In this document: positions 1 to 64,000 of the stretch, piece after piece
Layout of the letters: each line of letters begins with the position of its first letter
How positions within the stretch are numbered: position 1 is the first letter of the stretch
Assembly: GCF_041886205.1 (NCBI RefSeq)
Contig: NZ_CP169031.1
DNA length: 64,000 bases
Source of the DNA: Escherichia coli
GTDB taxonomy: Bacteria > Pseudomonadota > Gammaproteobacteria > Enterobacterales > Enterobacteriaceae
Strand: one strand, 5' to 3'
Notes under the pieces: generated by a model
Database searches by the model: none
What the model saw: the letters and a program-made list of their open reading frames with translations, nothing else
What the model was told of the DNA's origin: nothing
Translations under genes and position numbers: made by a program

Positions 1-198
1 AAGACGATCTAACTTCCATACGACCAGGGTGTCACCTCTGGAAAGCATACGCAAAACCTTTTTTAGCCCAGGGCGTTCAGTCTGTTTGCCGCTCGCCTTA
101 TCCTCAAAAATTAGCTCACATCCTGCGCTTTCAAGGGCATTTCGTTGCAAAGCAGTGTTTTGTTCATTTGTTGATACGCGTACATAGCCGATCAGCAT
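1..198 (-). CDS. cin: Serine recombinase (DNA invertase, Cin/Gin/Hin family), N-terminal 66 aa; gene continues beyond window start
   Basis: Minus-strand ORF not in track (runs off window edge): ATG at 198..196, translation MLIGYVRVSTNEQNTALQRNALESAGCELIFEDKASGKQTERPGLKKVLRMLSRGDTLVVWKLDRL has the catalytic-Ser N-terminal motif (YVRVST) of invertases/resolvases. Confidence 0.8.
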   Translation of the reverse strand, partial: MLIGYVRVSTNEQNTALQRNALESAGCELIFEDKASGKQTERPGLKKVLRMLSRGDTLVVWKLDRL

Positions 199-261
199 GA
201 TTTTTACTCTAACCGGCTCATTTAAACCGTCTGGTCTGTTTCCTCCGGCTCTACAAAAATA

Positions 262-939
262 ATGTCCATCATTTTTAATGGACACTATCGTATGAAACAC
301 CGGACCTGGATCACTGAAGCTTTACGTCTTCACTTTGAAGAACATTTACCCCGGGTTGTGGCCGGGCGTCGCCTGGGTGTACCAAAATCAACAGTTTGTA
401 GTATGTTCGTGCGCTTTCGGAGAGCTGGCCTTTCGTGGCCTTTGCCCGCAGGCATGTCGGAGCAGGAACTTGATGCCTGCCTTTACGGACAATTTTCCAC
501 GGTACCAGTCGTACGTCCTGAAAGCACCGTTATATCCGAAGCCCCCGTGGTAAAAAAACGTCCCCGGCGGCCCAACTTCCCTTATGAGTTTAAAATCGCC
601 TTAGTGGAGCAGTCACTGCAGCCCGGAGCCTGTGTGGCGCAGATCGCCCGGGAAAACGGAATCAACGATAACCTGCTCTTCAACTGGCGCCATCAATACC
701 GGAAAGGTGGCCTGCTGCCTTCCGGAAAAAATATGCCGGCACTGCTTCCCGTGACGTTAACGCCGGAGCCGGATAATAAAATCCCGGCCCCCGCACAGGA
801 ACCAGAGCAGATAAATACACCGTCCGACAGTCTGTGTTGTGAGCTGGTTCTGCCGGCCGGAACTCTCAGGCTTAAAGGTAAACTGACGCCGGCGTTATTA
901 CAGACACTTATCCGCGAAATAAAAGGGAGCAGCCACTGA
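262..939 (+). CDS. tnpA: IS66-family accessory protein TnpA (HTH)
   Basis: 225 aa; C-terminal half (PRRPNFPYEFKIALVEQSL...IARENGINDNLLFNWRHQY) resembles IS66 OrfA HTH; stop overlaps tnpB start (ATGA at 936-942). Confidence 0.75.
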   Translation: MSIIFNGHYRMKHRTWITEALRLHFEEHLPRVVAGRRLGVPKSTVCSMFVRFRRAGLSWPLPAGMSEQELDACLYGQFSTVPVVRPESTVISEAPVVKKRPRRPNFPYEFKIALVEQSLQPGACVAQIARENGINDNLLFNWRHQYRKGGLLPSGKNMPALLPVTLTPEPDNKIPAPAQEPEQINTPSDSLCCELVLPAGTLRLKGKLTPALLQTLIREIKGSSH

Positions 940-1286
940 TGATATCTCTCCCTGCAGGTTCGCGTATCTGGCTGGTTGCAGGTATCACCGATATGCGAAA
1001 TGGCTTTAACGGCCTGGCATCAAAAGTTCAGAACGTCCTGAAGGATGACCCGTTCTCCGGACACCTGTTCATCTTCCGCGGACGCCGGGGTGACCAGATA
1101 AAAGTGTTGTGGGCTGACAGTGACGGACTGTGCCTCTTCACCAAACGCCTGGAGCGGGGCCGCTTCGTCTGGCCAGTCACCCGTGACGGCAAGGTGCACC
1201 TTACTCCGGCTCAGTTATCCATGCTTCTTGAAGGTATCAACTGGAAGCACCCGAAACGAACGGAACGCGCTGGAATCCGCATATAA
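939..1286 (+). CDS. tnpB: IS66-family TnpB (IS66 Orf2-like)
   Basis: 115 aa MISLPAGSRIWLVAGITDMRNGFNGLASKVQ...HLFIFRGRRGDQIKVLWADSDGLCLFTKRLE, a highly conserved IS66 Orf2 sequence. Confidence 0.9.
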   Translation: MISLPAGSRIWLVAGITDMRNGFNGLASKVQNVLKDDPFSGHLFIFRGRRGDQIKVLWADSDGLCLFTKRLERGRFVWPVTRDGKVHLTPAQLSMLLEGINWKHPKRTERAGIRI

Positions 1287-1305
1287 CCCGTTGTAAAGTG
1301 AGGAT

Positions 1306-2877
1306 ATGGACACCTCACTTGCTCATGAGAACGCCCGCCTGCGGGCACTGTTGCAGACGCAACAGGACACCATCCGCCAGATGGCTGAATACAACCGCCT
1401 GCTCTCACAGCGGGTGGCGGCTTATGCTTCCGAAATCAACCGGCTGAAGGCGCTGGTTGCGAAACTGCAACGTATGCAGTTCGGTAAAAGCTCAGAAAAA
1501 CTTCGTGCAAAAACCGAACGGCAGATACAGGAAGCACAGGAGCGAATCAGCGCACTTCAGGAAGAAATGGCGGAAACGCTGGGTGAGCAATATGACCCGG
1601 TACTGCCATCCGCCCTGCGCCAGTCTTCAGCCCGTAAACCGTTACCGGCCTCACTTCCCCGTGAAACCCGGGTTATCCGGCCGGAAGAGGAATGCTGTCC
1701 TGCCTGTGGTGGTGAACTCAGTTCTCTGGGATGTGATGTGTCAGAGCAACTGGAGCTTATCAGCAGCGCCTTTAAGGTTATCGAAACACAACGTCCGAAA
1801 CAGGCCTGTTGCCGGTGCGACCATATCGTGCAGGCACCAGTACCTTCAAAACCCATTGCACGCAGTTATGCCGGAGCGGGGCTTCTGGCCCATGTTGTCA
1901 CCGGGAAATATGCAGACCATCTGCCGTTATACCGCCAGTCAGAAATATACCGTCGTCAGGGAGTGGAGCTGAGCCGTGCCACACTGGGGCGCTGGACAGG
2001 TGCTGTTGCTGAACTGCTGGAGCCGCTGTATGACGTCCTGCGCCAGTATGTGCTGATGCCCGGTAAAGTCCATGCTGATGATATCCCCGTCCCGGTCCAG
2101 GAGCCGGGCAGCGGTAAAACCCGGACAGCCCGGCTGTGGGTCTACGTCCGTGATGACCGTAACGCCGGTTCACAGATGCCCCCGGCGGTCTGGTTCGCGT
2201 ACAGTCCGGACCGGAAAGGTATCCATCCACAAAATCACCTGGCCGGTTACAGCGGTGTGCTTCAGGCCGATGCTTACGGTGGTTACCGGGCGTTATACGA
2301 ATCCGGCAGAATAACGGAAGCCGCGTGTATGGCTCATGCCCGGAGAAAAATCCACGATGTGCATGCAAGAGCGTCCACCTACATCACCACGGAAGCCCTG
2401 CAGCGTATCGGTGAACTGTATGCCATCGAGGCAGAGGTCCGGGGCTGTTCAGCAGAACAGCGTCTGGCGGCAAGAAAAGCCAGAGCCGCGCCACTGATGC
2501 AGTCACTGTATGACTGGATACAGCAACAGATGAAAACACTGTCGCGTCACTCAGATACGGCAAAAGCGTTCGCATACCTGCTGAAACAGTGGGATGCACT
2601 GAACGTGTACTGCAGTAATGGCTGGGTGGAAATCGACAACAACATCGCAGAGAACGCCTTACGGGGAGTGGCCGTAGGCCGGAAAAACTGGATGTTCGCG
2701 GGTTCCGACAGCGGTGGTGAACATGCGGCGGTGTTGTACTCGCTGATCGGCACATGCCGTCTGAACAATGTGGAGCCAGAAAAGTGGCTGCGTTACGTCA
2801 TTGAACATATCCAGGACTGGCCGGCAAACCGGGTACGCGATCTGTTGCCCTGGAAAGTTGATCTGAGCTCTCAGTAA
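1306..2877 (+). CDS. tnpC: IS66-family transposase TnpC
   Basis: 523 aa with N-terminal coiled-coil, CxxC...CxxC zinc motif (CCPACGG...CCRCDH) and DDE core typical of IS66 transposases. Confidence 0.9.
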
Positions 2878-3025
2878 ATATCAATACGGTTCTGACGAGT
2901 CGCTTACTTTTACTCTAATGCGTTGTTCTTATGAGTCTGCGAATTTTAAAGAACAAAGCGTTATGCACAGAAATAACAATCTGAATAGGTTCCTGCTTGA
3001 TTTTTGTTAGATCCGGGAGGAGCTT

Positions 3026-3310
3026 ATGCAGATTTTGATTTTTTTAATGTCCATTATTAGTGGAACCTATTTATTTCTTACTGGAGTTAGGCGTGGAGCT
3101 TATAAGCCATGTTTTTTACATTGGCTTGAAGCATGGCTGCTTGCCATAAAAGGTGGTTTTGTTGGTTTTTGTCTTGCAGAAGTTCAGTGGGGAAACTCAT
3201 TTTTGGATGTGGTTGCTTTTTTGATATGTAGTTGGAATAGCCATTTTGTATTAAGAATAACCAAAATATGGGTTTTTCACTTGATTTACGAATGTATTGG
3301 CAAATTATGA
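3026..3310 (+). CDS. Hypothetical small hydrophobic (membrane) protein
   Basis: 94-aa ORF in AT-rich DNA with strong RBS (GGGAGGAG, 6-nt spacer) before ATG; predicted 2-3 hydrophobic segments. Unusual composition, so could be non-coding. Confidence 0.35.
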   Translation: MQILIFLMSIISGTYLFLTGVRRGAYKPCFLHWLEAWLLAIKGGFVGFCLAEVQWGNSFLDVVAFLICSWNSHFVLRITKIWVFHLIYECIGKL

Positions 3311-3370
3311 ACAACCAGATGAGAAGTTACTTTGCATACCATTACCTCCTGACAACGTAGGAGGGAACTT

Positions 3371-3700
3371 GTGCTTGACACACAGGAATTAGCTCCAGTT
3401 GCTATTGCGCTCCTGCTTTCAGTAATTGGTGGGATAGGCACGTTCCTGATGGATGTCCGAGACGGTCGCCAGTCTGGCAATTTGTTGGGATTGGTTACGG
3501 AGATCTTTGTTGCAGTGACAGCTGGCGCGGTGGCGTACCTATTGGGGCAACACGAGGGCTGGGAGTTATCAATTACGTACTTAATGGTAACGATAGCCAG
3601 CAATAACGGTCATGAGGTGATTTCAGGGATGAAACGAGTGAATATCGATAGCATTCTGAATGTTCTTACAAGTTTGGTGAAAAAGGGAGGCGGGAAATGA
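3371..3700 (+). CDS. lydA: Holin (P1 LydA-like)
   Basis: 109 aa, GTG start preceded by GGAGGG; hydrophobic N-terminus (VAIALLLSVIGGIGTFLMD) typical of holins; first gene of lydA-lydB-hdf-darA cluster as in P1. Confidence 0.7.
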   Translation: MLDTQELAPVAIALLLSVIGGIGTFLMDVRDGRQSGNLLGLVTEIFVAVTAGAVAYLLGQHEGWELSITYLMVTIASNNGHEVISGMKRVNIDSILNVLTSLVKKGGGK

Positions 3701-4140
3701 TTGGCTGGGGTGTATGCGTTCTTGCGTTAGCCTTAGCCGATCGCTATTTGCTAAAACGCAAGGACATCACGCATTTAGAACTTGGTGATGTGGAAATTAA
3801 ACCGGGTTTCATCCGGGTGCCGTTCAAATACCGGTCTAAATTCCCGTTTTTGCGCGGCGCAACGGTCAGATATTGGATCCGCGATGTTCAGAAGCCAACG
3901 ACAGTGATTGAAGGCGAACAACGTTGTCTGACGTCGGCTGAACAGGGCGAAAACAGTGAATGGTTGTACATACCCACTGAATATATGGGTAAAGGAGAAC
4001 GGCTGTGGCATTTCAACGTCATGGTTACGCATGGCGACTCGTTCATTAACCCGTTGTATCGGATTTTCCCTGTTACTCAGCAAATCCGCAGAAGTTACGT
4101 AATAAATCTCGCACAGGATGTGTCAGATGACGAAAAATAA
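3697..4140 (+). CDS. lydB: Antiholin-like protein (P1 LydB-like)
   Basis: 147 aa, start overlaps lydA stop (translational coupling); position matches P1 lydB. Confidence 0.6.
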   Translation: MIGWGVCVLALALADRYLLKRKDITHLELGDVEIKPGFIRVPFKYRSKFPFLRGATVRYWIRDVQKPTTVIEGEQRCLTSAEQGENSEWLYIPTEYMGKGERLWHFNVMVTHGDSFINPLYRIFPVTQQIRRSYVINLAQDVSDDEK

Positions 4141-4729
4141 GTATGCAACGGTCGATTTTGACCAGGTTAATGAAAAGGGGCTGAAATCCCTTATCGCGGC
4201 GATCAATAAAACCGGTGTTACGGTAATTGAGGTTGACTCCAGCAACCGCGCAACAACGAAAGATGGCGTTAAAGTTAAAACCGCAAAGCTGGTTCTTAAC
4301 GACGGACAAATTCTTGCCATACAGGTAAACGATACTGGCGATATATCGTCTGTGAGGCTGAATGGAAAAGCTATTCCTAACGCTCAGTCGCCGGATATCA
4401 AGACGCTTGGTACCGTCATGGGGCAAGCGGCCCGCAAAAACTCCGCAAAATTCCAGAAATCACTGATCGCCAAAGCGAAACGTGTTGCCAATCCGGTAGA
4501 CAAGAAACCGGCAGTAAAATCCAACTTTCAGCGCCTGCAAGAGGCAAAACAGCGGAATGCTCAGGTGGTTGCCGCTTATAAATCAGCGCAGAACTCGGTG
4601 TCTTTCAATCAACAGCAGATCACTGATTTGCGGGCGAAGCTGGATAAGGAGACAGGCCGACTCAATAACGAAAAGGCCCGAAATGGCGAACTCAAACGCC
4701 GTCTTAAGCAACTGAAAGCAGGAAATTAA
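4127..4729 (+). CDS. hdf: Hdf (homologue of DarA fragment), Dar antirestriction/capsid morphogenesis
   Basis: 200 aa from second ATG (track ORF starts 4118); shares motif KNSAKFQ and basic coiled-coil region with the DarA encoded immediately downstream. Confidence 0.6.
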   Translation: MTKNKYATVDFDQVNEKGLKSLIAAINKTGVTVIEVDSSNRATTKDGVKVKTAKLVLNDGQILAIQVNDTGDISSVRLNGKAIPNAQSPDIKTLGTVMGQAARKNSAKFQKSLIAKAKRVANPVDKKPAVKSNFQRLQEAKQRNAQVVAAYKSAQNSVSFNQQQITDLRAKLDKETGRLNNEKARNGELKRRLKQLKAGN

Positions 4730-4730
4730 C

Positions 4731-6650
4731 ATGGAACAGTTCAATATCAATAAAGGGGTGACGATCAAACCTGGGCTTGACGTGCTTCCCCCGCCAGTGA
4801 CTGATGATGAATATCGCGCATTAATGGCCGGTGAGGACCGCTATCTGATGACGGAATCCAACACCCTGGAGGAAATCGAGGCTACGTTCTTCTATGACAC
4901 GCCGATCCACTGGTGTGCTACGGATTTACTGGAGGCGATTAGTTCTACTCGTTTGCAGCTACACCGGACCATGCAGGCATTTGTCCGGGCATTGAACCAG
5001 AAGCTGAATGGTACCGGAATCTCTGCGGGGAGTGATAAAACGGGGGATGTGGCCCAGAACGGTGCACGCGCGATCGGCGGGGCTGAAATTGGCCGGGCAC
5101 GTAACGTTAACGGGCTGCCGGTCCTGCCAGCCATTATTCCGCTCAGTGATGGTCAGACTATCAGCATTCTGTTTCATAGCCCGACAGCGGAAAACCGGAT
5201 CACCAATAGCGATACGCTGATTGCTTTCCAGTTCTTACTGAATAAAAAAGACGTTACTCATACCGTTGCTCCGATGAGTGGACGTGATATGACGCTGGCG
5301 CAGGTCACCATGAAACTTGCCAACCTTGCAGAGAAAAACTCGGCAAAATTCCAGCGTGCGCAGAAGAAGAAAAAAGCCCTGGTTGATGAAATAACCCAAC
5401 TACAGGCTGACAGTGACCAGAAAGAGGATGCCATGAGCGACCTCGCGGATCAGGTGGCAGCGGTAGAAGGGCAGAAGGTAGATCTGGAGCAGAAAATTAA
5501 CGCTGTTGCATCGGAAGCGGATTCTCTTTATGAAGAGAATGAGCGTTTGCAGACGGAGATTGATCAGCTCAATCGAACTGGTGGGCGCGAAACCATTGCT
5601 CCTGCGGGGATGACTGGTGGACACTCTCGCGCGATGACGGATCGCCTTGCAAGTATCAAAAATCGTATGCATATGAACGGGGAAGTGACGCTCAGTAATG
5701 GTGCATCAATGAAGCAATTCATTGAGGACGGTGAAGGGTATATCCAGTTAACCGATTCGGATGGCAGCGTGTACATGATCAAGGCTAAATCCATACAGGG
5801 TGTGGACATGGCAGATGCGATCGGCAAGCTGTTTAAAGCCTATAAAGCGGGTAATGTATCGGAATACCTGGTCCAACCAGAAGAACATAAACCGGAAAAC
5901 GTCGAACCTGAACCAGCGGAGGATACCGGTAGCTCTTCGCCTGAACCAGAAATCTCTGTAGGTGCATATCGATATGCCCTGCAAATGCGTCCGGCGGCCC
6001 CTGGCGCAATACCTGAAGGTAACAAAGCAATTCTGCCGCGCCCTGATGAAGGTGACCCGTATTATGAATATGCACGCTACGGCATTGCTACTTACGATAC
6101 CCCGCTTTCTGATCAGCAAATGAGTGAGTACGACCTGAAGTTATTGCCTCGCGAGGATTCTTTCGACTTCTTGGCGAAGACACTTACTAATGGTCCGTTT
6201 GGCAAATATGCACAAAAAGCTCTGGAGCTGGCCACCAGCTCACCAGACGAGTTCCGCGTAATGCTGAAAACTCAGTTTCAAAAAACTTTCCCCAATATTG
6301 CGTTTCCGGGGGGCGCTGGCACCGAGAAAATGGTGCAGAGCATGATCAATGCATTGCAGGCCGAAGTCGGTGAGATTACTCAGCCAGAACCTGCCCCGGC
6401 ACAGCCTGATGAAACGGTTAGCGAAGCAGATGCAGAGGCTAATAAAGCCATTGAATATCTCAATAACGTGATGGATATGCAAAGCACTGACATGGCGGAG
6501 ATCCGTAACGCCCGGGGTAATGTCCGGGAAGCGATTGCAGCCCTTCAGGCTGCCGGGCGTTTTGAGGAAAACGAAGAGCTGGTTAATGGCGCTGCTCGCC
6601 ACTTGGCTGATCTGCTGGTAGCAATCCAGAAAGCGGGGGTAGCGGCATGA
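4731..6650 (+). CDS. darA: DarA, internal head protein, defence against restriction
   Basis: 639 aa (same length as I recall for P1 DarA); follows hdf, precedes ddrA/ddrB; Glu/Ala-rich coiled-coil segments. Confidence 0.75.
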   Translation: MEQFNINKGVTIKPGLDVLPPPVTDDEYRALMAGEDRYLMTESNTLEEIEATFFYDTPIHWCATDLLEAISSTRLQLHRTMQAFVRALNQKLNGTGISAGSDKTGDVAQNGARAIGGAEIGRARNVNGLPVLPAIIPLSDGQTISILFHSPTAENRITNSDTLIAFQFLLNKKDVTHTVAPMSGRDMTLAQVTMKLANLAEKNSAKFQRAQKKKKALVDEITQLQADSDQKEDAMSDLADQVAAVEGQKVDLEQKINAVASEADSLYEENERLQTEIDQLNRTGGRETIAPAGMTGGHSRAMTDRLASIKNRMHMNGEVTLSNGASMKQFIEDGEGYIQLTDSDGSVYMIKAKSIQGVDMADAIGKLFKAYKAGNVSEYLVQPEEHKPENVEPEPAEDTGSSSPEPEISVGAYRYALQMRPAAPGAIPEGNKAILPRPDEGDPYYEYARYGIATYDTPLSDQQMSEYDLKLLPREDSFDFLAKTLTNGPFGKYAQKALELATSSPDEFRVMLKTQFQKTFPNIAFPGGAGTEKMVQSMINALQAEVGEITQPEPAPAQPDETVSEADAEANKAIEYLNNVMDMQSTDMAEIRNARGNVREAIAALQAAGRFEENEELVNGAARHLADLLVAIQKAGVAA

Positions 6651-7012
6651 CACTATCAGCTATTGAGTTAATGGATCTCAGCGATAAGTTGGATGCTTTG
6701 ATGTCCAAAGCGGCTACCGCGAGTGGCATGGAGTTGCTGGATATCAGCGATGAAATTGACCAGATCATGCAACAGATGGGGTACGGTGTGTCCGGCGGCA
6801 GTAGTGGCGAGGAAAAACAACCTTCGGTACATGATGGTGTGCCAAAACTGGTTGCTGATTTCCTGGCTGATAAATTCGTCGATCAGAGCACCGATGCATT
6901 TATCGGTACCTTGCAGGATTTGAGTCAATATGTTGGCACATACATCGACCTGGACCAGGTTAAACAGCACACGGCGGCATGGATAGCCGCCAACATTAAA
7001 GAGGCAGCATAA
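6647..7012 (+). CDS. ddrA: DdrA-like protein (downstream of darA)
   Basis: 121 aa acidic protein overlapping darA stop; syntenic with P1 ddrA. Confidence 0.55.
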   Translation: MTLSAIELMDLSDKLDALMSKAATASGMELLDISDEIDQIMQQMGYGVSGGSSGEEKQPSVHDGVPKLVADFLADKFVDQSTDAFIGTLQDLSQYVGTYIDLDQVKQHTAAWIAANIKEAA

Positions 7013-7024
7013 GGCGTAACAGGG

Positions 7025-10012
7025 ATGAGCTTAAGCGATCAGGTGGTAATGGCCACCAGCATAGAAACGCTGATCGAGCTGCTAAAGAACCTGCCCGGTT
7101 ATGGGCGGGTTTCGTATGTGGTGACAGCGAAGGGAGACGAGGTAAAAACAGCGTTTGATATCGTCGATGCCTCAGCTCTTTTGGTATCCAATACTCTGGA
7201 TGGGAAAATTAATCCTGACTATCCCCAGGAACTTCAGCCGCGCGACCGGACCCGCGCATCCAGCCTTCTTCAGGTTAACCAGATATCCAAAGATTTGCGG
7301 CCTGCTCAGCTTACTGATTCCGGTTTATCCAGCCATGGTGCGCCGATAATTGGTGAGGACAATGCCGTTGAGTCAGGTAATGGACGGACCATGGGGATCA
7401 TCAAAGCCTATCAGGACGGCAATGCGGATCGGTATCGTGAGTACCTGATTGATCATGCGACCGAATTCGGCATACGACCTGAAAAGGTTGAATCAATGAC
7501 GGCTCCGGTACTGGTGCGCCGCCGGTTAACCAAGGTTGACCGCGTTCAGTTTGCCAAGGACTCAAATATTTCTGATCTTCAGGAAATGGCAGCCAGTGAA
7601 AAGGCTTTTGTTGATGCCGACAGCATAACACCGGCGATGATGGCGCTTTTTAACCCGTCAGAAAGCGGAGATCTGCTTAGCCGCAGTAATGACGCGTTTA
7701 TTCGCGGATTTATGACGCAAGTTGGTGCCACACAGGCGGCTGGCCTTGTAACTGAAGATGGGCGACCAACACGGCAACTTGTAGACCGTATACAAAACGC
7801 GATCTTTGCCAAGGCATATAAGGATGCGCGCCTGGTAAGGATGGTTGCAGAAGAACCTGATCCGGACATGCGTAATGTTCTGACGGCGCTTAATGCGGCA
7901 GCCAATGATTTTGTCCAGATGCAGGCTTTATCAGGAGAAGCGCACAAGCAGGCTGTGACAACTATTGTTGATGGCATTGAGACAGCGGATAGCCTCGATA
8001 AAAAGGCGCTGGCGGCATTGAAAGATGCGGTAGACCTGGTAAGGCAATCGAAGGAGTCAGGCCAGCATATTACCGATGTTATTGCTCAGGGGGATATGTT
8101 CAGCGAAACGGCCCCGGAAGTGAAAGCACTCGCGTTGTTCATCGTCGCGAATAACCGTAGCGCGAAGCGTATGGCCTCCGCCTTTAAGTTGATGGCTCAA
8201 CGTATCAATGATGAGTTACAGCACCAGGGCCAGGCGCTGGGGGATATGTTTGGCGGTGGTGATGTGTCGTTACAGGATATCCTTCGCCAGGTGTCTCAGG
8301 AACTGGAAAACGAAGGCATGCAAGGGATATCCGGCGGTCTTTTCGAGTCCGTTTCCGGCGGTAGTTACAATGGTGTTGCTCCATATACCAGTTTGCTATT
8401 ACATCGGGCATCCGGCATCAAAGACATTATTCATCTGATCAGGCTGCTTTCCCGTACAGATCCCCAGGATGAACAGCTTGTACAAGTGCTTGCGCATTTT
8501 GTTCGAATGCCTGTTGCCGACGTGAAAAAATGGTGCCGATTATTCGGTATCAGCAATTCGTTACTTCGCGGCTTGTTAAATCACGCATCCTCCCTTGGGC
8601 GCGATGGCTTTGACGAGATAGCGCAGGCGATAAAAAACGGAGATATGCCACCAGCTATTGACTGGTTTTCCATTCGCCCAACCAGGGTGAAAGCATTCCT
8701 TAGCGCGGCGCATTCGGCATCACCATTGGCAGAAATGGTTCAGAGGTTGTCGCTCATATTCACAGACCATACCGCGTTGGGTGATTTGACTCTGGACGAG
8801 ATGAAAGAAGCCTCCATTCAGTGGGCCGATCAACAAAATGAGGTTAACTCTGACTTCTTGCCAGCATTCAGGAAGGCCGTTAGTAAAGCTGATGATGCCC
8901 GTGGAATTCTGAGGGCATTTAAGGCATTGCAAAGTCAGGTTAATAAACATGTCGGTGATATCGATGGGGTAACGGCGGAAGGCAGGGATATCCTTAAAGA
9001 GCACGGCATAACGCCAGAGTTTATTGATGAGATCAGGACTGATATGCAGCGTGAGGTCGTATCGTCCCTGCAAATCGTAGCCAGAGCGTTGGCGGATGCT
9101 AATCCGAAGAGTGCGGCCATTGTTAACCGTGTTATTGGTGATATTGAAGCATCGGAGGGCATGGGGGCGCTGAAACTCTTCCTTTCGCGAGCGTTTAATC
9201 CTAACGGCAATATTCTCCCCGGCATTATTGGTGAGGCTAAAAAGTATGTCAGCGAAGAAGAACTTGAGCATCTTGACCAACTACTTAAGCGATTCTCATA
9301 TAACCCGCAGACACGCTGGCAAATGAATCAGCAAAGTATGGGTTCGGTCCACGAGAAAGTGTTATCTGCCATGAACAGTGCGATCGCCAACTCATCCGTA
9401 TCTGAAGAAAAAGCTCTTGAGTGGGCCGACTCTTTTATCACGGAAGAAGTGGAAGAAGCCCGCGCTGGACAGAATGGTGGGATAGACCTGCGCAAGGAAC
9501 TTGCTGATATTTATCGCCTGACCGGCGGTAAAATTTCGACCTTATCAAAGGTGGTTCACCACCAGGGAAGGGCATATGCAAATATTAATGGTGTTGTTGC
9601 TGTCAATTTGAACGATGAAAATGCAAGTGCACTGTGGCACGAGCTGGGTCATCATCTTGAGTACAGTAACCCTGGTTTGTTAGAGAAAGCCCGGTCATTC
9701 CTGAAGGCCAATGTTGAAGGGGATAAGCCATCTTTCGTTAATATCGGTGGGCGTGGCAAGCCTGAATGGTGCTTCAGATCTCGATTGAGTAATATTTATA
9801 TGGCGAAGGTATACCCGCCAGCCTCAGTAAGTAACACCGGGAAAATTCGGCAGAAATCACCGACTATTTCCAAAACGTCAGCAACGGAAGTATTCTCTAT
9901 GGCTCTTCAGTTGTATCATGACAAAGAGGCCGCTGCCGCATCACTGATGAATGGTGACGGATTGCTGGAACTGTTATTAGGTGTGGCAAAGGAGCTAAAT
10001 AATGCAGATTAA
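7025..10012 (+). CDS. ddrB: DdrB-like large virion protein (Dar system)
   Basis: 995-aa ORF after ddrA; length and position match P1 ddrB as recalled. Confidence 0.65.
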   Translation: MSLSDQVVMATSIETLIELLKNLPGYGRVSYVVTAKGDEVKTAFDIVDASALLVSNTLDGKINPDYPQELQPRDRTRASSLLQVNQISKDLRPAQLTDSGLSSHGAPIIGEDNAVESGNGRTMGIIKAYQDGNADRYREYLIDHATEFGIRPEKVESMTAPVLVRRRLTKVDRVQFAKDSNISDLQEMAASEKAFVDADSITPAMMALFNPSESGDLLSRSNDAFIRGFMTQVGATQAAGLVTEDGRPTRQLVDRIQNAIFAKAYKDARLVRMVAEEPDPDMRNVLTALNAAANDFVQMQALSGEAHKQAVTTIVDGIETADSLDKKALAALKDAVDLVRQSKESGQHITDVIAQGDMFSETAPEVKALALFIVANNRSAKRMASAFKLMAQRINDELQHQGQALGDMFGGGDVSLQDILRQVSQELENEGMQGISGGLFESVSGGSYNGVAPYTSLLLHRASGIKDIIHLIRLLSRTDPQDEQLVQVLAHFVRMPVADVKKWCRLFGISNSLLRGLLNHASSLGRDGFDEIAQAIKNGDMPPAIDWFSIRPTRVKAFLSAAHSASPLAEMVQRLSLIFTDHTALGDLTLDEMKEASIQWADQQNEVNSDFLPAFRKAVSKADDARGILRAFKALQSQVNKHVGDIDGVTAEGRDILKEHGITPEFIDEIRTDMQREVVSSLQIVARALADANPKSAAIVNRVIGDIEASEGMGALKLFLSRAFNPNGNILPGIIGEAKKYVSEEELEHLDQLLKRFSYNPQTRWQMNQQSMGSVHEKVLSAMNSAIANSSVSEEKALEWADSFITEEVEEARAGQNGGIDLRKELADIYRLTGGKISTLSKVVHHQGRAYANINGVVAVNLNDENASALWHELGHHLEYSNPGLLEKARSFLKANVEGDKPSFVNIGGRGKPEWCFRSRLSNIYMAKVYPPASVSNTGKIRQKSPTISKTSATEVFSMALQLYHDKEAAAASLMNGDGLLELLLGVAKELNNAD

Positions 10013-10313
10013 AATCGCAGCGCCATTAGGCGGAGATGCCATTATCGAATTTGATGATAATGAAGAAGTTTCCGGGCGTTTAAGCATTATCTCCGGTGAC
10101 ATTACCGAGGACATGATCGCTGAAGCCATAGCTGGGGCAAATCCCAATAGCTATATGGGATTCGTTAACACCCTTGATGCTCCCGCAAGTGATGTTCTCC
10201 GAACGCTGCATCTTTACGCTGGCTGGTTTGTTGATTGGCCAGCAGTAGATGGTGGCGATGAGGACGACGACGACGATGATTTTGGTGATCATGTAGACCA
10301 GATCGTATATTGA
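10002..10313 (+). CDS. Hypothetical acidic protein
   Basis: 103 aa, overlaps ddrB stop, C-terminal Asp/Glu run (GGDEDDDDDDFGD); followed by intrinsic terminator. Confidence 0.5.
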   Translation: MQIKIAAPLGGDAIIEFDDNEEVSGRLSIISGDITEDMIAEAIAGANPNSYMGFVNTLDAPASDVLRTLHLYAGWFVDWPAVDGGDEDDDDDDFGDHVDQIVY

Positions 10314-10317
10314 AGAA

Positions 10318-10345
10318 ATCCCGCCAATCGGCGGGATTTTTTTTA
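10318..10345 (+). terminator. Rho-independent terminator (end of dar operon)
   Basis: ATCCCGCC-AATC-GGCGGGAT stem-loop followed by T8. Confidence 0.75.
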
Positions 10346-11125
10346 ATCGCTTTCCACTTCTTCCGTGGTGTTTTCTTGCAGTTCTGTTAATGCAGCACGA
10401 CATAGGTTCCGGGCATTGGCTATAGCCACACTTTTGACTTCATCCGTCATCGTGCAGGTAATGTACTGATCGAGTTCTTCAGCGCGGATGATGCTTTTGC
10501 CAATCAGAAACTGTATTTGCCAGAGCAGATCGGCATCCATAATCAGAATTTCTGCCGGGCCTTCAGGGCCAGCCGGGAAGGAAACATAAGACTGTTTGCC
10601 CAGGCCGACAACTCGACAACTTGCTTCAAGAATTGCGCGCTTGAGGTCTGACTTTATAACGGAAACAGGTTGATTTTCACCAGTGATTACGCCGTTGACA
10701 TGGAAAGGCATGTAGCTTGAAATACGCTCCACTTTCCACACGCCAGCAAGCGATCCTTCATGCAGCACAATGGGGGTAACCGCGAGTTTCATCTCACCAT
10801 ATAACTGCTGGCAGATAGCTGGATTGCTGAATACATCTAAAGGCTCACATTCAAACAGCGGCGCAATCTGCATGAGGTCCATCATGGTCATCCCTGGGGT
10901 ACGAGCAGTAATGAATTTGCGCATACCAGTATCCATTGCGCTCCAGATTGCTACACCATGCTTTTTGCTCACTTCTTCAGTAAAGCCAAGGTGGCACATG
11001 ATGGTTTTTTCGATAGCCAGATCAGAGATAGAAACCTTTTCGCCAGGTACTCCATCATTATTGATGGTCACTTCGACACTCTGGCCATTACGCAGGCGGT
11101 ATTGAATTGCTTTAGTATTTTCCAC
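10343..11125 (-). CDS. Hypothetical protein (last gene of ssb operon)
   Basis: 260-aa ORF, 7 nt downstream of the DUF2829 gene, same strand; no recognised motif. Confidence 0.6.
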   Translation of the reverse strand: MENTKAIQYRLRNGQSVEVTINNDGVPGEKVSISDLAIEKTIMCHLGFTEEVSKKHGVAIWSAMDTGMRKFITARTPGMTMMDLMQIAPLFECEPLDVFSNPAICQQLYGEMKLAVTPIVLHEGSLAGVWKVERISSYMPFHVNGVITGENQPVSVIKSDLKRAILEASCRVVGLGKQSYVSFPAGPEGPAEILIMDADLLWQIQFLIGKSIIRAEELDQYITCTMTDEVKSVAIANARNLCRAALTELQENTTEEVESD

Positions 11126-11131
11126 GTTAAA

Positions 11132-11809
11132 TCACTCCACTACAAACCAGTCACATGCCAGTAAGTCGCCTACAGAAGGAACCCACGGAACAACTACACC
11201 TTGTGCATTTTTTAAGGCGAAATAAGCACCATACGGAACGAGGTCGCCGGGGAAATATCCCTTAATGGCTTCCATTCGTGCCGGGTACTGTCCTTCAGGA
11301 ACCAGCCAGCAGAATTGGTTTTCGCCGTTCCACCCGCGTCGAGCAACTTTCTTGCCATCCTTCAGCCACATCAGCGCGTCAGAAAAGTCGGCTGCTTCAA
11401 GGTCGATTTCTTCTTGTAGAGTAGCGATACCGCCAGCAGAAATAGTTACGTCCCTGGCTGTAATGAATGTCACCCCATTGTGACCTTCAATGCTGAGCGA
11501 TACCCCATTTTCGAAGAAGTCGTTAGTCCGACTAAAGCCTTCTTCAAATGTTTTTTCTGGTGAATAGGACAGAGATCCGTCCTCATAAGCGACCAGATAT
11601 CCGCCAATTTCTGGTCGGTGTTTTTGCAAAAATATTTTATCAACATGGACTTTTACCCCTTCTGGCTCAACGACTTCGATGTTGCAAAAAAGGACCACAT
11701 CCATTAGGGCGATAATTTCGATATCTTTGATTTTTGAGGCGCGAACTGTTTTATGGCTTTTGTATTTTGGAAGTGCCGTCAAAAGCTCTTTCGTTGTCAT
11801 GTTATTCAT
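11132..11809 (-). CDS. DUF2829 (Tad2-like) domain fusion protein
   Basis: 225 aa from ATG at 11809 (RBS GAGGAAAG; track ORF extends to 11977). C-terminal ~85 aa (ALMWLKDGKKVARRGWNGENQFCWLV...VVPWVPSVGDLLACDWFVVE) matches my recollection of the DUF2829 signature; N-terminal 140 aa unknown. Confidence 0.6.
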   Translation of the reverse strand: MNNMTTKELLTALPKYKSHKTVRASKIKDIEIIALMDVVLFCNIEVVEPEGVKVHVDKIFLQKHRPEIGGYLVAYEDGSLSYSPEKTFEEGFSRTNDFFENGVSLSIEGHNGVTFITARDVTISAGGIATLQEEIDLEAADFSDALMWLKDGKKVARRGWNGENQFCWLVPEGQYPARMEAIKGYFPGDLVPYGAYFALKNAQGVVVPWVPSVGDLLACDWFVVE

Positions 11810-12006
11810 AGTCTTTCCTCTGCTTAAAACCTGATGTATTGCGCCTTCAGGTGGGTCAGGAATGTTTTCCCACCAGCGAACGCAATATCTCGGGGTGTTC
11901 TTTTCGTGAAAAGCGTGTGCCATTGCCAACTTTGGCGTTTGTTTGCGAGTTCGTGCTTTTGTCGGCGTCTGGACCACCGCTTTTCTTTCAGTCGTTTTTT
12001 ACACAT

Positions 12007-12495
12007 TCAAAACGGAATATCGTCGTCAAAGTCCATTGGAGGTTCGTTATTGGCGTTGCTCTGAGGTTTACCGCCACCACTGTATTGCTGGTGGTTTTGA
12101 GGTTGGTTTGATTGCCCCCAGCCATTTGAGGACTGTGAATCGTCACGGCGAGCGCCGATCATTTGCATGGTGCCGCCCTGGCTGACGATAATTTCCGTCG
12201 TGTAACGTTCTACACCGGCGTCATCAGTCCACTTACGGGTTTTAAGTTTCCCTTCGATGTAGACCTGAGAACCTTTTCGTAAATACTCACTCGCAATTTC
12301 AGCAAGTTTTCCGAACAAAACGACTTTATGCCATTCTGTTTGCTCTTTCTGTTGGCCCGTTTGCTTATCGCGCCATGATTCATTCGTTGCGATGCTGAGT
12401 CTTCCGACTGCGCCGCCATTTGGTATATACCTGATCTCCGGGTCTTGCCCCAGGGTACCAATCAGGATGACTTTGTTTACACCGCGTTGTGCCAC
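12007..12495 (-). CDS. ssb: Single-stranded DNA-binding protein
   Basis: 162 aa, GTG start; OB-fold N-terminus ([18 protein letters not shown]), Gly/Gln-rich linker, acidic tail DFDDDIPF. Confidence 0.95.
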
Positions 12496-12514
12496 TTTTC
12501 TTACCTAATAAAAT

Positions 12515-12531
12515 AAATTAATTAGAGCAAT
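12515..12531 (-). promoter_or_regulatory. C1 repressor operator-like site upstream of ssb
   Basis: AAATTAATTAGAGCAAT, 16/17 match to reverse complement of P1 operator consensus ATTGCTCTAATAAATTT. Confidence 0.6.
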
Positions 12532-12664
12532 AATGTATATCTTTGAAACGTGGCTAACAAGTGATTTGCATTATCCTGTGCCTTCTAAAGGGATCGAGTC
12601 AGTCGGTATTGGCTGTGAATGAGTGTTTGTCCTGGAGCGTAAAAAATTCGCTTATGAGGTCTTT

Positions 12665-13222
12665 ATGAAGGGAAAAACAGCCGCAGGAGGCGGTGCAATT
12701 TGCGCTATCGCGGTGATGATTACCATCGTGATGGGTAATGGCAATGTGCGAACCAACCAGGCGGGGCTTGAGCTGATTGGTAACGCTGAAGGTTGCCGAC
12801 GTGATCCATACATGTGCCCGGCGGGGGTATGGACTGACGGGATCGGTAATACACACGGGGTAACGCCGGGTGTGCGAAAAACCGACCAGCAAATCGCCGC
12901 TGATTGGGAAAAGAATATCCTGATCGCTGAACGCTGTATTAATCAGCACTTCCGGGGCAAAGACATGCCCGATAATGCCTTCAGTGCAATGACAAGCGCG
13001 GCATTCAATATGGGATGCAATAGCTTACGGACCTACTACAGCAAAGCGCGAGGCATGCGAGTAGAAACGTCCATCCACAAGTGGGCGCAGAAAGGGGAAT
13101 GGGTGAATATGTGTAACCATCTCCCTGATTTCGTGAACAGTAACGGCGTGCCCCTGCGAGGTTTAAAGATTCGCCGTGAAAAAGAACGCCAGCTTTGCCT
13201 GACGGGGCTTGTCAATGAATAA
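12665..13222 (+). CDS. lyz: SAR endolysin (T4-lysozyme family, P1 Lyz-like)
   Basis: 185 aa from ATG 12665; N-terminal signal-anchor-release segment MKGKTAAGGGAICAIAVMITIVMG followed by lysozyme catalytic region (GLELIGNAEGCRRDPY...GIGNT). Confidence 0.9.
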   Translation: MKGKTAAGGGAICAIAVMITIVMGNGNVRTNQAGLELIGNAEGCRRDPYMCPAGVWTDGIGNTHGVTPGVRKTDQQIAADWEKNILIAERCINQHFRGKDMPDNAFSAMTSAAFNMGCNSLRTYYSKARGMRVETSIHKWAQKGEWVNMCNHLPDFVNSNGVPLRGLKIRREKERQLCLTGLVNE

Positions 13223-13469
13223 ACTCCGGCAGCTCCGCCGACTTTCGACAATGAAGTTATCGCTGGCGGCGATAGTTTTTGACTCGATTTTCATGGCGGT
13301 ATATGTGCTCAATGAGACGTGGCCACTGGAACCGCTATTGTATGCCGGGCTTCGGCTGTGCCTGACATTTTTGAGCATGGCTGCGAGATTGATGCAGCAG
13401 AAAGAAACCGCTTCAGATTGTCCACGCCGCGCGGTGCGCAAATATATGGCACGAAGGCGAAGGCGATAA
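13209..13469 (+). CDS. Putative lysis accessory protein (P1 LydD-like position)
   Basis: 86 aa, overlaps lyz stop, one hydrophobic segment, basic C-terminus; followed by terminator. Confidence 0.4.
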   Translation: MSMNKLRQLRRLSTMKLSLAAIVFDSIFMAVYVLNETWPLEPLLYAGLRLCLTFLSMAARLMQQKETASDCPRRAVRKYMARRRRR

Positions 13470-13483
13470 TAGTTAACGAGAAC

Positions 13484-13508
13484 CCCGGCAGCTGCCGGGG
13501 TTATTTTT
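13484..13508 (+). terminator. Rho-independent terminator
   Basis: CCCCGGCAGCTGCCGGGG palindrome followed by TTATTTTT. Confidence 0.65.
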
Positions 13509-13513
13509 GGTGG

Positions 13514-16244
<2,731 letters not shown>

Positions 16245-16310
16245 TTAATTAGAATAATTCGCATCGTGTTTGAACGGAATTTAACACTAGTCACTTGTTA
16301 AGGATTACCA

Positions 16311-19300
16311 ATGAACAAGCTATCTATGGGGGTGTTTCGCTGTTCAAGTGTCAGCGAAATATTAAAATACATTAGGGCAATAACATCTCACCGAGCGCCG
16401 ATTAAATACGGCGTGGAAAAGGTGGAAGGCAAAAGCTATGACCGACTGCGCCGGGAGGCGAATCAGAAGGCGATAGATTTGCTTAATTCGCTGGTGGACG
16501 GCGCGACACTGACAGATGAACAGCGCCAGATCCTGGCTGGGTACACCGGTGAAGGCGGCATTGGCGGGTCCGTCTCCGAATATTACACACCAAAGCCGAT
16601 CGCTGAAGGTGTCTGGGAGATCATGAAGCTCTACGGCGCGGACGTAGGTAACACTCTGGAACCATCGGCGGGAACCGGCGTTTTTAATGAGACAAAGCCG
16701 GTTGGTACGGTGATGACCGCGACTGAGATCAGCAGTGTTTCCGGTCGTATAAACCAGTTGTTACACCCGGAAGACAGCGTACAGATTTCCCCGTTCGAAC
16801 AGCTGGCTGTAAGCACGCCTAACGATTCATTCGACCATGTTGTGGGTAACGTTCCGTTCGGCGGTCGTGATAACACACGCAACATCGATAAGCCTTACGC
16901 AGAAGAAACGGACATGGGTTCTTACTTCATGCTCCGCATGCTGGACAAGATAAAGCCTGGCGGATTCATGTGTGTGATTGTGCCGCCGTCCATTGTTTCA
17001 GGTTCAAACATGAAGCGGTTACGCCTGCGCCTATCACGGAAAGCTGAATTTCTTGGCGCTCACCGCTTGCCTACCGGTACTTTTGACGCAAACGGGACCA
17101 GTACAGTCGTTGATGTGGTGCTGATGCGCAAACATCCGGCAGAGATGGCTGAGAAAATCCCCCTGGTGGATGAAGGCACTCTTGAATCGGCAAATGTGCT
17201 TTGGCCAACGTTTATTTCTGGCAAGTGGTTTGAAAAGGATGGCCGCCGGTTTGTTCATGGCACCCAGGAAAAGGGCTTCCAGGGGCGTATTGAGGTTCGT
17301 GCCGACGGTCAGATTGATAACCAGGCTCTTAAAGCGAAGCTGATTCATCGTTTCGAAAGCCGTATCGACTGGTCTTTGCTCGATATGGCTGAACCGTCAC
17401 CGACCGCAGACGTTGTTGGTGAAGGGGAAATGCGCCTGATTAATGGTGTATGGCAAAAATATGCTGGTGGTCGCTGGATTGAAGCTGATGCCGGGAAGGA
17501 ACTTAAGATCGATGCTGCCAGTTATGGCGCGGATAGCTGGGAGGCTCTTCAGCGTAACCTGACTACAACAGAAGGCCGTCTCGGCATGACATTTACCCAG
17601 ATGGCAAATGTCCGCGATAAGTACACCACATCAATCAGCGACGATATGGTGCAGCTGGTGGACTGGATTAACAGCCAGCCTGAAAAATACCGTGAACGCT
17701 TGTATCGCGGGGCGATGATTGGCCGGATGTTAATTGAATATCAGGACATGAAGGCCGCCGGGCATAGTGCTGAACAAATCGAACAGCAGCGCCTTTCTCT
17801 GGTATCCCGTTTGCAGGCAGAGATTGACCGTTTTGGTAACCCCGGTCGCGGTCCGATAGCGAAATTGTCGGGGAGCGGTGCGCGCGCCTGGTTTGCTTTC
17901 CGTGGTGCGATTAAGCTGGATGGCACTATTTCTGACGAGCTGACAGGAAAGCTGGTTACGCATGATTCCAGCGCCAGTTATGACTACACCAGCTATCAGG
18001 ACACCCTGCGTTATCTCTATAGCGATCTCACCCGCGATCCAATCCAGCTCGATGATTTCCGCCTTGCGTTTACCGGCGAACTGCCAGCCAGTGATGAAGA
18101 GTTGCTTAATTTATTGGCCAGCACCCCTGGTATTGCGGTTTCACCGTATGGCGGGATTGTTCCGTTCGCCCGCGCCACCAGCGGCGACATTAACGAGATA
18201 GTGGCTCCAAAACAGGAATTCCTCGCCACACTCCCCGACGGTCCAGTAAAGAACAACGTCCTTAATCAGCTGGCAGCTATCGAAGAGAAGCGCATCAAGA
18301 CGCCAGCAGAGAATATCCGGTTTAAGCTCAATAGCCGTTGGTTCGACCGTTCCGTCATTCTGGAATTTTTGCAGGAAAACGGCTATCCGGATCTGCGCTA
18401 TGTGCAGTCAGTGCAGCTGGAAGGCGACGAAATGGTTTCTGACACCTATCACGGTGGTGATGGTCTGTTCGTCGGGCACCGATACGGTGTCGTCCAGCGC
18501 AAGGATAAAGAAACAGGTGAGATTCGCTACGAGTGGGACCGTAAATCAGGTGAAAACGCGACCGGGTTCCCGGCACAGCTGGAAAAGTATCTCAATGGTG
18601 CGCGTATCGGTGGCAAAGATAGCGCGACGGCGAACGGCTACCGCGAGCAGATGGCACTGCTTGAGGACCAGTTCAATAAGTGGATCAAGACGCACGATCG
18701 CTACGATGAGCTGGTTGCCAAATACAACGATGTGTTCAATAGCAATATCCCGTATGAACACTCTGGCGATCCGCTTGGGTTGAAGGGATTAAGCGGTAAG
18801 CGCCAGCCATTTGATTACCAGAATAGCGAGGTGCGCCGACTGTCCGAAGATGGGCGCGGCATCCTGGGCTTCGGCACCGGGCTGGGTAAAACCACGACCG
18901 CGCTGGCGCTTGAGGCGTTCAACTATGAGAACGGTCGCTCCACCCGTACTGCGTATGTAGTGCCTAAATCAGTGCTGGAAAACTGGTATTACGAAGCAAA
19001 AGAATTCCTGAGTGAAGAGGCATTCAGTAACTACCTGTTCGTCGGTCTTGATGTGCTGATGGATGGCGATCAGATTCGCCAGGTGCAGGTGCTCGATGAG
19101 AACGGTAAACCTGTTCTTGGTACTGATGGCACTCCAGTTATGCGCGATGCTCTTAAGCTGGCAGATGAAGCCACTATCACGGCGCGGATGAACGCGATCC
19201 CGCACTCAAATTACCGTGCAGTCGTGTTTACCAAAGAACAATACGCCCGCATTCCGCTACGTGATGACACCGTAGATGAGCATGCACAGGATATGCTTTA

Positions 19301-22300
19301 TGACTTCGTTGCCGCCGGACGCGTAGCCAGCGCAATGGACTCCGACTCCCACCGCAAAGAGGCCGCGCGTCGCCGGGTATTGTCGGAGTATTCAGATACC
19401 GGCACCGAAAAAGCAGAGAAGTATCCGTACTTTGAGGATATGGGCTTCGATAGTGTGATCGCTGACGAAGGTCACAACTACCGCAATAGCTATAAAAATG
19501 GTCGCGAAGCGTCACAACTGGCCTATCTGCCCACCAGCGCGGTGGCGCAATCGGCGCGAGATATGGCAATTAAAAACGCGTACCTGATGAAAAAGAATGG
19601 TGGGCGCGGGCCGGTTCTCCTGACTGCAACGCCAGTCGTTAACACCCCGATCGATGCATACAACATGCTTTCTCATGTTCTGCCGAAGGAATACTGGCAG
19701 AACATGGGGATCTACGGTCCTGATGACTTCGTTAAATTCTTCGGCAAGACCAGGCTGGAAACGGTACAGAAAATTAGCGGTGAAGTTGAAGAAAAAATGG
19801 CGCTGGTGGGCTTTGAAAACCTTGATGCGCTGCGCGGTATATTCCATCGCTGGGTAACGCTTAAAACGGCGGAAGACGTTAAGGATACCGTGGAGATCCC
19901 GGAGCTGGACGAACACCAGCAGGATGCACCACTTACTGAAGAACAACTGGCGGCGTATGAAGAATTGCGTCAGCAGGCGGAAGCGGCGGCCAAAGCCAAC
20001 AATGGCGTAACGACCTCGGTCAATGAAGACGGCGTGATTGAGCACGAGAAAGCCCGTCCGATCTTCTCAATAATCAGGGATATGGACCGCGTATGTACTG
20101 ACATGGACCTGTACTATCGCCGGATCACCTATCGTTTCCTGCCGGAGTACGCCGATGCGGTGCAGCAGCTGGCGGACAGTTTGCCTAAACAAGCCACCAG
20201 CGAAGACGACGACAGTGATGATTCAATCACGCAGCAATCGCAATACTCCCTGATAGATAAGGGCGAGTTTATTCAGTTGCAGGTTCCGGAAGCGTTCGAG
20301 CAGGAAGTGAATAAGCGCCTGGCCAGGTTTGGCATTGACGAACAGACCGTAACTCACCCCGTTACGCCCAAATACGCGAAGCTGATTGCCACGCTGAAGG
20401 AGTTTTTCCCGGAAGGTAAGCAAATCATCTTCACCGATGAAAAAACGCAGCACCAGAAGCTCAAGCGCATTATCTGCAATGCTCTTAACCTTGAACCTTC
20501 AAAGGTGGGGATACTGAATGCTCAGACGGTTGCCGAGGCAGGTAAAACCGGTAAGAAACTGAAAGCGGTTAAACCGCCGAAAGAGTTACCGGATGAACCA
20601 ACAGATGCACAGATAGCGAAATACAACGAGCAAATGGCTCTGTATGACGCCTATATCGCGCAGCAAAATGAAATGTCGTTGGGCGGTCTGGAAAAGATTG
20701 CAGCCGACTTCCAGGAGGGCCGGACTCCGATCATCATCTGCAACAAAAAGGCAGAGGTGGGTATCAACCTGCATCGAGGAACGACTGACATCCATCATCT
20801 GACGTTGCCATGGACTCCAGCCAGTATTGCGCAACGAAACGGTCGCGGTGCCCGAGTTGGCTCCAACCGTGCAAGCGTTCGCGTTCACTACTACTGCGGC
20901 AAGGGTTCTTTCGATGAATACCGACTGAAGACGCTGAAGCGTAAAGCAGGCTGGATCTCCGATATCCTCCGTTCAGATAAGTCAGAAATGGAGAACGCCG
21001 ACGCCAACGATATGATCGAAATGCAGATGTATGCCGCTAAGGATGATGGCGAACGTCTGGCAATGATGCAGGTTCAAATGGATAAGGCGAAAGCCGCGCA
21101 ACGCGCTCGCCAGAAAGAACAGGCTACTATCGACCTTCAGAACTACATCAAGGCGCAGCACGCAGCTGGTGAGGATGTGGAGGTGCTTACCGCTGAATTA
21201 GAGCGAAGCAAAGCGGAACTTGAAAAGACCACCGCCGAGGTAGCTAAATTCAAACAGGCGGCAATGGCCAAGGCAGCGGATAACGCAGACTGGAAGGCAC
21301 GCTGGGGGAGTGTCCATCACACAGACCGTATGTTGTTAGCACAGTATCGCGCGTCGTTGAAAAGCGCCATTCAGCGCAAGGCTAATATCTCTCAAGCCAT
21401 CTCCCGCTATGAGAAATTATTGAACCGTACTCAGAAGGCCGCGACGGATATCAAACGCCTGCGCCCGCTGGTGGAGGATGCATTAAATAAAGGCATTCTG
21501 GATGTTGATCCTGACCTGGTTAACCATGCGAGTGAGTTCCTTGTTATCGGCGATCGCTCATGGCGTGTAGGCCAATACTACGATTGTGCCGGTGATATCG
21601 TTCGCATTAAGTCGCTGGACTTCGACAGCCAGCGCGCAGACGTGGAGATCATCTTCACCTTCAAAGGCACCAAATCTGGTAACTGGGATGTGAAGACGCT
21701 GGATAAACAGGTTGATGTAACTCCCGATGAAGATGCTGTTATGCAGAAAATCAGTGGTGGCGTCTCCATCGCCGGGATTAACGACATCGTTTCCTGTGAC
21801 GATTTCTACCGTTTCCAGCAGCGCGGCATGATCAAAATCACTGACTCATACGGCGTTCAGACTACAGAGTCAGGCTATAGCATTGATTTTGTTGGTACCT
21901 ATACGGACCCACTGAAGCATGCGGTTTACCCGGATCGCCGTGACGGCGCGCTGAAGTCGTCAATTGCAAAATGGGTGCTTGGTATGATGTCGGAAGGGAA
22001 TAACCGCCAGATCCGTTCGGCAGAAGCATTCCTGGTTGAACTGTTTGGCTCCAATTATGGCGATGTAATCGCGTCATACGGAGATACGCTATCCCCTGAA
22101 GCAATTCAGGAGAAAATAGCGGATGCGATCGCCAGAATGCCGGAGAAAACAAGCCAGGGGGCTACTCGTAACGGGGATTCTGAACTTGAAGTCACCAATG
22201 CCATTTTCGGTACCAATGAGTTCCGGGCGTCAGATTATGAGATCACCACAGCACAGTTTGGCACCATTGGCATTTACAGCAATAAAGACGAGATCAAGCA

Positions 22301-23078
22301 GGCAATGGACGCAGCAAGCGCGCGCATTGCAGCAGAACGGAAAGTCAATCTGAATCATGCAGTCGCCGCGCTGACTCAATCGTGGGTAACAGCAATCAGG
22401 GAGGCCGCCACCACAGGGAAAATCACACCGGCAATTGCGGATGTCGTAAACGACGGCTCTAAATTTATGGATGCCTATCAAATGGATGCGGTGCAGTTGC
22501 CATCAGCCTATGGGCAACTCAGCTATCGCATGACCTACAACCTGGTATCAATGTTTACCGACCTTGCCATCCTTGGGCTGGTGGACCTTAACGAGGTTAC
22601 GCCGGAATTGCTCAGCATGCGCAAGAATCATGTGGAGATATTGCACAGAATTAACACGGTACTTGCCGGGCGCACCGATGAAGAGAAACAGGCAGACGCT
22701 GATCGGATAAACCTGGCCCTTGGCAACATCACGGAGGAAGAAATTGCCGCCAGAAACGAGAAACAAGAAGAGTTATCATCAATACAGGGTGATGCCACCA
22801 GCATAGCTCAGTCTCTTGGTCTGAATTATCGCGTATCCACCGCCGACCTGAAGATGATGTACGCACCAAAATTCGCCGCTGGCGAGGTATTTGGGCTTCA
22901 GGAAGCCTCCGGCATGAAAGGGGTTCTTTTCCGTGCGAAAGACGCAATCAAGGCGAAATTCGGCGCTCGCTGGTTGCCAGCGAAGGCGAAGAACAGCGAC
23001 TTCCCAGGTAACTGGTGGATTATCGAGACAAAACACAACGTGGCGGACGTTCTGGCCGTCATCCAACAATACGCATAA
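16311..23078 (+). CDS. darB: DarB antirestriction protein (N6-adenine methyltransferase + SF2 helicase domains)
   Basis: 2255 aa; N-terminus has MTase motif I (LEPSAGTGVF) and motif IV (VVGNVPFGG); central DEAH-like helicase motif (VIADEGHNYRN). Length equals P1 DarB as recalled. Confidence 0.9.
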   Translation: MNKLSMGVFRCSSVSEILKYIRAITSHRAPIKYGVEKVEGKSYDRLRREANQKAIDLLNSLVDGATLTDEQRQILAGYTGEGGIGGSVSEYYTPKPIAEGVWEIMKLYGADVGNTLEPSAGTGVFNETKPVGTVMTATEISSVSGRINQLLHPEDSVQISPFEQLAVSTPNDSFDHVVGNVPFGGRDNTRNIDKPYAEETDMGSYFMLRMLDKIKPGGFMCVIVPPSIVSGSNMKRLRLRLSRKAEFLGAHRLPTGTFDANGTSTVVDVVLMRKHPAEMAEKIPLVDEGTLESANVLWPTFISGKWFEKDGRRFVHGTQEKGFQGRIEVRADGQIDNQALKAKLIHRFESRIDWSLLDMAEPSPTADVVGEGEMRLINGVWQKYAGGRWIEADAGKELKIDAASYGADSWEALQRNLTTTEGRLGMTFTQMANVRDKYTTSISDDMVQLVDWINSQPEKYRERLYRGAMIGRMLIEYQDMKAAGHSAEQIEQQRLSLVSRLQAEIDRFGNPGRGPIAKLSGSGARAWFAFRGAIKLDGTISDELTGKLVTHDSSASYDYTSYQDTLRYLYSDLTRDPIQLDDFRLAFTGELPASDEELLNLLASTPGIAVSPYGGIVPFARATSGDINEIVAPKQEFLATLPDGPVKNNVLNQLAAIEEKRIKTPAENIRFKLNSRWFDRSVILEFLQENGYPDLRYVQSVQLEGDEMVSDTYHGGDGLFVGHRYGVVQRKDKETGEIRYEWDRKSGENATGFPAQLEKYLNGARIGGKDSATANGYREQMALLEDQFNKWIKTHDRYDELVAKYNDVFNSNIPYEHSGDPLGLKGLSGKRQPFDYQNSEVRRLSEDGRGILGFGTGLGKTTTALALEAFNYENGRSTRTAYVVPKSVLENWYYEAKEFLSEEAFSNYLFVGLDVLMDGDQIRQVQVLDENGKPVLGTDGTPVMRDALKLADEATITARMNAIPHSNYRAVVFTKEQYARIPLRDDTVDEHAQDMLYDFVAAGRVASAMDSDSHRKEAARRRVLSEYSDTGTEKAEKYPYFEDMGFDSVIADEGHNYRNSYKNGREASQLAYLPTSAVAQSARDMAIKNAYLMKKNGGRGPVLLTATPVVNTPIDAYNMLSHVLPKEYWQNMGIYGPDDFVKFFGKTRLETVQKISGEVEEKMALVGFENLDALRGIFHRWVTLKTAEDVKDTVEIPELDEHQQDAPLTEEQLAAYEELRQQAEAAAKANNGVTTSVNEDGVIEHEKARPIFSIIRDMDRVCTDMDLYYRRITYRFLPEYADAVQQLADSLPKQATSEDDDSDDSITQQSQYSLIDKGEFIQLQVPEAFEQEVNKRLARFGIDEQTVTHPVTPKYAKLIATLKEFFPEGKQIIFTDEKTQHQKLKRIICNALNLEPSKVGILNAQTVAEAGKTGKKLKAVKPPKELPDEPTDAQIAKYNEQMALYDAYIAQQNEMSLGGLEKIAADFQEGRTPIIICNKKAEVGINLHRGTTDIHHLTLPWTPASIAQRNGRGARVGSNRASVRVHYYCGKGSFDEYRLKTLKRKAGWISDILRSDKSEMENADANDMIEMQMYAAKDDGERLAMMQVQMDKAKAAQRARQKEQATIDLQNYIKAQHAAGEDVEVLTAELERSKAELEKTTAEVAKFKQAAMAKAADNADWKARWGSVHHTDRMLLAQYRASLKSAIQRKANISQAISRYEKLLNRTQKAATDIKRLRPLVEDALNKGILDVDPDLVNHASEFLVIGDRSWRVGQYYDCAGDIVRIKSLDFDSQRADVEIIFTFKGTKSGNWDVKTLDKQVDVTPDEDAVMQKISGGVSIAGINDIVSCDDFYRFQQRGMIKITDSYGVQTTESGYSIDFVGTYTDPLKHAVYPDRRDGALKSSIAKWVLGMMSEGNNRQIRSAEAFLVELFGSNYGDVIASYGDTLSPEAIQEKIADAIARMPEKTSQGATRNGDSELEVTNAIFGTNEFRASDYEITTAQFGTIGIYSNKDEIKQAMDAASARIAAERKVNLNHAVAALTQSWVTAIREAATTGKITPAIADVVNDGSKFMDAYQMDAVQLPSAYGQLSYRMTYNLVSMFTDLAILGLVDLNEVTPELLSMRKNHVEILHRINTVLAGRTDEEKQADADRINLALGNITEEEIAARNEKQEELSSIQGDATSIAQSLGLNYRVSTADLKMMYAPKFAAGEVFGLQEASGMKGVLFRAKDAIKAKFGARWLPAKAKNSDFPGNWWIIETKHNVADVLAVIQQYA

Positions 23079-23111
23079 CAGGAGCGCCCGGTTCGCCGGG
23101 CGTCGCATAAT

Positions 23112-23552
23112 ATGGCCACACTATCTGATACAATAAAACCGAATAAAACATATCTTGAGGCGGTACTCCGTACAGCGTTGTTAGGAAAGACAGAAGACGA
23201 ATACGTTGATTTCTTCCTGTCAGGGCTACGCGGGCGATTACTGAAAAATCCCCGCCTGTACCGCAGCTATGGTCCATACTGGCCGGAAATTAAAAAATTA
23301 TTACTGGAGCGCGGTTATGGTAATTTCGGTCGTCTCGTTGACCGTGACGTTCGCAAAATTTACCGTTATGACCGCCCGGCGCTAACACTCATAGCCGCGA
23401 CGCTCTATAGCCAGGAGCGTTTTGATAATGGTCAGATATACTCAGCCTGGCATTTACTGCCAGTGCCTGAAGAAGTTGACGACCAGGACTATGAGTTTGA
23501 GTCTTACGATTTGGAAGTTGAAGCCTTGGCACAGGCTGGAGAGAAAACTTGA
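23112..23552 (+). CDS. ulx: Ulx-like protein
   Basis: 146-aa ORF between darB and lxc; named by synteny with P1 only. Confidence 0.45.
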   Translation: MATLSDTIKPNKTYLEAVLRTALLGKTEDEYVDFFLSGLRGRLLKNPRLYRSYGPYWPEIKKLLLERGYGNFGRLVDRDVRKIYRYDRPALTLIAATLYSQERFDNGQIYSAWHLLPVPEEVDDQDYEFESYDLEVEALAQAGEKT

Positions 23553-23797
23553 AAAAGCGATACTACACAGTAAAGCATGGGACGCTACGAGCATTACAAG
23601 AGTTTGCTGACAAGCATAACGTTGAGGTGCGCAGGGAAGGGGGAAGTAAAGCTCTGCGCATGTACCGTCCGGACGGGAAATGGCGTACAGTCGTCGATTT
23701 CAAAACAAACAGTGTTCCCCAGGGCGTCCGCGACCGGGCATTCGAAGAATGGGAGCAGATCATCATAGATAATGCATTGCTTCTCAATGCTGATTGA
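23549..23797 (+). CDS. lxc: Lxc-like small regulator
   Basis: 82-aa ORF overlapping ulx stop, followed by hairpin terminator; named by synteny with P1. Confidence 0.45.
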   Translation: MKKRYYTVKHGTLRALQEFADKHNVEVRREGGSKALRMYRPDGKWRTVVDFKTNSVPQGVRDRAFEEWEQIIIDNALLLNAD

Positions 23798-23806
23798 GTT
23801 TTGTTG

Positions 23807-23831
23807 GCCCGGTTTGCACCGGGCGTTTCAC
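23807..23831 (+). terminator. Hairpin terminator after lxc
   Basis: GCCCGGT-TTGC-ACCGGGC stem-loop followed by GTTTCAC. Confidence 0.5.
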
Positions 23832-23879
23832 AAACAATCAACTGGTTTGTAGTTCCTGCGGCGAGATGAATTATTAATA

Positions 23880-24488
23880 TTATCGTGGTGCCGATGATGC
23901 GATAGCCTGTATGATGTTATCAATATCGTTATCGTTCAGCATGAATATAGGTACACCATTAGAGTTTGCATTTTTTTCAGTGCTCATCAAACAAAGCCCC
24001 TCATACATGCCGCGAGTTTTTTTGAAATTGGCGACTGATGGAGTGGTGTAATTTCCTTTAAAGTGCATTCCGGCTGATTCATAAAAAGGAACCAAATCAG
24101 ACTGGCAAATCAAAGCGACCTCATTTGGAAATGCAAGTATTTCTGCCAGTATATTACTTCCAAGTCCATTACCACGATATTGCTCATATACATATATTTT
24201 ATGACAGTACAACGGAAAATTTCCCGATGGATGTCCGAAGATTAAGGCGTATCCGAACAAGTTTTCTTCATTAGTAAAGCCCATAATGCGCAAATGACCG
24301 GCTCGGTAACACTCTTCAAAAACGTTAATTATGTAGCTTCTCGCTGCTTTCAGCTCCTCTTCTGTCGGGAACATCATCAACCCCATAAGCGATGGAGTAT
24401 AGGCCAGATCCTGAAGAATCCCATTAGCTTCATTTTCGAAAATTAGCGGTAAGTGCGGTACAATTTCATTTGCCGAGGTATTAGACAT
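23880..24488 (-). CDS. GNAT-family N-acetyltransferase (accessory cargo)
   Basis: 202 aa; GNAT acetyl-CoA binding motif QYRGNGLGSNILAEIL and downstream PFYESAGMHF; AT-rich codon usage; 10-bp inverted repeat GAGTCCTTTG/CAAAGGACTC immediately upstream of start. Confidence 0.7.
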   Translation of the reverse strand: MSNTSANEIVPHLPLIFENEANGILQDLAYTPSLMGLMMFPTEEELKAARSYIINVFEECYRAGHLRIMGFTNEENLFGYALIFGHPSGNFPLYCHKIYVYEQYRGNGLGSNILAEILAFPNEVALICQSDLVPFYESAGMHFKGNYTTPSVANFKKTRGMYEGLCLMSTEKNANSNGVPIFMLNDNDIDNIIQAIASSAPR

Positions 24489-24686
24489 AGTATGGTGAGT
24501 CCTTTGTTTTCAAAGGACTCATGTTATCAGTGATAATCGTTTGTTGTAATAGTGTTGATAAAATAATTTTCTATTATGTAAGCAAGCTCATTTTTATGAC
24601 GGGTAATGCAAAAAAAATAGAATCAAAAAACTAAAAAATAATAATTCATGGGGTTTTACACCATCAAAAGTCCCCACTATAAATTA

Positions 24687-25328
24687 TTAGAAATAATTAT
24701 GCTTGCCTGTTAATACCCCTTTCGGCACTTTTTTTTGTTCCAGTGTCTGGGTACCCAGAATTATGTTAATAAGTGGACTTAGTAACGATGGTTCCTGGCG
24801 GGCTTCAACTTCTCCAGCCATTGCCCTGATGTAGTCGGCGCTGGCAACGTTGTTGTATTCCGTCGCAAAGCAACATAGTAATGTCAGAACATGCTCTGTC
24901 GTTATTTCGCTCCAGTTGATGTTGAAAAATTCATCGCCTTTTTTATCGTGTTCGGAATCGAAGATGCTTTGGTGGAGGATGTATTTGCCGGATTCCTTGC
25001 GCGGTAACTTGATCGCTTTCTGGCGTTCCAGCTCCTTGTAAATCTGCATTGCTTCAATCAGTACCGGCCTGCCGTTCATGAAGGGATCGCGCAACCTTAC
25101 ACGCTGGCCAACTCGACCAGTAATAAAGCTGTTTTCCTCTTCCACCAGCACGATAAAACCCTTTTCCTCTTTTTCTCGCAATTCGCGCAGCAGCTGGAGT
25201 TCCATGTCGCGGCGGCGTTCAGGGTAGCTGGTCCGCTCAGCCATTATCAGCTCGTTGTTGATCCATGCAGCAGTCATTGACGCCGGTTTGCCGACGCTCA
25301 TCGAAACAACGCATATTTTCTTATCCAT
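24687..25328 (-). CDS. Hypothetical protein (accessory cargo, partner of GNAT gene)
   Basis: 213 aa from ATG 25328 (track ORF starts at GTG 25355 inside the upstream terminator); AT-rich; no recognised motif. Confidence 0.5.
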   Translation of the reverse strand: MDKKICVVSMSVGKPASMTAAWINNELIMAERTSYPERRRDMELQLLRELREKEEKGFIVLVEEENSFITGRVGQRVRLRDPFMNGRPVLIEAMQIYKELERQKAIKLPRKESGKYILHQSIFDSEHDKKGDEFFNINWSEITTEHVLTLLCCFATEYNNVASADYIRAMAGEVEARQEPSLLSPLINIILGTQTLEQKKVPKGVLTGKHNYF

Positions 25329-25338
25329 AGCGCCCCTA

Positions 25339-25367
25339 CAAAAAAGAAAAGCCACCAGCGGCGGCTT
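25339..25367 (-). terminator. Rho-independent terminator downstream of ref
   Basis: Minus-strand AAGCCGCC-GCT-GGTGGCTT hairpin followed by TTCTTTTTT; ends ~10 nt before ATG of the 213-aa gene. Confidence 0.6.
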
Positions 25368-25516
25368 AGCAATACAACTGAAGGTAGCGCCCGGTACTCA
25401 GACTGTGCCGTCCATGGAATATTTGAAAAGGGATCCATCCGTACCGGGCGTGTGATGATTCTGACTCAAGTCACTTGTCAGTTGTCAATCATTTAAGATT
25501 AAAAATAATATATTTA

Positions 25517-26077
25517 TTAGTGCATAATGTTTGCCATTTCATAGGCGTCAGCCAGCAACTCCATCTCTGACTTGTTCAACAAGGTGAATTCTTTCTTGCC
25601 TCCTACCACGCCATCGGCATGAACAGGGACCAGCCAGGGGTATTTTTCTCTTACTTCAGCCGGTGCTGCATGCTGGTGGTGCCATCTGCAAAGGGGCAAT
25701 TGCTTTTTGTGACAACCCGGCGCGGTACGACCGGAGATATGGTGCAGAGACACCTCTTCAGATATTACTCCATGCATGTAGCAGGCAATGCAGGGGAGAG
25801 TGCCAAGAGCATTGGCGATAGTCTGTTCCTCCTCCGTCGGTGTTCGCCCCTTCAAGCCACGAGATTTTATTTTTACCGCACTTTTCCGCGTTTTGCTGGC
25901 TGGTGGGCGCTCTTTCTGTTTAGCGATACGGCGGTCGATAGAATCCCGCATTTTCTGATATTGCGATTCTCGCCAGGCGGGGTCAGCCAACTTTTCCCGT
26001 TGCCGAGCGATCGCTCGTTCTCTGGCTGCCTTCTGCCACTCGCGGCGCTGTTCAAGTTTTTGTTCGATTGTTTTCAT
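25517..26077 (-). CDS. ref: Ref, HNH-family recombination enhancement endonuclease
   Basis: 186 aa from ATG 26077 (track ORF extends upstream); basic N-terminus (MKTIEQKLEQRREWQKAARERAIARQREK) and HNH/zinc motif CIACYMHG...HHISGRTAPGCHKKQLPLCRWHH, as I recall for P1 Ref. Confidence 0.85.
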   Translation of the reverse strand: MKTIEQKLEQRREWQKAARERAIARQREKLADPAWRESQYQKMRDSIDRRIAKQKERPPASKTRKSAVKIKSRGLKGRTPTEEEQTIANALGTLPCIACYMHGVISEEVSLHHISGRTAPGCHKKQLPLCRWHHQHAAPAEVREKYPWLVPVHADGVVGGKKEFTLLNKSEMELLADAYEMANIMH

Positions 26078-26082
26078 ATGGC

Positions 26083-26108
26083 AAAAAAAAGGCGGCCTAA
26101 TGGCCGCC
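26083..26108 (-). terminator. Hairpin + U-tract immediately upstream of ref start
   Basis: Minus strand GGCGGCC-ATTA-GGCCGCC followed by TTTTTTTT, 5 nt before ref ATG. Confidence 0.55.
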
Positions 26109-26175
26109 AATGATGTCAAGGAGTGAAGTAATGGCAACGTCTTCGTAGTTGACAAAAACTGCGGCCAAATTATAA

Positions 26176-26192
26176 CAATCAATTAGAGCAAT
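26176..26192 (-). promoter_or_regulatory. C1 operator-like site upstream of ref
   Basis: CAATCAATTAGAGCAAT, 14/17 match to operator consensus (reverse orientation). Confidence 0.5.
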
Positions 26193-26324
26193 GGTAGATA
26201 TTTTGTTTCTCGCGAATCACATTTTTTCACTTCAGTACCTGTGTGCTATACTCCTTCTTGATTGATTGGATGCGGAATACAAACCCGCTCTTTTGTGCAG
26301 CCTGGCTCCTTGCCAGGCTTTTTT

Positions 26325-26639
26325 TTATTTCATCATGGAAGCTGTTAACGCTTTGGACCTTGCTGAACTGATTGAAAGGGCATTGTTTACCTTACCCAGG
26401 AGTTTGCCAAATTCCCCCATCACTCTAGTAAGCCCGCGCCGCGCTTCCTCCTCCGTTGCATTCATCACAAAATGTTCAGCACTCCGCATGCTTTTAACGG
26501 GGAACGCAACAGATATCGAGTCGATATCAGGCATCCTATCGCTCAACTTTACGGTGACAATGACAGATGGCGACAGAATATTAGTGCTTACAGACAGCAC
26601 TACATATTTTCCGTCGATGTTGAAATCCTTTCTCATATG
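26325..26639 (-). CDS. Hypothetical small protein between cre and ref
   Basis: 104 aa from internal ATG; operator-like site just upstream; coding status uncertain. Confidence 0.3.
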   Translation of the reverse strand, partial: HMRKDFNIDGKYVVLSVSTNILSPSVIVTVKLSDRMPDIDSISVAFPVKSMRSAEHFVMNATEEEARRGLTRVMGEFGKLLGKVNNALSISSARSKALTASMMK

Positions 26640-26652
26640 CCACCATAAATAC

Positions 26653-26669
26653 CAAAGAATTAGAGCAAT
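26653..26669 (-). promoter_or_regulatory. C1 operator-like site (weak)
   Basis: CAAAGAATTAGAGCAAT, 13/17 match; core ATTAGAGCAAT intact. Confidence 0.4.
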
Positions 26670-26686
26670 CATTTACGCGTTAATGG

Positions 26687-27718
26687 CTAATTGCCATCTT
26701 CCAGCAGGCGCACCATTGCCCCTGTTTCACTATCCAGGTTACGGATATAGTTCATGACAATATTTACATTGGTCCAGCCACCAGCTTGCATGATCTCCGG
26801 TATTGAAACTCCAGCGCGGGCCATATCTCGCGCTGCTCCGACACGGGCACTGTGTCCAGACCAGGCCAGGTATCTCTGACCAGAGTCATCCTTAGCGCCG
26901 TAAATCAATCGATGAGTTGCTTCAAAAATCCCTTCCAGGGCGCGAGTTGATAGCTGGCTGGTGGCAGATGGCGCGGCAACACCATTTTTTCTGACCCGGC
27001 AAAACAGGTAGTTATTCGGATCATCAGCTACACCAGAGACAGAAATCCATCGCTCGACCAGTTTAGTTACCCCCAGGCTAAGTGCCTTCTCTACACCTGC
27101 GGTGCTAACCAGCGTTTTCGTTCTGCCAATATGGATTAACATTCTCCCACCGTCAGTACGTGAGATATCTTTAACCCTGATCCTGGCAATTTCTGCTATA
27201 CGTAGCAGGGTATTATAAGCAATCCCAAGAAATGCCAGATTACGTATATCCTGGCAGCGATCGCTATTTTCCATGAGTGAACGAACCTGGTCGAAATCAG
27301 TGCGTTCGAACGCCAATGCCTGTTTTGCACGTTCACCGGCATCAACGTTTTCTTTTCGAATCCGCCGCATGACCAGTGAAACAGCATTGCTGTCACTTGG
27401 TCGTGGCAGCCCGGACCGACGATGAAGCATGTTTAGCTGGCCCAAATGTTGCTGGATAGTTTTTACTGCCAGACCGCGCGCCTGAAGATATAGAAGATAA
27501 TCGCGAACATCTTCAGGTTCTGCGGGAAACCATTTCCGGTTATTCAACTTGCACCATGCCGCCCACGACCGGCAAACGGACAGAAGCATTTTCCAGGTAT
27601 GCTCAGAAAACGCCTGGCGATCCCTGAACATGTCCATCAGGTTCTTGCGAACCTCATCACTCGTTGCATCGACCGGTAATGCAGGCAAATTTTGGTGTAC
27701 GGTCAGTAAATTGGACAT
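26687..27718 (-). CDS. cre: Cre tyrosine recombinase
   Basis: 343 aa MSNLLTVHQNLPALPVDATSDEVRKNLMDMFRDRQAFSEHTWKMLLSVCRSWAAWCKLNNRKWFPAEPEDVRDYLLYLQARGLAVKTIQQHLGQLNMLHRRSGLPRPSDSNAVSLVMRRIRKENVDAGERAKQALAFERTDFDQVRSLMENSDRCQDIRNLAFLGIAYNTLLRIAEIARIRVKDISRTDGGRMLIHIGRTKTLVSTAGVEKALSLGVTKLVERWISVSGVADDPNNYLFCRVRKNGVAAPSATSQLSTRALEGIFEATHRLIYGAKDDSGQRYLAWSGHSARVGAARDMARAGVSIPEIMQAGGWTNVNIVMNYIRNLDSETGAMVRLLEDGN: essentially the Cre sequence as I know it (last residue N here vs D in my recollection). Confidence 0.97.
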   Translation of the reverse strand: MSNLLTVHQNLPALPVDATSDEVRKNLMDMFRDRQAFSEHTWKMLLSVCRSWAAWCKLNNRKWFPAEPEDVRDYLLYLQARGLAVKTIQQHLGQLNMLHRRSGLPRPSDSNAVSLVMRRIRKENVDAGERAKQALAFERTDFDQVRSLMENSDRCQDIRNLAFLGIAYNTLLRIAEIARIRVKDISRTDGGRMLIHIGRTKTLVSTAGVEKALSLGVTKLVERWISVSGVADDPNNYLFCRVRKNGVAAPSATSQLSTRALEGIFEATHRLIYGAKDDSGQRYLAWSGHSARVGAARDMARAGVSIPEIMQAGGWTNVNIVMNYIRNLDSETGAMVRLLEDGN

Positions 27719-27725
27719 TTAACAC

Positions 27726-27947
27726 TCAGATAATGGTTTTAAGTAAAGTGTACAGGATCGGCTCTGCCTTTACCTGTTTATGGTTCTCGTCATAGAAACG
27801 CCAGCGACCGCGCGTGCGTTCTATTTTCTCTTCACCGCGCGATAATGACAGTTGGCAACTATCACGATCAAACCCTTTTGCCCGCCAGTAACCACGGTTT
27901 TTCTCAAGCTCAAGATGAGTGGACACTTTAGCAGCTGAATATCCCAT
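27726..27947 (-). CDS. cra: Cra-like small protein (cre-associated)
   Basis: 73-aa ORF between loxP and cre on the cre strand. Confidence 0.55.
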   Translation of the reverse strand: MGYSAAKVSTHLELEKNRGYWRAKGFDRDSCQLSLSRGEEKIERTRGRWRFYDENHKQVKAEPILYTLLKTII

Positions 27948-28136
27948 TTTTCACCTCTGATTGATTGGTGGTGCTAAGTGCGCTACGCGAAATCTGGAGC
28001 ACTAACACTGCCAACTTTTCACAGATTTTACGTAGCGCAACCTTGATCAAATGATCAAGTGATCACTATTTGACCTGATAAGGTATTGAACTGTATGGAT
28101 TTACAGGTAAATTGATCATGTTCAATAACCCTTAAG

Positions 28137-28170
28137 ATAACTTCGTATAATGTATGCTATACGAAGTTAT
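28137..28170 (+). other. loxP recombination site
   Basis: Exact 34-bp ATAACTTCGTATA-ATGTATGC-TATACGAAGTTAT (13-bp inverted repeats flanking 8-bp spacer). Confidence 0.98.
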
Positions 28171-28213
28171 TAGGTCTGAAGAGGAGTTTACGTCCAGCTG
28201 CGCATAAAAATCA

Positions 28214-28230
28214 ATAATTATTAGAGCAAT
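28214..28230 (-). promoter_or_regulatory. C1 operator-like site
   Basis: ATAATTATTAGAGCAAT, 15/17 match (reverse orientation). Confidence 0.6.
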
Positions 28231-28296
28231 AAATTTTGAGAGAAAAATCCCACTCCACCAGCCAAAAACTGGATTGTTTTTCATAGTTGTTTGACA

Positions 28297-28313
28297 ATTG
28301 CTCTAATAAATTA
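28297..28313 (+). promoter_or_regulatory. C1 operator overlapping putative -35 of coi/c1 promoter
   Basis: ATTGCTCTAATAAATTA, 16/17 match; TTGACA hexamer directly upstream (28291-28296). Confidence 0.7.
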
Positions 28314-28551
28314 TAGTTTTGCCGCCGTTTCGTAATACGACTTTGGATTCACTATTTAATGTGTCTTCAGCGTTGTAGAGCGGCTCAGAAGGAAATGAGC
28401 AAACAGGGAAACCTTATACAACGGCATTACAGCTATGCATTGCTCATCTTACACACAGCGCAATGTTGTTAGATTACCCCAGCATGGATCATGGGTGAAA
28501 CAGTAGGTCAGAGCTTCAGGCTCTGTGTTGTCAATACAGTGAGGCATAATT

Positions 28552-28761
28552 ATGGCTTTCATTCCACCAACCATCGACGACGTTAGACATTGCTCTAACG
28601 CTTTATCTGTAGACCCCGCCGAAACCGACGCTGCCCGCGCCATTGCTGAACACTACTCAAAGATATCCAATCAGGAGTACCGCATCACCCAAGACGACCT
28701 GGATGATCTCACTGACACAATCGAATATCTCATGGCCACTAACCAGCCAGACTCACAATAA
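28552..28761 (+). CDS. coi: Coi-like C1 inactivator
   Basis: 69-aa acidic ORF immediately upstream of c1 on the same strand, preceded by operators. Confidence 0.55.
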   Translation: MAFIPPTIDDVRHCSNALSVDPAETDAARAIAEHYSKISNQEYRITQDDLDDLTDTIEYLMATNQPDSQ

Positions 28762-28777
28762 ATGCACTAATAAATCT
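28761..28777 (+). promoter_or_regulatory. C1 operator-like site between coi and c1 (weak)
   Basis: AATGCACTAATAAATCT, 14/17 match. Confidence 0.4.
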
Positions 28778-28871
28778 ATTATTTTCGTTGGATCCTTCTA
28801 TAATGGTGGCCAACAACTCCCAGTGTAATCCGCTGTGAGTTGTTGGCCATGTCAATTCTGGAGGAGGATCA

Positions 28872-29723
28872 ATGATAAATTATGTCTACGGCGAACAACT
28901 GTACCAGGAGTTCGTCAGTTTCAGGGATCTCTTTCTAAAAAAAGCTGTTGCACGCGCCCAACACGTTGATGCCGCCAGCGACGGTCGTCCTGTTCGCCCG
29001 GTTGTCGTTCTGCCGTTCAAAGAAACGGACAGCATTCAGGCTGAAATTGATAAATGGACTTTAATGGCGCGGGAACTGGAACAGTACCCAGACCTCAATA
29101 TCCCAAAGACTATTTTATATCCAGTGCCTAACATCCTTCGCGGTGTGCGTAAGGTTACAACTTATCAGACAGAAGCTGTGAACAGCGTCAACATGACTGC
29201 TGGCCGCATTATTCATCTGATTGATAAGGACATTCGCATCCAGAAAAGCGCGGGGATCAATGAGCACAGTGCGAAATACATAGAGAACCTGGAAGCAACA
29301 AAAGAGCTAATGAAGCAGTACCCGGAGGATGAAAAATTCCGTATGCGCGTACACGGCTTTAGCGAAACAATGCTGCGCGTCCATTACATTTCCAGTAGCC
29401 CTAACTACAATGATGGTAAATCAGTTAGTTACCATGTGCCGCTATGTGGTGTGTTTATCTGCGATGAAACTCTCCGTGATGGAATCATCATCAACGGTGA
29501 ATTCGAGAAAGCAAAATTTAGCCTTTATGACTCTATAGAACCGATCATCTGCGACCGCTGGCCGCAGGCAAAAATATATCGCCTGGCAGATATTGAAAAT
29601 GTAAAAAAACAAATTGCCATCACTCGCGAAGAGAAAAAGGTCAAATCAGCCGCATCAGTTACGCGCAGCCGTAAAACTAAGAAGGGGCAGCCAGTAAACG
29701 ACAACCCCGAAAGCGCGCAATAG
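28872..29723 (+). CDS. c1: C1 repressor of lysogeny
   Basis: 283 aa MINYVYGEQLYQEFVSFRDLFLKKAVARAQ..., matching P1 C1 length and N-terminus as recalled; operators of the matching 17-bp type are scattered through the window. Confidence 0.9.
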   Translation: MINYVYGEQLYQEFVSFRDLFLKKAVARAQHVDAASDGRPVRPVVVLPFKETDSIQAEIDKWTLMARELEQYPDLNIPKTILYPVPNILRGVRKVTTYQTEAVNSVNMTAGRIIHLIDKDIRIQKSAGINEHSAKYIENLEATKELMKQYPEDEKFRMRVHGFSETMLRVHYISSSPNYNDGKSVSYHVPLCGVFICDETLRDGIIINGEFEKAKFSLYDSIEPIICDRWPQAKIYRLADIENVKKQIAITREEKKVKSAASVTRSRKTKKGQPVNDNPESAQ

Positions 29724-29747
29724 TTTCTATCCGGCATGATCAATGAG

Positions 29748-31232
29748 TTATTCATTAAGCCATGCCAGAGCTTCATCAACCTGCGCTTCGTCTTCGACGC
29801 TAAGCACTTCATCCTGGGGAACATAATCCGCCAGCATAGCGAAACAATATGTATCCCAATGGTCTGGTGAGTGCAGGTTGAGTTTTTTCTTCATATCCTC
29901 CTTACTCATCACCTTCCATTGACCTGCGGAGTTAATCCCTACAGGGATTTTCGACGCTTCCTCAATAGTTTCATTACCCTTATCCAGTCTCATACGACCA
30001 GATTTTACGGCCTCTGCGGCTTGAACGTTGGCATAAGCACGTTTATCAAAGTACAGGCTCTTATCTTCACGGCTATGCATCTTTTTACCCCAGCGTATAC
30101 GCTGTACGGTAATACCATAATACTCGTACATCAGATCCGCCGTTGCTTTACCCAGGCCATCGCCGTCTATCGCTATGGTGATATTTGGGAATCGCTCAGG
30201 ATTACATTCTGCGAAAATTTTGGCGGCAAGCTGCGTTTCTGTAACGTCTGTGTATTCCAGCATTCGATAGTTGATTACACGGCGTTTATTTCGCTGGCCG
30301 GACACCATCATGATATTGATAACGGACTTATCCCGTCCCGTACCACCAGCAACGTCCACACATGCAAGCCAGCCCCATCCTTTTGCAATCTTGACTTTCC
30401 GCCTCGTTGCACGTTCAACCTCATCACGTCCAAGAAGGAAGCCATCCTGTGATTTAGGGAATAGGCCGCGTACCTTAATCATGTACATAGGGTTATCACG
30501 CCCGCCGTACTCCGCCAGCTTCATTTTGATAAATGCTGGCGTTACCAGCGGTGATTCCTCACTGTTAAGCGTGATCGCCGTATAAACGCCATCAGGGTTA
30601 CCAGGACGCTTGGCCAGTTTATGGTGAGTATCGTAGAAATAGCCGCTTGGGCGTGTAGGCTGTGACAGTAATAAGATGCGGTTATCCTGTCCGGTAAGAG
30701 CACCGGTGATGATACCGAAAGCTCTATCACTGACACCGGAGGCTTCATCGATAATATACAGAAGATGATCTGCGTGTTCACCGGCGAGAGCTTCTTCACT
30801 TCCCAGACGAAAGCCCTTCGGTACTACAGTCCATACACCTTTACCAGTAACCTCATAGAAAGCGGTTTCTGTCAGAACAAAATAATCAGCAAGCCATGGA
30901 AAACGGCTGGTGGCAGTAGCCCAGTTTATCTTGATGTACTTGAAAATACCGGTCATTACCTGCTGAATTTTGTTCGCAACGATAATGGCGCGGGCACCGG
31001 GATACATGATTATGAACAACATGATCATGATAGAAGTCATGTCTGATTTCCCGGTACCGTGACCAGACGAAACAGATGTCTTGCTACCCTGTTCCTGCAC
31101 AGACTCAATAATCAGATCCTGCTGCCAGGTAGGTGTTTTGCCGAACAAAACATCAGCGGCCGCAATCCAGTCATAACGATATAGCGCCACCAGCTCGCGC
31201 CAACGTGGATCCGTTACGCAACTTCTGGCCAT
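29748..31232 (-). CDS. pacB: Terminase large subunit (PacB-like)
   Basis: 494-aa ORF convergent with c1 and directly downstream of pacA (overlapping start/stop); position matches P1 pacB. Confidence 0.8.
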
Positions 31233-32425
31233 TAATCATCATCCCCGTATAGCTTGCGGGTAACTTCTTCGTCTTCCTCCTCGTCTTCGTCCAGGTCTTG
31301 TTCCAGCCATGGGTCGTTTGATACACCTTCAGTATCAACATCTCCATAACCGCCTGTATCAACGATATCGGCGATTTCTTCCCTACGCTGCTCAATCCAC
31401 AATGCGGCATCGGCGCGGCGGTTGGCGGCCCGTTCTCGCGCAACTTTATCCAGATCTTCAAGAGAAGGACCACCGACGGCTGTTTGCCTTTCCTCATCAT
31501 CGGTATTGGTCTTAGGAGCACGCAGATCGGCTTTGATTTGCTCCAGCATCAGAGGCGGAACTTTCCCACCATGCGCCTCGATGAATTCAGCTGCTTCCAG
31601 CACTGACCAGTTATTTTCACGCTTTCGTTCGTATGCCAGCTTAACAATGCCAGCTTGCCCCATAGACAAAGCGTGCTTTTCCGCCTCCCGGCTTTCTTTT
31701 CGATAGTTATTCCGGATGCTGTAAATGGTGTTGATCAGGCTGCTTATCTGCGCGGAACAGCTGTTTAGCATGCTCGCGATACGGTATTCAGGCGGAGTAC
31801 CTTCATCATCGTCTTTTTGCTGATCGCGCATTTCCTGCACCAGGCGAATACACGTATCCCTGGCGTTCTCCAGCATAAGGAGATGAGAAAGAGACTTTTC
31901 AAGAAGAGTGGTTTCCAGAACATCGGCCCCGGACCGACGCAACATAGCGCGCGCGGCCTTCCGCGCTTCAACGTTATCTATCAGGTAATCGCCAGCTTCG
32001 AATTCAAAGCGTTCACCATCATCATCCAGGGTGTCGCGTTCCAGGCGATCACGTAAGGTCCGGTGGGCGCGGGTGATCACGTCATGATCATCTGAACGAT
32101 CATTTATGCGCTTATTTTGGCGCTTCGCATTCTCGACTGCGGCACTGATAACGGCATTAACTCTCTGTTTTTCCGCTATTTCAGCCGCAATATGATCACC
32201 TGCATGTTGATCATTAGAGTGATCAATGATCATGCTTTTTAGTGGCTTCCTGACTGGCTTATTTGGCTTGCGGCTGTCCGCAGTCCTGGAGTCTTCTTTG
32301 AAGGCACGGAGATAACGACGTGCGGTATTAGGGTTAAGATTAAACTCGGCGGCATACTGTGCGATGGTGTAACCACCATCTCGCGCCAGGCGAGCAAAAT
32401 TCTTCTTGTGATCGTCCCAGGTCAC
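31232..32425 (-). CDS. pacA: Terminase small subunit (PacA-like), contains pac site
   Basis: 397 aa; N-terminal HTH ([21 protein letters not shown]); acidic C-terminus; pac GATC-hexamer cluster inside the 5' part of the gene. Confidence 0.8.
32047..32231 (-). other. pac packaging site (two clusters of TGATCA/G hexamers)
   Basis: GATC-containing hexamers at 32047, 32074, 32085, 32098 and 32193, 32208, 32221, 32228, separated by ~90 bp; matches the P1 pac architecture. Confidence 0.75.
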
Positions 32426-32510
32426 TTATGCTTCCTTTCGTAAAAACTCTTTTTGACGCGAGGGTAACGAAAGTCACATGTCAAAAGGCCCGGAACGGGC
32501 AAGCAATCAA

Positions 32511-32963
32511 TCAGATACGTGCGGATGTGGCATTACCGTAATGACGGTGCTGACGGGCCACCTTATTGAAAAGTTGACGCGCCATTACCCAAGGCTGGTG
32601 CTCCCGGCGTTCCTTTTCGTCCTGCGTCATATAGAGTTCGTTCTGGAGTTTTTCATCAAACCGGCGCGGAGCGCGGCTACGGCGAAAGAATTCAGGATTC
32701 AGAGAGTGGATCTGAAATCTACGTGGGCGTGTACTGTCATCAATCAAAACAGACGAATACTTAGACACAGCGATAGCCTTTAAGCGCAGATAAACATCGC
32801 GCTTATCGACATCCAGATGCGGGTATTCCTTTTCAAGGATTGCTGCGAGTTCTTTCGCTGATAGAAGAGACTTAGTGCGGATCATGTAATCCGCAATCTC
32901 ATACGATGTTATTCGTGAGTGATTTATTTCCATGAAGTGGCGTCCCTGCCAGTTAAGTAACAT
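32511..32963 (-). CDS. lpa: Lpa-like late promoter activator
   Basis: 150-aa ORF (alternative ATG at 32933) upstream of pacA with a C1 operator-like site upstream; named by synteny. Confidence 0.5.
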   Translation of the reverse strand: MLLNWQGRHFMEINHSRITSYEIADYMIRTKSLLSAKELAAILEKEYPHLDVDKRDVYLRLKAIAVSKYSSVLIDDSTRPRRFQIHSLNPEFFRRSRAPRRFDEKLQNELYMTQDEKERREHQPWVMARQLFNKVARQHRHYGNATSARI

Positions 32964-33033
32964 CCTGTCACCGACTGATTAGCCCATGTCAACTAATCAA
33001 CGTGGAATATAATACCCTCTATTAAAGAAATAG

Positions 33034-33050
33034 CAATACATTAGAGCAAT
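33034..33050 (-). promoter_or_regulatory. C1 operator-like site upstream of lpa
   Basis: CAATACATTAGAGCAAT, 14/17 match. Confidence 0.5.
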
Positions 33051-33051
33051 T

Positions 33052-34086
33052 TTATCTAACGCTCGACGAGTGACTTGTGATAGCGCCGACTCCAAGCGCG
33101 TAATCAAAGAACAATCGTTGATGCATCGCCAGCCTACCGTGCGTCTTCTCCCAATTATCGCGGTCACGCTCAATATCACGCTGGCATGACTGGCACAGAG
33201 GAATTGCGTAAATGTCATGCGCGCATAATCGACTATGACGAACGATATAAGGCGTAATGTGAGCGCCAGCTCCACACCCACAGCATGGACGGGAAGCAAC
33301 AAAGTCCATGTACTCAGGTAATTTTAGCGATTGCAGTTTTGGTATTTTGAAATGCGCCATGCCATGGTCGGAGTCAACATCCACAGGGCATACTTTTGCA
33401 CGCATCGGCGCGGCGCGTTCTTCCATCATCTGAACATATGCTGTAGCGCGATCGTCATACGGGCGAATATCCGCCTCTTTCAGAGGTCCGCTATCCTGCG
33501 TTGCGGCTTTCATCTTATTTATTGATATACGGCAAACTTCTTCCGGCATCAGGTGCATCATGTTGCGCATGAAAGCCCACCAGCACAGTTCCTGAATACT
33601 TAAATCATGGCCATCTGAAAGCCCCATTTCCTGACGGGCGACATCCAGTATCCAGTTAACGCGATTATTATGCAGCGTTTCTTTCAGCTCATTAAAACCA
33701 CGCATCCGGTAATGGTTATCGTGATGCCAGCACAACAACACCGCGCTATTGTCTCGTTCTGCGTGGACAATATGGTTGTCACACCAGCTACGATCTGCGG
33801 CCTGGCATTGTCCCTCTTTCCTGCGCAACCACGCCACCAGCGCGTCAATTCCACCAATACGGCGAAACAGTTCATCGCTGTTAAAAAACGGCTGCAACGC
33901 CTCATTTGTTGCCATGGTTTGCTCGGTAACAACGAGGCCGTCTTCCATGTGCTCGATTAACTCACGCGGCACCGGCTCCATAATAAATTTACGGCCAGCC
34001 TCCACCAGCTTTCTGACCTCCTGATCCACTTTGAACGTGGCGAGGCCAAGCTCTTTCTGTACAAAGGGAGCAATTACGGCTTTCAC
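33052..34086 (-). CDS. pap: Cys/His-rich protein (P1 pap position)
   Basis: 344 aa with several Cys/His clusters ([21 protein letters not shown]); name by synteny only. Confidence 0.45.
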
Positions 34087-34113
34087 ATCACACCTTTCAT
34101 CACTGATTGGGCT

Positions 34114-34293
34114 TTATCTGCTGCCCGGCATTCTCTGTTTAAGCACAACCATTTCCTGACGGCATAACACAGCAATAGCGGTCCTGGCACCAATTTGCTT
34201 ACCAACCAGGTATTGCTTTACCTTGCGGCGACTCACGCCATCAAGAAGCATCTTTAACGCTTCACGGGACAATTTGTTGTATTTGCGTGCCAT
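34114..34293 (-). CDS. Small basic HTH-like protein translationally coupled to doc
   Basis: 59 aa (MARKYNKLSREALKMLLDGVSRRKVKQYLVGKQIG...); ATG 4 nt after doc stop with GGAG 7 nt upstream. Confidence 0.3.
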   Translation of the reverse strand: MARKYNKLSREALKMLLDGVSRRKVKQYLVGKQIGARTAIAVLCRQEMVVLKQRMPGSR

Positions 34294-34297
34294 TAAT

Positions 34298-34678
34298 CTA
34301 CTCCGCGGAACCATACAATCTACGTAACGTGTCGGCGACAGAAGATACAGATATCTCTCCGGTCGCAGCCCCTACGGTAAGGTCTGCCAGTTCAGGTGAA
34401 TCAAATACCTGCACCCCGTTACGGCGTAGAAATAACAGCGCACTGTTTAGCGCGGTACGCTTATTGGCATCATTGAATATATGCCCTCTCGCTGTAGCCA
34501 CCAGGTAGGTGGCGGAGACTTCGAAAAGGTCGGTGATCTCTTCGTAGGCAACTCTGGCCTGAACTCTCCCGATAATGGCCTCTGCCCTACCCGGATCTGA
34601 CATTCCCGGCAGGCCGCCGTAGCGGTTTATATTCGCATCATGAAGCGCAATAAGTTCTTCCGGTGATATATGCCTCAT
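34298..34678 (-). CDS. doc: Doc toxin (Fic-family kinase)
   Basis: 126 aa [39 protein letters not shown]...[13 protein letters not shown] (Fic-like motif); start overlaps phd stop. Confidence 0.9.
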
Positions 34679-34899
34679 TATCGGTTAACCAGTTCCTTGT
34701 TGGTGGAGTCCAGGGTGTCAAACAGGGATGCAAATTCAGCATCCAGCGCCGCTTTTTTGTAGGCTTCGAAAGTAGCCTTGCTGACAATTACTGCTGGCTC
34801 ACGGCCTCTGCGGGTGATTTCAACCTCTTCCCCGGCTTCAACATTGTTGAGCACTTCAGAAAGGTTGCCGCGCGCGGTACGGAAGTTAATGGATTGCAT
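34678..34899 (-). CDS. phd: Phd antitoxin
   Basis: 73 aa from ATG 34899: [56 protein letters not shown]... Confidence 0.9.
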
Positions 34900-34971
34900 A
34901 AACACCTCGTGTACTCATTATGTGTACACAATTATAAACTTCACAGGCATAAAGCACCAGCACTTTGCAGC

Positions 34972-35361
34972 TTAAATAACCGGACAATCATCAAATTCCC
35001 CACTTCGGGCATCATTGATGACATGAGTGATCACACCAAAAACAGCATTACTGCCCGTGTATCCATCGTCATCTACTGGTAACGCCTCTTTCTTCCCGGT
35101 GCTTAAATCCTCCAGGTGCTGGCGCGGATACTTCCTGTATCTCTTTATGCGATATTCACCCTCCATAGCGCACACAAGCAGAGAACCATCAACCGGAGTA
35201 AGCGAGGAATCAACCACCAGCAAAGCACCCTGCAATATTCCCTCACGGTGATGGCTATCAGCTGCCCGCATGAAGTAGGTTGCTGATGGATGCCTGATTA
35301 GTTGCTGATCAAGAGAAATTCGGCTTTCAACATAATCCGCCGCAGGAGAAGGAAAGCCCAT
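34972..35361 (-). CDS. humD: UmuD homologue (HumD-like)
   Basis: 129 aa; UmuD/LexA peptidase S24 C-terminal fold; LexA box 20 bp upstream. Confidence 0.8.
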   Translation of the reverse strand: MGFPSPAADYVESRISLDQQLIRHPSATYFMRAADSHHREGILQGALLVVDSSLTPVDGSLLVCAMEGEYRIKRYRKYPRQHLEDLSTGKKEALPVDDDGYTGSNAVFGVITHVINDARSGEFDDCPVI

Positions 35362-35380
35362 AGCGTTTTCACCTCAATAA

Positions 35381-35400
35381 TACTGTTAATTTATACAGTA
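35381..35400 (+). promoter_or_regulatory. LexA (SOS) box between humD and divergent ORF
   Basis: TACTGTTAATTTATACAGTA: perfect CTGT-N8-ACAG with palindromic flanks. Confidence 0.75.
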
Positions 35401-36715
35401 TACATTAAAGAGACACCTTTGGTGCAAACGCGTTACGTACATCAACCACCGCTGATGATTTTGTGCTCTTTGCTACTATTCATCACCGCGGGATCAGCGT
35501 AACCTCGTTGCCAATCAGTTAATAAGGAATTAGCTATGCCTAATCGCATTCCTCTCATCTCTTAACGATATCAACGATGCGTTATATGAATACTGTGAAA
35601 AAACGAGCATCACAGATGCACCTGATGCATTTGTCGAGCTACCGGTATATCTCCGCGACATCTATGCAATACGAACACCGCCCGTATCGGTGATTCACAT
35701 TGGCTATGTCCGCCTGTCCATCGAAGAAGATGAAGATCGTTATATCGTGCGCCACTATACATTGGACAGAAAAGAACTTCCTAATGAATGGAACATGAGT
35801 AATTTCTACAACGGTGAATATGGCTTAAAATCCGCTAATAATTTACGGTCATAATCTATACAGGCATGTATAACAACAACGAGCCTATTAGCTGTCAACA
35901 ACGTTATTTTCTCAAATAAGAAAAGGCACAAAACAAATTGTTTAAGGCCACAAATTGTGGCCTTAATGGAGGAGGGAGGCTTATTGGCTATGGCTAAAAA
36001 TCAAATTAGACACTTCATGTTGCTGTAGCTCATCTAGATCCGAGGCCACAAAACCTTTTCCGAAAAAATTCACAAGTAACTCACTAGCCGCATCATTATC
36101 ACCTATTACACGAAAGCCATACGGCAACGTCGCAAGTTGACGATGTAATCCTGCTGAGAAAGTCGAATCTAACAGCGCCCAGAATTCCCACAGCAGGATA
36201 ATACTCGCCTCTTAATACTGTATATATGTTGTTACGATATGTTTTTCTGTCTCTAAAAAAAGATGTTAATAGAATGCTAACCATTGAAGTGGATAAAAAT
36301 ATACAATTCCAACAAACGTTATCTTTAACAATTTTTTTCTTTGCGTTGACTTTCCCGGACACCTTGTCTGACCGAAGGTGCGCGAAAGCCACTTTTTCCT
36401 TCCTGAGTTATCCACAAAGTTATGCACTTGCAAGAGGGCCATTTTCTACATATTGTGGTGGCTAACAGATGAAATGAATGTAGATTAATTGAAGATAAGG
36501 AGAAAATTTGAGATGCAATCATGACGTTAATAGATATGGTCTGCATTACAGACCCCACCCGCATCAAGGAATTAGCCGTTCCCTGATGTTTTTCCGAAAA
36601 CATGTGCCGTAAGCTCACGTTAACGACTTTCATTCACCGAATCCAACTATATAGGGGTTGGGTTTCTACGTCAACGTGAGAGCACACAGCTTTACATTTG
36701 ACGAGGATTACCCTG

Positions 36716-36853
36716 ATGATTGTATTTTTTCAGTTTCTAAGTGCATTTTTAAATGCGCCTGTTCTTAGCCAAGTGCTGGCGATTGTCTTCATCGTGGTTC
36801 TGATATGGTTTTTCAAGTCAGTGATAAACAGAGGCGTGCGCTGGCTTATTTAA
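36716..36853 (+). CDS. Candidate small hydrophobic peptide (45 aa)
   Basis: MIVFFQFLSAFLNAPVLSQVLAIVFIVVLIWFFKSVINRGVRWLI; GAGGA 10 nt upstream; preceded by a 12-bp inverted repeat. Not in ORF track (<60 aa). Confidence 0.3.
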   Translation: MIVFFQFLSAFLNAPVLSQVLAIVFIVVLIWFFKSVINRGVRWLI

Positions 36854-37385
36854 TGTCGCGCTGAGATATTAATTCCCTTGCTGTTTAACCATTTTTTGTG
36901 TGTGCTGGTGAGCGTGTGAAGGCTCAATTTGTTGCCCACCAGTATTTACTATTTCTAAGCTCCACATTGTCACTTCCGCACAAACAACTTAGCGCGGAAT
37001 CAGTATTCGGCCCAAGATGTAAAAAGCCAACCTGCGTTATGGTTCGCATTTCCAAATAGTGTTCTGAACGCCCGTGCCGGGCGCGAGATGTGGATTAGCG
37101 TTCGCGCTATGCTGATATACGACTTTGGACTTTCCATATTGCTGACAGGCTTTGTCTGCGGTTTTTTGCAGGCTGTCCAGCCCATACCAGCCATCTGACT
37201 GGATGCTAACATTTTCGCCGTCATTGTATTGCACCATCGCACACCCAGACATAGCTAAAATCGCACCGACAATACCGCTTTTCCAAAAAGCTCTAATTAG
37301 GTCATTCGTTACCTAATGTCCGAACTGCTAAAGCATCTAAGTTGCTGTAGAATCACATCCAATTACATAAGCCTGAAATAAGTGG

Positions 37386-38948
37386 ATGAAAATGACAAGT
37401 ATTCAACAACGTGCAGAGCTTCATCGTCAAATCTGGCAAATTGCTAACGATGTCAGGGGTTCGGTCGATGGATGGGATTTTAAGCAATACGTTCTGGGCG
37501 CACTTTTCTACCGTTTTATCAGCGAAAATTTTTCCAGCCATATGGAAGCCGGTGATGACAGTATCTGTTATGCGAAACTGGATGACAGCGTAATTACTGA
37601 TGACATTAAAGACGATGCCATCAAAACTAAAGGCTACTTCATCTACCCCAGTCAGCTTTTCTGCAACGTAGCTGCGAAAGCAAATACCAATGACAGACTG
37701 AATGCAGATTTAAACAGCATCTTCGTTGCTATCGAAAGTTCTGCTTACGGTTATCCTTCAGAAGCTGACATCAAAGGTTTGTTTGCTGATTTCGATACCA
37801 CCAGTAACCGCTTGGGTAACACCGTTAAAGATAAAAATGCCCGCCTGGCTGCGGTTCTGAAAGGGGTTGAAGGGTTAAATCTGGGCAACTTTAACGAACA
37901 TCAGATTGACTTATTTGGCGATGCCTATGAGTTCCTGATTTCTAACTATGCGGCGAATGCCGGTAAGTCAGGCGGCGAGTTCTTTACACCGCAACACGTC
38001 TCTAAGCTGATTGCACAACTGGCTATGCACGGGCAGACCCACGTTAACAAAATCTACGACCCGGCAGCAGGTTCCGGTTCGCTGTTGTTGCAGGCTAAAA
38101 AGCAGTTTGATAACCATATCATCGAAGAAGGCTTTTTCGGTCAGGAAATCAACCATACGACCTATAACCTGGCGCGTATGAACATGTTTTTGCACAACAT
38201 CAACTACGACAAGTTTGATATCAGGCTGGGTAATACACTGACTGAGCCGCACTTCAGAGATGAAAAACCGTTTGATGCCATCGTTTCTAACCCGCCGTAT
38301 TCGGTGAAATGGATTGGCAGCGATGACCCGACGCTGATTAACGATGAACGTTTTGCCCCGGCTGGCGTTCTGGCCCCAAAATCCAAAGCTGACTTTGCGT
38401 TTGTATTACATGCGCTGAACTATCTTTCGGCCAAAGGTCGTGCTGCGATTGTCTGCTTCCCGGGTATTTTTTACCGTGGCGGCGCAGAGCAGAAAATCCG
38501 TCAGTATCTGGTTGACAATAACTATGTCGAAACCGTGATTTCACTGGCACCGAACCTGTTCTTTGGCACCACCATTGCAGTAAACATTCTGGTGCTGTCT
38601 AAACATAAAACGGATACCAAAGTTCAGTTTATTGACGCCAGCGAACTGTTCAAAAAAGAGACTAACAACAACATCCTTACCGATGCGCATATCAAACAGA
38701 TTATGCAGGTCTTTGACACCAAAGCAGATACTGACCATCTGGCGAAATCTGTGCCGTTTGAGACCGTGGCCGCCAATGGTTATAACTTGTCAGTTAGCAG
38801 CTATGTGGAAGCCAAAGATACCCGCGAAGTTGTAGATATCACTGAACTGAATGCCGAACTGAAAACCACCGTCAGCAAAATCGACCAGTTACGCCAAGAC
38901 ATTGATGTGATCGTGGCTAGAATTGAAGGCAGAGAGGTACAGGCATGA
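37386..38948 (+). CDS. hsdM: Type I restriction-modification methyltransferase subunit HsdM
   Basis: 520 aa; motif I ([12 protein letters not shown]) and N6-adenine catalytic motif NPPYS; N-terminal HsdM domain. Confidence 0.95.
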
Positions 38949-40153
38949 GCGAGCTGAGCTATCTGGAAAAACTGTTGGATGGGGTTGAGGTTGAGTGGGT
39001 AACATTGGGTTCTATGGCAGATATCGGTACTGGAAGCTCAAATCGTCAGGATGAAAGCGAAAATGGAATTTATCCATTCTATGTTCGCTCAAAGAATATC
39101 TTGAAGTCAGATACCTTTGAATTTGATGAGGTAGCAATAGTCATTCCTGGTGAAGGTGGAATTGGCGACATATTTCACTATGTTGAGGGGAAATATGCTC
39201 TACATCAAAGGGCGTATAGAATTCGTATCACAACTAATGCCGTAGACACGAAGTTTTTGTATTACTTCATGTCATCTAGCTTTAAGCAGTACATCTTGAC
39301 AAAAAGTGTGGGTGCTACCGCCATTTCGATAAGAAAACCCATGCTGGAAGGATTTAAAGTTCCCATTCCTAGCCCGGACAACCCGGAAAAGTCCCTTGCC
39401 ATCCAGTCTGAAATTGTTCGGATTCTGGATAAATTTACTGCAATTACCGCTGAGCTTACCGCTGAGCTTACTATGCGTAAAAAACAGTACAACTACTATC
39501 GCGACCAGTTGTTGAGTTTTAAAGAGGGTGAGGTTGAGTGGAAGACTTTGGGGGAAATTGGGAATTTTACATATGGATATGCAGCCAAAGCCATGGACTC
39601 AGGAGATGCCCGTTTCGTGAGAATTACTGACATAAATAAAGACGGGAAGCTATCGAAAGAAAACCCAATGTACGTTGAATTAAATGAGGAAAATGAGAAA
39701 TATACCTTAGAAAAAAATGATTTACTCATGGCAAGGACTGGTGCAACCTTTGGTAAAACAATGATTTTTGAAGAAGATTATCCAGCAGTATACGCTGGTT
39801 TTTTAATAAAGTTGAACCTAAATGAAACGATTATTAATGCCAAATATTACTGGCACTTTGCACAAAGTGATTTTTTTTGGGAACAGGCTAATAAATTAGT
39901 ATCTGGTGGTGGGCAACCACAGTTTAATGCTAATGCACTGAAACAAGTCAGAGTACCTATTCCATACCCATCTCACCCTCAAAAATCTTTAGACGAACAG
40001 GGGCGTATTGTGGATATTCTAGATAAGTTTGATGCAATCGCAGCTTCCATCACTGAAGGTCTTCCGCGTGAAATCGAGTTACGCCAAAAACAATACGAAT
40101 ACTACCGTGATTTACTGTTCAGTTTCCCAAAACCTGAAACTGTCAGTAATTAA
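38945..40153 (+). CDS. hsdS: Type I R-M specificity subunit HsdS
   Basis: 402 aa; two target-recognition domains separated by conserved central region containing TAELTAELT and conserved distal region ([16 protein letters not shown]); start overlaps hsdM stop. Confidence 0.9.
39446..39469 (+). repeat. Tandem 12-bp repeat (ACCGCTGAGCTT x2) encoding TAEL-TAEL in HsdS central conserved region
   Basis: Two perfect copies in tandem. Confidence 0.9.
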
Positions 40154-40274
40154 TTGACCATTGCTACCGACCGGGCCACCTTAACACCCGGTCTGTATAT
40201 AGACTATTTTTTACGCGCCGGAAGTCACTCTTAACGCCCTTCCGGCCCTTGCCAGGCGGCACAAAGGATGCGCT

Positions 40275-43200
40275 ATGACTCATCAGACACACACTATTGC
40301 TGAATCCAATAACTTTATCGTCCTTGATAAGTACATCAAAGCTGAGCCAACAGGCGACAGCTACCAGAGCGAATCGGACCTGGAACGTGAACTGATTCAG
40401 GACCTGCGGAATCAGGGCTATGAATTTATATCCGTAAAATCTCAGTCGGCTATGCTGTCCAATGTTCGGGAACAGCTTCAGAGCCTCAATGGTGTGGTGT
40501 TTAATGACAGCGAGTGGCGGCGTTTCACGGAGCAGTATCTGGACAACCCGAGCGATGGCATTCTGGATAAGACCCGTAAAATCCATATCGACTATATTTG
40601 CGACTTTATTTTTGATGACGAGCGACTTGAGAACATCTATTTGATAGATAAAAAGAATCTCATGCGCAATAAGGTGCAGATTATCCAGCAGTTTGAACAG
40701 ACGGGTTCTCATGCTAACCGTTATGACGTCACGCTCCTGGTTAATGGCTTACCACTGGTACAAATCGAACTGAAAAAGCGCGGCGTGGCGATTCGTGAGG
40801 CTTTCAACCAGATACATCGTTACAGTAAAGAGAGTTTTAACAGCGAAAATTCCCTGTTTAAGTATCTGCAACTGTTTATCATTTCTAACGGCACAGATAC
40901 CCGTTACTTTGCCAACACCACAAAGCGCGATAAAAACAGTTTTGATTTCACCATGAACTGGGCGAAATCAGACAACACGCTGATTAAAGACCTCAAAGAC
41001 TTTACCGCTACCTTTTTCCAGAAACATACTCTGCTGAATGTTCTGGTGAACTACAGCGTGTTTGACAGTAGTCAGACACTACTGGTGATGCGACCGTACC
41101 AGATTGCCGCCACCGAGCGCATTCTGTGGAAAATTAAGAGCTCCTTTACAGCGAAGAACTGGTCAAAACCGGAAAGCGGTGGGTATATCTGGCACACTAC
41201 CGGTTCTGGTAAAACCCTCACCAGCTTTAAAGCCGCGCGTCTGGCAACAGAGCTGGACTTTATTGATAAAGTCTTCTTCGTGGTCGACAGGAAAGACCTC
41301 GATTACCAGACCATGAAGGAATATCAGCGTTTTTCGCCAGATAGTGTTAACGGTTCGGAAAATACCGCAGGCCTGAAACGAAATCTGGATAAGGACGATA
41401 ACAAAATTATTGTCACCACTATTCAGAAACTCAATAACCTGATGAAAGCAGAAAGCGACTTGCCTGTATACAATCAGCAAGTGGTGTTTATATTTGATGA
41501 ATGCCACCGCAGCCAGTTTGGAGAAGCGCAGAAAAACCTGAAGAAGAAATTTAAACGCTATTATCAATTTGGTTTTACCGGCACCCCTATTTTCCTGGAA
41601 AACGCCTTAGGCTCAGAAACAACAGCCAGCGTATTTGGTCGTGAATTGCATTCGTATGTAATTACCGATGCGATTCGTGACGAAAAAGTGCTCAAGTTCA
41701 AGGTGGACTACAACGATGTGCGGCCACAGTTTAAGTCTTTAGAGACAGAAACTGACGAGAAAAAACTGAGTGCGGCTGAAAATCAGCAGGCGTTTCTTCA
41801 TCCCATGCGTATACAGGAAATTACGCAATATATTCTGAATAATTTCCGCCAGAAAACCCACCGCACCTTCCCTGGCTCAAAAGGTTTTAATGCTATGTTG
41901 GCAGTGAGCAGCGTGGATGCTGCAAAAGCCTATTACGCGACGTTTAAACGGTTACAAGAGGAAGCAGCTAATAAATCGGCTACCTATAAACCGCTGCGTG
42001 TTGCGACAATCTTCTCCTTTGCTGCCAATGAAGAACAAAATGCCATTGGTGAAATTTCCGATGAAACTTTTGATACCAGCGCAATGGACAGCAGTGCTAA
42101 AGAGTTTCTTGATGCTGCAATTCGTGAGTATAACAGCTATTTTAAAACTAACTTCAGCACCGACAGTAACGGTTTTCAGAACTACTATCGTGATTTAGCC
42201 CAACGGGTTAAAAATCAGGATATCGATCTGTTAATTGTCGTGGGGATGTTTTTAACCGGCTTCGACGCTCCAACATTGAACACGCTATTCGTCGATAAAA
42301 ACTTGCGTTTTCACGGCCTGATGCAGGCATTTTCCCGCACCAACCGCATTTATGACGCTACTAAAACCTTCGGTAATATCGTCACTTTCCGCGATCTGGA
42401 ACGCTCAACCATCGATGCCATAACGCTGTTTGGTGACAAAAACACCAAAAATGTAGTGTTAGAAAAGAGTTATGCAGAGTATATGGAAGGCTTTACTGAT
42501 GCCGCTACTGGTGAAGCTAAGCGCGGCTTTATGGCGGTAGTTGCAGAACTGGAACAACGGTTCCCTGACCCAGCCAGTATTGAAAGTGAAAAAGAGAAGA
42601 AAGACTTCGTTAAACTGTTTGGTGAATACCTGCGTACCGAGAACATCCTGCAAAACTATGATGAATTTGCCACGCTGAAAGCCCTGCAACAAATCGATCT
42701 TAGCGATCCTGTTGCAGTAGAAAAATTCAAAGCAGAACATTATGTGGATGATGAAAAGCTCGCTGAATTGCAAACAATTCGTCTCCCTGCTGATCGCAAG
42801 ATTCAGGATTATCGTTCTGCCTATAACGATATTCGCGACTGGCAGCGCCGTGAGAAAGAAGCTGAGAAAAAAGAGAAATCAACCACTGACTGGGATGACG
42901 TAGTTTTTGAGGTCGATTTGTTGAAGTCTCAGGAAATAAACCTGGATTATATCCTTGGACTGATTTTCGAACACAACAGACAAAATAAAGGCAAGGGCGA
43001 AATGATCGAAGAGGTCAAACGCTTAATTCGTTCAAGCCTGGGGAACCGTGCTAAAGAGGGCCTGGTGGTCGACTTTATTCAGCAAACGAACCTGGATGAC
43101 TTACCGGACAAAGCCAGCATCATTGACGCATTCTTTACGTTTGCTCAACGCGAACAGCAACGTGAAGCAGAAGCATTGATAAAAGAAGAAAATCTCAATG

Positions 43201-43391
43201 AAGAGGCGGCGAAACGCTATATTCGCACGTCTTTAAAACGCGAATACGCCACCGAAAATGGCACAGAATTAAACGAAACATTACCAAAACTTAGTCCGTT
43301 GAATCCGCAATATAAAACGAAAAAACAGGCAGTTTTCCAGAAAATCGTCTCGTTTATTGAGAAGTTTAAAGGCGTAGGCGGAAAAATATAG
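40275..43391 (+). CDS. hsdR: Type I R-M restriction endonuclease/translocase subunit HsdR
   Basis: 1038 aa; PD-(D/E)xK nuclease N-terminal region, SF2 helicase motifs (GSGKT Walker A; DECHRS motif II). Confidence 0.95.
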
Positions 43392-43408
43392 CCCAATTCG
43401 TGTTTTTC

Positions 43409-43436
43409 TTGCGGGTTCTTAATTAAACCCGCAAGA
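43409..43436. other. 10-bp inverted repeat hairpin downstream of hsdR
   Basis: CTTGCGGGTT-cttaatta-AACCCGCAAG; no clear U-tract on either strand. Confidence 0.5.
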
Positions 43437-43470
43437 GCTCGTGGGGTTCCAAATGGCTAATATACTCCCC

Positions 43471-43557
43471 TTACCCATGCGCGACGATGCCGCCAAAAGT
43501 GATAGAGAACAGCCAGAAATAGATCGCGGCCATAATGATTTTGAATGCCGTGTTCAT
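43471..43557 (-). CDS. Candidate 28-aa hydrophobic peptide
   Basis: MNTAFKIIMAAIYFWLFSITFGGIVAHG with RBS CAGGAG 8 nt upstream of ATG; operator-like site ~85 bp upstream. Not in ORF track. Confidence 0.3.
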   Translation of the reverse strand: MNTAFKIIMAAIYFWLFSITFGGIVAHG

Positions 43558-43639
43558 ATTTTCAGCTCCTGTGATTGATTGGATACATGCCGCGCCTTGC
43601 GGCATGTTTTTATTTTCACTTTCTCTGTTTTAAAAATCA

Positions 43640-43656
43640 AGATTTATTAGAGTAAT
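43640..43656 (-). promoter_or_regulatory. C1 operator-like site
   Basis: AGATTTATTAGAGTAAT, 15/17 match. Confidence 0.55.
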
Positions 43657-44162
43657 TATTGCTGATGGAGAAGCGCGTTTTCATACTCCCTGACCATTAA
43701 CGTAAGTACGCCGTGACTCCTGAAAACACGCGCCACTTCAATCTTATCTTCCAGCGCGAACGCGATTTTACTTAGACCAATTTTCTTAAGGAGATCAATC
43801 TTTGCTGGGCCGTCATTTCTATCATCGGTAGCAGGACGCATAGATAGCAAAGGCTCAGCCCCGTTTGTTACGTGCTTACGCAACCAGGCTCGTGTTTTAT
43901 CCCTGGCTATCTCACAGCGCCCGGTTACAAACCAGAGGGTGTAAATGCCGGACAACTGGCGCACCATATCAATAACTGGAGTGATGGGAGTATCGGTGTC
44001 ACAGGCGAGATTAAACTCGTTCCAGTCCTTTGTTAATGCACCTTTACCTGGTGGCGGAAGCAAATGCAGTCTGTCTTCAGTTGCCTCTGATATTGTTCCA
44101 TCAATATCGACTATGACGATATACGGACGTTCCTGGTGTGCGTGTTTATTGAAAATACTCAA
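43656..44162 (-). CDS. HAD-superfamily hydrolase/phosphatase-like protein
   Basis: 168 aa with HAD motif I IVIVDIDGTIS near N-terminus. Confidence 0.6.
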   Translation of the reverse strand: MSIFNKHAHQERPYIVIVDIDGTISEATEDRLHLLPPPGKGALTKDWNEFNLACDTDTPITPVIDMVRQLSGIYTLWFVTGRCEIARDKTRAWLRKHVTNGAEPLLSMRPATDDRNDGPAKIDLLKKIGLSKIAFALEDKIEVARVFRSHGVLTLMVREYENALLHQQ

Positions 44163-44235
44163 ATGCCCTCCTCATTGGACGAAAAAAATGCTGGTGGGAC
44201 GCACTCCACCAGCATTAAAAGTGACACTGTAACTA

Positions 44236-57567: not shown

Positions 57568-58001
57568 TACAGATAATCTTCCACACGAAGACCTAAACGA
57601 CGGCCTACTTCTTCCAGTACTTTGTGTTCTGCTGGCTCGATTTCACCGTCCGCTTCTGCAATTGTCAGCATGTTAACGAATACTTCTTCCGCTTCTTTTG
57701 GATCGTTTTTGATATCTTCAATTTCGCGAAGGATATTCATGCGACCAACACGGAAGCCAGCTTCCAGTTGCTCGGTAAAGCGGGTAATTGTTGCAGTAAT
57801 TTCGTTACCAAAATGACTAAGACGCGGATTAGAGCGGACAAGCTGATCAAGTTTCGCTGTTTCTTCTTTTTCGATTTCACCATCAGCGGCAGACACCAAC
57901 AAACAGCCACCGATGATGGCCTCCATCAGATCGCGATTCTCAACTTTTTTCAGCTCTACTTTTGCAGAAGCGACTTTCTTGCCGAACAATTTACCGAACA
58001 T
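57567..58001 (-). CDS. tciA: TerB-like tellurite-resistance-domain protein (TciA-like)
   Basis: 144 aa; two Asp/Glu metal-binding repeats (AADGEIEKEE ... EADGEIEPAE) typical of TerB domain. Confidence 0.7.
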   Translation of the reverse strand: MFGKLFGKKVASAKVELKKVENRDLMEAIIGGCLLVSAADGEIEKEETAKLDQLVRSNPRLSHFGNEITATITRFTEQLEAGFRVGRMNILREIEDIKNDPKEAEEVFVNMLTIAEADGEIEPAEHKVLEEVGRRLGLRVEDYL

Positions 58002-58928
58002 TGGTTATCCCTCAATAAAAGTGACATATTTATTAGATTGCGGTGCCGAGTGCCTCCCGGTGACGTTAACCAGTTAACAATTAACGTCGGAATGTTTAAC
58101 CATTAAGGAGGATTGTTTTAACTGTTCCGCGTGCGCTTAGCCGCATTCACCGCAACGGAAAGAGCATTCCTGGTGGACCTGTAGATTGGGATATGAACCC
58201 GTTACAGGAGAATGCTCTTACCTGTTACGTGCTCCGTTTCGTGGAGCTAACGGCGGGTGATCGGGCCGCACCAGACTGGACTTATTTCAGCGTTATGCTC
58301 ATGCCAGAGAATCAAACTGTGATGGTCGGTGCTGAACTCCGACACAGGGTTGTAGCAAGCCCCGCAAAGCGCGCACTACTGTAGTTGCGGCACATCAGCC
58401 TGTGCATTCACCACAATGTTGAGAACACTGGTTGTCACGCTGCAACGCAACATTTATTCGTAGATTGGGATATGACCCCGTTACGCCAGTGTTCTCAACG
58501 TTGTAGTGCCGGTTACGGTTCCGGCCAGGCCTCTTCCTCAACGGGGTGTTCTCCATACGGACTACCGTTTATTGGTCGTTCCTGCGGTTTATGTTGTGAA
58601 GCCAGATGCTTATCTTCTGGTTGCTTCAAAGAGCTGCACTTCATCACAACGGTAAGAGCACTCGATGCATTTAAGCCAAGCCCCATAAGGGAGAATGCCC
58701 TTACCTGTTGTGTTGTGATGACCGGTGCTGATCTCCGGCTTGCGGTTATTTCAGACTCTCACGGGCGTTTAATTGCCCCGCCGAACAGCTCTTTTCCGCA
58801 ATAGCTGCAATGTCTTTCGCGCATCAGCCTGCGCATTCATCACAACGGTAAGGGTACTTCGTAGGGATTCGAACCCTCTGCCAAGCTCGGCGATCTCCGA
58901 CGTCGCAAAATACCCTTACCTGTTGTGC

Positions 58929-59004
58929 TGGTGCCGATTAACGGACTCGAACCGCTGACATCCTGCTTACAAGGCAGGCGCTCTACCAACTGAGCTAAAC
59001 CGGC
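58929..59004 (-). tRNA. tRNA-Thr (anticodon TGT)
   Basis: 76 nt: acceptor GCCGGTT/AATCGGC, D-arm GCTCAGTTGGTAGAGC, anticodon loop CTTGTAA, T-arm AGCGGTTCGAGTCCGTT, CCA encoded. Confidence 0.9.
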
Positions 59005-59006
59005 AT

Positions 59007-59082
59007 TGGCGATGGTGGATGGATTTGAACCATCGACCCGTTGATTAACAGTCAACCGCTCTAACCGCTGAGCTACACCATC
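59007..59082 (-). tRNA. tRNA-Asn (anticodon GTT)
   Basis: 76 nt: acceptor GATGGTG/CACCATC, D-arm GCTCAGCGGTTAGAGC, anticodon loop CTGTTAA, T-arm GATGGTTCAAATCCATC, CCA encoded; 2 nt from tRNA-Thr. Confidence 0.9.
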
Positions 59083-59748
59083 ACTTGCCGGGTACGTCTC
59101 CGGCGAGGGCTTCCACCTCCGTATGCTTTTCGGCGCACCGCGCCCTGGCTGCAATTCGGTAACAGGGGATGCATAACCCTGGCTTCCAGCGTGATTAGCG
59201 CTTTCAGCATGACGGGATATACCCGTAAATTCGTGGAACTGTACCCAAAGTGCTGTTAAGCACCGCTGTTACGCTGAAAAGAAAACGCAACAGGAAAGGA
59301 CGCTGACCAACAGATGGCCCCTTCTCGTTCATCTGGTTAATCACACCAGCGCCCTTACCTGTTGTGTCTCCCCGTTCCCTAATACACAGACGGGGACACT
59401 CTGCGGTCGATTTTTTGACGGGGGACGACTCATACCCCGTGGCGTCTGGCTTCTTAGGCCGCTACCATCATCAGATCATCGTTTGCATTTACTTTAATGG
59501 TCAGTTTCTAAACCGCCGCAAAGTCGCTAACCATGACGAAAACCCTGAAAAAAAACGCCCACCCGAAGATGGGCAAACTGGAAGCTCGTAACGCACTTCG
59601 GAGTTGCCACTTAGGCGCATGGTCAACCTGGCAACTCGGTGGTTTGTCTGGGAGGACTAGGCCCAGCCATGCTTACCGCCGCGCCTGTCGCGGCTAACAG
59701 CTAAATCGCTCTATAAATCACGATTCATTGAGGCGATATTACACTAAT

Positions 59749-59765
59749 AAATTTATTAGAGCAAT
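59749..59765 (-). promoter_or_regulatory. C1 operator (perfect consensus) at dmt 3' end, upstream of tRNA/tci/ban operon
   Basis: AAATTTATTAGAGCAAT, 17/17 to reverse complement of consensus; overlaps a partial forward copy (ACACTAATAAATTT). Confidence 0.75.
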
Positions 59766-62020
59766 ATACCTAAAACGTCATGAGCTACACCTCGAGTGTC
59801 CCCCTTACAAGACACAGAACGTCTGGCAAAAAGAGGTTCCACTCTGAAGCCACTGTCATGATAAAGCTCTCTGATATTTGGCGCGCCACTGTTAGTAATG
59901 AGAACCTTTGCACCTCGACGATGAGCATCCGTCAACAGAGACACCAGGCGTTTTTGCTCTTCAAACTTAAAGTCATGACCGGAATAGTTCGTGAATCCCT
60001 CTGTATTTGGAAGCGGTTCATACGGCGGATCGCAAAAGATGACATCTCCTTCTCCGGCAGCTTCAATCACCGCTGCAAAATCACCGCATACAAACTCAGA
60101 CCGCCCTTCCGCACCGAGGAAGGCTTCCATCTCCTGTAATGGGAAATACGGAGTTTTATACTTCCCATAACCGACATTGAACTCACCGGCCTGGTTGTAA
60201 CGCGTCAATCCGTTAAAACAATGTCGGTTCAGGAACAAAAACGCCGCTGCGCGATGTAAATCATCATAGACTTGTTTGTTAAACGCATTCCGTACTGCCA
60301 GGTATCCTTCCTGTGTGTTGTAGTCCTGGAAGAAACGATGTGCCAGAGTGATAAGTGAATGCGCCTCGCGTTGCAGAGTCTTGTAAAAGTTAATCAGGTC
60401 AGCATTCACATCATTTAGCAGATTTTCCTGGTATCCGGCATTCATGAAGACAGCTCCGCCACCAACGAAAGGTTCAATCAGGCGCTTCCCTTCTGGCAAA
60501 TAGCGAAAGATTTGTTCCAGAACACCAAATTTTCCACCAGCCCATTTGAATATGGACCGTTCGAATTCTGCCGCTGGTTTAACTTTTCGCTCTTTTGTTT
60601 TACTTCCTTCTTTCTGCCGACATACGGCCTTAGTAATCCGATCGCCAATCCAGCGCATTACTGGTATTGCCATACTATTGCCGATCGCTTTGTAACGCGG
60701 TCCGTCAGCTGCAAGCATCGCGGCCTCTTCTTCGCTTAAATCTGGATAGTGATTGCGAAGATATGCCAGTTCATCTGAATTAACTTTTTTACGCTTTTCC
60801 GTCGGGATCAACGTATGCCCATCAGGAAAACCTTGCAGCCTTTCACATTCGACAGGGGTAAGACGGCGGACAGCTACTTCTGCGTTTCTTACTTCATAGC
60901 AAACAGCTGTTGGATTTTTAGCCATTAGAGATGGTGAAGTATTCTTAGTTGCAGCATGTTGTGTACCGCTCATACGCTCAGGAAAAGCCAATGTAACAAG
61001 ATGCTCATGGCTTTCTTGCTCACGTGCCCGCAATGTACCATGCCCTTCTGACCAAAAACCTGCTCCTGTGCTGCTAAAAACGGCAAGGTCAGTGGCATCT
61101 TTAAAATCTCTTGCCTTTACTGTCGATGCGGTTTCATCGTCAATATATTCCCCAAATGCTGCCATCCTGAAAGCGTTTACGGCTTTCGTCGATTTCATAC
61201 CGGGTGGAATGTCAGCGTGTAGGCATGGATTTAGGCTTTCGCCACTGATTGCAGCGCCATTTGCAATAATGGCGGAAGCGATTTCCTTCTTTTTTCGGCT
61301 CGGCGCAATATCCCGGCGCACGCCTTCGAACTCAAAAAGTACCGTTGCGGGATCGAGGTCTGTTCGAGCACTTGCGACAACAAACACGCGTCGGCGTCGT
61401 TGTGCCACTCCGAAGTATTGGGCATCAAGGATTCTCCAGGCCACCTTTCGCTGCGGTCCATAAATACAACCACACTGCGGCCACTTTGGAGCATGGCAAC
61501 CGGTTTTGCCATCCCACCGCCAGAACGCGTTACTTTTTCCTGATTCAGGTCGATCACCTGGTTCAAATGGCGCATCTTCTCCAGCCAATCCGGCAAGGAA
61601 ACATCCGAAGGCGTTATCTGCCGATGACAGGACTCCTGGGACATTTTCCCAGACGATAACTGTCGGTTTGAGGAAGGACTCAGACCGTTTGTCGTCAATT
61701 GCATTTGCAAGCTCCACATACTTCAAAGTTAGCGCGCCGCGTTCATCATCAAGCCCACCACGTAAGCCCGCGATACTGAATGCCTGACAAGGTGTTCCCC
61801 CGACGAGCACATCAGGGGATTCGATTTCCCCAGCCAGGACTTTTTTGGCAAGTTTTGTCATGTCGCCAAGGTTGGCGACATGGGGCCAGCGGTGCGCAAG
61901 AACGGCAGATGGAAAAGGCTCGATTTCAGCAAACCACGCCGGACGCATACCCAACGGTTCCCAGGCAATACTCGCGGCTTCAATTCCACTGCAAACAGAT
62001 CCATAGCACAGCTCTTTCAC
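59756..62020 (-). CDS. dmt: Bifunctional DNA methyltransferase (C5-cytosine + N6-adenine; P1 Dmt-like)
   Basis: 754 aa; N-terminal C5-MTase motifs (SVCSGIEA; [12 protein letters not shown]; ENV), C-terminal Dam-like DPPY motif ([10 protein letters not shown]). Confidence 0.85.
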
Positions 62021-62922
62021 TGCTTAGCCTCTCCACCAAGGGCATTTACCAGAGCATCAACCAGGCACGAAATTTCACTGGTTAACAGGAAGAAATCTGC
62101 GTCCAGTCGCTGCGCAACATCTTCACTATCAATATCAGAGTTCTGCTCAAGCAATTCATCCGCAAATTTGACGCTGGTAAGGCTGAAGTTATGGTCCAGT
62201 GTAAATTTAATGCGGTTCTGCCAGTCGAGTGCCAACTTAGTGACGAGCTTGCCAGCTTCCAGGTGTGTGGAAATTTCATCGCTTCCCAAATCCTGCTTTT
62301 TCACTCGGGCAATACCGCCATCCTCAAGCACTGCCTTAAGTTCTGCCGCATCCCCCATTTGAAATCCCTGTGGAGCACTACCATCACGTACCCAGTCGGT
62401 CAGCGTTAATTCAATGGGATTTTCAACACTCAGGGGAACAACAGGAAGAGAACCAAGAGACTTACGCATAAGCGCGAGCATATCCTCTGCCTGCCGCGCG
62501 CTGGCATTGATATAGATACGTTTAGTTGAACCGTCGTAGATCGCCTGGATAACAGAAAACTTTGAAAAAGCCCGTGGCAGAAGAGAATGCAGAACTTCGT
62601 CTTTCAGGGAGTCCTTCTCTGTTTTCTTCAGTTTACGCGCTTGTTCTTGCTCAAGTTTTTCAATTTTTTCTTGAATAGCTCGCTGGATAACCGGCGGGGG
62701 AAGAATTTTTGTTTCGCGCTTTGCTTCAACAAGGATAAAACCATTTCCATGCATAGCGATAACTTCGGAATTATCACCAAATGGCGATACAAAACCGAAC
62801 TTAGCCATATCCTGACTACCGCATGGCGTGAAAAGGATCATTTTCTTTTTATCTTCTAAGTCGGTCAGATCCGCCTCACGAGAAAGTTTATAAATAGTAA
62901 TGTTTTTCCAGTGCTTAAACAT
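62017..62922 (-). CDS. hrdC: RdgC-family recombination-associated protein (P1 HrdC-like)
   Basis: 301 aa from ATG 62922 (track ORF to 63036); strong similarity to E. coli RdgC as recalled ([15 protein letters not shown]...[13 protein letters not shown]...ALDWQNRI...LGGEAKQ). Confidence 0.8.
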
Positions 62923-63199
62923 GTTGTAACCCTTGAATATCAACCACAGAAAGCTCGTCTTTGTAGAAAAAGGCCAGGTTGTGGCACCCCCTCGTTTGAG
63001 CGTATGAGCTGGGACCAATTTCGTTCTTCCAGACAAATGGCTTCAAATCCGTACGGCGAAGCATAAAAACGCGATTTGTTCCGCTCTGATTCCCAATGAG
63101 GCAAAAGCCTTCTTTCACCTTGATAGCCTGCAAGTTGTCGAGTTCACCGCTGGTTACACGGCTATCGAACTCTTTGCGGCTTATTAGCTCCATCTGCAT
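62915..63199 (-). CDS. Hypothetical protein upstream of hrdC
   Basis: 94 aa from internal ATG 63199 (GGAG RBS); operator at 63271-63287 upstream; overlaps hrdC start by 8 nt. Confidence 0.35.
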
Positions 63200-63270
63200 C
63201 TGACGACTCCAAACAAATGCCCATTGAAGGGCGATGGCTGAATGGTACCGAAAATACGACATAAAAAACA

Positions 63271-63287
63271 ATATTTATTAGAGCAAT
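63271..63287 (-). promoter_or_regulatory. C1 operator-like site
   Basis: ATATTTATTAGAGCAAT, 16/17. Confidence 0.65.
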
Positions 63288-63368
63288 TTTGCAATAGTTG
63301 AACTCCATGTAGACCACAAACAACCTGAATTAAAATAACGAAAATCAGAGCAAATAATTGGTGATGAC

Positions 63369-63653
63369 GTGGCAAGTATTGCAACAAAAGACAGCATTTG
63401 TTCGGGGCACGGAGGATTCCCATCCAGGCCTCCTGTAGAGAGTGAACCACTACTTAAAGTCAACGGAGTCGAAGTGTTAGTTGATGGTAAGCAATATGCA
63501 CAGCATACCGATGGAAACAGTACGCACGGTGGGCAAGCTATATCAACCAGGGCATGGTTTACCGTCAATGGTAAAGGGATCGTATGCGTTGGTGACCCTG
63601 TTTCATGCGGATCTACCGTAGCGTCCGGAGACGGCCTGGTTCAGGTAAGTTAG
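63369..63653 (+). CDS. PAAR-like domain protein (tail spike tip)
   Basis: 94 aa, GTG start; Gly/Cys/His-rich (SICSGHGG...HTDGNSTHGGQ...CVGDPVSCGSTVASGDG) reminiscent of PAAR repeats. Confidence 0.5.
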   Translation: MASIATKDSICSGHGGFPSRPPVESEPLLKVNGVEVLVDGKQYAQHTDGNSTHGGQAISTRAWFTVNGKGIVCVGDPVSCGSTVASGDGLVQVS

Positions 63654-63661
63654 GAGATATC

Positions 63662-64000
63662 ATGCTGGAAAAAGACTACCAGTTATCCGCATATAAAAAA
63701 TTGGCCGCCGCCGGTGGGATGAAAACACCTGGTGCCATAACATCGGCACGAAACAGTGCTAACACAGCAAAACTGCTTGCAGAAGAATTGACCGGATTAA
63801 TTCTGGATACAATTGTCTATCCCGACACTATTACCAGCTATGTTTCAACGATCAGAACAACCACAACCGGCTTAACGAACATTGGAGAACTGGCAACTAA
63901 GCACGCGGACCTGTTGGCTGGTTATGCAGATCTGTCAATGCTGCTTCAACTCGATATTGGTTGGGATGTTTACTGCCGTGCTAATGAGCGAGAAGTTTCA
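63662..64000 (+). CDS. Hypothetical protein, 5' partial (runs off window end)
   Basis: ATG at 63662 with AGGAG RBS; open frame to window end (MLEKDYQLSAYKKLAAAGG...). Not in ORF track. Confidence 0.5.
   Translation, partial: MLEKDYQLSAYKKLAAAGGMKTPGAITSARNSANTAKLLAEELTGLILDTIVYPDTITSYVSTIRTTTTGLTNIGELATKHADLLAGYADLSMLLQLDIGWDVYCRANEREVS

Follow-up and report, generated by a model that had tools for sequence, protein, structure and literature searches.

Insertion sequences (IS) of the IS66 family are recognized by a tnpA-tnpB-tnpC gene trio, in which tnpC encodes a DDE transposase, and by a target-site duplication (TSD) of 8 bp. The ends of these elements are imperfect terminal inverted repeats of approximately 20-30 bp that begin with GTAA, as described in the IS679/IS66 literature. 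ISCro1 belongs to this family; it was first named in Citrobacter rodentium ICC168 and is spread over plasmids, prophages, and chromosomes of E. coli, Salmonella, and Shigella. By the naming convention of ISfinder, an element takes the name of a reference element when the DNA identity between the two is at least 95%. An IS as a passenger in a P1-type genome is exemplified by phage P1 itself, which carries a resident IS1, of another IS family and at another locus. The published ISCro1 has 2699 bp and an 8-bp TSD (PMC12115866), and a length of 2,824 bp has also been given, for the element in EC958 (PMC8764528).

The lysis and anti-restriction region in which the copy described here is found is annotated in several related records. 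The genes lydA and lydB depend on a late promoter for their expression, whereas lydC forms a monocistronic unit of its own, has a putative early promoter, and contributes to lysis in an accessory role (PMC9025707). In the records of P1, P7, and AJ000741 (the P1 darA operon), the late promoter LPdar lies between lydC and lydA, approximately 29 bp before lydA.

The DNA analysed here is a stretch of 64,000 nucleotides (64 kb), referred to as the window. It is clear that it belongs to a P1-like (Punavirus) phage-plasmid, given the collinear, high-identity match that runs across it: positions 2908-64000 are covered to 87-96%, at 97-99% identity, by RCS47, SJ46, P1 or vB_EcoM-673R5. At the left edge of the window is the 5' part of the DNA invertase gene cin (1..198, minus strand), assigned from its translation and from the annotation of P7 and P1; it comprises codons 1-66, with a product that begins MLIGYVRVSTNEQ, and the remainder of the gene is outside the window. 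On the plus strand to the right of the element is lydC (3026..3310), which encodes an intact accessory holin of 94 aa that is 100% identical to P7 LydC, and then come LPdar and lydA. P7 (AF503408) and RCS47 (FO818745) agree fully with the window in Cin residues 1-66, LydC, LPdar, and lydA, but both genomes have no IS and one copy of the octamer TTTTACTC, whereas the window has ISCro1 and two copies. In the flanks of the IS, the identity is 100% with RCS47 and 99.9% with P7. That the element is an insertion relative to P1-like genomes, as had been proposed, is confirmed by P7, RCS47, JL22, SJ46, and P1, which match both flanks as two adjoining pieces free of IS. The only hits of an Rfam search of the window were three tRNAs, far from the IS locus. 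The feature is best read, with a probability of roughly 0.9, as a single, simple transposition of ISCro1 into the cin-lydC spacer of a P1-like phage-plasmid of the P7/RCS47 type.

The element occupies positions 210..2907 on the plus strand and has 2698 bp, one base below the canonical element of 2699 bp. These ends come from independent copies, which coincide with the window at exactly 210-2907 in BLAST alignments (for example, phage PPwrbA_EC3734 and plasmid CP057733). A reading made from the sequence only had described a three-gene IS66-family element spanning 213-2918; its family and location stand, and the exact ends have to be corrected. The three genes are intact and all of their products score above the curated cutoffs of NCBIfam equivalog models. 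On the plus strand, tnpA (262..939) encodes an IS66 accessory protein of 225 aa (NF038385, 295.8 bits, cutoff of 150), tnpB (939..1286) encodes an IS66 accessory protein of 115 aa (NF033819, 128.9 bits, cutoff of 50), and tnpC (1306..2877) encodes an IS66-family DDE transposase of 523 aa (NF033517, 478.3 bits, cutoff of 180). The ATG of tnpB and the TGA stop of tnpA overlap by one base in the TGATG at 937-941, and the three genes have the same direction as lydC and lydA.

Over the 2698 bp, there are no differences between the ISCro1 of the window and the copies in plasmids NZ_CP110989, NZ_CP148316, and NZ_CP027381, which share with it the three genes, the right end, and the 8-bp duplication. 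In copies that are 99.9-100% identical to the window element, the transposase is labelled 'IS66-like element ISCro1 family transposase' by PGAP. The name ISCro1 is taken from this label, and the length and TSD of the element agree with those of the published 2699-bp ISCro1 (PMC12115866). The window copy differs from known ISCro1 in the absence of the outermost left G and in its location between cin and lydC in a P1-like element. BLAST against collections of phages, plasmids, and complete E. coli genomes gave thousands of near-identical copies; of 5426 complete E. coli genomes, 1328 contain at least 80% of the query, and a single genome can have up to 34 matching places. What is new is the site; the element itself is known and very common. 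No second ISCro1 end, as a composite transposon would suggest, was found inside the 64-kb window.

The two copies of TTTTACTC at 202..209 and 2908..2915 constitute an 8-bp TSD, given that this octamer is single in P7 and RCS47, where the uninterrupted site reads CATGATTTTTACTCTAATGCG. In the window, CATGATTTTTACTC is followed directly by TAACCGG at the left junction, and CGCTTAC is followed directly by TTTTACTCTAATGCG at the right junction. The 11-bp direct repeat described previously is real: the 11-mer TTTTACTCTAA has exactly two occurrences in the 64 kb, at 202-212 and 2908-2918, while shuffled sequences give a mean of 0.04 matches and none of 100 shuffles reaches two. An unusual TSD of 11 bp was considered and rejected, given that the TSDs readable on both sides in other ISCro1 copies have 8 bp; the extra three bases match because the IS here starts with TAA and the target happens to continue with TAA. 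Among the other ISCro1 copies for which both ends could be read in the sequence compared, most have 8-bp TSDs, and the three copies without a matching TSD would fit later rearrangement. The octamer fits the weak target preference obtained from 46 other sites, which is A/T-rich at positions 3-6 and biased to C at position 8.

The left inverted repeat (IRL; 210..230, plus strand), TAACCGGCTCATTTAAACCGT, pairs with positions 2886-2906 at 71% over 21 nt, with the outermost G absent. The right inverted repeat (IRR; 2886..2907, plus strand) ends in GAGTCGCTTAC, and its reverse complement, GTAAGCGACTC, has the GTAA tip of the IS66 family. The sequence-only reading had found no clear left inverted repeat and had considered the left end possibly degenerate or truncated. 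The repeat does exist, and its imperfect pairing is that of a normal ISCro1 IRL rather than a sign of degeneration; the suspicion of truncation was correct to the extent of exactly one base, the terminal G. While the right end of the element (CGCTTAC, reverse complement GTAAGCG) fits the GTAA tip, the left end is TAACCGG without the G, and position 209, directly before it, is a C. The comparison of ISCro1 flanks covered copies in 9 annotated records and in 38 viral contigs. A G precedes TAACCGG in all 46 distinct other left junctions, which are arranged as TSD, G, and TAACCGG and have the tip GTAACCGG; for this reason, the canonical element has 2699 bp and runs from GTAACCGG to CGCTTAC. The canonical ends, GTAACCGGCTCATTTAAACCGT and GTAAGCGACTCGTCAGAACCGT, are imperfect inverted repeats that are alike at 16 of 22 positions. 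A scan of the GTDB representative genomes and JGI metagenomes with a pattern that admits only a non-G base at this position retrieved no ISCro1 copy without the terminal G.

The simplest reading of these letters is that the left end of the window copy is missing its outermost nucleotide. The missing G could also be a sequencing or an assembly/consensus error, the true junction then being CTCGTAACC instead of CTC followed by TAACC, or the junction could result from a G-to-C change with a 7-bp duplication instead of a lost G. If the absence of the left-tip G is real, further transposition of this copy may be impaired, judging from the general importance of IS tips.

The simple transposition has placed the IS 11 nt before the start codon of cin, inside the predicted 17-bp C1 operator Op(lydC) of P7 (P7 locus 1703-1719). 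This operator, TTTACTCTAATGCGTTG, is itself only a prediction and, by our count, matches the C1 consensus at 11 of 17 positions. According to the P7 annotation, a complete copy of Op(lydC) is re-formed at the right junction (2909..2925, plus strand); the left junction holds only the first 10 of its 17 bases, at 203-212. The insertion leaves the 14 nt before cin as they were, including the GAG that is the RBS in the P1 record. Both the preservation of these 14 nt and the rebuilding of the 17-bp operator on the lydC side are a consequence of the duplication together with the chance TAA.

The two promoters predicted for cin in P1 (P1cin and P2cin) are in the spacer, with P1 feature positions taken from the GenBank annotation, and the -10 hexamer of P1cin, TAAAAT, is conserved in the P7-type spacer. 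Its homologue in the window (2943..2948, minus strand), placed by the P1 annotation and the P1/P7 alignment, is now beyond the IS and 2.7 kb from cin. A cin transcript from the predicted promoter would have to cross the 2.7 kb of the IS in antisense, so that less Cin is probably made and the tail-fibre C segment is probably inverted less often. In RCS47, cin is a frameshifted pseudogene, so the effect on cin may be moot here, given that cin could already be inactive.

On the other side of the element, lydC starts 119 nt past the last IS base (118 nt between). This gene is immediately downstream of the IS and was overlooked when lydA was taken as the next gene. In a stringent promoter scan of the window region and of native P7, no sigma-70-like site was found, and a terminator scan of the same sequences found that terminator-like hairpins are not commoner than in shuffles. 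The hits of a rough, relaxed PWM scan are weak, all of them being below the 99.99th percentile of window-wide scores. The best rightward promoter candidate of the native sequence, also weak, is inside the cin 5' end (171-201, with a -35 TTGATA at 171-176), and it now points into tnpA-tnpB-tnpC and not into lydC. For this reason, the expression of lydC is possibly changed: it may drop, or it may need read-through or a promoter at the junction. Every promoter assigned to cin or lydC is a predicted one. The lysis phenotype is expected to be slight, because LydC is only an accessory holin.

The effect on downstream genes could also have the opposite sign, if transcription leaving the right end of the IS altered lysis and dar expression, with lydC, and possibly lydA, being expressed outside the late phase. 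Two routes can be envisaged, read-through from tnpC or a hybrid promoter across the right junction. The former would be helped by the position of tnpC, which is directed towards lydC and stops 30 bp short of the IS end, and by the hairpin at the IS right end being only weak (-4.7 kcal/mol). For the latter, a -35-like CTGACG in the IRR (2892-2897) and a -10-like TCTAAT in the target (2914-2919) form a hybrid site with a PWM score of 6.2, versus 4.7 for the native arrangement. Nonetheless, such scores are weak and similar to those of many chance sites, and the rebuilt C1 operator overlaps the hybrid -10, which means that, if the operator is real, the promoter would be repressed in the lysogen. 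In addition, a passage of one report describes cloned lydC or lydA as lethal to E. coli (PMC9025707), and a stable plasmid prophage would therefore not tolerate strong constitutive expression. In a published case, ISCro1 lowered the adjacent transcription instead of raising it: its insertion in the afa regulatory region decreased the afaA transcript by 2.5 log2 and also decreased reporter activity (PMC8764528). By analogy, this suggests that ISCro1 insulates rather than activates, and expression driven outward from the element is considered unlikely.

Improbable when taken as a whole is a broader scenario in which tnpA-tnpB-tnpC would have come under an early phage promoter held by C1, with the operator broken on that side (10 of 17 bases) and the transposase phage-driven or derepressed. 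In that scenario, cin would be cut off from its promoter, the tail-fibre C segment locked in one orientation, and the host range of the phage-plasmid thereby fixed, and the tip deletion would mark an immobilised copy that is retained.

The sequence-only reading had gone further, proposing that the insertion is at the site of the late promoter of the lysis/anti-restriction operon, so that the IS would replace this promoter and might uncouple or alter the late expression of lydA and the dar genes, or provide outward promoter activity. Part of its geometry is accurate, given that the IS adjoins the cin start region and that its right end at 2907 is 463 bp before the lydA start at 3371, in agreement with the approximately 460 bp given. 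The IS is also upstream of lydA-lydB-hdf-darA and co-directional with it, and IS insertions in regulatory regions are able to alter expression (PMC8764528). The late promoter, however, is elsewhere. According to the annotation of P7, P1, and AJ000741, three independent records that all place it downstream of lydC, LPdar (-22 box AAGTTACTT, -10 TACCAT) is at 3324..3342 on the plus strand of the window, where it is intact, identical to P7, and 416 bp beyond the IS; the genes that depend on a late promoter are lydA and lydB, not the monocistronic lydC. LPdar and lydA-lydB-hdf-darA are untouched by the insertion. Because the IS is outside the interval from LPdar to lydA-lydB-hdf-darA, the holin and Dar genes are expected to stay coupled, and our best estimate is that the insertion has no effect on the late lysis and Dar functions. 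Replacement of the late promoter is thus very unlikely.

The exact junction was not found in exact-pattern scans of IMG/VR, the GTDB representative genomes, and the JGI metagenomes, nor by BLAST of the whole region against INPHARED phages and PLSDB plasmids or of the left junction against complete E. coli genomes. This absence from all collections searched, the left tip that is short by one base, and the many copies of ISCro1 in E. coli genomes, up to 34 places in one genome being a classic cause of misassembly, would suit an assembly artefact, with a repeated IS misplaced in the phage-plasmid contig, but this is hardly credible, because a perfect 8-bp duplication of a target that is single in P7 and RCS47 flanks the element, which is the signature of true transposition and not the product of a chimeric join, and because the octamer fits the A/T-rich, C-ending preference of the 46 other sites.

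The simple transposition of ISCro1 matters mostly for annotation: the late promoter of the dar and lysis genes was not hit, lydC is added to the map, and the IS has exact ends. Its importance beyond annotation is little. In practical terms for the phage-plasmid, Cin-mediated switching of the tail fibres may be impaired and the regulation of lydC may be altered. With its 2.7 kb, the resident ISCro1 is also a homologous stretch at which the phage-plasmid could recombine with the numerous further copies in E. coli, and plasmid fusion mediated by ISCro1 has been reported (PMC12115866).

A second ISCro1 is found close to the equivalent site in other P1-like plasmids. The IncY P1-like plasmid pRHB16-C13_3 (CP057733), together with three sister records, carries an ISCro1 with two differences, inserted in the same orientation and likewise before LPdar and lydA. 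This insertion arose independently, given that the copy is inside the P1-type lydC coding sequence, approximately 200 bp from the equivalent of the window site, and has a different TSD, CATGCAGG, and the complete left tip GTAACCGG. That different P1-like plasmids acquired ISCro1 in two independent events, at sites within approximately 200 bp of each other, hints that the A/T-rich DNA before LPdar is a landing zone in which insertions are tolerated. To the left of the IS in CP057733, lydC is matched for only 49 bp, and then the match to the P1 cin region ends. The source of these IncY plasmids with ISCro1 in lydC is UK pig farms.

The spacer between cin and the accessory holin gene lydC, into which ISCro1 has inserted in the window, was surveyed in PLSDB using positions 1561-1860 of phage P7 as the query. 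Only 20 of the 442 plasmids that match the 5' end of cin carry the P7-type spacer, and in most of the matches listed homology breaks off within a few bases of where cin starts, at query position 138-149. Given this low count and the place where homology mostly ends, the comparison indicates that this spacer is mosaic and varies from one P1-like plasmid to another. The boundary of this variable segment almost coincides with the insertion point of ISCro1 in the window.

An independent insertion of ISCro1 is found inside the P1-type lydC of CP057733.1 (positions 4000-6698), in the same orientation as the window copy and flanked by the target-site duplication CATGCAGG. It is also present in the sister records CP057740, CP057753, and CP057761, and the host plasmids are IncY P1-like. 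On the left flank of the CP057733.1 copy, the match to lydC extends for only 49 bp, beyond which there is no match to the cin region of P1; the early end of this match suggests a further rearrangement to the left of the element.

The target octamers of 46 other ISCro1 copies (L004-L050, taken from annotated records and viral contigs) are A/T-rich at positions 3-6, where the commonest bases are T, T, A, and A, and biased toward C at position 8. This weak target preference also accounts for the many BLAST alignments that overran the ends of the element by a few bases. Comparison of the flanks shows a terminal G at all 46 of these other left junctions, whereas the left inverted repeat of the window copy lacks it (window 209/210). 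Copies without this G were sought in two large collections, genome_contigs and metagenome_contigs, and none was found. The missing base is either a true one-base deletion of the tip or a consensus error. Published lengths of ISCro1 also conflict, with 2,824 bp in EC958 (PMC8764528) versus 2,699 bp in pT28R-1 (PMC12115866); the copies examined here favour 2,699 bp.

The closest relative of the flanks of the element is phage RCS47 (FO818745.1), where the annotation gives cin (3137-3677) as a frameshifted pseudogene in two parts. The window begins at cin codon 66 and covers codons 1-66 of the gene; the remainder of cin, outside the window, may carry the same defect.

Elsewhere, window ~27900-52800 is best covered by phage vB_EcoM-673R5 (87%), while the other P1-like records listed cover only 74%. 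The features of vB_EcoM-673R5 under this match include HsdR2 and a restriction endonuclease subunit S; a type I restriction-modification module may be part of the phage-plasmid in the window. Three tRNA genes lie on the minus strand, namely tRNA-Met (CAT anticodon, 57217-57292), tRNA-Thr (TGT, 58929-59004), and tRNA-Asn (GTT, 59007-59082).

Follow-up and report, generated by a model that had tools for sequence, protein, structure and literature searches.

The open reading frame (ORF) at positions 3026-3310 of the window (the whole stretch of 64,000 nt analysed here) can be identified as the phage P7 allele of lydC, a named gene whose annotation dates from 2003. The identification as such is ordinary and concerns something already known. 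Its main value lies in correct annotation, as RefSeq plasmids label P7 lydC, a LydA-family holin paralogue, 'hypothetical protein'.

Identity and distribution of the P7-type lydC allele

The features of the region are the following:

1..198, minus strand: 5′ part of cin (DNA invertase), with its ATG as the complement of 196-198 and a translation beginning MLIGYVRVSTNEQ...; assigned by 209/209 identity to P7 and by the P7 annotation
210..2907, plus strand: ISCro1-family (IS66 family) element of 2698 bp, with database matches to 'IS66-like element ISCro1 family transposase'; context, not a lysis gene
2908..3025, plus strand: native cin-lydC intergenic spacer, complete on the right side of the IS, with the predicted lydC promoter and the divergent promoters of cin
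2909..2925, plus strand: Op(lydC), predicted C1 repressor operator taken from the P7 feature table; weak and doubtful
3015..3022, plus strand: Shine-Dalgarno sequence GGGAGGAG of lydC, read directly from the sequence
3026..3310, plus strand: P7-type lydC, ATG at 3026 and TGA at 3308-3310, 94 aa; LydA-family holin-like membrane protein
3324..3342, plus strand: late promoter LPdar (-22 box, -10), transferred by offset from the P7/P1 annotations; drives the lydA-lydB-darA operon; the sequences of P1 and P7 agree again from shortly before it
3371..3700, plus strand: lydA, main holin and lydC paralogue; Pfam PF16083, 30.1 bits against a cutoff of 28.4
3697..4140, plus strand: lydB, LydA antagonist (antiholin); Pfam PF16084, E 8e-104

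Positions 2908-3380 of the window, which include the whole ORF, are 100% identical to Enterobacteria phage P7 (AF503408 / NC_050152) over 473 nt without a mismatch, and the same stretch is 100% identical in phage RCS47. In the P7 record the ORF is lydC (AF503408 34383-34667, protein AAQ07503.1), described as "lysis determinant C; putative holin", and the RCS47 record labels it "putative lysis determinant LydC" (CDN90778.1). Both phages share the gene and its product with the window, at the nucleotide and at the protein level, together with the neighbours on the lydA side, but they have no IS at this site, whereas the window carries the ISCro1-family element between lydC and cin, 118 bp upstream of the lydC ATG.

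The slot of the gene between cin and LPdar/lydA is that of P7. Its lydA side is identical, and on the cin side taking out the IS and one copy of its 8-bp target duplication leaves flanks that are an exact match to P7. The P7 annotation places the predicted C1 operator Op(lydC) upstream of lydC and LPdar downstream of it, followed by lydA, lydB, odaE/hdf and darA, and the genes downstream of lydC in the window are the P7 set. The lydC gene stands alone between cin and the late dar operon (lydA-lydB-...). Downstream of the lydC region the match to P7 is close but imperfect, with 29 mismatches in 3473 nt. A scan with the 17-bp C1 consensus ATTGCTCTAATAAATTT, allowing at most 3 mismatches, found 14 sites other than Op(lydC) in the window (12515-63287), where 0.34 were expected by chance; these 14 sites confirm the window as a P1/P7-type, immunity-controlled genome. 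Among the 14 are sites on opposite strands that overlap at 59738-59765.

A first-pass annotation, made from the letters alone, had pointed out a 94-aa ORF with an excellent Shine-Dalgarno sequence, encoding a very hydrophobic, Phe/Leu/Trp-rich protein in a strongly AT-rich stretch between an IS66 element and lydA. All of this is borne out. The ORF has the coordinates given above, and the GGAGG core of GGGAGGAG lies 5 nt before the ATG; the GRAVY of the product is 0.95, and 45 of its 94 residues are L, I, F, V or W (14 L, 10 I, 9 F, 7 V and 5 W). The GC content of lydC is 34% and its GC3 27%, compared with 48% and 51% for lydA and a GC content of 48% for the whole window, and the gene is located between the IS66-family element (210-2907) and lydA (3371-3700). 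What the first-pass annotation missed is that the ORF is an already named gene, homologous to the adjacent holin. An ORF of 75 aa runs antisense to lydC (3087-3314, minus strand) and is probably a by-product of the AT-richness.

The P7-type lydC allele is rare: it is present in 20 plasmids, in P7 and in RCS47. The 20 plasmids were found in PLSDB at ≥95% protein identity, and most of them label the product "hypothetical protein". The ORF is intact and of full length in 20/20 carrier plasmids and in both carrier phages. The search for further relatives covered about 15 billion proteins overall; beyond variants of 95-100% identity, none turned up when 5.8 billion proteins were searched by word index and 1.84 billion cluster representatives exhaustively with phmmer. 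One phmmer candidate, P0004, was rejected as an artefact, as it is an 894-aa repeat protein that matches one motif of 23 residues many times.

Homology to holins and predicted protein anatomy

In phage P1 the same slot is occupied by a lydC gene of 93 aa, which is annotated "holin by homology; 30 pct identical to LydA". BLASTP aligned the window protein with P1 LydC at 30% identity over 73 ungapped, collinear residues from the N-terminus (E 5e-11), and the overall identity between the two is 27-31%. BLASTP of the window protein against LydA gave no match, and detecting its homology to LydA needed P1 LydC as a bridge or the use of profiles. With hhalign, the alignment of P7-type sequences matched P1-type LydC at a probability of 96.7% and a profile built from LydA only at 96.6% (E 4.8e-10, 78 collinear columns). 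The PHROG family 1527, 'holin', matches window LydC over its full length (E 1.3e-35, a value to be read with the possibility that the family contains the window sequence itself), as well as P1 LydC and LydA. LydA (30.1 bits) and P1 LydC (30.4 bits) both just pass the gathering threshold of 28.4 bits of profile PF16083 (Phage_holin_3_3), but the P7 type does not, the window ORF having no Pfam match at E ≤ 1. The window ORF had no match in NCBIfam either, and a PDB sequence search with window LydC returned no relative.

In an alignment of 17 LydC and LydA sequences the columns G13, F17, L18, A40, S69 and N71 are invariant, and the window protein keeps all of them; R22 and G44 are nearly invariant in the same set. 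Because of the profile matches and the kept invariant residues, we regard the window ORF as a genuine, though highly diverged, representative of the LydA/LydC holin lineage and a paralogue of LydA, not as a chance ORF.

The first-pass annotation had also considered that the frame might be spurious, arising in AT-rich promoter DNA. It is true that divergent promoters occupy the cin-lydC spacer and that AT-rich DNA occasionally gives long ORFs. Nevertheless, when 2908-3370 was shuffled 2000 times at the mononucleotide level, only 9 shuffles gave an ORF of at least 94 aa on either strand. The collinear homology to P1 LydC and LydA is significant, the length, the position, the motifs and the invariant residues are conserved, and a deletion found in one group of variants is in frame. 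We consider this reading refuted, with a negligible residual probability. In P7 and RCS47, which lack the IS and are thus phages of the kind in which the first-pass annotation had proposed to check the conservation of the frame, the ORF is identical.

P1 LydC (YP_006498.1) resembles the P7-type protein in its slot between cin and LPdar, its length (93 versus 94 aa) and its two N-terminal hydrophobic helices, and the two types share the motifs G..xFL..V(R) and (I)CS.N. They differ in GRAVY (0.40 for P1 LydC versus 0.95 for the P7 type), in GC3 (47% versus 27%) and in the C-terminus, which is polar in P1 LydC but hydrophobic in the P7 type. The Shine-Dalgarno sequence GGGAGGAG of the P7 type is the strongest of any allele, whereas P1-type alleles have the weaker AAGGAA or AGG. 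LydA of P1 and P7 (PF16083, PHROG 1527) is a paralogue of LydC, encoded by the adjacent gene and assigned to the same PHROG family. It shares 22-26% identity with P7-type LydC and is set apart from it by an extension at the N-terminus and by a basic tail, KKGGGK.

Kyte-Doolittle analysis of window LydC gave three hydrophobic spans, of which those at residues 1-21 and about 34-53 are strong and that at 60-76 is weaker. AlphaFold2, run with the 17-sequence alignment, placed helices at 2-22, 30-54, 58-70 and 72-93 (mean pLDDT 78), and the conserved S69-x-N71 lies at the break between the last two. Hydropathy and AlphaFold2 thus agree in predicting two long hydrophobic helices (about 2-22 and 30-54), which would provide the at least one transmembrane helix expected of a holin.

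The C-terminus sets the P7 type apart. Its residues 72-93 have a mean hydrophobicity of 0.31 and a moment of 0.05, i.e. they are hydrophobic and non-amphipathic, whereas the P1-type C-terminal tail is polar and amphipathic (mean hydrophobicity -0.26, moment 0.38). The only charged residues within 72-93 of window LydC are R77, K80, E89 and K93. The hydrophilic, charged C-terminal tail typical of holins is thus absent from window LydC, while the tails of the P1-type proteins and of LydA are polar. As to the distribution of charges, the N-terminus of window LydC is uncharged, a loop with a charge of +3 (RRGAYKP) follows helix 1, and the C-terminus is net positive. This pattern would fit an arrangement with the N-terminus outside and the loop inside at least as well as the class II topology with two transmembrane domains stated for P1 LydC. 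Because the hydrophilic, charged C-terminus is missing, P7 LydC may differ in topology.

Allelic variation and proposed role in lysis

Across the 13 P1-like records compared, LydA is 99-100% identical. In the same records LydC falls into a P1-type group, with 84-100% identity among its members, and the P7 type, which shares 26-31% identity with all P1-type proteins. A third allele class occupies the same slot in other elements (e.g. WP_000145199.1 in NZ_CP023961.1, L017 1232-1495, 87 aa) and is annotated 'phage holin family protein'. As this class is 63% identical to the P1 type and 28% to the window protein, the P7 type is the outlier of the series. There are hence at least three classes of lydC alleles in P1-like phage-plasmids beside an invariant lydA, which bears on the question of how lysis by redundant holins is tuned across hosts. 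LydA is expressed late, from LPdar, and is conserved at 99-100% across P1-like elements, whereas lydC is polymorphic. In SJ46 (locus L016, 1146-1490) the P1-type lydC is annotated with an N-terminal extension of 21 aa, probably due to a mis-called start.

A DNA alignment revealed sharp edges of the divergent segment. The cin gene is almost identical up to its ATG, the cin-lydC spacer is diverged with recognisable homology, the coding region is about half identical, and near-perfect identity returns at LPdar, about 10 nt downstream of the lydC stop. The segment between the cin ATG and this point can be described as a cassette, a deeply diverged, AT-rich homologous replacement within a backbone that is otherwise identical to P1. 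The region lydC-cin-S had already been listed as hypervariable in P1-like phage-plasmids (PMC9603915), and LydC was noted to be the only lysis protein in which P7 departs from P1 (PMC9025707).

The low GC3 of only 27% raises the question whether P7-type lydC might be a decaying or neutral, AT-drifted remnant that is no longer selected for function. The isolation of the protein cluster, with only variants of 95-100% identity among about 15 billion proteins, the missing Pfam match and the non-essentiality of lydC (PMC10695390) would be in line with such a remnant. Variation within the P7 type points the other way. In two variants of the P7 type, 7-8 of 473 nt are changed relative to the window, with 6-7 differences in the 118-nt spacer and one in the 285-nt ORF, the conservative substitution I81V. 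Among these variants the coding region is thus about 14 times less variable than the upstream spacer. The only indel seen, in another cluster of P7-type variants, is an in-frame deletion of 3 codons. Moreover, the ORF is uninterrupted and complete in every carrier plasmid and phage, it keeps all family-invariant residues, and it is preceded by the strongest Shine-Dalgarno sequence of any lydC allele. We therefore judge decay to be quite improbable. Coding constraint on lydC is also indicated by dN/dS values of 0.19-0.79, which refer to P1-type alleles; between P7-type and P1-type alleles synonymous sites are saturated.

Functional data come from P1. The cloned P1 lydC gene is lethal or growth-arresting, and its knockout delays lysis in Escherichia coli and Enterobacter cloacae, while LydC on its own is not sufficient for plaque formation (Bednarek et al. 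2022, PMC9025707). In that work P1 LydC was described as an accessory holin alongside LydA, the pinholin LydD and the SAR-endolysin Lyz; an early promoter was predicted for lydC, and early expression was suggested to set the balance between LydA and LydD (PMC9025707). CRISPRi knock-down of P1 lydC had no effect on plating (EOP 1.1), which classifies the gene as non-essential (PMC10695390).

Together with the linkage to lysis genes, lydC being located immediately upstream of lydA (holin) and lydB (antiholin), these data suggest that P7 LydC is probably a small inner-membrane holin paralogue of the LydA family, accessory to lysis timing like P1 LydC. We hold this with good but not full confidence because the function is transferred by orthology at only about 30% identity. 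By extension from the P1 orthologue, P7 LydC would insert into the cytoplasmic membrane and be toxic when over-produced. It would add to the pool of hole-forming or depolarising protein, by which the lysis trigger would be advanced, and as a non-essential accessory holin it would act with LydA, LydD and Lyz in bringing about lysis at the programmed time. Going by the annotation, P7 lydC would be expressed from an early promoter, maybe under C1 control, and not from the late promoter of lydA.

The C1 control is doubtful because Op(lydC) has 6 mismatches to the consensus ATTGCTCTAATAAATTT and its core CTCTAAT is mutated in the sister P7-type variants L003 and L004. A strict scan of 2750-3450 found no consensus sigma-70 promoter. 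An RNA-element reading of the lydC region is unsupported, since Rfam on 2850-3420 gave only a chance-level match to PK-PYVV (20.5 bits versus a gathering score of 65, E 0.33).

Instead of forming holes itself, P7 LydC could be a regulator, i.e. an antiholin or timing modulator that acts through hetero-oligomers with LydA or LydD, with a topology changed by its hydrophobic C-terminus. The fold-level homology to LydA makes hetero-oligomerisation plausible, the C-terminus is hydrophobic rather than polar, and AlphaFold2 gives four helices, not two plus a tail. P1 LydC, too, is merely accessory and brings about no lysis alone, and its authors' idea of early expression balancing LydA and LydD would suit a modulator (PMC9025707). 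However, the cloned P1 gene is lethal, as a holin would be (PMC9025707), and its knockout delays lysis, while loss of an antiholin should advance it. Furthermore, a dedicated antiholin, LydB, is already present. We consider a purely regulatory function unlikely.

The role of an accessory holin, as in P1, thus remains the preferred reading for P7 LydC, but the two proteins might not be functionally equivalent. The hydrophobic C-terminal helix could constitute an extra membrane segment and lead to a different topology, which would make the P7 type an allele-specific determinant of lysis timing or host adaptation, or a modulator of LydA/LydD, on a sharply bounded cassette imported from an unsampled low-GC relative. 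We regard this as a rather speculative possibility with a low probability; if true, lydC would be a polymorphic 'lysis-tuning' locus of P1-like phage-plasmids.

The first-pass annotation had suggested a membrane-acting exclusion or lysis-modulating factor. The second half of this suggestion stands, as the ORF is the P7 allele of lydC, a paralogue of LydA whose P1 orthologue is an accessory holin (PMC9025707). The first half fared less well. A small hydrophobic protein encoded in a hypervariable region of P1-like elements (PMC9603915), with predicted expression from a non-late promoter, might be thought of as a superinfection-exclusion or abortive-infection factor acting at the membrane. Yet the homology of P7 LydC is to holins, and if the C1 operator were real, lydC would be shut off in lysogens, the state in which exclusion is required. 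No literature supports such a role, and the PADLOC defence models gave no family for the window ORF at E ≤ 1. An exclusion function appears very improbable.

Insertion of the ISCro1-family element and the cin gene

The IS is flanked by an 8-bp target duplication, TTTTACTC, at 202-209 and 2908-2915. Removal of 210-2907 plus one copy of TTTTACTC restores the P7 junction, and the flank to the left of the IS is identical to P7 at 209/209 positions. The terminal inverted repeats are imperfect, matching at 18/30 positions with an offset of 1 nt. The left IS end is without the canonical leading G of GTAAGCG, and the first IS ORF (262-939, 225 aa) has a long N-terminal extension before the usual IS66 TnpA-like region. 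The IS-lydC junction was found neither in P7 and RCS47 nor in any record of PLSDB or the complete E. coli genomes.

The 118 bp preceding the lydC ATG are native throughout, and the insertion has therefore left intact any promoter that they contain. For cin the situation differs. The IS end is located 11 bp upstream of the cin ATG, with the short GAG Shine-Dalgarno sequence of cin kept inside the duplicated TTTTACTC, and alignment with the P1 annotation puts the equivalent of the P1cin -10 element, TAAAAT, at about 2941-2946 on the minus strand, on the far side of the IS. By this placement, the IS separates cin from its promoters. Inversion of the C-segment switches the tail fibre and the host range. 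Because cin is cut off from its promoters, this inversion may be reduced or frozen in the IS-bearing element.

Further peculiarities were seen at the cin locus of related elements. In RCS47 (L015, 2636-3176) cin is annotated as a two-part pseudogene. The invertase gene beside lydC has the orientation opposite to that in P1 and P7 in NZ_CP023961.1 and in SJ46. In the P1-like plasmid p28322-3 of Salmonella Heidelberg (NZ_CP051361.1; L004, 1-480), which carries P7-type lydC, sopE, the gene of an SPI-1 type III effector, is annotated near cin, where tail-fibre genes normally sit.

Follow-up and report, generated by a model that had tools for sequence, protein, structure and literature searches.

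The Dar antirestriction genes of a P1-like phage-plasmid of Escherichia coli and the type IC restriction-modification cassette carried beside them

Does a P1-like element that bears restriction genes of its own also encode an ordinary, complete Dar (defence against restriction) system, and can the two coexist? The question arose for a window of 64,000 nt from E. coli (the whole stretch of DNA analysed here), which is a P1-like (Punavirus, IncY-type) phage-plasmid. The interval 4127-23552, in which the initial annotation had recognised a full P1-type set of Dar genes (hdf-darA-ddrA-ddrB and ulx-darB), is 98.0% identical to P1 (NC_005856) in DNA sequence across 96% of its length, and 98.5-98.7% identical to phages SJ46, RCS47 and Ro157c2YLVW across 100% of its length. 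Window positions 3314-10311 and 11806-23795 are collinear with P1. Two IncY plasmids, pF16EC0267-1 (CP088422) and NZ_CP148287, show 99.1-99.4% identity over the matched 87% of positions 1-25000, and 237 plasmid records cover 80% or more of that same part of the window. A scan of the window with Rfam returned three tRNAs and no other RNA family. The six Dar genes, all on the + strand, are the following.

4118-4729, + strand: hdf, 203 aa, 98.5% identity to P1 Hdf; Pfam DarA_N, E 1.5e-21
4731-6650, + strand: darA, internal head protein, 639 aa, 97.5% identity to P1 DarA; Pfam DarA_N and DarA_C
6647-7012, + strand: ddrA, 121 aa, 95.9% identity to P1 DdrA; PHROG 1855 'DdrA-like anti-restriction'
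7025-10012, + strand: ddrB, 995 aa, 98.4% identity to P1 DdrB; Pfam ddrB-ParB, E 2e-39
16311-23078, + strand: darB, 2255 aa, 98.7% identity to P1 DarB, no gaps
23112-23552, + strand: ulx, 146 aa, 98.6% identity to P1 Ulx; PHROG 1629 'Ulx-like anti-restriction'

The claimed set is therefore present as six full-length genes in P1 order. BLASTP against the P1 Dar proteins, the check proposed for that claim, gave equal lengths with no gaps, truncations or frameshifts, 2-30 amino-acid substitutions per protein and identities of 95.9-98.7%; the low identity that was to count against the claim was not seen, and the identity level over the full length rules out chance as the source of the match. Hdf and DarA match the capsid-bound chains H and I, respectively, of PDB 9UKM over their full length. 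DdrA is an acidic 13-kDa protein (pI 4.1), and DdrB combines an N-terminal DdrB-type ParB domain with a C-terminal HExxH metallopeptidase motif (HELGH, residue 872). The ratio dN/dS relative to P1 is 0.09-0.19 for the six dar genes, which indicates purifying selection on all of them, and the portal gene prt falls in the same range (0.11). The hdf start at 4118 is that of the P1 annotation, while the record of a near-identical plasmid places it 9 nt downstream, at 4127 (200 aa).

DarB had been described as a protein of 2255 aa with methyltransferase and helicase motifs, and both were found: methyltransferase motif I (EPSAGTGVF) and a motif IV-like NVPF, and SNF2-type helicase motifs I (GTGLGKTT, 855-862) and II (DEGH, 1052-1055), with Pfam matches to N6_Mtase, SNF2-related and Helicase_C. 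No substitution relative to P1 falls inside any of these motifs. The first 30 residues, defined in P1 DarB as a capsid-targeting sequence (PMC9024508), are identical to P1. Some phenotypes credited to DarB call for caution, because the relief of EcoKI restriction by a plasmid-borne darB was traced to Chi and EcoKI sites in its DNA rather than to the protein (PMC11109961).

The interval given in the initial annotation is indeed bounded by the hdf start and, at 23552, the ulx stop, but it is not a single cassette. The Dar genes form two separate transcription units, LPdar-lydA-lydB-hdf-darA-ddrA-ddrB-hxr and darB-ulx followed by lxc, and the genes that separate them are hxr, an isaA-like gene, a Tad2-domain gene, ssb, lyz, lydD, pro and prt. 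The late dar operon is tightly packed, with overlaps and gaps of at most 12 nt (at most 33 nt when both units are considered). Its promoters and neighbouring genes are as follows.

about 209-2907, upstream of LPdar: IS66-family element, ends approximate, by manual comparison
3324-3342, + strand: LPdar, late Lpa-dependent promoter of 19 nt, AAGTTACTTTGCATACCAT, identical to the annotated P1 LPdar
3371-3700, + strand: lydA (holin), first gene of the dar operon, 100% protein identity to P1 LydA
3697-4140, + strand: lydB (antiholin), following lydA, 98.6% protein identity to P1 LydB
13514-14533 with the P1-equivalent start, - strand: pro (head-processing protease), 99.7% identity to P1 Pro
14526-16235, - strand: prt (portal), 98.9% identity to P1 Prt
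16225-16255, + strand: PdarB, predicted sigma-70 promoter, identical to the PdarB annotated in P1
16278-16296: LPpro, identical to P1
32511-32963, - strand: lpa, activator of late promoters, needed for LPdar; Pfam BPP1_LPA, E 3e-57, collinear with the P1 lpa region

LPlyz is likewise identical to the P1 annotation. A promoter and terminator scan of 9900-12700 gave nothing exceeding shuffle expectation, and a generic inverted-repeat search gave no ends for the IS66-family element.

The late dar operon ends with the following cistron.

10002-10313, + strand: hxr, 103 aa, 97% identity to P1 Hxr

The gene is conserved as the seventh cistron of the operon and shares its first 11 nt with the end of ddrB. 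In distant P1-like contigs, where Hxr is only 31-42% identical, the gene position is kept and the 11-nt overlap is found on every contig read. The protein is very acidic (pI 4.05, net charge about -21), with a poly-Asp tail and only three Lys and Arg residues. The label 'Xre repressor' in the P1 record is unsupported, given that no helix-turn-helix domain was detectable in Hxr. It is conceivable, if rather unlikely, that Hxr is an unrecognised seventh Dar member, either an acidic partner packaged with the others or an antirestriction factor resembling a DNA mimic. Among the P1 virion proteins in the listed part of the proteome table (PMC9024508) Hxr does not appear, which could be explained by the scarcity of Lys and Arg, since trypsin should yield a single peptide of ordinary size.

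A further gene, absent from P1, lies downstream of ssb in the region separating the two dar units and encodes a Tad2-domain (DUF2829) protein of 225 aa.

11132-11809, - strand: Tad2-domain gene; Pfam Tad2-like, E 2.4e-22, profile positions 2-73 of 73

Judged by its sequence and predicted fold, the product has the domain of the Tad2 (Thoeris anti-defence 2) sponge family: phmmer aligns it with ModTad2 (PDB 9EIB) at E 9e-20, and the same structure is the top Foldseek match (probability 1.00, 46% identity). Its N-terminal domain has a single, weak Foldseek match, the decoration protein of phage L (E 5e-4). An ORF of 281 aa (11132-11977) had suggested an IsaA N-terminus fused to Tad2, P1 IsaA then being a fusion created by deletion. 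This was rejected because gene calls in databases are of 225 aa and 100% identical and a strong ribosome-binding site and ATG are found at 11809; the gene accounts almost exactly for the 684 bp that P1 lacks. The 320-aa IsaA annotation in P1 probably begins too far upstream. The IsaA-like protein family is narrow (20 matches, mostly P1-like). The DUF2829 gene is also found in pF16EC0267-1 and NZ_CP148287. According to a 2025 survey preprint (10.1101/2025.09.12.675607), all P1/D6 phage-plasmids carry Dar-Ddr, and 56% of the P1-like ones carry Tad2.

The window very probably carries an ordinary, intact Dar system of a P1-like phage-plasmid. No sequence feature counts against this; the genes pmgT-U-V, 'putative morphogenetic' in P1, are replaced by hsd genes, as discussed below. 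By analogy with the characterised P1 proteins (PMC9024508, PMC12810830, PMC12707154), Lpa would activate LPdar late in lytic growth, and Hdf and DarA would act as partners that attach to the inner surface of the procapsid. The Dar proteins would then join the capsid stepwise, with DarB arriving last in about 40 copies, steered by its N-terminal 30 residues, and with Ulx needed for its incorporation. Upon infection they would be expected to exit the head with the DNA and to shield it, in cis, against type I restriction, the DarB/Ulx/DdrB branch being tied in P1 to EcoB and EcoK and the DarA/Hdf/DdrA branch to EcoA. In P1, Dar protects only the DNA of the same capsid (PMC12707154).

Hdf and DarA may instead serve chiefly in capsid assembly, size control and stability, with antirestriction secondary. 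We regard this as possible but on balance doubtful; it is compatible with the main explanation and would qualify it. Cryo-EM of P1 shows 55 DarA-Hdf pairs inside the capsid at penton-hexon junctions, touching DNA, and P1 without DarA or Hdf lacks all other Dar proteins in the capsid (PMC12810830). The P1 virion proteome table also calls Hdf and DarA 'head size determinant' (PMC9024508). On the other hand, darA mutants of P1 are viable yet restricted on type I hosts (Iida 1987, as cited in PMC12810830 and PMC12707154), and a role in the capsid and one in antirestriction are not mutually exclusive.

The second half of the question concerns the resident restriction-modification (R-M) genes.

37386-38948, + strand: hsdM, 1117 bits to EcoR124 HsdM, full length
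38945-40153, + strand: hsdS, framework regions near-identical and both target-recognition domains divergent in alignment to EcoR124II HsdS
40275-43391, + strand: hsdR, 2278 bits to EcoR124 HsdR, full length (PDB 2W00); Pfam EcoR124_C

All three ORFs are intact. On sequence comparison, hsdMSR (37386-43391) is a type IC (EcoR124-family) R-M system. The type I system that had been reported for the element is complete, but it lies 14 kb outside the stated interval 4127-23552. The cassette, 36911-43466, substitutes for P1 pmgT-U-V, and at its right-hand junction with P1 DNA, P1 position 84482, the P1 record already notes a match to sequences downstream of R124/3 hsdR and of the EcoDXXI hsd locus. 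HsdS shares the conserved N-terminal, central and C-terminal regions of EcoR124II; both of its variable target-recognition domains differ from EcoR124, so that its DNA specificity should differ as well. At the matching position, hsd genes are also present in vB_EcoM-673R5, an isolated phage.

The P1 R-M genes res and mod were not found between mat and lxc. Here lxc ends at 23797 and mat homology begins at 24687, and the 889 bp in between hold only the following gene, which is also present in pF16EC0267-1.

within 23798-24686: GNAT acetyltransferase gene, replacing P1 3469-9749

PADLOC and NCBIfam gave no match for the GNAT, IsaA-like or Tad2 genes. The description of the locus as known biology for P1 accordingly holds for Dar, which is textbook P1 biology, whereas for the R-M genes it is only loosely right, P1's own system being the type III EcoP1I that is missing here.

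A lysogen would express the type IC hsdMSR, which is expected to restrict unmodified incoming DNA. Since the action of Dar is confined, in cis, to packaged DNA, Dar and the resident R-M are not in conflict. By homology, then, the element would both evade host restriction and impose restriction on competitors. In the literature searched, no statement was found on Dar action against type IC enzymes. The R-M classes carried (type III and type IC) might escape Dar, letting P1-like elements exclude each other, a reading that is weaker than the one proposed for Hxr.

That the type IC cassette mainly stabilises the plasmid as an addiction module, rather than excluding rival phages and plasmids, appears improbable. 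The element is a low-copy plasmid prophage, and hsd adjoins the phd-doc addiction module and humD in the accessory region, but phd/doc already provides the element with such a module, and the divergent HsdS recognition domains fit the diversifying selection for new specificities that is expected of defence. Type I systems, EcoR124I included, have restriction-alleviation control and are not known for strong post-segregational killing. RA-like behaviour has been mentioned for EcoR124I (PMC11109961).

It is very unlikely that this is a defective plasmid-prophage without virions in which the dar genes persist as a relic, inert because Dar works only when packaged: the IS66-family element directly upstream of the dar region, the replacement of pmgT-U-V by hsd and the fact that the visible part of the element is 64 kb only could all be taken that way, but the genes are untruncated and under ongoing purifying selection, the IS lies upstream of LPdar and so does not separate promoter and operon, lpa, pacA, pacB, pro, prt, lyz and c1 are intact, and the isolated phages SJ46, RCS47 and 673R5 have these layouts.

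The ordinary, intact Dar system that we favour matters little as a discovery, Dar having been known since 1987, its six components having been defined in 2017 and DarA-Hdf having been visualised by cryo-EM in 2026. It is useful as context for annotation, since it shows the antirestriction gene set of the element to be complete. In gene set, order, lengths and promoters the locus shares the Dar system of P1 (NC_005856). In contrast to P1, which has IS1 and isaB between the dar units, the window is without both and has the extra Tad2-domain gene. Compared with SJ46, RCS47, Ro157c2YLVW and the IncY plasmids, accessory content varies (IS insertions, cargo at the res/mod site, presence of hsd), and variable cargo occupies defined replacement sites around a conserved backbone: in this element the IS66-family element, a different lydC allele, the Tad2-domain gene, GNAT in place of res/mod and type IC hsd in place of pmgTUV.

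Among R-M systems, EcoR124I/II (PDB 2W00, 7BST) is the closest counterpart, with HsdR and HsdM matching at essentially self-score over the full length, and P1 EcoP1I (type III, res/mod), absent from the window, fills the equivalent role of a prophage-borne R-M. T4 IPI*, T7 Ocr and ArdA have a common purpose with Dar, the protection of incoming DNA, and no sequence relationship to it. Ocr and ArdA inhibit the enzyme in trans by mimicking DNA, whereas Dar acts in cis only (PMC12707154).

The initial annotation claimed a complete set of Dar ("defence against restriction") genes at 4127-23552, and this observation is confirmed. Translated ORFs of the window were compared with the annotated P1 proteins, and all six genes were found, each product having the P1 length and aligning with zero gaps:

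4118-4729, hdf, 98.5% protein identity to P1
4731-6650, darA, 97.5%
6647-7012, ddrA, 95.9%
7025-10012, ddrB, 98.4%
16311-23078, darB, 98.7%
23112-23552, ulx, 98.6%

The comparison with P1 Dar proteins proposed as a check therefore returned high (95.9-98.7%) rather than low identity. Position 4127 is an alternative hdf start, the one annotated in the record of a near-identical plasmid. The dar operon is tightly packed, lpa, pro and prt are present in the window, and the annotated P1 sites LPdar (3324-3342), PdarB (16225-16255), LPpro (16278-16296) and LPlyz are unchanged.

The methyltransferase and helicase motifs ascribed to DarB are borne out by Pfam (N6_Mtase, Eco57I, SNF2-related, ResIII and Helicase_C domains) and by inspection, EPSAGTGVF, NVPF, GTGLGKTT and DEGH all being kept. 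The 30 substitutions relative to P1 all fall outside the motifs and outside residues 1-30, the experimentally defined capsid-targeting signal of P1 DarB (PMC9024508). DdrB has a DdrB-type ParB domain (Pfam) and keeps at residue 872 the HExxH motif of a predicted autoprocessing metallopeptidase (PMC5512222). The darB gene carries 10 Chi sequences, 6 of them plus-strand and 4 minus-strand, against 11 reported for P1 darB; plasmid-borne darB alleviates EcoKI restriction via Chi and EcoKI sites, independently of the DarB protein (PMC11109961).

By analogy with P1 experiments on near-identical proteins, Lpa would switch on LPdar late in infection, and Hdf and DarA would coat the procapsid interior. 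In P1, 55 DarA-Hdf pairs sit at penton-hexon junctions, touching DNA (PMC12810830). Both proteins encoded here match chains of the P1 cryo-EM structure 9UKM over their full length, and Pfam finds DarA_N in both and DarA_C in DarA. A mainly structural role of Hdf and DarA is real, but complements antirestriction rather than replacing it. The six Dar proteins would be added stepwise, as in P1, where DarB enters the head last, in about 40 copies (PMC9024508). The Dar proteins would then exit the head with the DNA and shield that DNA; Dar protection is described as acting in cis against type I restriction and reportedly BREX too (PMC12707154).

The interpretation that the element both evades and imposes restriction is supported, with corrections to the type and location of the restriction-modification (R-M) system and to the interval, which is composite. 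The description as known P1 biology holds for Dar; the R-M system of P1 is the type III EcoP1I. The P1 order is lxc, mod and res (EcoP1I), then mat, whereas the window's lxc ends at 23797 and homology to mat starts at 24687. The intervening 889 bp (23798-24686), whose sole gene encodes a 202-aa GNAT acetyltransferase (23880-24488, minus strand), precisely replace the P1 res/mod locus (6.3 kb including IS5), and EcoP1I is therefore absent from the element. In other P1-like elements this site holds a RelA/SpoT-family gene or res/mod, which makes it a cargo hotspot.

The type I system claimed as the phage's own is indeed complete (hsdMSR), but lies at 37386-43391, outside 4127-23552. HsdR matches EcoR124 HsdR (PDB 2W00) over all 1038 residues (2278 bits) and HsdM matches its EcoR124 counterpart (1117 bits), while HsdS shares the conserved framework of EcoR124II HsdS and diverges in both target-recognition domains; it is thus a type IC system, whose DNA specificity should differ from that of EcoR124II. 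Mapping against P1 places the hsd cassette (36911-43466) where P1 has pmgT, pmgU and pmgV (84483-85928), putative morphogenetic genes in the P1 annotation. Many E. coli plasmids have hsd genes here too, as does vB_EcoM-673R5, and since 673R5 is an isolated phage, this suggests that the three genes are dispensable. The right junction of the cassette equals P1 84482. At this position the P1 record annotates identity with the DNA found downstream of both R124/3 hsdR and the EcoDXXI hsd locus; for the phd-doc segment it gives a match with DNA upstream of the EcoDXXI locus. Through these annotations, the link between type IC hsd and P1 DNA is already on record, and Tyndall et al. reportedly described it in 1997. 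The resident system should restrict unmodified incoming DNA; Dar, whose action is confined to the DNA of its own capsid, would not be expected to interfere with it. It is possible that the hsd cassette serves as an addiction module, though this is less likely than defence.

Megablast of 4127-23552 against phage genomes matched 25 records; in 17 of these a single place spans 80% or more of the query. P1 (NC_005856) matches at 98.0% DNA identity over 96% of the query, and Salmonella phage SJ46, E. coli phage RCS47 and phage Ro157c2YLVW at 98.5-98.7% over 100%. Among plasmids, window 1-25000 is covered to 80% or more by 237 records of the collection (top identity 99.4%), and one record that was checked is typed IncY. 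The matches in both collections identify the window as belonging to a phage-plasmid of Enterobacteriaceae that is P1-like (Punavirus). It is unlikely to be a decayed, non-inducible element, since no dar gene is disrupted, isolated phages have the same layouts, and dN/dS relative to P1 (Nei-Gojobori) is low, at 0.09-0.19 across the six dar genes (0.11 for the portal gene prt); the six genes are under purifying selection.

The minus-strand positions 57217-59082 and 59756-62020 take in a 754-aa protein with C5-cytosine and Dam-like N6-adenine methyltransferase domains, a further DNA-modification layer within the same element and the putative equivalent of P1 Dmt, with three tRNA genes (Met-CAT, Thr, Asn) in its vicinity. 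An IS66-family element (about 209-2907, ends approximate), with a TTTTACT(C) direct repeat on both sides, lies between cin and the lysis genes:

262-939, tnpA
939-1286, tnpB
1306-2877, transposase

At the lydC position (3026-3310, plus strand) the holin gene is another allele, whose 94-aa product (PHROG 1527 holin) is only 30% identical to P1 LydC, next to a lydA 100% identical to P1.

The interval 4127-23552 is composite, comprising more than one cassette. Collinearity with P1 falls into two blocks: 3314-10311, from LPdar to hxr, and 11806-23795, from ssb to lxc. In the stretch separating them, the IS1 and isaB of P1 are missing and 684 bp absent from P1 (11122-11805) are found. Two genes lie there:

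10343-11125, minus strand, IsaA-like gene
11132-11809, minus strand, Tad2-domain gene (225 aa), nearly coextensive with the 684-bp segment

The Tad2-domain gene has the ribosome-binding site GAGGAAAG, the same gene call in the near-identical plasmid, and a product that is identical to a cluster listed in the database as "DUF2829 domain-containing protein". Its Tad2 domain forms the C-terminal 89 residues (Pfam E 2e-22); residues 5-97 make up an N-terminal, beta-rich domain, modelled with confidence, and there is a disordered linker as well. ModTad2 (PDB 9EIB) and Tad2 (PDB 8V3E) match at about E 1e-19, and the top Foldseek match of the AlphaFold model is ModTad2 bound to His-ADPR (46% identity), so that the protein is closest to ModTad2, a His-ADPR sponge whose clade sequesters the type II Thoeris signal (bioRxiv 10.1101/2024.01.03.573942). 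Lying downstream of ssb, the gene could owe its transcription to the ssb promoters, which are C1-controlled. The IsaA-like gene, of a narrow, mainly P1-like family, starts 6 nt after the Tad2-gene stop, with GGAG just upstream. P1 IsaA is annotated with 320 aa (L001 12897-13859) and aligns with the 260-aa gene of the window plus an upstream leader ORF; its annotated start is probably too far upstream.

The first collinear block ends with hxr:

10002-10313, plus strand, hxr, 103 aa, labelled a possible Xre-like repressor in P1

Hxr has a pI of 4.05, with 24 acidic residues against 3 basic ones, and its tail reads GGDEDDDDDD; Pfam found no HTH, and its sequence does not support the P1 label. Only 19 relatives were retrieved from 1.84 billion representative proteins. 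Homologs on contigs of relatives include:

L007, 8001-8300
L010, 8001-8300
L009, 8001-8555

Where the flank sufficed, hxr follows the ddrB-ParB gene, ending a holin-LydB-Hdf-DarA-DdrA-DdrB array, and the hxr start overlaps the preceding gene by 11 nt in all four readable contigs with homologs 31-42% identical. In the closer relative L009 (60% identical), Hxr is tandemly duplicated directly after ddrB. As position and overlap are kept in distant relatives, hxr is a seventh cistron, and a conserved one, of the late dar operon; we regard this as a lead, not a finding. In the listed portion of the P1 virion proteome table, which is in ORF-number order, the entry after Pro (12) is DdrB (22), and Hxr is not among the entries (PMC9024508); however, the three Lys/Arg of Hxr would yield only one tryptic peptide of ordinary size. 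Cargo also occurs in this operon region, with ddrA and ddrB separated by a HicB-like antitoxin gene in one distant relative and a porin gene just 3' of hxr in another (cargo at L010 3985-4425 and L009 9015-10127).

The Tad2-domain gene is not new to P1-like elements, a 2025 survey having reported Tad2 from 56% of P1-like phage-plasmids (93% of D6-like ones) and Dar-Ddr from all members of both groups (10.1101/2025.09.12.675607); the Dar gene set in this element is likewise already known.

What the first reader, a model, noticed from the sequence alone, without database searches (positions are those of the whole stretch)
10343..11809. DUF2829 (Tad2-like) fusion protein and a 260-aa partner in the C1-controlled ssb operon
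The 225-aa protein ends in an ~85-aa region (ALMWLKDGKKVARRGWNG...VPWVPSVGDLLACDWFVVE) that matches my recollection of the DUF2829 signature, the fold of Thoeris anti-defence Tad2 proteins that sequester cyclic nucleotide immune signals. Here it is fused to an unknown 140-aa N-terminal domain and followed 7 nt later by a 260-aa unknown gene. The operon has a C1 operator upstream of ssb, so it would be switched on at induction. A fused Tad2-like sponge with a dedicated partner would be an unusual counter-defence arrangement.
Basis: partly seen in the sequence, partly recalled or inferred. Interest (0 to 1): 0.7.

Follow-up and report, generated by a model that had tools for sequence, protein, structure and literature searches.

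The report
Tad2-type immune-signal sponge, Dec-like fusion
A P1-like phage-plasmid carries an early gene whose C-terminal third is a genuine Tad2-family "sponge" domain for bacterial immune signals, joined to a capsid-decoration-like barrel domain. The gene is already annotated and common, and the neighbouring 260-aa gene is P1's IsaA rather than a dedicated partner.

Summary
On the minus strand, ssb (12007-12495) is followed by a 225-aa gene (11132-11809) and a 260-aa gene (10343-11125), downstream of a C1 operator (12515-12531).

**The Tad2 domain is real.**
- Residues 138-225 match Pfam PF11195 at E=5.7e-22.
- They match solved Tad2 structures by sequence (ModTad2, E=6e-21) and by fold.
- The ADPR-pocket residues W160, N161, W209, S212 and D215 are kept.

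**The "unknown" N-terminus is identifiable.** It is homologous to the OB-fold of the phage L decoration protein Dec (profile E=2.6e-7).

**The 260-aa gene is P1 IsaA (94% identity), not a dedicated partner.**
- P1 has IsaA alone.
- Among 5,426 complete E. coli genomes, 325 carry isaA and 178 carry the fusion gene. Only 115 carry both side by side.
- Six of ten IsaA contexts lack a Tad2 gene.

**Prior knowledge.**
- RefSeq already labels the gene DUF2829/Tad2.
- A 2025 preprint reports Tad2 in 56% of P1-like and 93% of D6-like phage-plasmids.
- Another 2025 preprint noticed 6E3C(Dec)+Tad2 fusions and excluded them from testing.

**Verdict.** This is most likely an early-expressed sponge for a Thoeris-type signal. 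It is an untested architectural variant of a known family, and the interest is modest.

The parts
12515..12531 (-). C1 repressor operator (equivalent of P1 Ossb/Op21) upstream of ssb
   Evidence: ATTGCTCTAATTAATTT has 1 mismatch to the consensus. There are 8 such sites in the window against 0.02 expected. It aligns to the annotated P1 operator.
12007..12495 (-). ssb, first gene of the operon
   Evidence: ORF of 162 aa. Annotated as ssb in SJ46 and P1.
11810..12006 (-). 197-nt spacer between ssb and the fusion gene; conserved, role unknown
   Evidence: Lies within a 755-nt block (window 12560-11806) that is 98.5% identical to P1. No terminator or promoter match. RNA fold z=-2.5. No Rfam match.
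11519..11809 (-). Fusion protein residues 1-97: Dec-like OB-fold / small beta-barrel domain
   Evidence: AF2 pLDDT about 90. Foldseek to 6e3c E=1.2e-3. Profile A5 against PDB: Dec 6e3c E=2.6e-7. No Pfam family.
11399..11518 (-). Fusion protein residues 98-137: low-confidence beta-rich linker, exchanged independently of both domains
   Evidence: pLDDT 40-48. Segment identity to homologs is uncoupled from the two flanking domains.
11132..11398 (-). Fusion protein residues 138-225 plus stop: Tad2-like (PF11195) domain
   Evidence: W160, W209, D215, D220 and W221 are invariant in 41 homologs.
10343..11125 (-). isaA homolog (260 aa), function unknown, probably translationally coupled
   Evidence: 94% identical to P1 IsaA residues 60-320. 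phrog_2326, of unknown function. No Pfam, NCBIfam, PADLOC or PDB sequence match.
10316..10339 (.). Hairpin between convergent hxr and isaA; likely bidirectional terminator ending the operon
   Evidence: AAATCCCGCC-GATT-GGCGGGATTT read. Only sub-threshold Rfam leader/terminator hits. Not flagged by the consensus scan.

Best explanation
The 225-aa protein is a Tad2-family sponge.

**Proposed mechanism**
- When C1 repression is lifted, at induction or on infection of a naive cell, the ssb promoters transcribe ssb, the fusion gene and isaA together.
- The C-terminal domain is inferred to assemble like solved Tad2 proteins, as a tetramer. Its pockets at the protomer interfaces would trap an ADP-ribose-derived TIR signal.
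- The candidate signals are His-ADPR or 3'cADPR, possibly also cyclic pyrimidine mononucleotides as shown for ModTad2.
- Trapping the signal would keep Thoeris-type effectors silent.

**The other parts**
- The N-terminal Dec-like barrel and the linker form a separately folding module that is exchanged independently. Its role is unknown; it may be a scaffold or a second binding module.
- IsaA is an independent accessory gene of the P1/D6 lineage. It normally closes this kind of early accessory operon.

**Shown versus inferred**
- Shown: domain identity, fold, pocket residues, operator, gene order and distribution.
- Inferred: oligomer state, ligand, timing of expression and anti-defence effect.
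For: **Tad2 domain**
- PF11195 E=5.7e-22.
- PDB sequence hits to ModTad2, HgmTad2 and SPO1 Tad2.
- Fold match at probability 1.0, with target-normalised TM-score up to 0.86.

**Pocket residues**
- The SPO1 residues W25, N26, W73, S76 and D79, and the HgmTad2 residues W21, N22, W87, S90 and D93 (papers read), align to W160, N161, W209, S212 and D215.
- W160, W209 and D215 are invariant in 41 homologs. S212 is kept in 40 of 41 and N161 in 31 of 41.

**Closest solved relative**
- ModTad2, about 45% identity and only a single one-residue gap. It sequesters His-ADPR and inhibits type II Thoeris. It also binds cUMP/cCMP.

**Early expression context**
- A C1 operator lies upstream and no internal terminator was found.
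- In D6-like elements the homolog sits in the operon downstream of cre, with dUTPase or a methylase.
- In SopranoGao it sits next to the repressor/cro-like genes.

**Relatives and distribution**
- Relatives add the proven sponge domain Sequestin (PF21825).
- DefenseFinder detects Tad2 in 56% of P1 and 93% of D6 phage-plasmids.
Against: - No binding or phenotype data exist for this protein or for any Dec-like+Tad2 fusion. This class was explicitly removed from the 84-protein sponge screen.
- In that screen 19 of 84 canonical sponges inhibited none of the seven systems tested.
- Secondary pocket positions differ from SPO1 Tad2: T65 to N, D67 to Q, H71 to V, T78 to G. Ligand specificity therefore cannot be read off.
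- Dec-type modules are trimeric on capsids, whereas Tad2 is a tetramer, so the oligomer state of the fusion is uncertain.
- The gene is dispensable for the lineage: P1 lacks it.
Confidence: 0.6

Rival explanations
1. Multi-part counter-defence unit. The Dec-like barrel would be a second ligand-binding (sponge) module, and/or IsaA would work together with the fusion protein.
For: - Tad2 is often fused to other sponges (Acb4, Sequestin). 'Guilt by fusion' is how Sequestin was found.
- The same N-domain heads 3-4-module proteins containing Tad2 and Sequestin.
- Tad2 followed by IsaA recurs in three diverged lineages at 40-49% IsaA identity. Two of them share the same 6-nt spacing. A fourth lineage has one gene between them.
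Against: - IsaA occurs without Tad2 in P1 and in six of ten contexts.
- About 210 of 325 isaA-positive E. coli genomes lack the adjacent fusion gene.
- The fusion occurs without IsaA.
- Recombination breakpoints fall exactly at the gene junction: the Tad2 domain is identical while IsaA is 49% identical between the window and L007.
- IsaA shows no sponge-like features: 260 aa, two lobes, no known fold beyond a weak DUF2591/NinX-like match.
- The N-domain has no known ligand.
Confidence: 0.15
2. Structural protein. A Dec-like capsid decoration protein would carry the DUF2829 domain as a distal knob, so the domain would serve as an adhesin or stabiliser rather than an intracellular sponge.
For: - The N-domain is homologous to the capsid-binding OB-fold of Dec.
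- A stand-alone homolog lies between the portal and major capsid genes in Ralstonia phage GP4.
- Another is annotated as a capsid decoration protein in phage Dolphis.
- A rare variant carries a tail-fibre repeat.
- The sponge-screen authors filtered such fusions out.
Against: - The gene sits in a C1-repressed early operon with ssb, not in a late or structural operon.
- In D6-like elements it follows cre and dUTPase.
- In SopranoGao it is in the immunity/early region.
- P1 makes normal virions without it.
- The signal-pocket residues are strictly conserved.
- Other stand-alone N-domains are in non-structural regions.
Confidence: 0.12
3. Anti-CRISPR of the AcrIIA7 type: a DUF2829 protein that inhibits Cas9.
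For: The domain matches AcrIIA7/HgmTad2 chains (8kbi, 9kzr) at E=9e-12 to 9e-11. DefenseFinder labels the family 'Tad2 AcrIIA7'.
Against: - The Tad2 discovery paper argues that DUF2829 proteins are anti-Thoeris rather than anti-CRISPR, and that Cas9 binding was never shown.
- AcrIIA7 itself binds gcADPR and cGG.
- From my own knowledge, not tested here: E. coli and Salmonella hosts carry type I, not type II, CRISPR-Cas.
Confidence: 0.03

Closest known systems
ModTad2 / MoTad2 (Myroides odoratus prophage Tad2; PDB 8V3E, 9EIB)
   Same: - Best sequence match (E=6e-21, about 45% identity, only a single one-residue gap), including the extended region between beta2 and alpha2.
- Same fold.
- W-N...W-x-x-S-x-x-D pocket motif conserved.
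   Different: - ModTad2 is a stand-alone 88-aa protein, whereas here the domain is the C-terminal 88 aa of a 225-aa protein.
- The ligand has not been tested here.
- Several second-shell residues differ.
SPO1 Tad2 (gp34.65; PDB 8SME/8SMF) and HgmTad2/AcrIIA7 (8KBI-8KBM)
   Same: The Pfam PF11195 fold and the core gcADPR-contacting residues are conserved.
   Different: - Lower similarity (E about 1e-9 to 1e-11).
- The HgmTad2 insertion that forms the cGG pocket is about 17 residues shorter here, so dinucleotide binding is not predicted by homology.
Multi-domain sponge fusions (Acb4-Tad2 of phage Pm86; Tad2-Sequestin PF21825)
   Same: A Tad2 domain joined to another module in one polypeptide. 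Close relatives of this protein carry Sequestin at the C-terminus.
   Different: The fusion partner here is a Dec-like OB-fold that is not a known sponge. This class (PDB 6E3C domain plus Tad2) was excluded from the published screen.
Phage L decoration protein Dec (PDB 6E3C)
   Same: The N-terminal barrel is homologous to the Dec OB-fold: profile E=2.6e-7 over Dec residues 14-91, sharing the GGYL...Y.S..AFE..Y motif.
   Different: - The gene is in an early, repressor-controlled operon.
- The Dec trimeric spike is not recognisably present (low pLDDT).
- No evidence of capsid binding.
P1 IsaA (YP_006486) / phrog_2326
   Same: The 260-aa protein is 94% identical to P1 IsaA residues 60-320.
   Different: In P1 it directly follows ssb and is annotated 60 residues too long. 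IsaA has no assigned function and is non-essential in a P1 CRISPRi screen.

Membership tests
Tad2 / DUF2829 (Pfam PF11195) | Significant full-length match to the family HMM | tested here: met
   E=5.7e-22, model positions 2-73 of 73. All 25 longer relatives also match.
Tad2 / DUF2829 (Pfam PF11195) | Fold: N-terminal helix followed by an antiparallel sheet, superposable on solved Tad2 structures | tested here: met
   Foldseek probability 1.0 to 24 Tad2 chains, with target-normalised TM-score 0.60-0.86. The domain's pLDDT is mostly 73-90, but 44-60 over the loop at about residues 171-190.
Tad2 / DUF2829 (Pfam PF11195) | Conserved ADPR-signal pocket residues (SPO1 W25, N26, W73, S76, D79) | tested here: met
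   They align to W160, N161, W209, S212 and D215. W160, W209 and D215 are invariant across homologs; S212 is 40 of 41 and N161 is 31 of 41. Secondary contacts differ.
Tad2 / DUF2829 (Pfam PF11195) | Homotetramer with pockets at protomer interfaces | not testable with these tools
   Only monomer prediction was available. The overall pTM of 0.44 indicates no fixed orientation between the domains.
Tad2 / DUF2829 (Pfam PF11195) | Binds a TIR-derived or cyclic-nucleotide signal and relieves Thoeris, Pycsar or CBASS defence | not testable with these tools
   Requires biochemistry or a phage assay. This fusion class was excluded from the published screen.
Tad2 / DUF2829 (Pfam PF11195) | Short stand-alone protein of about 90 aa (typical of sponges, not strictly defining) | tested here: not met
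   225 aa, three segments.
Dec-type capsid decoration protein (PDB 6E3C) | OB-fold capsid-binding domain | tested here: met
   Profile E=2.6e-7. Foldseek E=1.2e-3, 26% identity over 95 columns.
Dec-type capsid decoration protein (PDB 6E3C) | C-terminal trimeric beta-helix spike | tested here: inconclusive
   Residues 98-137 are beta-rich but have pLDDT 40-48. There is no significant match.
Dec-type capsid decoration protein (PDB 6E3C) | Encoded and expressed with the late or structural genes; present on virions | tested here: not met
   The gene location was tested. It lies in the C1-controlled ssb operon, and in early or accessory regions in D6-like elements and SopranoGao. Virion presence was not tested.
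P1 IsaA family (phrog_2326) | Full-length sequence similarity to P1 IsaA | tested here: met
   94% identity over 261 columns. phrog_2326 E=2e-149.
Dedicated two-gene system (Tad2 fusion plus IsaA) | Obligate co-occurrence of the two genes | tested here: not met
   In complete E. coli genomes, 325 carry isaA, 178 carry the fusion gene and 115 carry both adjacent. P1 lacks the fusion gene. Six of ten IsaA contexts lack Tad2.
C1-controlled operon of P1 | 17-bp C1 operator overlapping the promoter region upstream of the first gene | tested here: met
   12515-12531, 1 mismatch, collinear with the annotated P1 Ossb. Repression itself was not tested.

The most novel reading that the evidence does not exclude
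The Dec-like OB-fold barrel is itself a new immune-evasion module. It could be a second signal-binding site, or a device that concentrates or tethers the Tad2 sponge, for example on assembling capsids or in higher-order assemblies. On this reading, the recurrent order dUTPase, Tad2, IsaA in P1/D6 phage-plasmids would mark a cooperating anti-defence cassette in which IsaA has a new counter-defence activity.
Probability: 0.15. Interest if true: 0.65.

Novelty: new variant of a known kind. Interest (0 to 1): 0.35.

Why it matters
P1 is a classic model phage and its relatives are common phage-plasmids in pathogenic E. coli and Salmonella.

**A natural test pair.** P1 and this element differ by a clean 684-nt cassette holding exactly the Tad2-fusion ORF. 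That gives a near-isogenic pair for asking whether a temperate phage-plasmid needs a signal sponge on induction or on entering a Thoeris-positive host.

**An untested class.** Dec-like+Tad2 fusions are frequent, occurring in 178 of 5,426 complete E. coli genomes, yet they were filtered out of the systematic sponge screen. Their ligand range and the role of the extra barrel are open questions.

**Limits.** If the protein behaves like ModTad2, the result is confirmatory rather than surprising.

Tried and rejected
- **N-domain word-indexed homolog search:** returned only close Tad2 fusions and no new architectures. tblastn against phages was more useful.
- **IsaA function:** no hits in Pfam, NCBIfam, PADLOC, PDB by sequence or PDB by profile.
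  - DUF2591/NinX, E about 1e-2
  
  I rejected a nuclease reading. The only invariant acidic residue is D219 and no catalytic motif is conserved.
- **Promoter and terminator scan:** no internal signals. It missed the obvious hxr/isaA hairpin.
- **Rfam on the operon:** only sub-threshold terminator-like hits.
- **Published ModTad2-His-ADPR paper:** not held, so the residues specific to His-ADPR could not be checked.
- **isaA as an IS1-related or IS-derived gene:** rejected. The name only reflects its position next to IS1 in P1, and this window has no IS1 there.
- **P1 IsaB as a match to either protein:** rejected.
- **A second Tad2 or IsaA copy in the window:** none.
Full report
**What the window is.** The region is a P1-like phage-plasmid.
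- Window 9500-12500 is 99.2% identical to Salmonella phage SJ46. It also matches P1, P7, RCS47 and other Punavirus records.
- The gene order is darA-ddrA-ddrB-hxr on the plus strand, converging on isaA, the 225-aa gene and ssb on the minus strand.
- The block 10343-12006 is 100% identical to a 95.6-kb E. coli plasmid.

**The observation.**
- The 225-aa reading starts at ATG 11809, behind a GAGGAAAG Shine-Dalgarno sequence. This is the start used by RefSeq and by every homolog.
- The frame is open for 56 more codons, up to a GTG at 11977.
- The 260-aa gene starts at GTG 11125, 6 nt after the upstream stop. A GGAG inside the end of the upstream gene makes translational coupling plausible (inference).
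- The C1 operator is real. ATTGCTCTAATTAATTT lies at 12515-12531, collinear with the annotated P1 Ossb/Op21.
- No terminator-like site lies on the minus strand between ssb and isaA.
- A strong hairpin at 10316-10339 sits between the convergent isaA and hxr genes.

**The C-terminal domain is Tad2.**
- Pfam PF11195 (now named 'Tad2-like') matches at E=5.7e-22 over the whole model.
- phmmer against PDB gives ModTad2 at 6e-21, HgmTad2/AcrIIA7 at 9e-12, SPO1 Tad2 at 1e-9 and SptTad2 at 3e-9.
- An AF2 model built from 41 homologs gives a mostly confident C-terminal domain. Foldseek places it on 24 Tad2 chains with probability 1.0.
- The residues that hold gcADPR in SPO1 Tad2 are W25, N26, W73, S76 and D79. 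In HgmTad2 they are W21, N22, W87, S90 and D93. They align to W160, N161, W209, S212 and D215.
- W160, W209 and D215 are invariant in 41 homologs. S212 is kept in 40 of 41 and N161 in 31 of 41.
- Second-shell positions differ: T65 to N, D67 to Q, H71 to V and T78 to G. Specificity therefore cannot be deduced.
- The nearest solved relative is ModTad2, which sequesters His-ADPR from type II Thoeris. It also binds cUMP/cCMP from Pycsar in a second pocket.

**The N-terminal part is not an orphan.**
- Residues 5-97 fold confidently (pLDDT about 90) into a small beta-barrel. Residues 98-137 are modelled poorly (pLDDT 40-48). The overall pTM of 0.44 indicates independent modules.
- Foldseek links the barrel to the phage L decoration protein Dec (6e3c, E=1.2e-3).
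- A 22-sequence profile of the domain hits the Dec OB-fold at E=2.6e-7, sharing the GGYL...Y.S..AFE..Y motif.
- No Pfam family covers it.
- The domain occurs as a stand-alone protein of about 90 aa in diverse phages:
  - In Ralstonia phage GP4 it lies between the portal and major capsid genes.
  - In Pseudomonas phage Dolphis it is annotated as a capsid decoration protein.
  - In a 39-kb coliphage and the jumbo phage PaBG it lies in non-structural regions.

**The fusion family is modular.**
- More than 140 clusters of homologs exist, mostly on contigs of about 90 kb from E. coli, Salmonella and Shigella.
- The three segments recombine independently. Examples are N 58% / middle 48% / Tad2 100% identity, against N 69% / middle 88% / Tad2 62%.
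- Their GC content differs: 40%, 46% and 52%.
- The same Tad2 allele is fused to dUTPase (P0056).
- Other relatives carry Sequestin (PF21825) at the C-terminus, or an extra beta-barrel (phrog_419) in the middle.

**What the literature already says.**
- Tad2 is a DUF2829 sponge for 1''-3' gcADPR (10.1101/2023.05.01.538930).
- Tad2 is frequently fused to Acb4 and to PF21825. Such fusions were used to discover Sequestin (10.1101/2025.07.12.664507).
[quoted passage not shown] The Dec-like+Tad2 class has therefore been seen but deliberately left untested.
- A DefenseFinder survey of phage-plasmids reports 'Tad2 AcrIIA7 (anti-Thoeris)' in 93% of D6-like and 56% of P1-like elements (10.1101/2025.09.12.675607).
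- RefSeq annotates this gene as a DUF2829 or Tad2 family protein.

**The 260-aa 'partner' is P1 IsaA.**
- It is 94% identical to P1 IsaA residues 60-320.
- P1 differs from the window by the exact absence of window 11122-11805 (684 nt), replaced by 6 nt. In P1, isaA therefore uses the RBS and ATG that start the Tad2 fusion gene here. This is a clean cassette insertion or deletion.
- The ssb-hxr interval is a known variable hot-spot, RD-2 (PMC6906374).
- isaA is non-essential in P1 (PMC10695390).
- The IsaA family is small: 30 representatives among 1.84 billion proteins.
- All fully sequenced phage records with a match are P1-like or D6. Every longer contig examined carries a P1/P7-type c1 repressor gene and a cre-like recombinase next to it.

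**IsaA contexts.** I examined ten contexts.
- In D6-like elements IsaA is the last gene of an operon downstream of cre. The order is c1 on the opposite strand, then cre, a gene of about 110 aa, a gene of about 150 aa, an optional dUTPase, an optional Tad2 gene, and IsaA.
- Tad2 lies directly upstream of IsaA in the window type, in D6/L007 and in L009, where it is a dUTPase-Tad2 fusion. In L011 it is one gene away.
- Tad2 is absent in P1, L004, L006, L018, L021 and L022.

| In 5,426 complete E. coli genomes | Genomes |
|---|---|
| isaA present | 325 |
| Tad2-fusion gene present | 178 |
| Both present as the adjacent block | 115 |

- Klebsiella phage SopranoGao has the fusion gene but no IsaA.
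- Between the window and L007 the Tad2 domain is identical while IsaA is 49% identical. Recombination therefore breaks exactly at the junction.
- The adjacency is recurrent but not obligate. The simplest reading is that both genes share an accessory-gene slot.

**IsaA itself.** Its function remains unknown.
- The AF2 model is good (pLDDT 87, pTM 0.83).
- Foldseek gives weak DUF2591/NinX-like matches.
- No sequence library recognises it.
- The invariant residues Y9, G124, L126, W130, A164, G174 and D219 suggest a binding or structural protein rather than an enzyme (inference).

**Most likely mechanism.** This is inferred, apart from the anatomy.
- De-repression of the ssb promoters yields early synthesis of the fusion protein.
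- Its Tad2 domain oligomerises and sequesters an ADP-ribose-derived TIR signal. By nearest-relative logic this is most likely of the His-ADPR/3'cADPR type.
- That protects the induced or infecting phage-plasmid from Thoeris-type abortive infection.
- The Dec-like barrel is an exchangeable accessory module of unknown role.
- I put 0.6 on this account. I put 0.15 on a genuinely multi-part device (N-domain as a second binder and/or IsaA cooperating), 0.12 on a structural or decoration role, and 0.03 on an anti-CRISPR role.

**Verdict.**
The Tad2 identity, the fusion and the C1 control hold. A dedicated partner does not, and the arrangement is not especially unusual.
- This is an untested architectural variant of a known sponge family in a well-known phage lineage, already picked up by automated annotation.
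- Interest is modest at 0.35. The main value is the natural P1-with and P1-without cassette contrast, and the unexplained Dec-like module.

Noticed in passing
window 11122-11809; L002 (P1) 5524-6486: The reference P1 IsaA annotation (320 aa) looks about 56 codons too long. P1 joins the RBS and ATG that start the DUF2829 gene here directly to isaA, giving a 264-aa product (MTAQNTK...). That product is the abundant natural form (P0124, 803 member sequences).
   Followed up: partly
phage RCS47 FO818745.1 15495-15794 and 25823-26602: In RCS47 the DUF2829 fusion gene is split ('part 1' and 'part 2') by an insertion of about 10 kb. The N-domain and isaA are therefore about 10 kb apart.
   Followed up: no
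window 11810-12006 (- strand): The 197-nt spacer between ssb and the fusion gene lies within a block that is 98.5% identical to P1. It stays open in frame with the downstream gene in both phages. It folds more stably than shuffled sequences (z=-2.5) and has no Rfam match. Its role is unknown.
   Followed up: partly
window 10316-10339: A perfect 10-bp hairpin (AAATCCCGCC-GATT-GGCGGGATTT) fills the gap between the convergent hxr and isaA genes, with a T-run on the plus strand. It is a likely bidirectional terminator. The consensus scan did not report it.
   Followed up: partly
window 12515, 28214, 28297, 43640, 49406, 59738, 59749, 63271: There are eight C1-operator-like 17-mers in the window, against 0.02 expected. 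They include an overlapping inverted pair at 59738-59765.
   Followed up: no
window 11132-11809: The three segments of the fusion gene differ in GC content (N-domain 40%, linker 46%, Tad2 domain 52%). They show uncoupled identity to homologs, which indicates domain shuffling inside one gene.
   Followed up: yes
L007, L009, L011, L018, L021, L022, L004, L006, L017 (D6): D6-like phage-plasmids share an operon downstream of cre: a gene of about 110 aa, one of about 150 aa, optional dUTPase, methylase or Tad2 genes, and an IsaA-family gene last. In the P1/SJ46 lineage the Tad2-IsaA end of this module sits after ssb instead.
   Followed up: partly
proteins P0100, P0106, P0110 (relatives, not in the window): Three- and four-module relatives exist. 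They combine the Dec-like N-domain, a second small beta-barrel (phrog_419; motif GDWI..G..YPCKPDIF..TYEP), a Tad2 domain and sometimes Sequestin. The middle barrel shares a motif pattern with the N-domain and may be a distant repeat of it.
   Followed up: no
L017 (phage D6) 2594-3034: D6 orf114 is annotated as 146 aa ('similar to C-terminal half of J46_0048'). The near-identical locus L007 has a 225-aa gene there. The D6 start may be mis-called, or its N-domain may be truncated.
   Followed up: no

Follow-up and report, generated by a model that had tools for sequence, protein, structure and literature searches.

Does the 17-bp word that recurs across this stretch of Escherichia coli DNA (64,000 nucleotides, hereafter the window) mark the immunity regulon of a resident phage, as an earlier note proposed, or is it an AT-rich word met by chance or a promoter element? 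Judged from sequence, the 17-mers very probably belong to a P1-like phage-plasmid and serve as operators for its P1-type master repressor, C1. The motif set is real but already known, being a rediscovery of the P1 C1 operators, with one small addition: close upstream of the lysogeny gene c8 lies a conserved site that lacks annotation.

Motif definition and enrichment

A scan of the window with the consensus ATTGCTCTAATAAATTT, allowing at most three mismatches, recovered 12 of the 13 sites listed in the earlier note, together with sites at 16365 and 59738; the remaining listed site (26653, four mismatches) was found by a matrix scan, and all 13 17-mers are present at the positions given there. 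The scoring matrix, built from 20 annotated P1 operators, adds 25510, 28589, 48499 and 59738 to the list, and the earlier figure of "at least 13" proved an undercount, with Op2b, Op99c, Op99b, Op83 and Op72b having been missed. Sixteen sites score 14.7-28.3 bits with 0-5 mismatches to the consensus, the known weak exception being Oc1b (5.8 bits), which is recognisable through homology and not through the motif. Neither Oc1b nor Oc1c (14.7 bits) is callable on the motif alone. The upstream flanks of the sites are unrelated and information content jumps at position 1 of the 17-mer, which argues for a binding motif and against scattered copies of a longer repeat.

The DNA around the sites is locally AT-rich (GC content of 0.34-0.50 within 100 nt on either side, against 0.48 for the window), and the possibility must be considered that an AT-rich word finds matches in such intergenic DNA by chance, although this deserves practically no credence. 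With at most three mismatches allowed, 14 matches are seen, whereas 100 dinucleotide-preserving shuffles averaged 0.34 and never exceeded 2; the matrix gives 18 hits of 14 bits or more, against 0.64 expected from 300 dinucleotide shuffles and 0.54 from 500 shuffles inside 100-bp blocks, where local AT content was kept; the 11-mer ATTGCTCTAAT is found 10 times in exact form, where 0.04 would be expected; and the sites coincide with annotated P1 operators. The comparison with a shuffled background that the earlier note had suggested (18 against about 0.6) speaks for its proposal, the frequency not being explained by AT content. Chance origin was rejected by the shuffle tests for the set as a whole and could apply only to the 17-mer inside darB, where relatives are too alike to show constraint; about 0.16-0.19 hits of at least 16 bits are expected by chance per window, a range into which this site falls, and it may be a chance match. 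That the word is a promoter module read by RNA polymerase (a -35 in TTGCTC, or an extended -10 in TGnTCTAAT) in place of a repressor site is suggested by the annotated -35 of P1ban, PpmgR and P2pmgT, which is the TTGCTC of the motif, by the annotated P1 PkilA -10, which is TCTAAT, by a T-tract and then a TAnnnn hexamer placed 17 bp from TTGCTC at several sites, and by the P1 c8-proximal copy TGCTATAAT, a perfect extended -10. The sites, however, are placed in every way relative to annotated promoters: some precede the -35, some fall in the spacer or on the -10, others in transcribed leaders or within coi, and both orientations occur, as they would not for a pure promoter element; conservation spans 17 bp, including positions that sigma-70 does not read; and published work assigns the sites to C1 (PMC8546580). 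The two roles are moreover compatible, an operator embedded in a promoter being how repression works, and a promoter module alone appears very unlikely. The C1-operator reading is preferred for the set, and nothing contradictory to it was met.

Host element and cognate immunity proteins

On sequence comparison, the window is P1-like punavirus (phage-plasmid) DNA with SJ46 closest. It is collinear with P1 (AF234172) at 93-99% identity, in an orientation reversed relative to that reference, and the best record for immC is SJ46 (98.5%). The C1 protein passes the NCBIfam equivalog NF041318 (phage_rep_C1) with 610.9 bits at a cut-off of 500, and the coi and lxc products match phrog_2079 and phrog_2160, respectively, over their full length; solved structures related to C1 were sought and none was found. 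In P1, 22 C1-bound operators with an asymmetric consensus, ATTGCTCTAATAAATTT, have been reported to be dispersed over the genome, and roles for Lxc and Coi have been described (PMC8546580), with two further papers in agreement on the P1 C1 operators (PMC8198154, PMC4713147).

Table 1. Operators, operator-like sites and immunity genes in the window (P1 coordinates refer to AF234172).
Feature	Sequence	Position	Strand	P1 counterpart and remarks	Bits
Ossb / Op21	ATTGCTCTAATTAATTT	12515..12531	-	Identical to P1 21015-21031, annotated C1 operator	26.6
Operator-like 17-mer in darB (codons 19-24)	ATTGCCCTAATGTATTT	16365..16381	-	Identical in P1 at 17166-17182, without annotation there	16.2
lxc (bof)		23549..23797	+	Predicted corepressor strengthening C1 binding; maps to P1 lxc 9750-9998	
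Omat / Op2b	TATGCACTAATAAATAT	25510..25526	-	Orthologous to P1 2628-2644, C1 to T (position 1)	20.0
Oref / Op2a		26176..26192	-	Identical to P1 1962-1978; in P2ref spacer	
Candidate operator 'Oc8'	ATTGCTCTAATTCTTTG	26653..26669	-	4 mismatches	18.9
Oc1e / Op99e		28214..28230	-	Orthologous to P1 94724-94740, one change at position 16	
Oc1d / Op99d		28297..28313	+	Identical to P1 94641-94657	
coi		28552..28761	+	Predicted C1 inactivator; maps to P1 coi 94193-94402	
Oc1c / Op99c		28589..28605	+	Identical to P1 94349-94365; within coi, weak	14.7
Oc1a / Op99a		28761..28777	+	Identical to P1 94177-94193; strong half of bivalent Oc1ab	
Oc1b / Op99b	ACGAAAATAATAGATTT	28772..28788	-	Identical to P1 94166-94182; weak half of bivalent Oc1ab	5.8
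c1		28872..29723	+	Predicted repressor gene reading these sites; 282/283 identical to P1 C1.100	
Olpa / Op94		33034..33050	-	Identical to P1 89904-89920	
OpmgT / Op88	ATTACTCTAATAAATCT	43640..43656	-	Orthologous to P1 84293-84309, G4 to A	
OpmgRb / Op86b		45733..45749	+	Identical to P1 82201-82217	
OpmgRa / Op86a		45782..45798	-	Identical to P1 82152-82168	
Oppp / Op83		48499..48515	+	Identical to P1 79435-79451	20.7
O26 / Op82		49406..49422	+	Identical to P1 78528-78544	
Obanb / Op72b		59738..59754	+	Identical to P1 68678-68694; half of bivalent Obanab	
Obana / Op72a		59749..59765	-	Identical to P1 68667-68683; perfect consensus match	
Odmt / Op68		63271..63287	-	Identical to P1 65145-65161	

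Operators orthologous to annotated P1 sites

All 17 annotated monovalent C1 operators of the P1 regions covered by the window are present at orthologous bases (Table 1), 14 of them being sequence-identical to P1 and three (Op2b, Op99e and Op88) carrying a single substitution. Twelve of the 13 listed sites (Op21, Op2a, Op99e/d/a, Op94, Op88, Op86b/a, Op82, Op72a and Op68) map base for base to AF234172 protein_bind features labelled 'phage repressor C1' and, together with the near-identity of C1 itself (282/283), bear out the proposed C1-operator network marking an immunity regulon. P1-annotated -35 and -10 hexamers lie inside or beside each operator and nearly all are identical in the window, these promoters being partly predictions by the P1 annotators, of which a simple consensus scan recovers few. 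In P7, one Salmonella plasmid and two E. albertii plasmids, neither sequence nor offset differs at the immC, ref, mat and lpa sites, and Op99c recurs with unchanged offset in each of the six relatives scanned.

Coordinate mapping upholds the earlier placement of sites upstream of ssb, ref, coi/c1, lpa, the tRNA-tci-ban operon and hrdC (uhr-hrdC-dmt). Op21 directly follows the P2ssb -10 and precedes ssb (12495-12007), and Op2b reaches into the end of ref, with 22 bp between it and the Pmat -35 downstream. For Op2a, in the P2ref spacer, occlusion of a ref promoter by a C1 site has been described (PMC4713147). Within the immunity region, Op99e overlaps the P4cre -35 by 1 nt, Oc1ab overlaps the Pc1 -35, and Op99d fills the P1coi spacer between the -10 and the -35 (TTGACA, 28291-28296), which it abuts and, contrary to the earlier claim, does not overlap. 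Op94 overlaps the Plpa -35 and precedes lpa, the late-promoter activator (32963-32511). Op86b is a leader site, 15 nt ahead of the pmgR ATG, and Op86a contains the PpmgR -35 (TTGCTC); the inverted pair previously noticed at 45733-45798 is genuine, with arms (45733-45745 and 45786-45798) that are 100% complementary and an enclosed inner palindrome (45746-45756 / 45763-45773). The ppp-containing operon does have an operator, but it is the overlooked Op83, located 13 nt downstream of the PpmgN -10 as the proximal operator of pmgN-pmgO-pmgP-ppp-pmgQ; the site listed instead, at 49406, is Op82, upstream of pmgL-pmgM in the divergent gene 26 / pmgL region, where it overlaps the P2pmgL -10 and the P1pmgL -35. 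Op72a contains the P1ban -35 and is followed by tRNA-Asn, tRNA-Thr, tciABC, a tRNA with anticodon CAT and ban, while Op68 abuts the Pdmt -35, upstream of uhr-hrdC-dmt.

Op88 overlaps the pap stop codon, and its substitution falls at a highly conserved position and may render it weaker than in P1. The suggestion that accessory genes here are under C1 control holds in part: a 28-aa ORF (43557-43471, identical in P1 at 84392-84478) is real and lies downstream of Op88, but pap (the 'HAD phosphatase' of the earlier note) lies upstream of it, with a strong intrinsic terminator (44216-44187) between pap and pmgS of the Op86 unit, and its control by C1 is not established. Homology to P1 stops at 43467; pmgT-pmgU-pmgV, which follow Op88 in P1, are replaced in the window by a convergent type I hsdMSR cassette (37386-43391), and the 28-aa ORF alone remains of the Op88 unit, followed by terminator-like hairpins. 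This hsd region resembles phi456 and vB_EcoM-673R5, not SJ46.

Candidate operator upstream of c8

The listed 17-mer at 26653 is present but is not an annotated P1 operator, and its neighbour c8 had gone unnamed in the earlier note. It occupies part of the interval from the cre stop to the c8 start, with its end 17 nt ahead of the c8 ATG (26636) and its offset constant (-33), and it outscores the annotated operators Orlf (18.0 bits) and Oc1c. An operator feature at this site is absent from the P1, P7 and phiW39 records (including AY751747 and AY751748). The P1 orthologue (1485-1501) reads ATTGCTATAATTATTTG, with the core ATTGCTATAAT where the window has the consensus ATTGCTCTAAT. Among 80 IMG/VR relatives, the 11-bp core is intact in 74, and entropy across these loci is 0.049 in the core versus 0.827 in the 17-bp spacer just upstream.

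For this site only, the block might be conserved as the c8 5' leader, a ribosome-binding region or a -10 and not as a C1 operator. Conservation continues beyond the motif as far as the c8 ATG, with an entropy of 0.22 across the next 16 nt, which indicates that a general leader constraint exists; the absence of annotation in the three phage records points the same way, as does a search for an experimental record of an operator at the c8 site, which found none, and the P1/P7 variant has an A at the otherwise invariant position 7, forming TGnTATAAT. Against this, the upstream spacer is hypervariable and conservation sets in precisely with the first position of the 17-mer, and the variable columns within the site are positions 12-14, which are low in information in true operators too. 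The C at position 7 in 74 of the 80 relatives fits the C1 consensus and leaves a -10 hexamer without its critical A, the site scores 18.9-22.6 bits (above several annotated operators), and scanning for consensus promoters reveals none of the sigma-70 type that uses the element. A leader or promoter constraint is a possible but somewhat doubtful explanation, and it is plausible that 26653-26669 is an extra, candidate C1 operator.

Comparison with known systems and proposed regulation

The operators of P1 (AF234172; Op2a/b, 21, 68, 72a/b, 82, 83, 86a/b, 88, 94 and 99a-e) share the consensus of the window, are placed identically with respect to the same genes and promoters, and serve the same repressor, while the P1 immI and lytic-replicon operators Op51, Op53 and Op55 fall outside the window. 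Lobocka et al. reportedly presented the P1 genome annotation with C1-controlled operators in 2004. The immC architecture and operator offsets of P7, a Salmonella IncY plasmid and E. albertii plasmids are identical to those of the window, with extra operators beside inserted icd/ant modules in the E. albertii relatives, whereas accessory cargo differs from the window in P7, phiW39, SJ46 and several hundred Enterobacteriaceae P1-like phage-plasmids. Lambda CI (at OR/OL) and P1 C1 are alike in that one master repressor silences lytic promoters and autoregulates, with an antirepressor route to induction. Lambda CI, however, uses symmetric sites grouped at two loci, to which it binds as a dimer, whereas the sites of P1 C1 are asymmetric, number about 20 and are scattered over some 95 kb, each guarding its own operon, and C1 is acted on by a dedicated corepressor (Lxc) and by protein antirepressors (Coi and Ant1/2).

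Published work on P1 sites identical in sequence leads us to infer C1 binding and repression in the window. C1 would bind each asymmetric 17-bp site and, with sites on, between or just downstream of sigma-70 -35 and -10 elements, would exclude or block RNA polymerase, while Lxc would strengthen this binding. In the plasmid prophage, C1 would silence early-lytic and accessory operons, namely ssb, ref, mat, coi, lpa, pmgR-pmgS and the Op88 unit, as well as pmgN-ppp-pmgQ, pmgL-pmgM, tRNA-tci-ban and uhr-hrdC-dmt, and c1 would be autoregulated via the Op99 cluster. Repression of lpa would hold off all late promoters indirectly, and titration of C1 by Coi would allow lytic growth.

Identity of the window

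Megablast of positions 26000-34000 retrieved P1-type phages, with Salmonella phage SJ46 matching at 98.5% over the full query and P1 and P7 at 93-94% identity. When the entire window was compared with annotated P1 (AF234172; Lobocka et al. 2004) by local blastn, the two proved collinear in reverse orientation (see table), so the window spans immC, lxc (bof, = immT) and most early operons; immI and the lytic replicon lie outside it. The product of the repressor gene is identical to P1 C1.100 at 282 of 283 positions and passes the phage repressor C1 equivalog model of NCBIfam; the thermosensitive mutation of the reference strain plausibly explains the sole difference, G193 against C193. Genes for the C1 inactivator (coi) and the corepressor (lxc) are both in the window. 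A structure search found no solved structures related to C1.

The C1 operator network

C1 operators, scattered over the P1 genome, follow the asymmetric consensus ATTGCTCTAATAAATTT. C1 binds more strongly when Lxc joins it in a ternary complex, Coi inactivates C1, and both repL and the late-promoter activator gene lpa are among the targets (PMC8546580; PMC8198154). In the window, 14 sites match ATTGCTCTAATAAATTT with up to three mismatches, against 0.34 expected and a maximum of 2 in dinucleotide-preserving shuffles, and they include 12 of the 13 operator-like 17-mers proposed in the earlier note; the thirteenth, upstream of c8, has four mismatches and scores 18.9 bits in a matrix scan. The matrix, built from the 20 monovalent C1 operators annotated in P1, returned 18 matches of at least 14 bits, compared with 0.64 when dinucleotides were preserved (300 shuffles) and 0.54 when shuffling was confined to 100-bp blocks so as to keep local AT-richness (500 shuffles). 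Furthermore, the exact core ATTGCTCTAAT occurs 10 times (0.04 expected). As the enrichment survives composition-preserving shuffles, AT content does not explain the motif frequency, and the motif set is real and highly significant. When sites were aligned with their flanks, information content climbed abruptly at position 1 and the upstream flanks were unrelated, which rules out dispersed copies of a longer repeat and identifies a binding motif. The matrix scan found nothing above 11 bits in the segments absent from P1 (204-3314, 23795-24687, 35556-43467, 57536-58127); thus, the hsd cassette of type I restriction-modification genes adds no new C1 sites.

Projection of every P1 feature onto the window via pairwise alignment bore out the reading of these sites as C1 operators, since 12 of the 13 lie exactly on AF234172 features annotated 'phage repressor C1'. 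Five more annotated P1 operators in the window had been overlooked. C1 protein_bind features in the P1 record number 20 monovalent plus 2 composite, a total that may underlie the 22 operators counted in the literature (PMC8546580). Among the 17 orthologous operators, 14 are identical to P1 and three differ by one base, and nearly every annotated -35 and -10 hexamer next to them is unchanged as well. Mapping of the P1 network goes back to the late 1980s, and what is described here is already known: it rediscovers a regulon that is among the best characterised in phages and whose sites are individually annotated in the reference genome.

The positions of the operators relative to their promoters support steric exclusion or a roadblock as the mode of repression, with C1 binding itself inferred from P1; a ref promoter is occluded by a C1 site (PMC4713147). 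Two details in the earlier note require correction: the TTGACA said to be overlapped by the operator at 28297 occupies 28291-28296 and only abuts it, and the proximal operator of the ppp operon is Op83 rather than the one listed at 49406.

Features of the window and their P1 counterparts (operators by first position; asterisk, overlooked in the earlier note)
Position	Strand	Feature	Remark
3314-23795		P1 31240-9752	98% identity (blastn)
24687-28153		P1 3468-1	blastn
28154-35556		P1 94800-87389	blastn
43467-55267		P1 84482-72683	blastn
58836-64000		P1 69594-64432	blastn
12515		Ossb/Op21	just 3' of -10 or in leader
16365-16381	-	darB-internal 17-mer	ATTGCCCTAATGTATTT; codons 19-24
25510		Omat/Op2b*	upstream of promoter
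26176		Oref/Op2a	within promoter spacer
26653-26669	-	candidate c8 operator	ATTGCTCTAATTCTTTG; P1 1485-1501, ATTGCTATAATTATTTG
28214		Oc1e	abuts -35
28297		Oc1d	within promoter spacer
28589		Oc1c*	inside coi
28761		Oc1a	on -35
28772		Oc1b*	on -35
28872-29723		C1 repressor gene	
33034		Olpa/Op94	on -35
37386-43391	+	hsd cassette	boundaries about 36910 and 43467; hsdM 520 aa, hsdS 402 aa, hsdR 1038 aa
43557-43471	-	28-aa ORF	MNTAFKIIMAAIYFWLFSITFGGIVAHG; P1 84392-84478
43585-43607		GC-rich hairpin	ACATGCCGCG...CGCGGCATGT
43632-43639		T-tract example	8 nt after operator
43640		OpmgT/Op88	on -35
44216-44187	-	intrinsic terminator	between pmgS and pap
45733		OpmgRb/Op86b	just 3' of -10 or in leader
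45746-45756 / 45763-45773		inner inverted repeat	AAAACGTGATG / CATCACGTTTT
45774-45781		T-tract example	8 nt after operator
45782		OpmgRa/Op86a	on -35
48499		Oppp/Op83*	just 3' of -10 or in leader
48510-48526	-	inverted half-site	CGTGAAATAATAAATTA
49406		O26/Op82	over -10
59738		Obanb/Op72b*	
59749		Obana/Op72a	on -35
63263-63270		T-tract example	8 nt after operator
63271		Odmt/Op68	abuts -35

A candidate operator upstream of c8

The remaining site of the earlier note sits in the stretch that separates the stop codon of cre from the start of c8, at 17 nt from the c8 ATG. Its P1 orthologue carries no operator feature in AF234172, nor do the P7 and phiW39 immC records at this place, and no mention of an operator at c8 was found in the literature searched (the P1 genome paper lay outside that search). 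Of 80 IMG/VR relatives, which represent 37 haplotypes, 74 retain the complete 11-bp core. Entropy is 0.049 across the core against 0.827 in the preceding 17-bp spacer, for which no fewer than three unrelated sequences occur. Variation within the site falls at positions 12-14, where true operators also carry little information, and P7 and the Salmonella and E. albertii plasmids all keep the same offset to the c8 ATG.

Conservation runs on from the site to the ATG, as would be expected if constraint on the c8 leader accounted for it, and this is a possible explanation. A purely promoter role is opposed by position 7, where most relatives carry a C that fits the C1 consensus and deprives the -10 hexamer of its critical A; furthermore, a consensus scan found no canonical sigma-70 promoter using the motif. 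In P1 and P7, by contrast, position 7 is A, and the weakened site reads TGCTATAAT, a perfect extended -10; this weakening may be why the site went unannotated. Taken together, the sequence comparisons tilt the balance moderately towards a genuine C1 operator missing from the P1, P7 and phiW39 annotations. In that case c8, a putative lysogeny-establishment gene, would come under direct C1 control, with bound C1 either covering an operator-embedded -10 or forming a roadblock against transcription that arrives from the cre and Pc8 promoters.

The Op86 and Op88 regions

The inverted operator pair noticed earlier at 45733-45798 was upheld. Nested within it, between Op86b and Op86a, is a second palindrome whose 11-bp arms match perfectly across a 6-nt loop, and the whole amounts to a near-perfect palindrome of 66 bp. 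The inner repeat could be a pmgR-leader hairpin or a pmgQ terminator. C1 control of pap, also proposed in the earlier note, is not established: pap is upstream of Op88, and a strong terminator (11-bp stem, 6 GC pairs, T-run) follows pmgS, so that pap may be outside the Op86-controlled transcript. Its product matches polynucleotide-kinase/phosphatase PHROGs, compatible with a HAD-type phosphatase.

P1 homology stops at 43467; pmgT-pmgU-pmgV are gone and type I hsdM-hsdS-hsdR stand in their place, convergent to the Op88 promoter. Phages phi456 and vB_EcoM-673R5 share this arrangement, whereas SJ46 lacks it. Op88 itself carries a G4-to-A change and has downstream only a hydrophobic 28-aa ORF, just 3' of it, with a good Shine-Dalgarno sequence. 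An identical, unannotated ORF is present in P1, and tblastn located it in 867 plasmids (198 conjugative); in one, an IncF plasmid, it adjoins the hsdR 3' end. Its product, which matches no family, could be a small membrane peptide. Between Op88 and this ORF lies a GC-rich hairpin, with a T-run behind it on the + strand alone; it would therefore stop transcripts from the hsdR side and not those from Op88.

Other operator-like features

The 17-mer within darB scores 16.2 bits and lies about 100 nt 3' of the predicted PdarB start, identical and unannotated in P1. Such a score is within chance range (0.16-0.19 expected), and the region is almost invariant throughout 55 relatives, hence uninformative on selective constraint; a chance match is possible. 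A weak inverted half-site (8.3 bits) overlaps Oppp/Op83 by 6 bp with the same 11-bp offset and geometry as the bivalent Op72ab and Op99ab, and has AAATAATA in common with Oc1b. With a conditional chance of 0.002-0.005 per site, or ~0.03-0.06 allowing for about 13 monovalent sites, Oppp may be bivalent.

Most operators are followed at +20 to +25 by a T-rich tract (T fraction 0.67 vs 0.29 locally), as are the three P1 operators outside the window, and the C1 motif may extend into this tract. About seven operators also have a TAnnnn hexamer after the tract, at 17 bp from their TTGCTC, which suggests that the sites share a longer promoter-operator module of about 30 bp. Apart from the window, the P1-like E. 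albertii plasmids L007 (CP043248) and L008 (NZ_CP117602) carry extra icd/ant antirepressor modules, beside c1 and in place of ref, each with its own strong C1 operator (22-28 bits).

Implications

Since the window carries the known P1 C1 network nearly unchanged, the network has little weight as a discovery, and its use is for annotation, since it identifies the window as a P1-like phage-plasmid whose C1 immunity specificity is wild type. With a type I restriction cassette in place of pmgTUV, the window illustrates how accessory cargo is exchanged beside a conserved C1-controlled promoter. The candidate c8 operator is the only modestly new item of the analysis and, if genuine, would enlarge the C1 regulon by one gene.

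Follow-up and report, generated by a model that had tools for sequence, protein, structure and literature searches.

Probable intrinsic terminators in the 5' leaders of ref and mat of a P1-family phage-plasmid, with a conserved structured RNA ahead of mat

Among phage-plasmids that carry resistance and defence genes, a very large group has the model phage P1 as its prototype. The stretch of DNA analyzed here, 64,000 nucleotides from Escherichia coli (hereafter the window), represents the genome of a P1-family phage-plasmid, in an orientation reversed relative to the P1 record. Between positions 24600 and 26700, it is 94-96% identical to phage RCS47, vB_EcoM-673R5 and P1 itself, and we have carried the P1 annotation (AF234172) onto the window via gap-free alignments. 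In this transferred annotation, c8 sits on the minus strand between cre and Oref/P2ref, with ref and mat following on the same strand (Table 1). The 213-aa gene, regarded as cargo in an earlier note on this DNA, is instead mat, a conserved P1 core gene, with hundreds of database entries labelling its homologues "maturation control protein". A true cargo difference vs. P1 adjoins this region, where a 202-aa GNAT gene is found in place of res/mod. As for the Mat protein, a Pfam search returned no family, PHROGs yielded only families of unknown function and an AlphaFold2 prediction was of low quality (mean pLDDT 47). A profile search against solved structures gave Thermotoga NusG domain II at a non-significant E = 0.3, a match that we do not accept as evidence for an antiterminator protein.

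Table 1. Features of the region from cre to mat (window coordinates)
Feature	Position	Strand	Basis
cre	26687-27718	minus	P1 annotation transferred
P2ref: -35 26192-26197, -10 TATAAT 26169-26174	26169..26197	minus	P1 annotation via gap-free alignment; TATAAT read directly
Oref, C1 repressor operator ATTGCTCTAATTGATTG, overlaps P2ref -35	26176..26192	minus	consensus search, 3 mismatches; maps to P1 'Oref'
(U)GGCCGC at the leader 5' end, candidate antiterminator strand complementary to terminator 5' arm	26161..26167	minus	nascent-RNA fold
Predicted promoter P1ref, TTGCCA-16-TGaCATCAT	26110..26137	minus	promoter scan and P1 annotation
ref leader intrinsic terminator (predicted): stem 26091-26108, U8 26083-26090	26083..26108	minus	terminator scan, folding, conservation
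ref, 186 aa, RecA-dependent HNH nuclease	25517..26077	minus	Pfam RecA_dep_nuc E = 4e-48; P1 Ref
Omat, C1 operator overlapping ref 3' end	25509..25526	minus	P1 annotation transferred; 4 mismatches to consensus
Pmat/LPmat: -35 TTGACA 25483-25488, -10 CAGAAT 25458-25463	25458..25488	minus	P1 annotation transferred
mat leader 5' domain	25388..25450	minus	RNAalifold, 16 sequences, 5 clades
mat leader intrinsic terminator (predicted): stem 25349-25367, U-tract to 25340	25340..25367	minus	scan, conservation, consensus structure
Shine-Dalgarno AGGGG of mat; includes G4 run 25333-25336 (G5 in P1 reference)	25333..25337	minus	
mat ('maturation control'), 213 aa, conserved start MDKKIC	24687..25328	minus	matches P1 mat

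Two minus-strand hairpins with U-tracts, reported by the earlier note ahead of ref (26083-26108) and of the 213-aa gene (25339-25367), were both found at these positions. The ref stem, GGCGGCC-AUUA-GGCCGCC (26108..26091), comprises 7 G-C pairs and a loop of 4 with a folding energy of -16.2 kcal/mol (z = -4.0; 0/200 shuffles folded equally well), and is followed by U8 (26090..26083), the 5 nt GCCAU and then the ATG at 26077, for which a Shine-Dalgarno sequence is absent. The mat stem, AAGCCGCC-GCU-GGUGGCUU (25367..25349), has 8 pairs (5 G-C, 1 G.U and 2 A-U) and a loop of 3; its U-tract, UUUUCUUUUUU, runs to 25340, leaving 11 nt with the ribosome-binding site AGGGG before the ATG at 25328. The hairpin of mat alone folds at about -11 kcal/mol and, taken with its flanks, is energetically unexceptional (z = 0.37). 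Accordingly, the designation of both terminators as strong applies to ref but not to mat, where stability is moderate and the case has to be made on conservation. Both hairpins have the stem, loop and U-tract of intrinsic (Rho-independent) terminators, and in the plus-strand reading there is no T run after either one, with the U-tracts occurring only on the transcribed strand.

Scanning both strands of the window for perfect stems of at most -8 kcal/mol followed by a T-tract, we obtained ~11 distinct sites in 64 kb, with 2 of them (3 counting 44187-44216) ending within ~20 nt of a start codon, vs. a chance expectation of ~0.07 by our own estimate (~70 genes, with a 12-nt slot each). The mat stem is intact in 81/82 P1-like sequences. 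Likewise, of 46 unique sequences representing 67 loci (a count that omits one sequence with N's across that stretch), only one departs from the ref stem, the loop and the T-run being variable. Both layouts also recur in diverged clades with other stem or loop sequences. No promoter fits between the terminator and the start codon of ref or mat, as the earlier note had remarked, leaving read-through or antitermination from promoters further upstream, or else a start within the hairpin, as the routes to expression.

Upstream promoters are indeed present in both cases. The window contains 14 matches to the 17-bp asymmetric C1 operator consensus, ATTGCTCTAATAAATTT, vs. 0.34 expected, and the match at ref, Oref, overlaps a promoter, as is characteristic of a C1-repressed P1 transcription unit; clades B, C and E have equivalent operators ahead of ref. 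P2ref and Oref lie ~60-90 nt upstream of the ref hairpin, the promoters being annotated or predicted, and the P2ref transcript probably starts at ~26162-26166. The -10 of the predicted P1ref ends at 26110, which would set the start at ~26103, within the hairpin's 5' arm; the last T of this -10 is replaced by A in 9/46 unique relatives, which suggests that P1ref is less constrained than the ref stem. In published work, ref is a C1-controlled lytic gene that is induced 73-fold in the lytic cycle, with H-NS binding to its regulatory region (PMC4713147). The title of a 1988 paper (Windle 1988) already states attenuator-antiterminator control of ref; hence all three routes that had been put forward for ref from the sequence, namely read-through (from P2ref), antitermination (as in the 1988 title) and an embedded promoter (the predicted P1ref), have a counterpart in the P1 record.

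Folding of the ref leader is in line with that title. In the nascent P2ref leader, transcribed up to the 3' arm of the terminator, (U)GGCCGC is predicted to pair with GCGGCC(A) at -17 to -22 kcal/mol, in a helix that stacks on a GUCAAC/UUGAC hairpin, while the complete leader prefers the 5' hairpin together with the terminator at -25 to -30 kcal/mol; in this model, attenuator and antiterminator compete kinetically in the classical manner. The GCCGC motif is retained in most P1-type ref leaders. In clades C and E (L100/L282, L283 and L284), the order of operator, TATAAT, ~60-nt leader, terminator, U8 and start is kept even as the stem differs (GACGGUC-UUCG-GACCGUC), with the start codon placed 13-16 nt after the U8. 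An antiterminator is predicted in L100, the only clade C leader that was folded, by pairing of ACUGUCA with UGACGGU, and the leaders of L283 and L284, though otherwise diverged, also carry ACUGUC, the complement of the terminator arm. Thus the antiterminator strand of ref appears to change together with the terminator arm, and this covariation across clades, judged by sequence comparison, supports the old attenuator model. The pattern has its boundaries: the clade B terminator (GCCGCC-UCCG-GGCGGC) is preceded by a leader in which nascent-RNA folding predicted no antiterminator, the ref terminator of L099 is ~100 nt from the ATG, and, beyond the P1-like phages, Ref homologues at 47-49% identity lack a G+C-rich terminator. 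No ATG-initiated frame served by a ribosome-binding site occurs in the ref leader, and hence no trp-type leader peptide, and Rfam 15 gave only sub-threshold, small-RNA-shaped matches over the ref leader and the c8-ref spacer.

The promoter region of mat is organized along similar lines. LPmat carries, in addition to its -10, a 9-bp palindromic -22 element, AAGTGACTT, at 25468-25476, and both elements are kept in all five clades; by sequence, LPmat has the layout of a P1 late promoter and would depend on Lpa. It lies with Pmat ~85-120 nt upstream of the mat hairpin, these promoters being annotated or predicted, and the transcript start would be at ~25451. According to the P1 annotation and to the title of Lehnherr 2001, mat is under C1 as well as late-promoter control. 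Coupled with the lytic induction of ref, this agrees with the conditional expression that the earlier note had proposed for both genes; the routes of expression it offered therefore stand, while the upstream promoters and the structured leader of mat described below had escaped it.

In contrast to the 213-aa frame recognized here, the P1 reference annotates Mat as a protein of 250 aa, starting from an ATG equivalent to window position 25438, which is 111 nt further upstream. If that start were correct, the mat hairpin would lie inside coding sequence and the window would be frameshifted, since the single-G difference between the G4 run of the window and the G5 of P1 splits the frame into 46-aa and 213-aa reading frames. 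The upstream ATG is in frame with mat in 34/82 P1-like sequences, and also in the clade B phage L082, with a gene call of 247 aa. We consider this reading very improbable nevertheless, as evidenced by: 1) the two ATGs are 109, 110, 111 or 112 nt apart in the 82 sequences, with 48 of them out of frame through several independent indels; 2) some clade C phages (L086-L088) have a stop in the upstream frame after 20 codons; 3) the conserved core, UUCCAUGGACGGCAC, falls in a different frame in each of three clades; 4) Mat homologues with as little as 40% identity have 213 or 210 aa, with an invariant MDKKIC start that has a ribosome-binding site in front of it, and the PHROG profile for Mat has 212 positions; 5) the upstream ATG is located inside a conserved stem, ~13 nt from the likely transcript start and with no ribosome-binding site. 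At the level of sequence comparison, these data place the start of mat at the ATG of the 213-aa frame, show that the stretch ahead of it need not encode protein and argue against the 250-aa annotation of P1 Mat. Attenuation of mat via a leader peptide was rejected for a related reason, the upstream frame being conserved in neither frame, length nor sequence.

What is conserved upstream of mat is an RNA structure. From an alignment of sixteen sequences covering five clades, in which Mat is 56-100% identical, the leader of ~125 nt resolves into a 63-nt three-way-junction domain, a linker of 8-30 nt that varies in both length and sequence, the terminator, the ribosome-binding site and the ATG. 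The 5' domain is closed by a 10-bp stem (25441-25450 with 25388-25397) that begins 1-5 nt past the probable LPmat start, and it encloses a UGGA/UCCA hairpin, a small GGC/G(U/C)C hairpin and the conserved core mentioned above. Four pairs of the closing stem are changed on both sides in RNAalifold (e.g. U-A/A-U to U-A/G-C or C-G/G-C), a count of double-sided changes reached in 0/500 shuffles; several variants are G.U pairs, valid only on the mat-sense strand. Overall, 98.5% of the alignment cells pair, vs. 37-46% with the partners slid. A covariance model built from this alignment found exactly one copy in the window, at 142 bits; no new copy was confirmed in viral_contigs or genome_contigs, with scans for the core giving known loci or chance matches, and Rfam 15 gave no match at E ≤ 1 for 25326-25454. 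Within the P1 clade, diversity of the leader is 0.003-0.012 (0.008 for the 5' domain), compared to 0.136 at third and 0.026 at second codon positions of mat, a low diversity that could partly stem from recombination history rather than selection.

The terminator that ends this leader is kept in all clades, with loops and stem lengths altered in clades B-E and, in some members of clade C (the same L086-L088), a stem weakened by a single mismatch. Even a metagenome homologue at 40% identity has GCCGCC-UCCG-GGCGGC followed by U5, 27 nt before the ATG and behind a 5' closing stem; a scan of viral_contigs found no relatives of this homologue (P0066). Nascent-RNA folds in five clades left the 5' arm of the mat terminator unpaired and revealed no antiterminator, with the 5' domain folding independently at -27 to -29 kcal/mol. 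A riboswitch-like arrangement was rejected on these grounds, given that the terminator lies clear of the structured domain and the folds contain no alternative helix. Pairing of the linker with the Shine-Dalgarno sequence was also set aside, since this pairing, though plausible in the P1 clade, is not kept from clade to clade.

One could argue that the hairpins are simply 3' terminators of the upstream units, brought close to start codons by a compact genome and without any regulatory role for ref or mat. In keeping with such insulation, the same layout is found a third time at 44187-44216 between two co-directional genes, c8 has no minus-strand terminator of its own ahead of the ref leader, and clade B cargo genes directly follow ref and reach the mat leader. 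We deem insulation as the sole function unlikely. In every clade, each gene has its own operator and promoter upstream of the hairpin, and the terminator must consequently act on the gene's own transcripts as well; mat and its leader keep the hairpin when the gene next to them on the upstream side is exchanged, be it ref, Tad2-like genes or higBA; and the upstream complement of the ref terminator changes along with the terminator.

We favor, with a probability of about 0.65, the view that both hairpins are genuine intrinsic terminators inside 5' leaders, where they act as attenuators, termination in vivo being what the sequence leads us to expect. The attenuator role is suggested by position, each hairpin lying between the regulated promoter of the gene and its translation start. 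As attenuators, the hairpins would stop transcription that arrives from upstream units active in the lysogen, from cre-c8 into ref and from ref or cargo genes into mat, and they would also damp the promoters belonging to the genes themselves, such that Ref, a harmful nuclease, and Mat would be made only when initiation in lytic growth is high. In the case of ref, the 5' end of the P2ref transcript, stacked on the GUCAAC/UUGAC hairpin, would pair first with the 5' arm of the terminator, and this antiterminator may then compete kinetically with the terminator; transcripts from the predicted P1ref, starting in the stem, would escape the terminator entirely.

For mat, transcripts from Pmat/LPmat would open with the independently folding three-way-junction domain, followed by the linker and then the terminator. 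As there is no competing fold, termination would be the default, with a short leader RNA of ~110 nt as the predicted product and Mat translated solely from read-through molecules. Read-through, some factor or a small-RNA role must account for the expression of Mat; as to what sets the level of read-through, we infer either simple leakage or assistance from some factor acting on the 5' domain. The most economical reading for mat is thus a constitutive leader attenuator that ends incoming transcription and limits Mat to the read-through fraction of Pmat/LPmat transcripts.

That the 5' domain is strongly conserved, even at its unpaired bases, argues for some specific role, which might be 5'-end protection, the binding of a protein, an effect on polymerase like that of put, or a small RNA resembling IsrK. 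With regard to the last of these, the mat leader may be a gene for a trans-acting small RNA of ~110 nt, directed at phage or host messages or at its own read-through isoform, with mat merely riding on read-through. Its modular architecture is typical of small RNAs (promoter, 5' domain, A/U-rich linker and terminator, with no switch-like fold), its conservation is extreme, and IsrK provides a prophage precedent (PMC4825925). Yet the element is never seen apart from mat, and a search of the 64-kb window for targets complementary to the conserved loop returned 1 weak site vs. 0.86 expected, i.e. chance level, rendering this proposal rather unlikely in our judgment.

A second proposal holds that the 5' domain is a cis-acting antitermination RNA, by analogy either put-like, as in HK022, or a protein-binding riboregulator, that would make polymerase resistant to the terminator. 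The position of the domain, immediately past the likely start, self-folding and always ahead of the terminator, would suit such a role, and without an RNA-only switch any regulation would require a factor or a direct effect on polymerase. Against this, we detected no similarity to an Rfam family, the closed junction is at odds with the topology of put, and sequence analysis says nothing for an interaction with RNA polymerase; we consider it quite improbable. Returning to the constitutive attenuator, we tentatively speculate that the ~125-nt mat leader constitutes a new RNA family of P1-like phage-plasmids in which the three-way junction, as sensor or effector, decides the passage of polymerase by binding a phage or host protein (possibly Mat), by a put-like mechanism or as a small RNA directed at its own read-through isoform. 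We view this extension as possible but doubtful. If true, it would mean that P1 controls maturation ('maturation control') through an RNA gate and that the N-terminus of P1 Mat is mis-annotated.

The two halves of this study differ in what they add. The ref half only rediscovers a result declared in the 1988 title, and the attenuator of ref must accordingly be regarded as already known. The mat half adds a conserved, covarying leader RNA that ends in a terminator and is absent from both Rfam and the P1 record, and it corrects the start of mat in a reference genome (213 aa, not 250 aa) for a gene that is essential and biochemically unknown. Literature searches on P1 start-site or 3'-end mapping, P1 small RNAs and the mat leader, in which the key P1 papers were represented by their titles and GenBank features, gave nothing relevant, and two P1 papers make no mention of mat; we provisionally regard the leader as an apparently undescribed conserved RNA. 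Taken together, a terminator within a conserved structured 5' RNA of mat represents a modest novelty, and the leader provides a testable handle on how the expression of Mat stays low and timed.

Among known systems, classical attenuators and terminator riboswitches (trp, pyrBI, T-box) likewise position a terminator between promoter and start codon. For ref leaders of the P1 type and of clades C and E, folding also predicts a mutually exclusive antiterminator helix, which is not seen in clade B, whereas mat has no alternative helix in any of the five clades; both leaders differ from these systems in having no conserved leader peptide, and the mat leader differs further in that its domain and terminator do not overlap. 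The put RNA of the temperate phage HK022 is a promoter-proximal RNA of ~65-70 nt with two adjacent stem-loops, situated ahead of terminators; the mat 5' domain is comparable to put in size and promoter-proximal place but forms a closed three-way junction. In the Salmonella Gifsy-1 prophage, IsrK is produced as a short RNA along with a downstream mRNA owing to partial read-through of its own terminator (PMC4825925); the mat leader bears no sequence or structural relationship to IsrK, and the likeness is limited to a layout with predicted terminator read-through. The closest comparison is with P1 itself. The ref attenuator of P1 is the same element, with the window being identical to P1 from the P1ref -10 through the hairpin, U8 and ATG, and with 97% mean column identity over the c8-ref spacer; the differences are found at the 5' end of the leader, GAGCCGC in P1 vs. 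UGGCCGC here, shifting the predicted antiterminator from -17.5 (P1) to -21.8 kcal/mol (window), and in the H-NS site, CGATAAA in P1 and CGAGAAA in the window. The mat promoter region of P1 has the same operator, -35, -22 and -10 elements and the same gene as the window; in contrast to the P1 record, which marks no terminator or leader before mat, our comparative data place both there.

A promoter-like site on the plus strand is followed by a strong terminator (see table), and this unit is predicted to yield an RNA of ~65-70 nt that would lie antisense to the spacer between c8 and ref and to the stop of c8. The stretch is near-invariant across 46 unique P1-like sequences; its sole Rfam match is SorX-like and sub-threshold (22.6 bits), and the P1 record (AF234172) has no annotated feature at the equivalent stretch. 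In a terminator scan of both strands, the terminator of this unit is also the first strong plus-strand one downstream of a predicted promoter that is the top-scoring match of the region, overlaps both Omat, an operator of the P1 repressor C1, and the -35 of the mat promoter Pmat, and is directed antisense into ref. Given this position of the terminator, a C1-controlled antisense-ref transcript from the predicted promoter is conceivable.

Positions and properties of the features in the window
Feature	Position	Strand	Details
GNAT acetyltransferase-like reading frame	23880-24488	-	202 aa; Pfam Acetyltransf_10/1; PHROG 10454, unknown function
Predicted promoter	25482-25509	+	TTGTCA-16-AATAAT, 10/12
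Promoter-like site and terminator unit	26224-26326	+	extended -10, TTTTCA-17-TGcTATACT
Strong terminator ending that unit	26299-26319	+	T8, -16.2 kcal/mol, z = -3.8
Third terminator near a start codon	44187-44216	-	hairpin -18 kcal/mol
Hairpin between two inverted C1 operators	45746-45773 (region 45733-45798)

The ref ATG (26075-26090 with the bases ahead of it, minus strand) is not preceded by a Shine-Dalgarno sequence, the preceding bases being only U8-GCCAU, and the spacer varies among relatives (GACCAU and other variants), with no variant making one. We surmise that translation initiation of ref may depend on the U-rich tract. The ref leader (26078-26182, minus strand) is open throughout in the ref frame, back to a TTG at 26182, so that ORF lists compiled mechanically include a spurious frame of 221 aa. 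An H-NS nucleation motif, CGATAAA, has been reported for the P1 ref regulatory region (PMC4713147); at its position (26206-26212) the window has CGAGAAA instead. Elsewhere, the third terminator near a start codon lies between 420-aa and 168-aa reading frames, with a Shine-Dalgarno sequence (GAGGAGGG) and a TTG start ~20 nt beyond the hairpin.

The same mat gene is called 213, 250, 251 or 262 aa by gene callers in public databases. The G run at 25333-25336 is G4 in the window vs. G5 in P1, and only this difference gives the annotated Mat of the P1 reference its length of 250 aa.

In diverged P1-like phages (L082, L086-L088, L094-L096), the ref-mat interval is a cargo insertion site, where Tad2-like or Sequestin-like genes, higBA and further small frames are found; the mat leader module, a conserved structured RNA plus terminator, remains joined to mat. 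In the window, the GNAT-like frame lies where P1 has res and mod, its genes for type III restriction-modification.

Follow-up and report, generated by a model that had tools for sequence, protein, structure and literature searches.

The open reading frame behind doc in a P1-like phage-plasmid is pdcA, probably a translationally coupled accessory passenger of the addiction operon

Introduction

Type II toxin-antitoxin systems with three components include paaR-paaA-parE of E. coli O157:H7, omega-epsilon-zeta, and pasABC of pTF-FC2. There, the third gene is an integral member of the module, with a defined role in regulation or neutralisation; in pasABC it also lies downstream of the toxin gene. 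The paaR three-component systems are treated in PMC7167474. The arrangement phd-doc-pdcA resembles all of these in that a small extra protein is encoded in a toxin-antitoxin operon. Unlike in the three-component systems, the pair persists without pdcA in close relatives, pdcA occurs without the pair, and its product belongs to no recognisable DNA-binding family. Across relatives, third gene and toxin-antitoxin pair do not behave as one module.

Phage morons and other accessory genes expressed in lysogens, which occupy variable slots of temperate phage genomes, offer another comparison. Likewise, pdcA is small, occupies differing slots in different phages, and has recombination breakpoints at both ends. 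In P1 it follows doc; in a Yersinia enterocolitica prophage it is flanked by Rz/LysC and the terminase region. Classical morons have their own promoter and terminator, whereas pdcA of P1-like elements appears to borrow the transcription and translation signals of the gene upstream.

The original phd-doc fragment of Lehnherr et al. from 1993 was reportedly sufficient for stabilisation, and later regulatory work on phd-doc needed only Phd and Doc. The regulation of the phd-doc promoter has been reviewed, and Phd and Doc alone are described as giving repression and addiction (PMC3920265). Here we analyse the open reading frame (ORF) directly behind doc in the window, by which we mean the whole stretch of 64,000 nucleotides of Escherichia coli DNA.

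Results

Locus and gene order

The genes phd, doc, pdcA, and pdcB were all read on the minus strand of the window, an orientation that the preliminary description had left unstated. The features of the locus are as follows.

34678..34899, minus strand: phd antitoxin gene, first cistron (Pfam PhdYeFM_antitox, E 3.1e-13)
34298..34678, minus strand: doc toxin gene, second cistron, 126 aa (Pfam Fic/DOC, E 2e-9)
34312..34314, minus strand: alternative upstream in-frame ATG of pdcA, used in the P1 reference annotation (66 aa)
34301..34304, minus strand: GGAG, Shine-Dalgarno (SD) sequence for pdcA, within the final two sense codons of doc and 7 nt from the ATG
34300-34298, minus strand: doc stop codon TAG (sequence)
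34297-34294, minus strand: doc-pdcA spacer ATTA, 4 nt (sequence)
34114..34293, minus strand: pdcA, third cistron, 59 aa, including the TAA stop (identity to P1 PdcA, phrog_3345, pN/pS, AlphaFold2)
34087..34113, minus strand: pdcA-pdcB spacer, 27 nt, with AAGGTG before the GTG start of pdcB (sequence)
33052..34086, minus strand: pdcB, fourth cistron, 344-aa DUF968 protein (Pfam DUF968, E 5.9e-48; phrog_96 'HNH endonuclease', E 2.8e-124)
33009..33036, minus strand: promoter-like site just 3' of pdcB (consensus scan: TTGCTA, 16 nt, TATTAT), at the position of P1 Plpa

The mechanical ORF of phd starts with GTG at 34905, and the 73-aa form of the P1 record starts with ATG at 34899; in that record phd has 222 nt and overlaps doc by 1 nt. 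Doc is annotated in P1, P7, and D6, and the 344-aa DUF968 gene is named pdcB in the P1 record. A UmuD'-like gene, humD, lies upstream of phd. According to the ORF map and the aligned P1 and P7 annotations, the order humD-phd-doc-pdcA-pdcB-lpa matches that of P1, where pdcA stands between doc and pdcB and has lpa-pacA-pacB further downstream. The P1 record places the operator Olpa and the promoter Plpa (the C1 operator/promoter of lpa) directly 3' of pdcB, and the promoter-like site at 33009..33036 is the downstream boundary of the phd-doc-pdcA-pdcB unit.

On the minus strand, the junction of doc and pdcA reads ...TAT GGT TCC GCG GAG TAG ATTA ATG GCA CGC AAA..., with the pdcA start codon at 34293-34291 and its TAA at 34116-34114. 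A preliminary description of the locus had reported a doc stop codon followed by a 4-nt gap, an ATG, and GGAG 7 nt upstream, which the minus-strand sequence from 34304 to 34291 bears out. The ORF of 34293..34114 is likewise basic and 59 aa long, as described there.

Identity of the ORF

The ORF behind doc is pdcA ('post-doc' gene A) of the P1-like phage-plasmid and an already known gene. The preliminary description knew of no third cistron in the classical phd-doc operon; the gene is listed as pdcA in the P1 reference genome, where it has been annotated since 2004 (AF234172, 'unknown protein function'; protein AAQ14076.1, P1_gp106), and as fdc in the P7 record AF503408. The 59 residues encoded in the window showed 100% protein identity to P1 PdcA in a tblastn comparison with the P1 records. 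The 2.4-kb region humD-phd-doc-pdcA-pdcB had 97.5-97.8% DNA identity to P1, P7, and other P1-like phage-plasmids. Furthermore, the profile phrog_3345 matched PdcA with an E-value of 8.5e-44 and covered residues 1-59 of 59, and dozens of 59-aa clusters carry the NCBI label 'PdcA protein'. Position and junction sequence of P1 PdcA and P7 Fdc are the same as in the window. Apart from a start placed 21 nt further upstream in the P1 and P7 records (66 aa), there is no substantive difference.

In a CRISPRi study of P1 (PMC10695390), pdcA was among three genes left without a test, as they lack a PAM site. A table in the same study lists pdcA as non-essential and credits this to another paper (Gonzales et al. 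2022), the main text of which does not mention pdcA. Our literature search returned no experimental detection or expression data for pdcA.

Start codon

Translation from the ATG at 34293, which corresponds to P1 position 88652, yields a 59-aa PdcA, MARKYNKLSREALKMLLDGVSRRKVKQYLVGKQIGARTAIAVLCRQEMVVLKQRMPGSR. An in-frame ATG at 34314 gives the 66-aa form of the P1 and P7 references, with a 17-nt overlap with doc. The comparison of the two starts favours the ATG at 34293, and the one at 34314 is probably not used. GGAG stands at good spacing before the former; no purine-rich SD precedes the latter. At 34307 a C/T polymorphism is common; it leaves the Doc residue unaltered and turns Pro into Leu in the seven-residue extension of PdcA. 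A P1-like contig with a different upstream gene (L016) has no ATG at the position equivalent to 34314, yet CTGCGGAGTAAATTAATG is kept. Additionally, the Yersinia homologues, the PGAP calls, and the D6 record all begin at the start position of the 59-aa form. The P1 and P7 reference records therefore probably start pdcA/fdc seven codons too early.

Evidence for coding

Within 3.5 kb of the window the ORF listing holds 41 ORFs that reach 30 aa or more, so that an ORF of 59 aa is weak evidence alone and the coding status rests on comparison with other sequences. For this comparison, 80 IMG/VR loci with 64 distinct haplotypes were retrieved with Doc, and hence without bias for PdcA. All 80 carried an intact pdcA. 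Among the 64 haplotypes, 14 synonymous and 16 non-synonymous variants were found in pdcA. The resulting pN/pS was 0.33 in the annotated frame; the two alternative frames gave 0.78 and 0.62. Synonymous changes exceeded the proportion of synonymous sites (binomial p = 0.0026); this test draws on 30 variants and a shallow comparative sample, as most pdcA copies are at least 95% identical. The same set is unbiased for phd too, and gave a pN/pS of 0.12 for this gene; the constraint on pdcA is weaker than that on phd or doc. The pdcA substitutions fit purifying selection in this frame. A pN/pS of 0.10 from loci picked by PdcA similarity was set aside, the sample being biased toward conserved protein.

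Distant homologues were sought first with HMMER, exhaustively across 1.8 billion representatives, and then with a profile search. The HMMER search gave one true distant relative, P0102 of Yersinia mollaretii, with an E-value of 2e-14 against PdcA in pairwise BLASTP. Another match, P0100, was an 870-aa repetitive eukaryote-like protein and was discarded as false. With P0104 of Y. enterocolitica and P0103 of a metagenomic assembly, three homologues outside the P1 lineage are at hand, all of 61-62 aa, 40-47% identical to PdcA, and collinear over the full length. Conservation at P1-like doc loci had been proposed as a check in the preliminary description; the check speaks for the gene, both in the Doc-selected loci and in these homologues, which keep the frame. 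That frame and length are kept at such identities in unrelated contexts is the strongest evidence for a protein product, and we consider pdcA a real protein-coding gene that is probably translated.

Among the pdcA copies in the databases, a minority carry frameshifts or fusions to other reading frames (P0056, P0058, P0094, P0099, P0071, and P0084), with one or two sequences each; they may be sequencing errors or real pseudogenes.

Expression architecture and coupling

The layout expected for coupling is present, with the doc TAG, 4 nt, the pdcA ATG, and the SD inside doc. GGAGTAG with the 4-nt spacer was found in 79 of the 80 Doc-selected loci, and AGAG in one. The junction (SD, stop codon, 4 nt, ATG) is also retained behind a different upstream gene in two loci (L016 and L071). 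The proposal that a cistron is packed behind doc in a coupling-type layout, with its SD in the last codons of doc, was thus sound.

A consensus scan of the minus strand from doc to the end of pdcB gave no promoter-like or terminator-like site, and the P1 record annotates no promoter or terminator between Pphd and Plpa; as the scan missed the annotated Pphd, its sensitivity is limited and an internal promoter is possible. The 111-nt RNA of the junction folds less stably than shuffled controls (z = +2.0). An Rfam search gave no match, and no stable RNA structure was predicted at the doc/pdcA junction. From these predictions, the start site of pdcA is probably accessible.

Judged by its sequence layout, pdcA is probably translationally coupled to doc. 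The layout permits reinitiation by ribosomes that terminate on doc, without requiring it, and since the start region is predicted to be unstructured, independent initiation is possible as well. In the mechanism that we propose, pdcA would be transcribed from the Phd/Doc-autoregulated promoter upstream of phd, and translation from the ATG at 34293 would fall to ribosomes coming straight from termination at the doc stop codon, or would begin by direct initiation at the unstructured start. The level of PdcA would then track that of the addiction operon, and the levels of PdcA and PdcB would follow the derepression of the phd promoter when Doc exceeds Phd.

Protein properties

PdcA has a calculated pI of 11.3 and a mass of 6.8 kDa, with 15 Lys+Arg against 3 Asp+Glu. 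An AlphaFold2 model from a 14-sequence alignment comprises three helices, at residues 2-17, 22-31, and 36-54, with a mean pLDDT of 86.8. Pfam contained no family at E <= 1 for the 59-aa protein, NCBIfam gave chance-level matches only, and a sequence and profile search of the PDB gave nothing meaningful. Curated helix-turn-helix (HTH) family profiles in these three resources did not match PdcA. Foldseek searches of the PDB and of viral models with the PdcA model found nothing with an E-value below 0.1. The fold neighbours, among them small-terminase and other DNA-binding helical domains, are weak and lie in the range where any three-helix bundle scores.

The description of the ORF as 'HTH-like' is consequently reasonable for the shape, as three helices are predicted, but does not amount to a family assignment. 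No HTH family matches, and the fold searches draw no distinction between an HTH and an ordinary three-helix bundle. The best structural neighbour of the model was the eukaryotic ribosomal protein eL36, with a Foldseek E-value above 1, a sequence identity of 13% (11-22% across the matched chains), and no Pfam match. This protein is absent from bacteria, and its likeness to PdcA is one of shape, not of membership. From charge, size, and generic fold alone, PdcA most likely binds nucleic acid.

Distribution with and without phd-doc

Both doc and pdcA were present in 1155 of the 1240 plasmid records that matched a doc+pdcA query (about 93%), so a doc-tied function is possible in P1-like elements. 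In total, pdcA was found in 1161 plasmid records, conjugative IncF plasmids included, and in 1096 of 5426 complete E. coli genomes (about 20%), nearly always on plasmids. Phage D6 has acquired the block phd-doc-pdcA as a unit and lacks pdcB. Similarly, two plasmid loci (L004, pKP151_NDM1, and L005, pBone4IncF; 3395-4567) carry phd-doc-pdcA with a 119-aa N-terminal fragment of pdcB. Both are conjugative or multi-replicon IncF plasmids, one of which resides in Klebsiella, and in both the block adjoins a type I restriction-modification (hsd) locus. Its presence on IncF plasmids means that the block spreads beyond P1-like phage-plasmids.

The pair and pdcA also occur apart. Two other phage-plasmids (L175 and L177) carry doc alleles of about 90% identity that are directly followed by a convergent gene and lack pdcA. 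In L176, which has a phd-doc allele of about 90% identity, pdcA is reduced to a remnant of 25 codons. Conversely, in the IMG/VR P1-like contig L016 (1920-3180) phd-doc is replaced by a LuxR/GerE-type regulator of 128 aa and a 74-aa ORF, and pdcA-pdcB remain. The 74-aa ORF is ribbon-helix-helix-like by weak NikA-like and RHH_10 matches. Homology to P1 resumes at CTGCGGAGTA(A/G)ATTAATG, and the new upstream gene shares the SD, the stop codon, and the 4-nt junction.

In a further arrangement (L071:2321-3180 and L069:1-626), a 91-aa ORF without a family match stands between doc and pdcA. The last 10 residues of this ORF and about 37 nt duplicate the usual 3' end of doc, and the doc copy that precedes the ORF ends differently (C-terminus ...LRELYGSKT). 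The 3' end of doc looks like a recombination joint. Breakpoints were seen at both ends of pdcA. On the upstream side they fall at the SD (L016) or about 37 nt ahead (L069 and L071); on the downstream side they coincide with the stop codon, in D6-like loci and in some of the other Doc-selected ones.

None of the three distant homologues stands beside doc. The gene of P0104 (47% identity) is a stand-alone gene in a lambdoid Y. enterocolitica prophage (L178:2582-8189), between Rz/LysC and a phrog_1924 gene that is followed by ParB-like, small terminase (TerS), and large terminase (TerL) genes. In both P1 and this prophage, the pdcA-type gene lies about 2 kb upstream of packaging genes. On the Y. 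mollaretii chromosome (L086:3000-7200), the gene of P0102 has its own ribosome-binding site and lies between umuDC and a GNAT acetyltransferase gene that itself follows a divergent HTH_3/HTH_35 pair of genes. At a contig end (L094:284-1385), 99 nt separate the gene of P0103 from the prlF-yhaV toxin-antitoxin genes downstream of it, and P0103 is the only distant homologue found adjoining a toxin-antitoxin pair.

A link of pdcA to the SOS response or umuD was considered, given that P1 has humD upstream of the gene and Y. mollaretii has umuDC on its downstream side. It was rejected, because the sole LexA box of the latter locus (a perfect CTGT-N8-ACAG) sits after the pdcA-like gene and directly before umuD, and because other strains have no umuDC at this site.

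Discussion

We consider it likely that pdcA is a real third cistron of the phd-doc operon, namely a probably coupled accessory passenger that encodes a small basic protein, presumably one that binds nucleic acid. PdcA would be the product of a 'moron'-type gene that uses the operon for its expression in lysogens, and would not be a working part of post-segregational killing. The passenger role is suggested by the occurrence of doc without pdcA (L175, L177, and the remnant in L176), of pdcA without phd-doc (L016), and of pdcA without pdcB (D6). The breakpoints flanking pdcA and the unrelated contexts of its homologues mark it as an exchangeable accessory gene.

It is highly improbable that pdcA is untranslated and open only through the recent common descent of its copies, or through another role of the DNA or RNA. 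Copies that are for the most part at least 95% identical have had little time to acquire stop codons, a pN/pS of 0.33 is merely moderate, a few database versions are frameshifted (P0056, P0058, P0094, and P0099), and the literature search retrieved no experimental detection of PdcA. Against this, homologues of 40-47% identity retain length and frame in genomic settings that are unrelated, the excess of synonymous changes is confined to the pdcA frame, the SD is well spaced and conserved, neither an Rfam family nor a stable RNA structure was found, and the AlphaFold2 model is confident. If PdcA is made, it might be a third component of the addiction module that tunes the repression of Pphd, or the activity or stability of Doc or Phd, like PasC, PaaR, or omega. 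Three-component systems of this kind exist (PMC7167474), pdcA follows doc by 4 nt with coupling features, the two genes go together in the plasmid records (1155/1240) and the Doc-selected viral loci (80/80), phd-doc-pdcA has travelled as one block to D6 and, next to hsd genes, to IncF plasmids, and P0103 is encoded close to prlF-yhaV. Such a role is nevertheless distinctly unlikely: phd-doc alleles of about 90% identity have no pdcA or 25 codons of it, pdcA-pdcB persists where phd-doc has been replaced, the 91-aa ORF can separate doc from pdcA, and the homologues of Y. mollaretii and Y. enterocolitica stand alone with no doc nearby. Published models of regulation and addiction require only Phd and Doc (PMC3920265), and PdcA matches no DNA-binding family. 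The regulator or modulator of the addiction module envisaged in the preliminary description therefore conflicts with the distribution of the gene (L175, L177, L176, L016, and the three distant homologues), while within P1 itself PdcA may have a modulatory effect.

A partnership of PdcA with PdcB, a DUF968/HNH-type nuclease, in which PdcA would have a DNA-recognition or regulatory role, possibly linked to the packaging genes lpa, pacA, and pacB, also appears unlikely. The two genes stay joined in L016, full-length pdcB follows pdcA in 70 of the 80 Doc-selected loci, and on IncF plasmids the 119-aa N-terminal part of pdcB still follows pdcA. Likewise, the gene of the Y. enterocolitica homologue lies about 2 kb upstream of terminase genes, and small-terminase and other DNA-binding helical domains are among the weak fold neighbours. 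These fold matches, however, score as any three-helix bundle does, D6 carries pdcA without pdcB, and no DUF968 protein occurs in any of the Yersinia contexts; the protein of 239 aa encoded next to the Y. enterocolitica homologue shows no relationship to PdcB (BLASTP E 1.2). Moreover, knockdown of pdcB leaves the plating of P1 unaffected (efficiency of plating 0.68), and the gene is classed as non-essential (PMC10695390). PdcA could also be conceived as an output of the addiction operon, because the promoter from which pdcA is probably expressed is derepressed once Doc is in excess over Phd. It would then be a small basic nucleic-acid- or ribosome-binding protein that is raised when the toxin-antitoxin balance is disturbed, for instance during plasmid loss or phage attack, and would alter the outcome of the translation block by Doc or act on incoming DNA. 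Both the likeness to eL36 in shape and the connection with an EF-Tu-targeting toxin are compatible with this idea and no specific support for it; we regard it as very unlikely.

As pdcA is already part of the P1 reference annotation and is named automatically by NCBI, the discovery value of the accessory passenger described here is small. What it adds is a probable correction of the start codon, for a gene carried by about 20% of the complete E. coli genomes. Constructs or deletions designated 'phd-doc' may or may not include pdcA, which is relevant when results are compared, because pdcA is probably expressed from the Phd/Doc-controlled promoter.

In the aligned loci, pdcB showed more amino-acid variation than its neighbours, with 71 non-synonymous variants and a pN/pS of 0.25. 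Its in-frame length variants include a 9-nt insertion in the Cys-rich C-terminal part, and the sequence ...CGCGAAGAGARITPY of L071 differs from that of the window.
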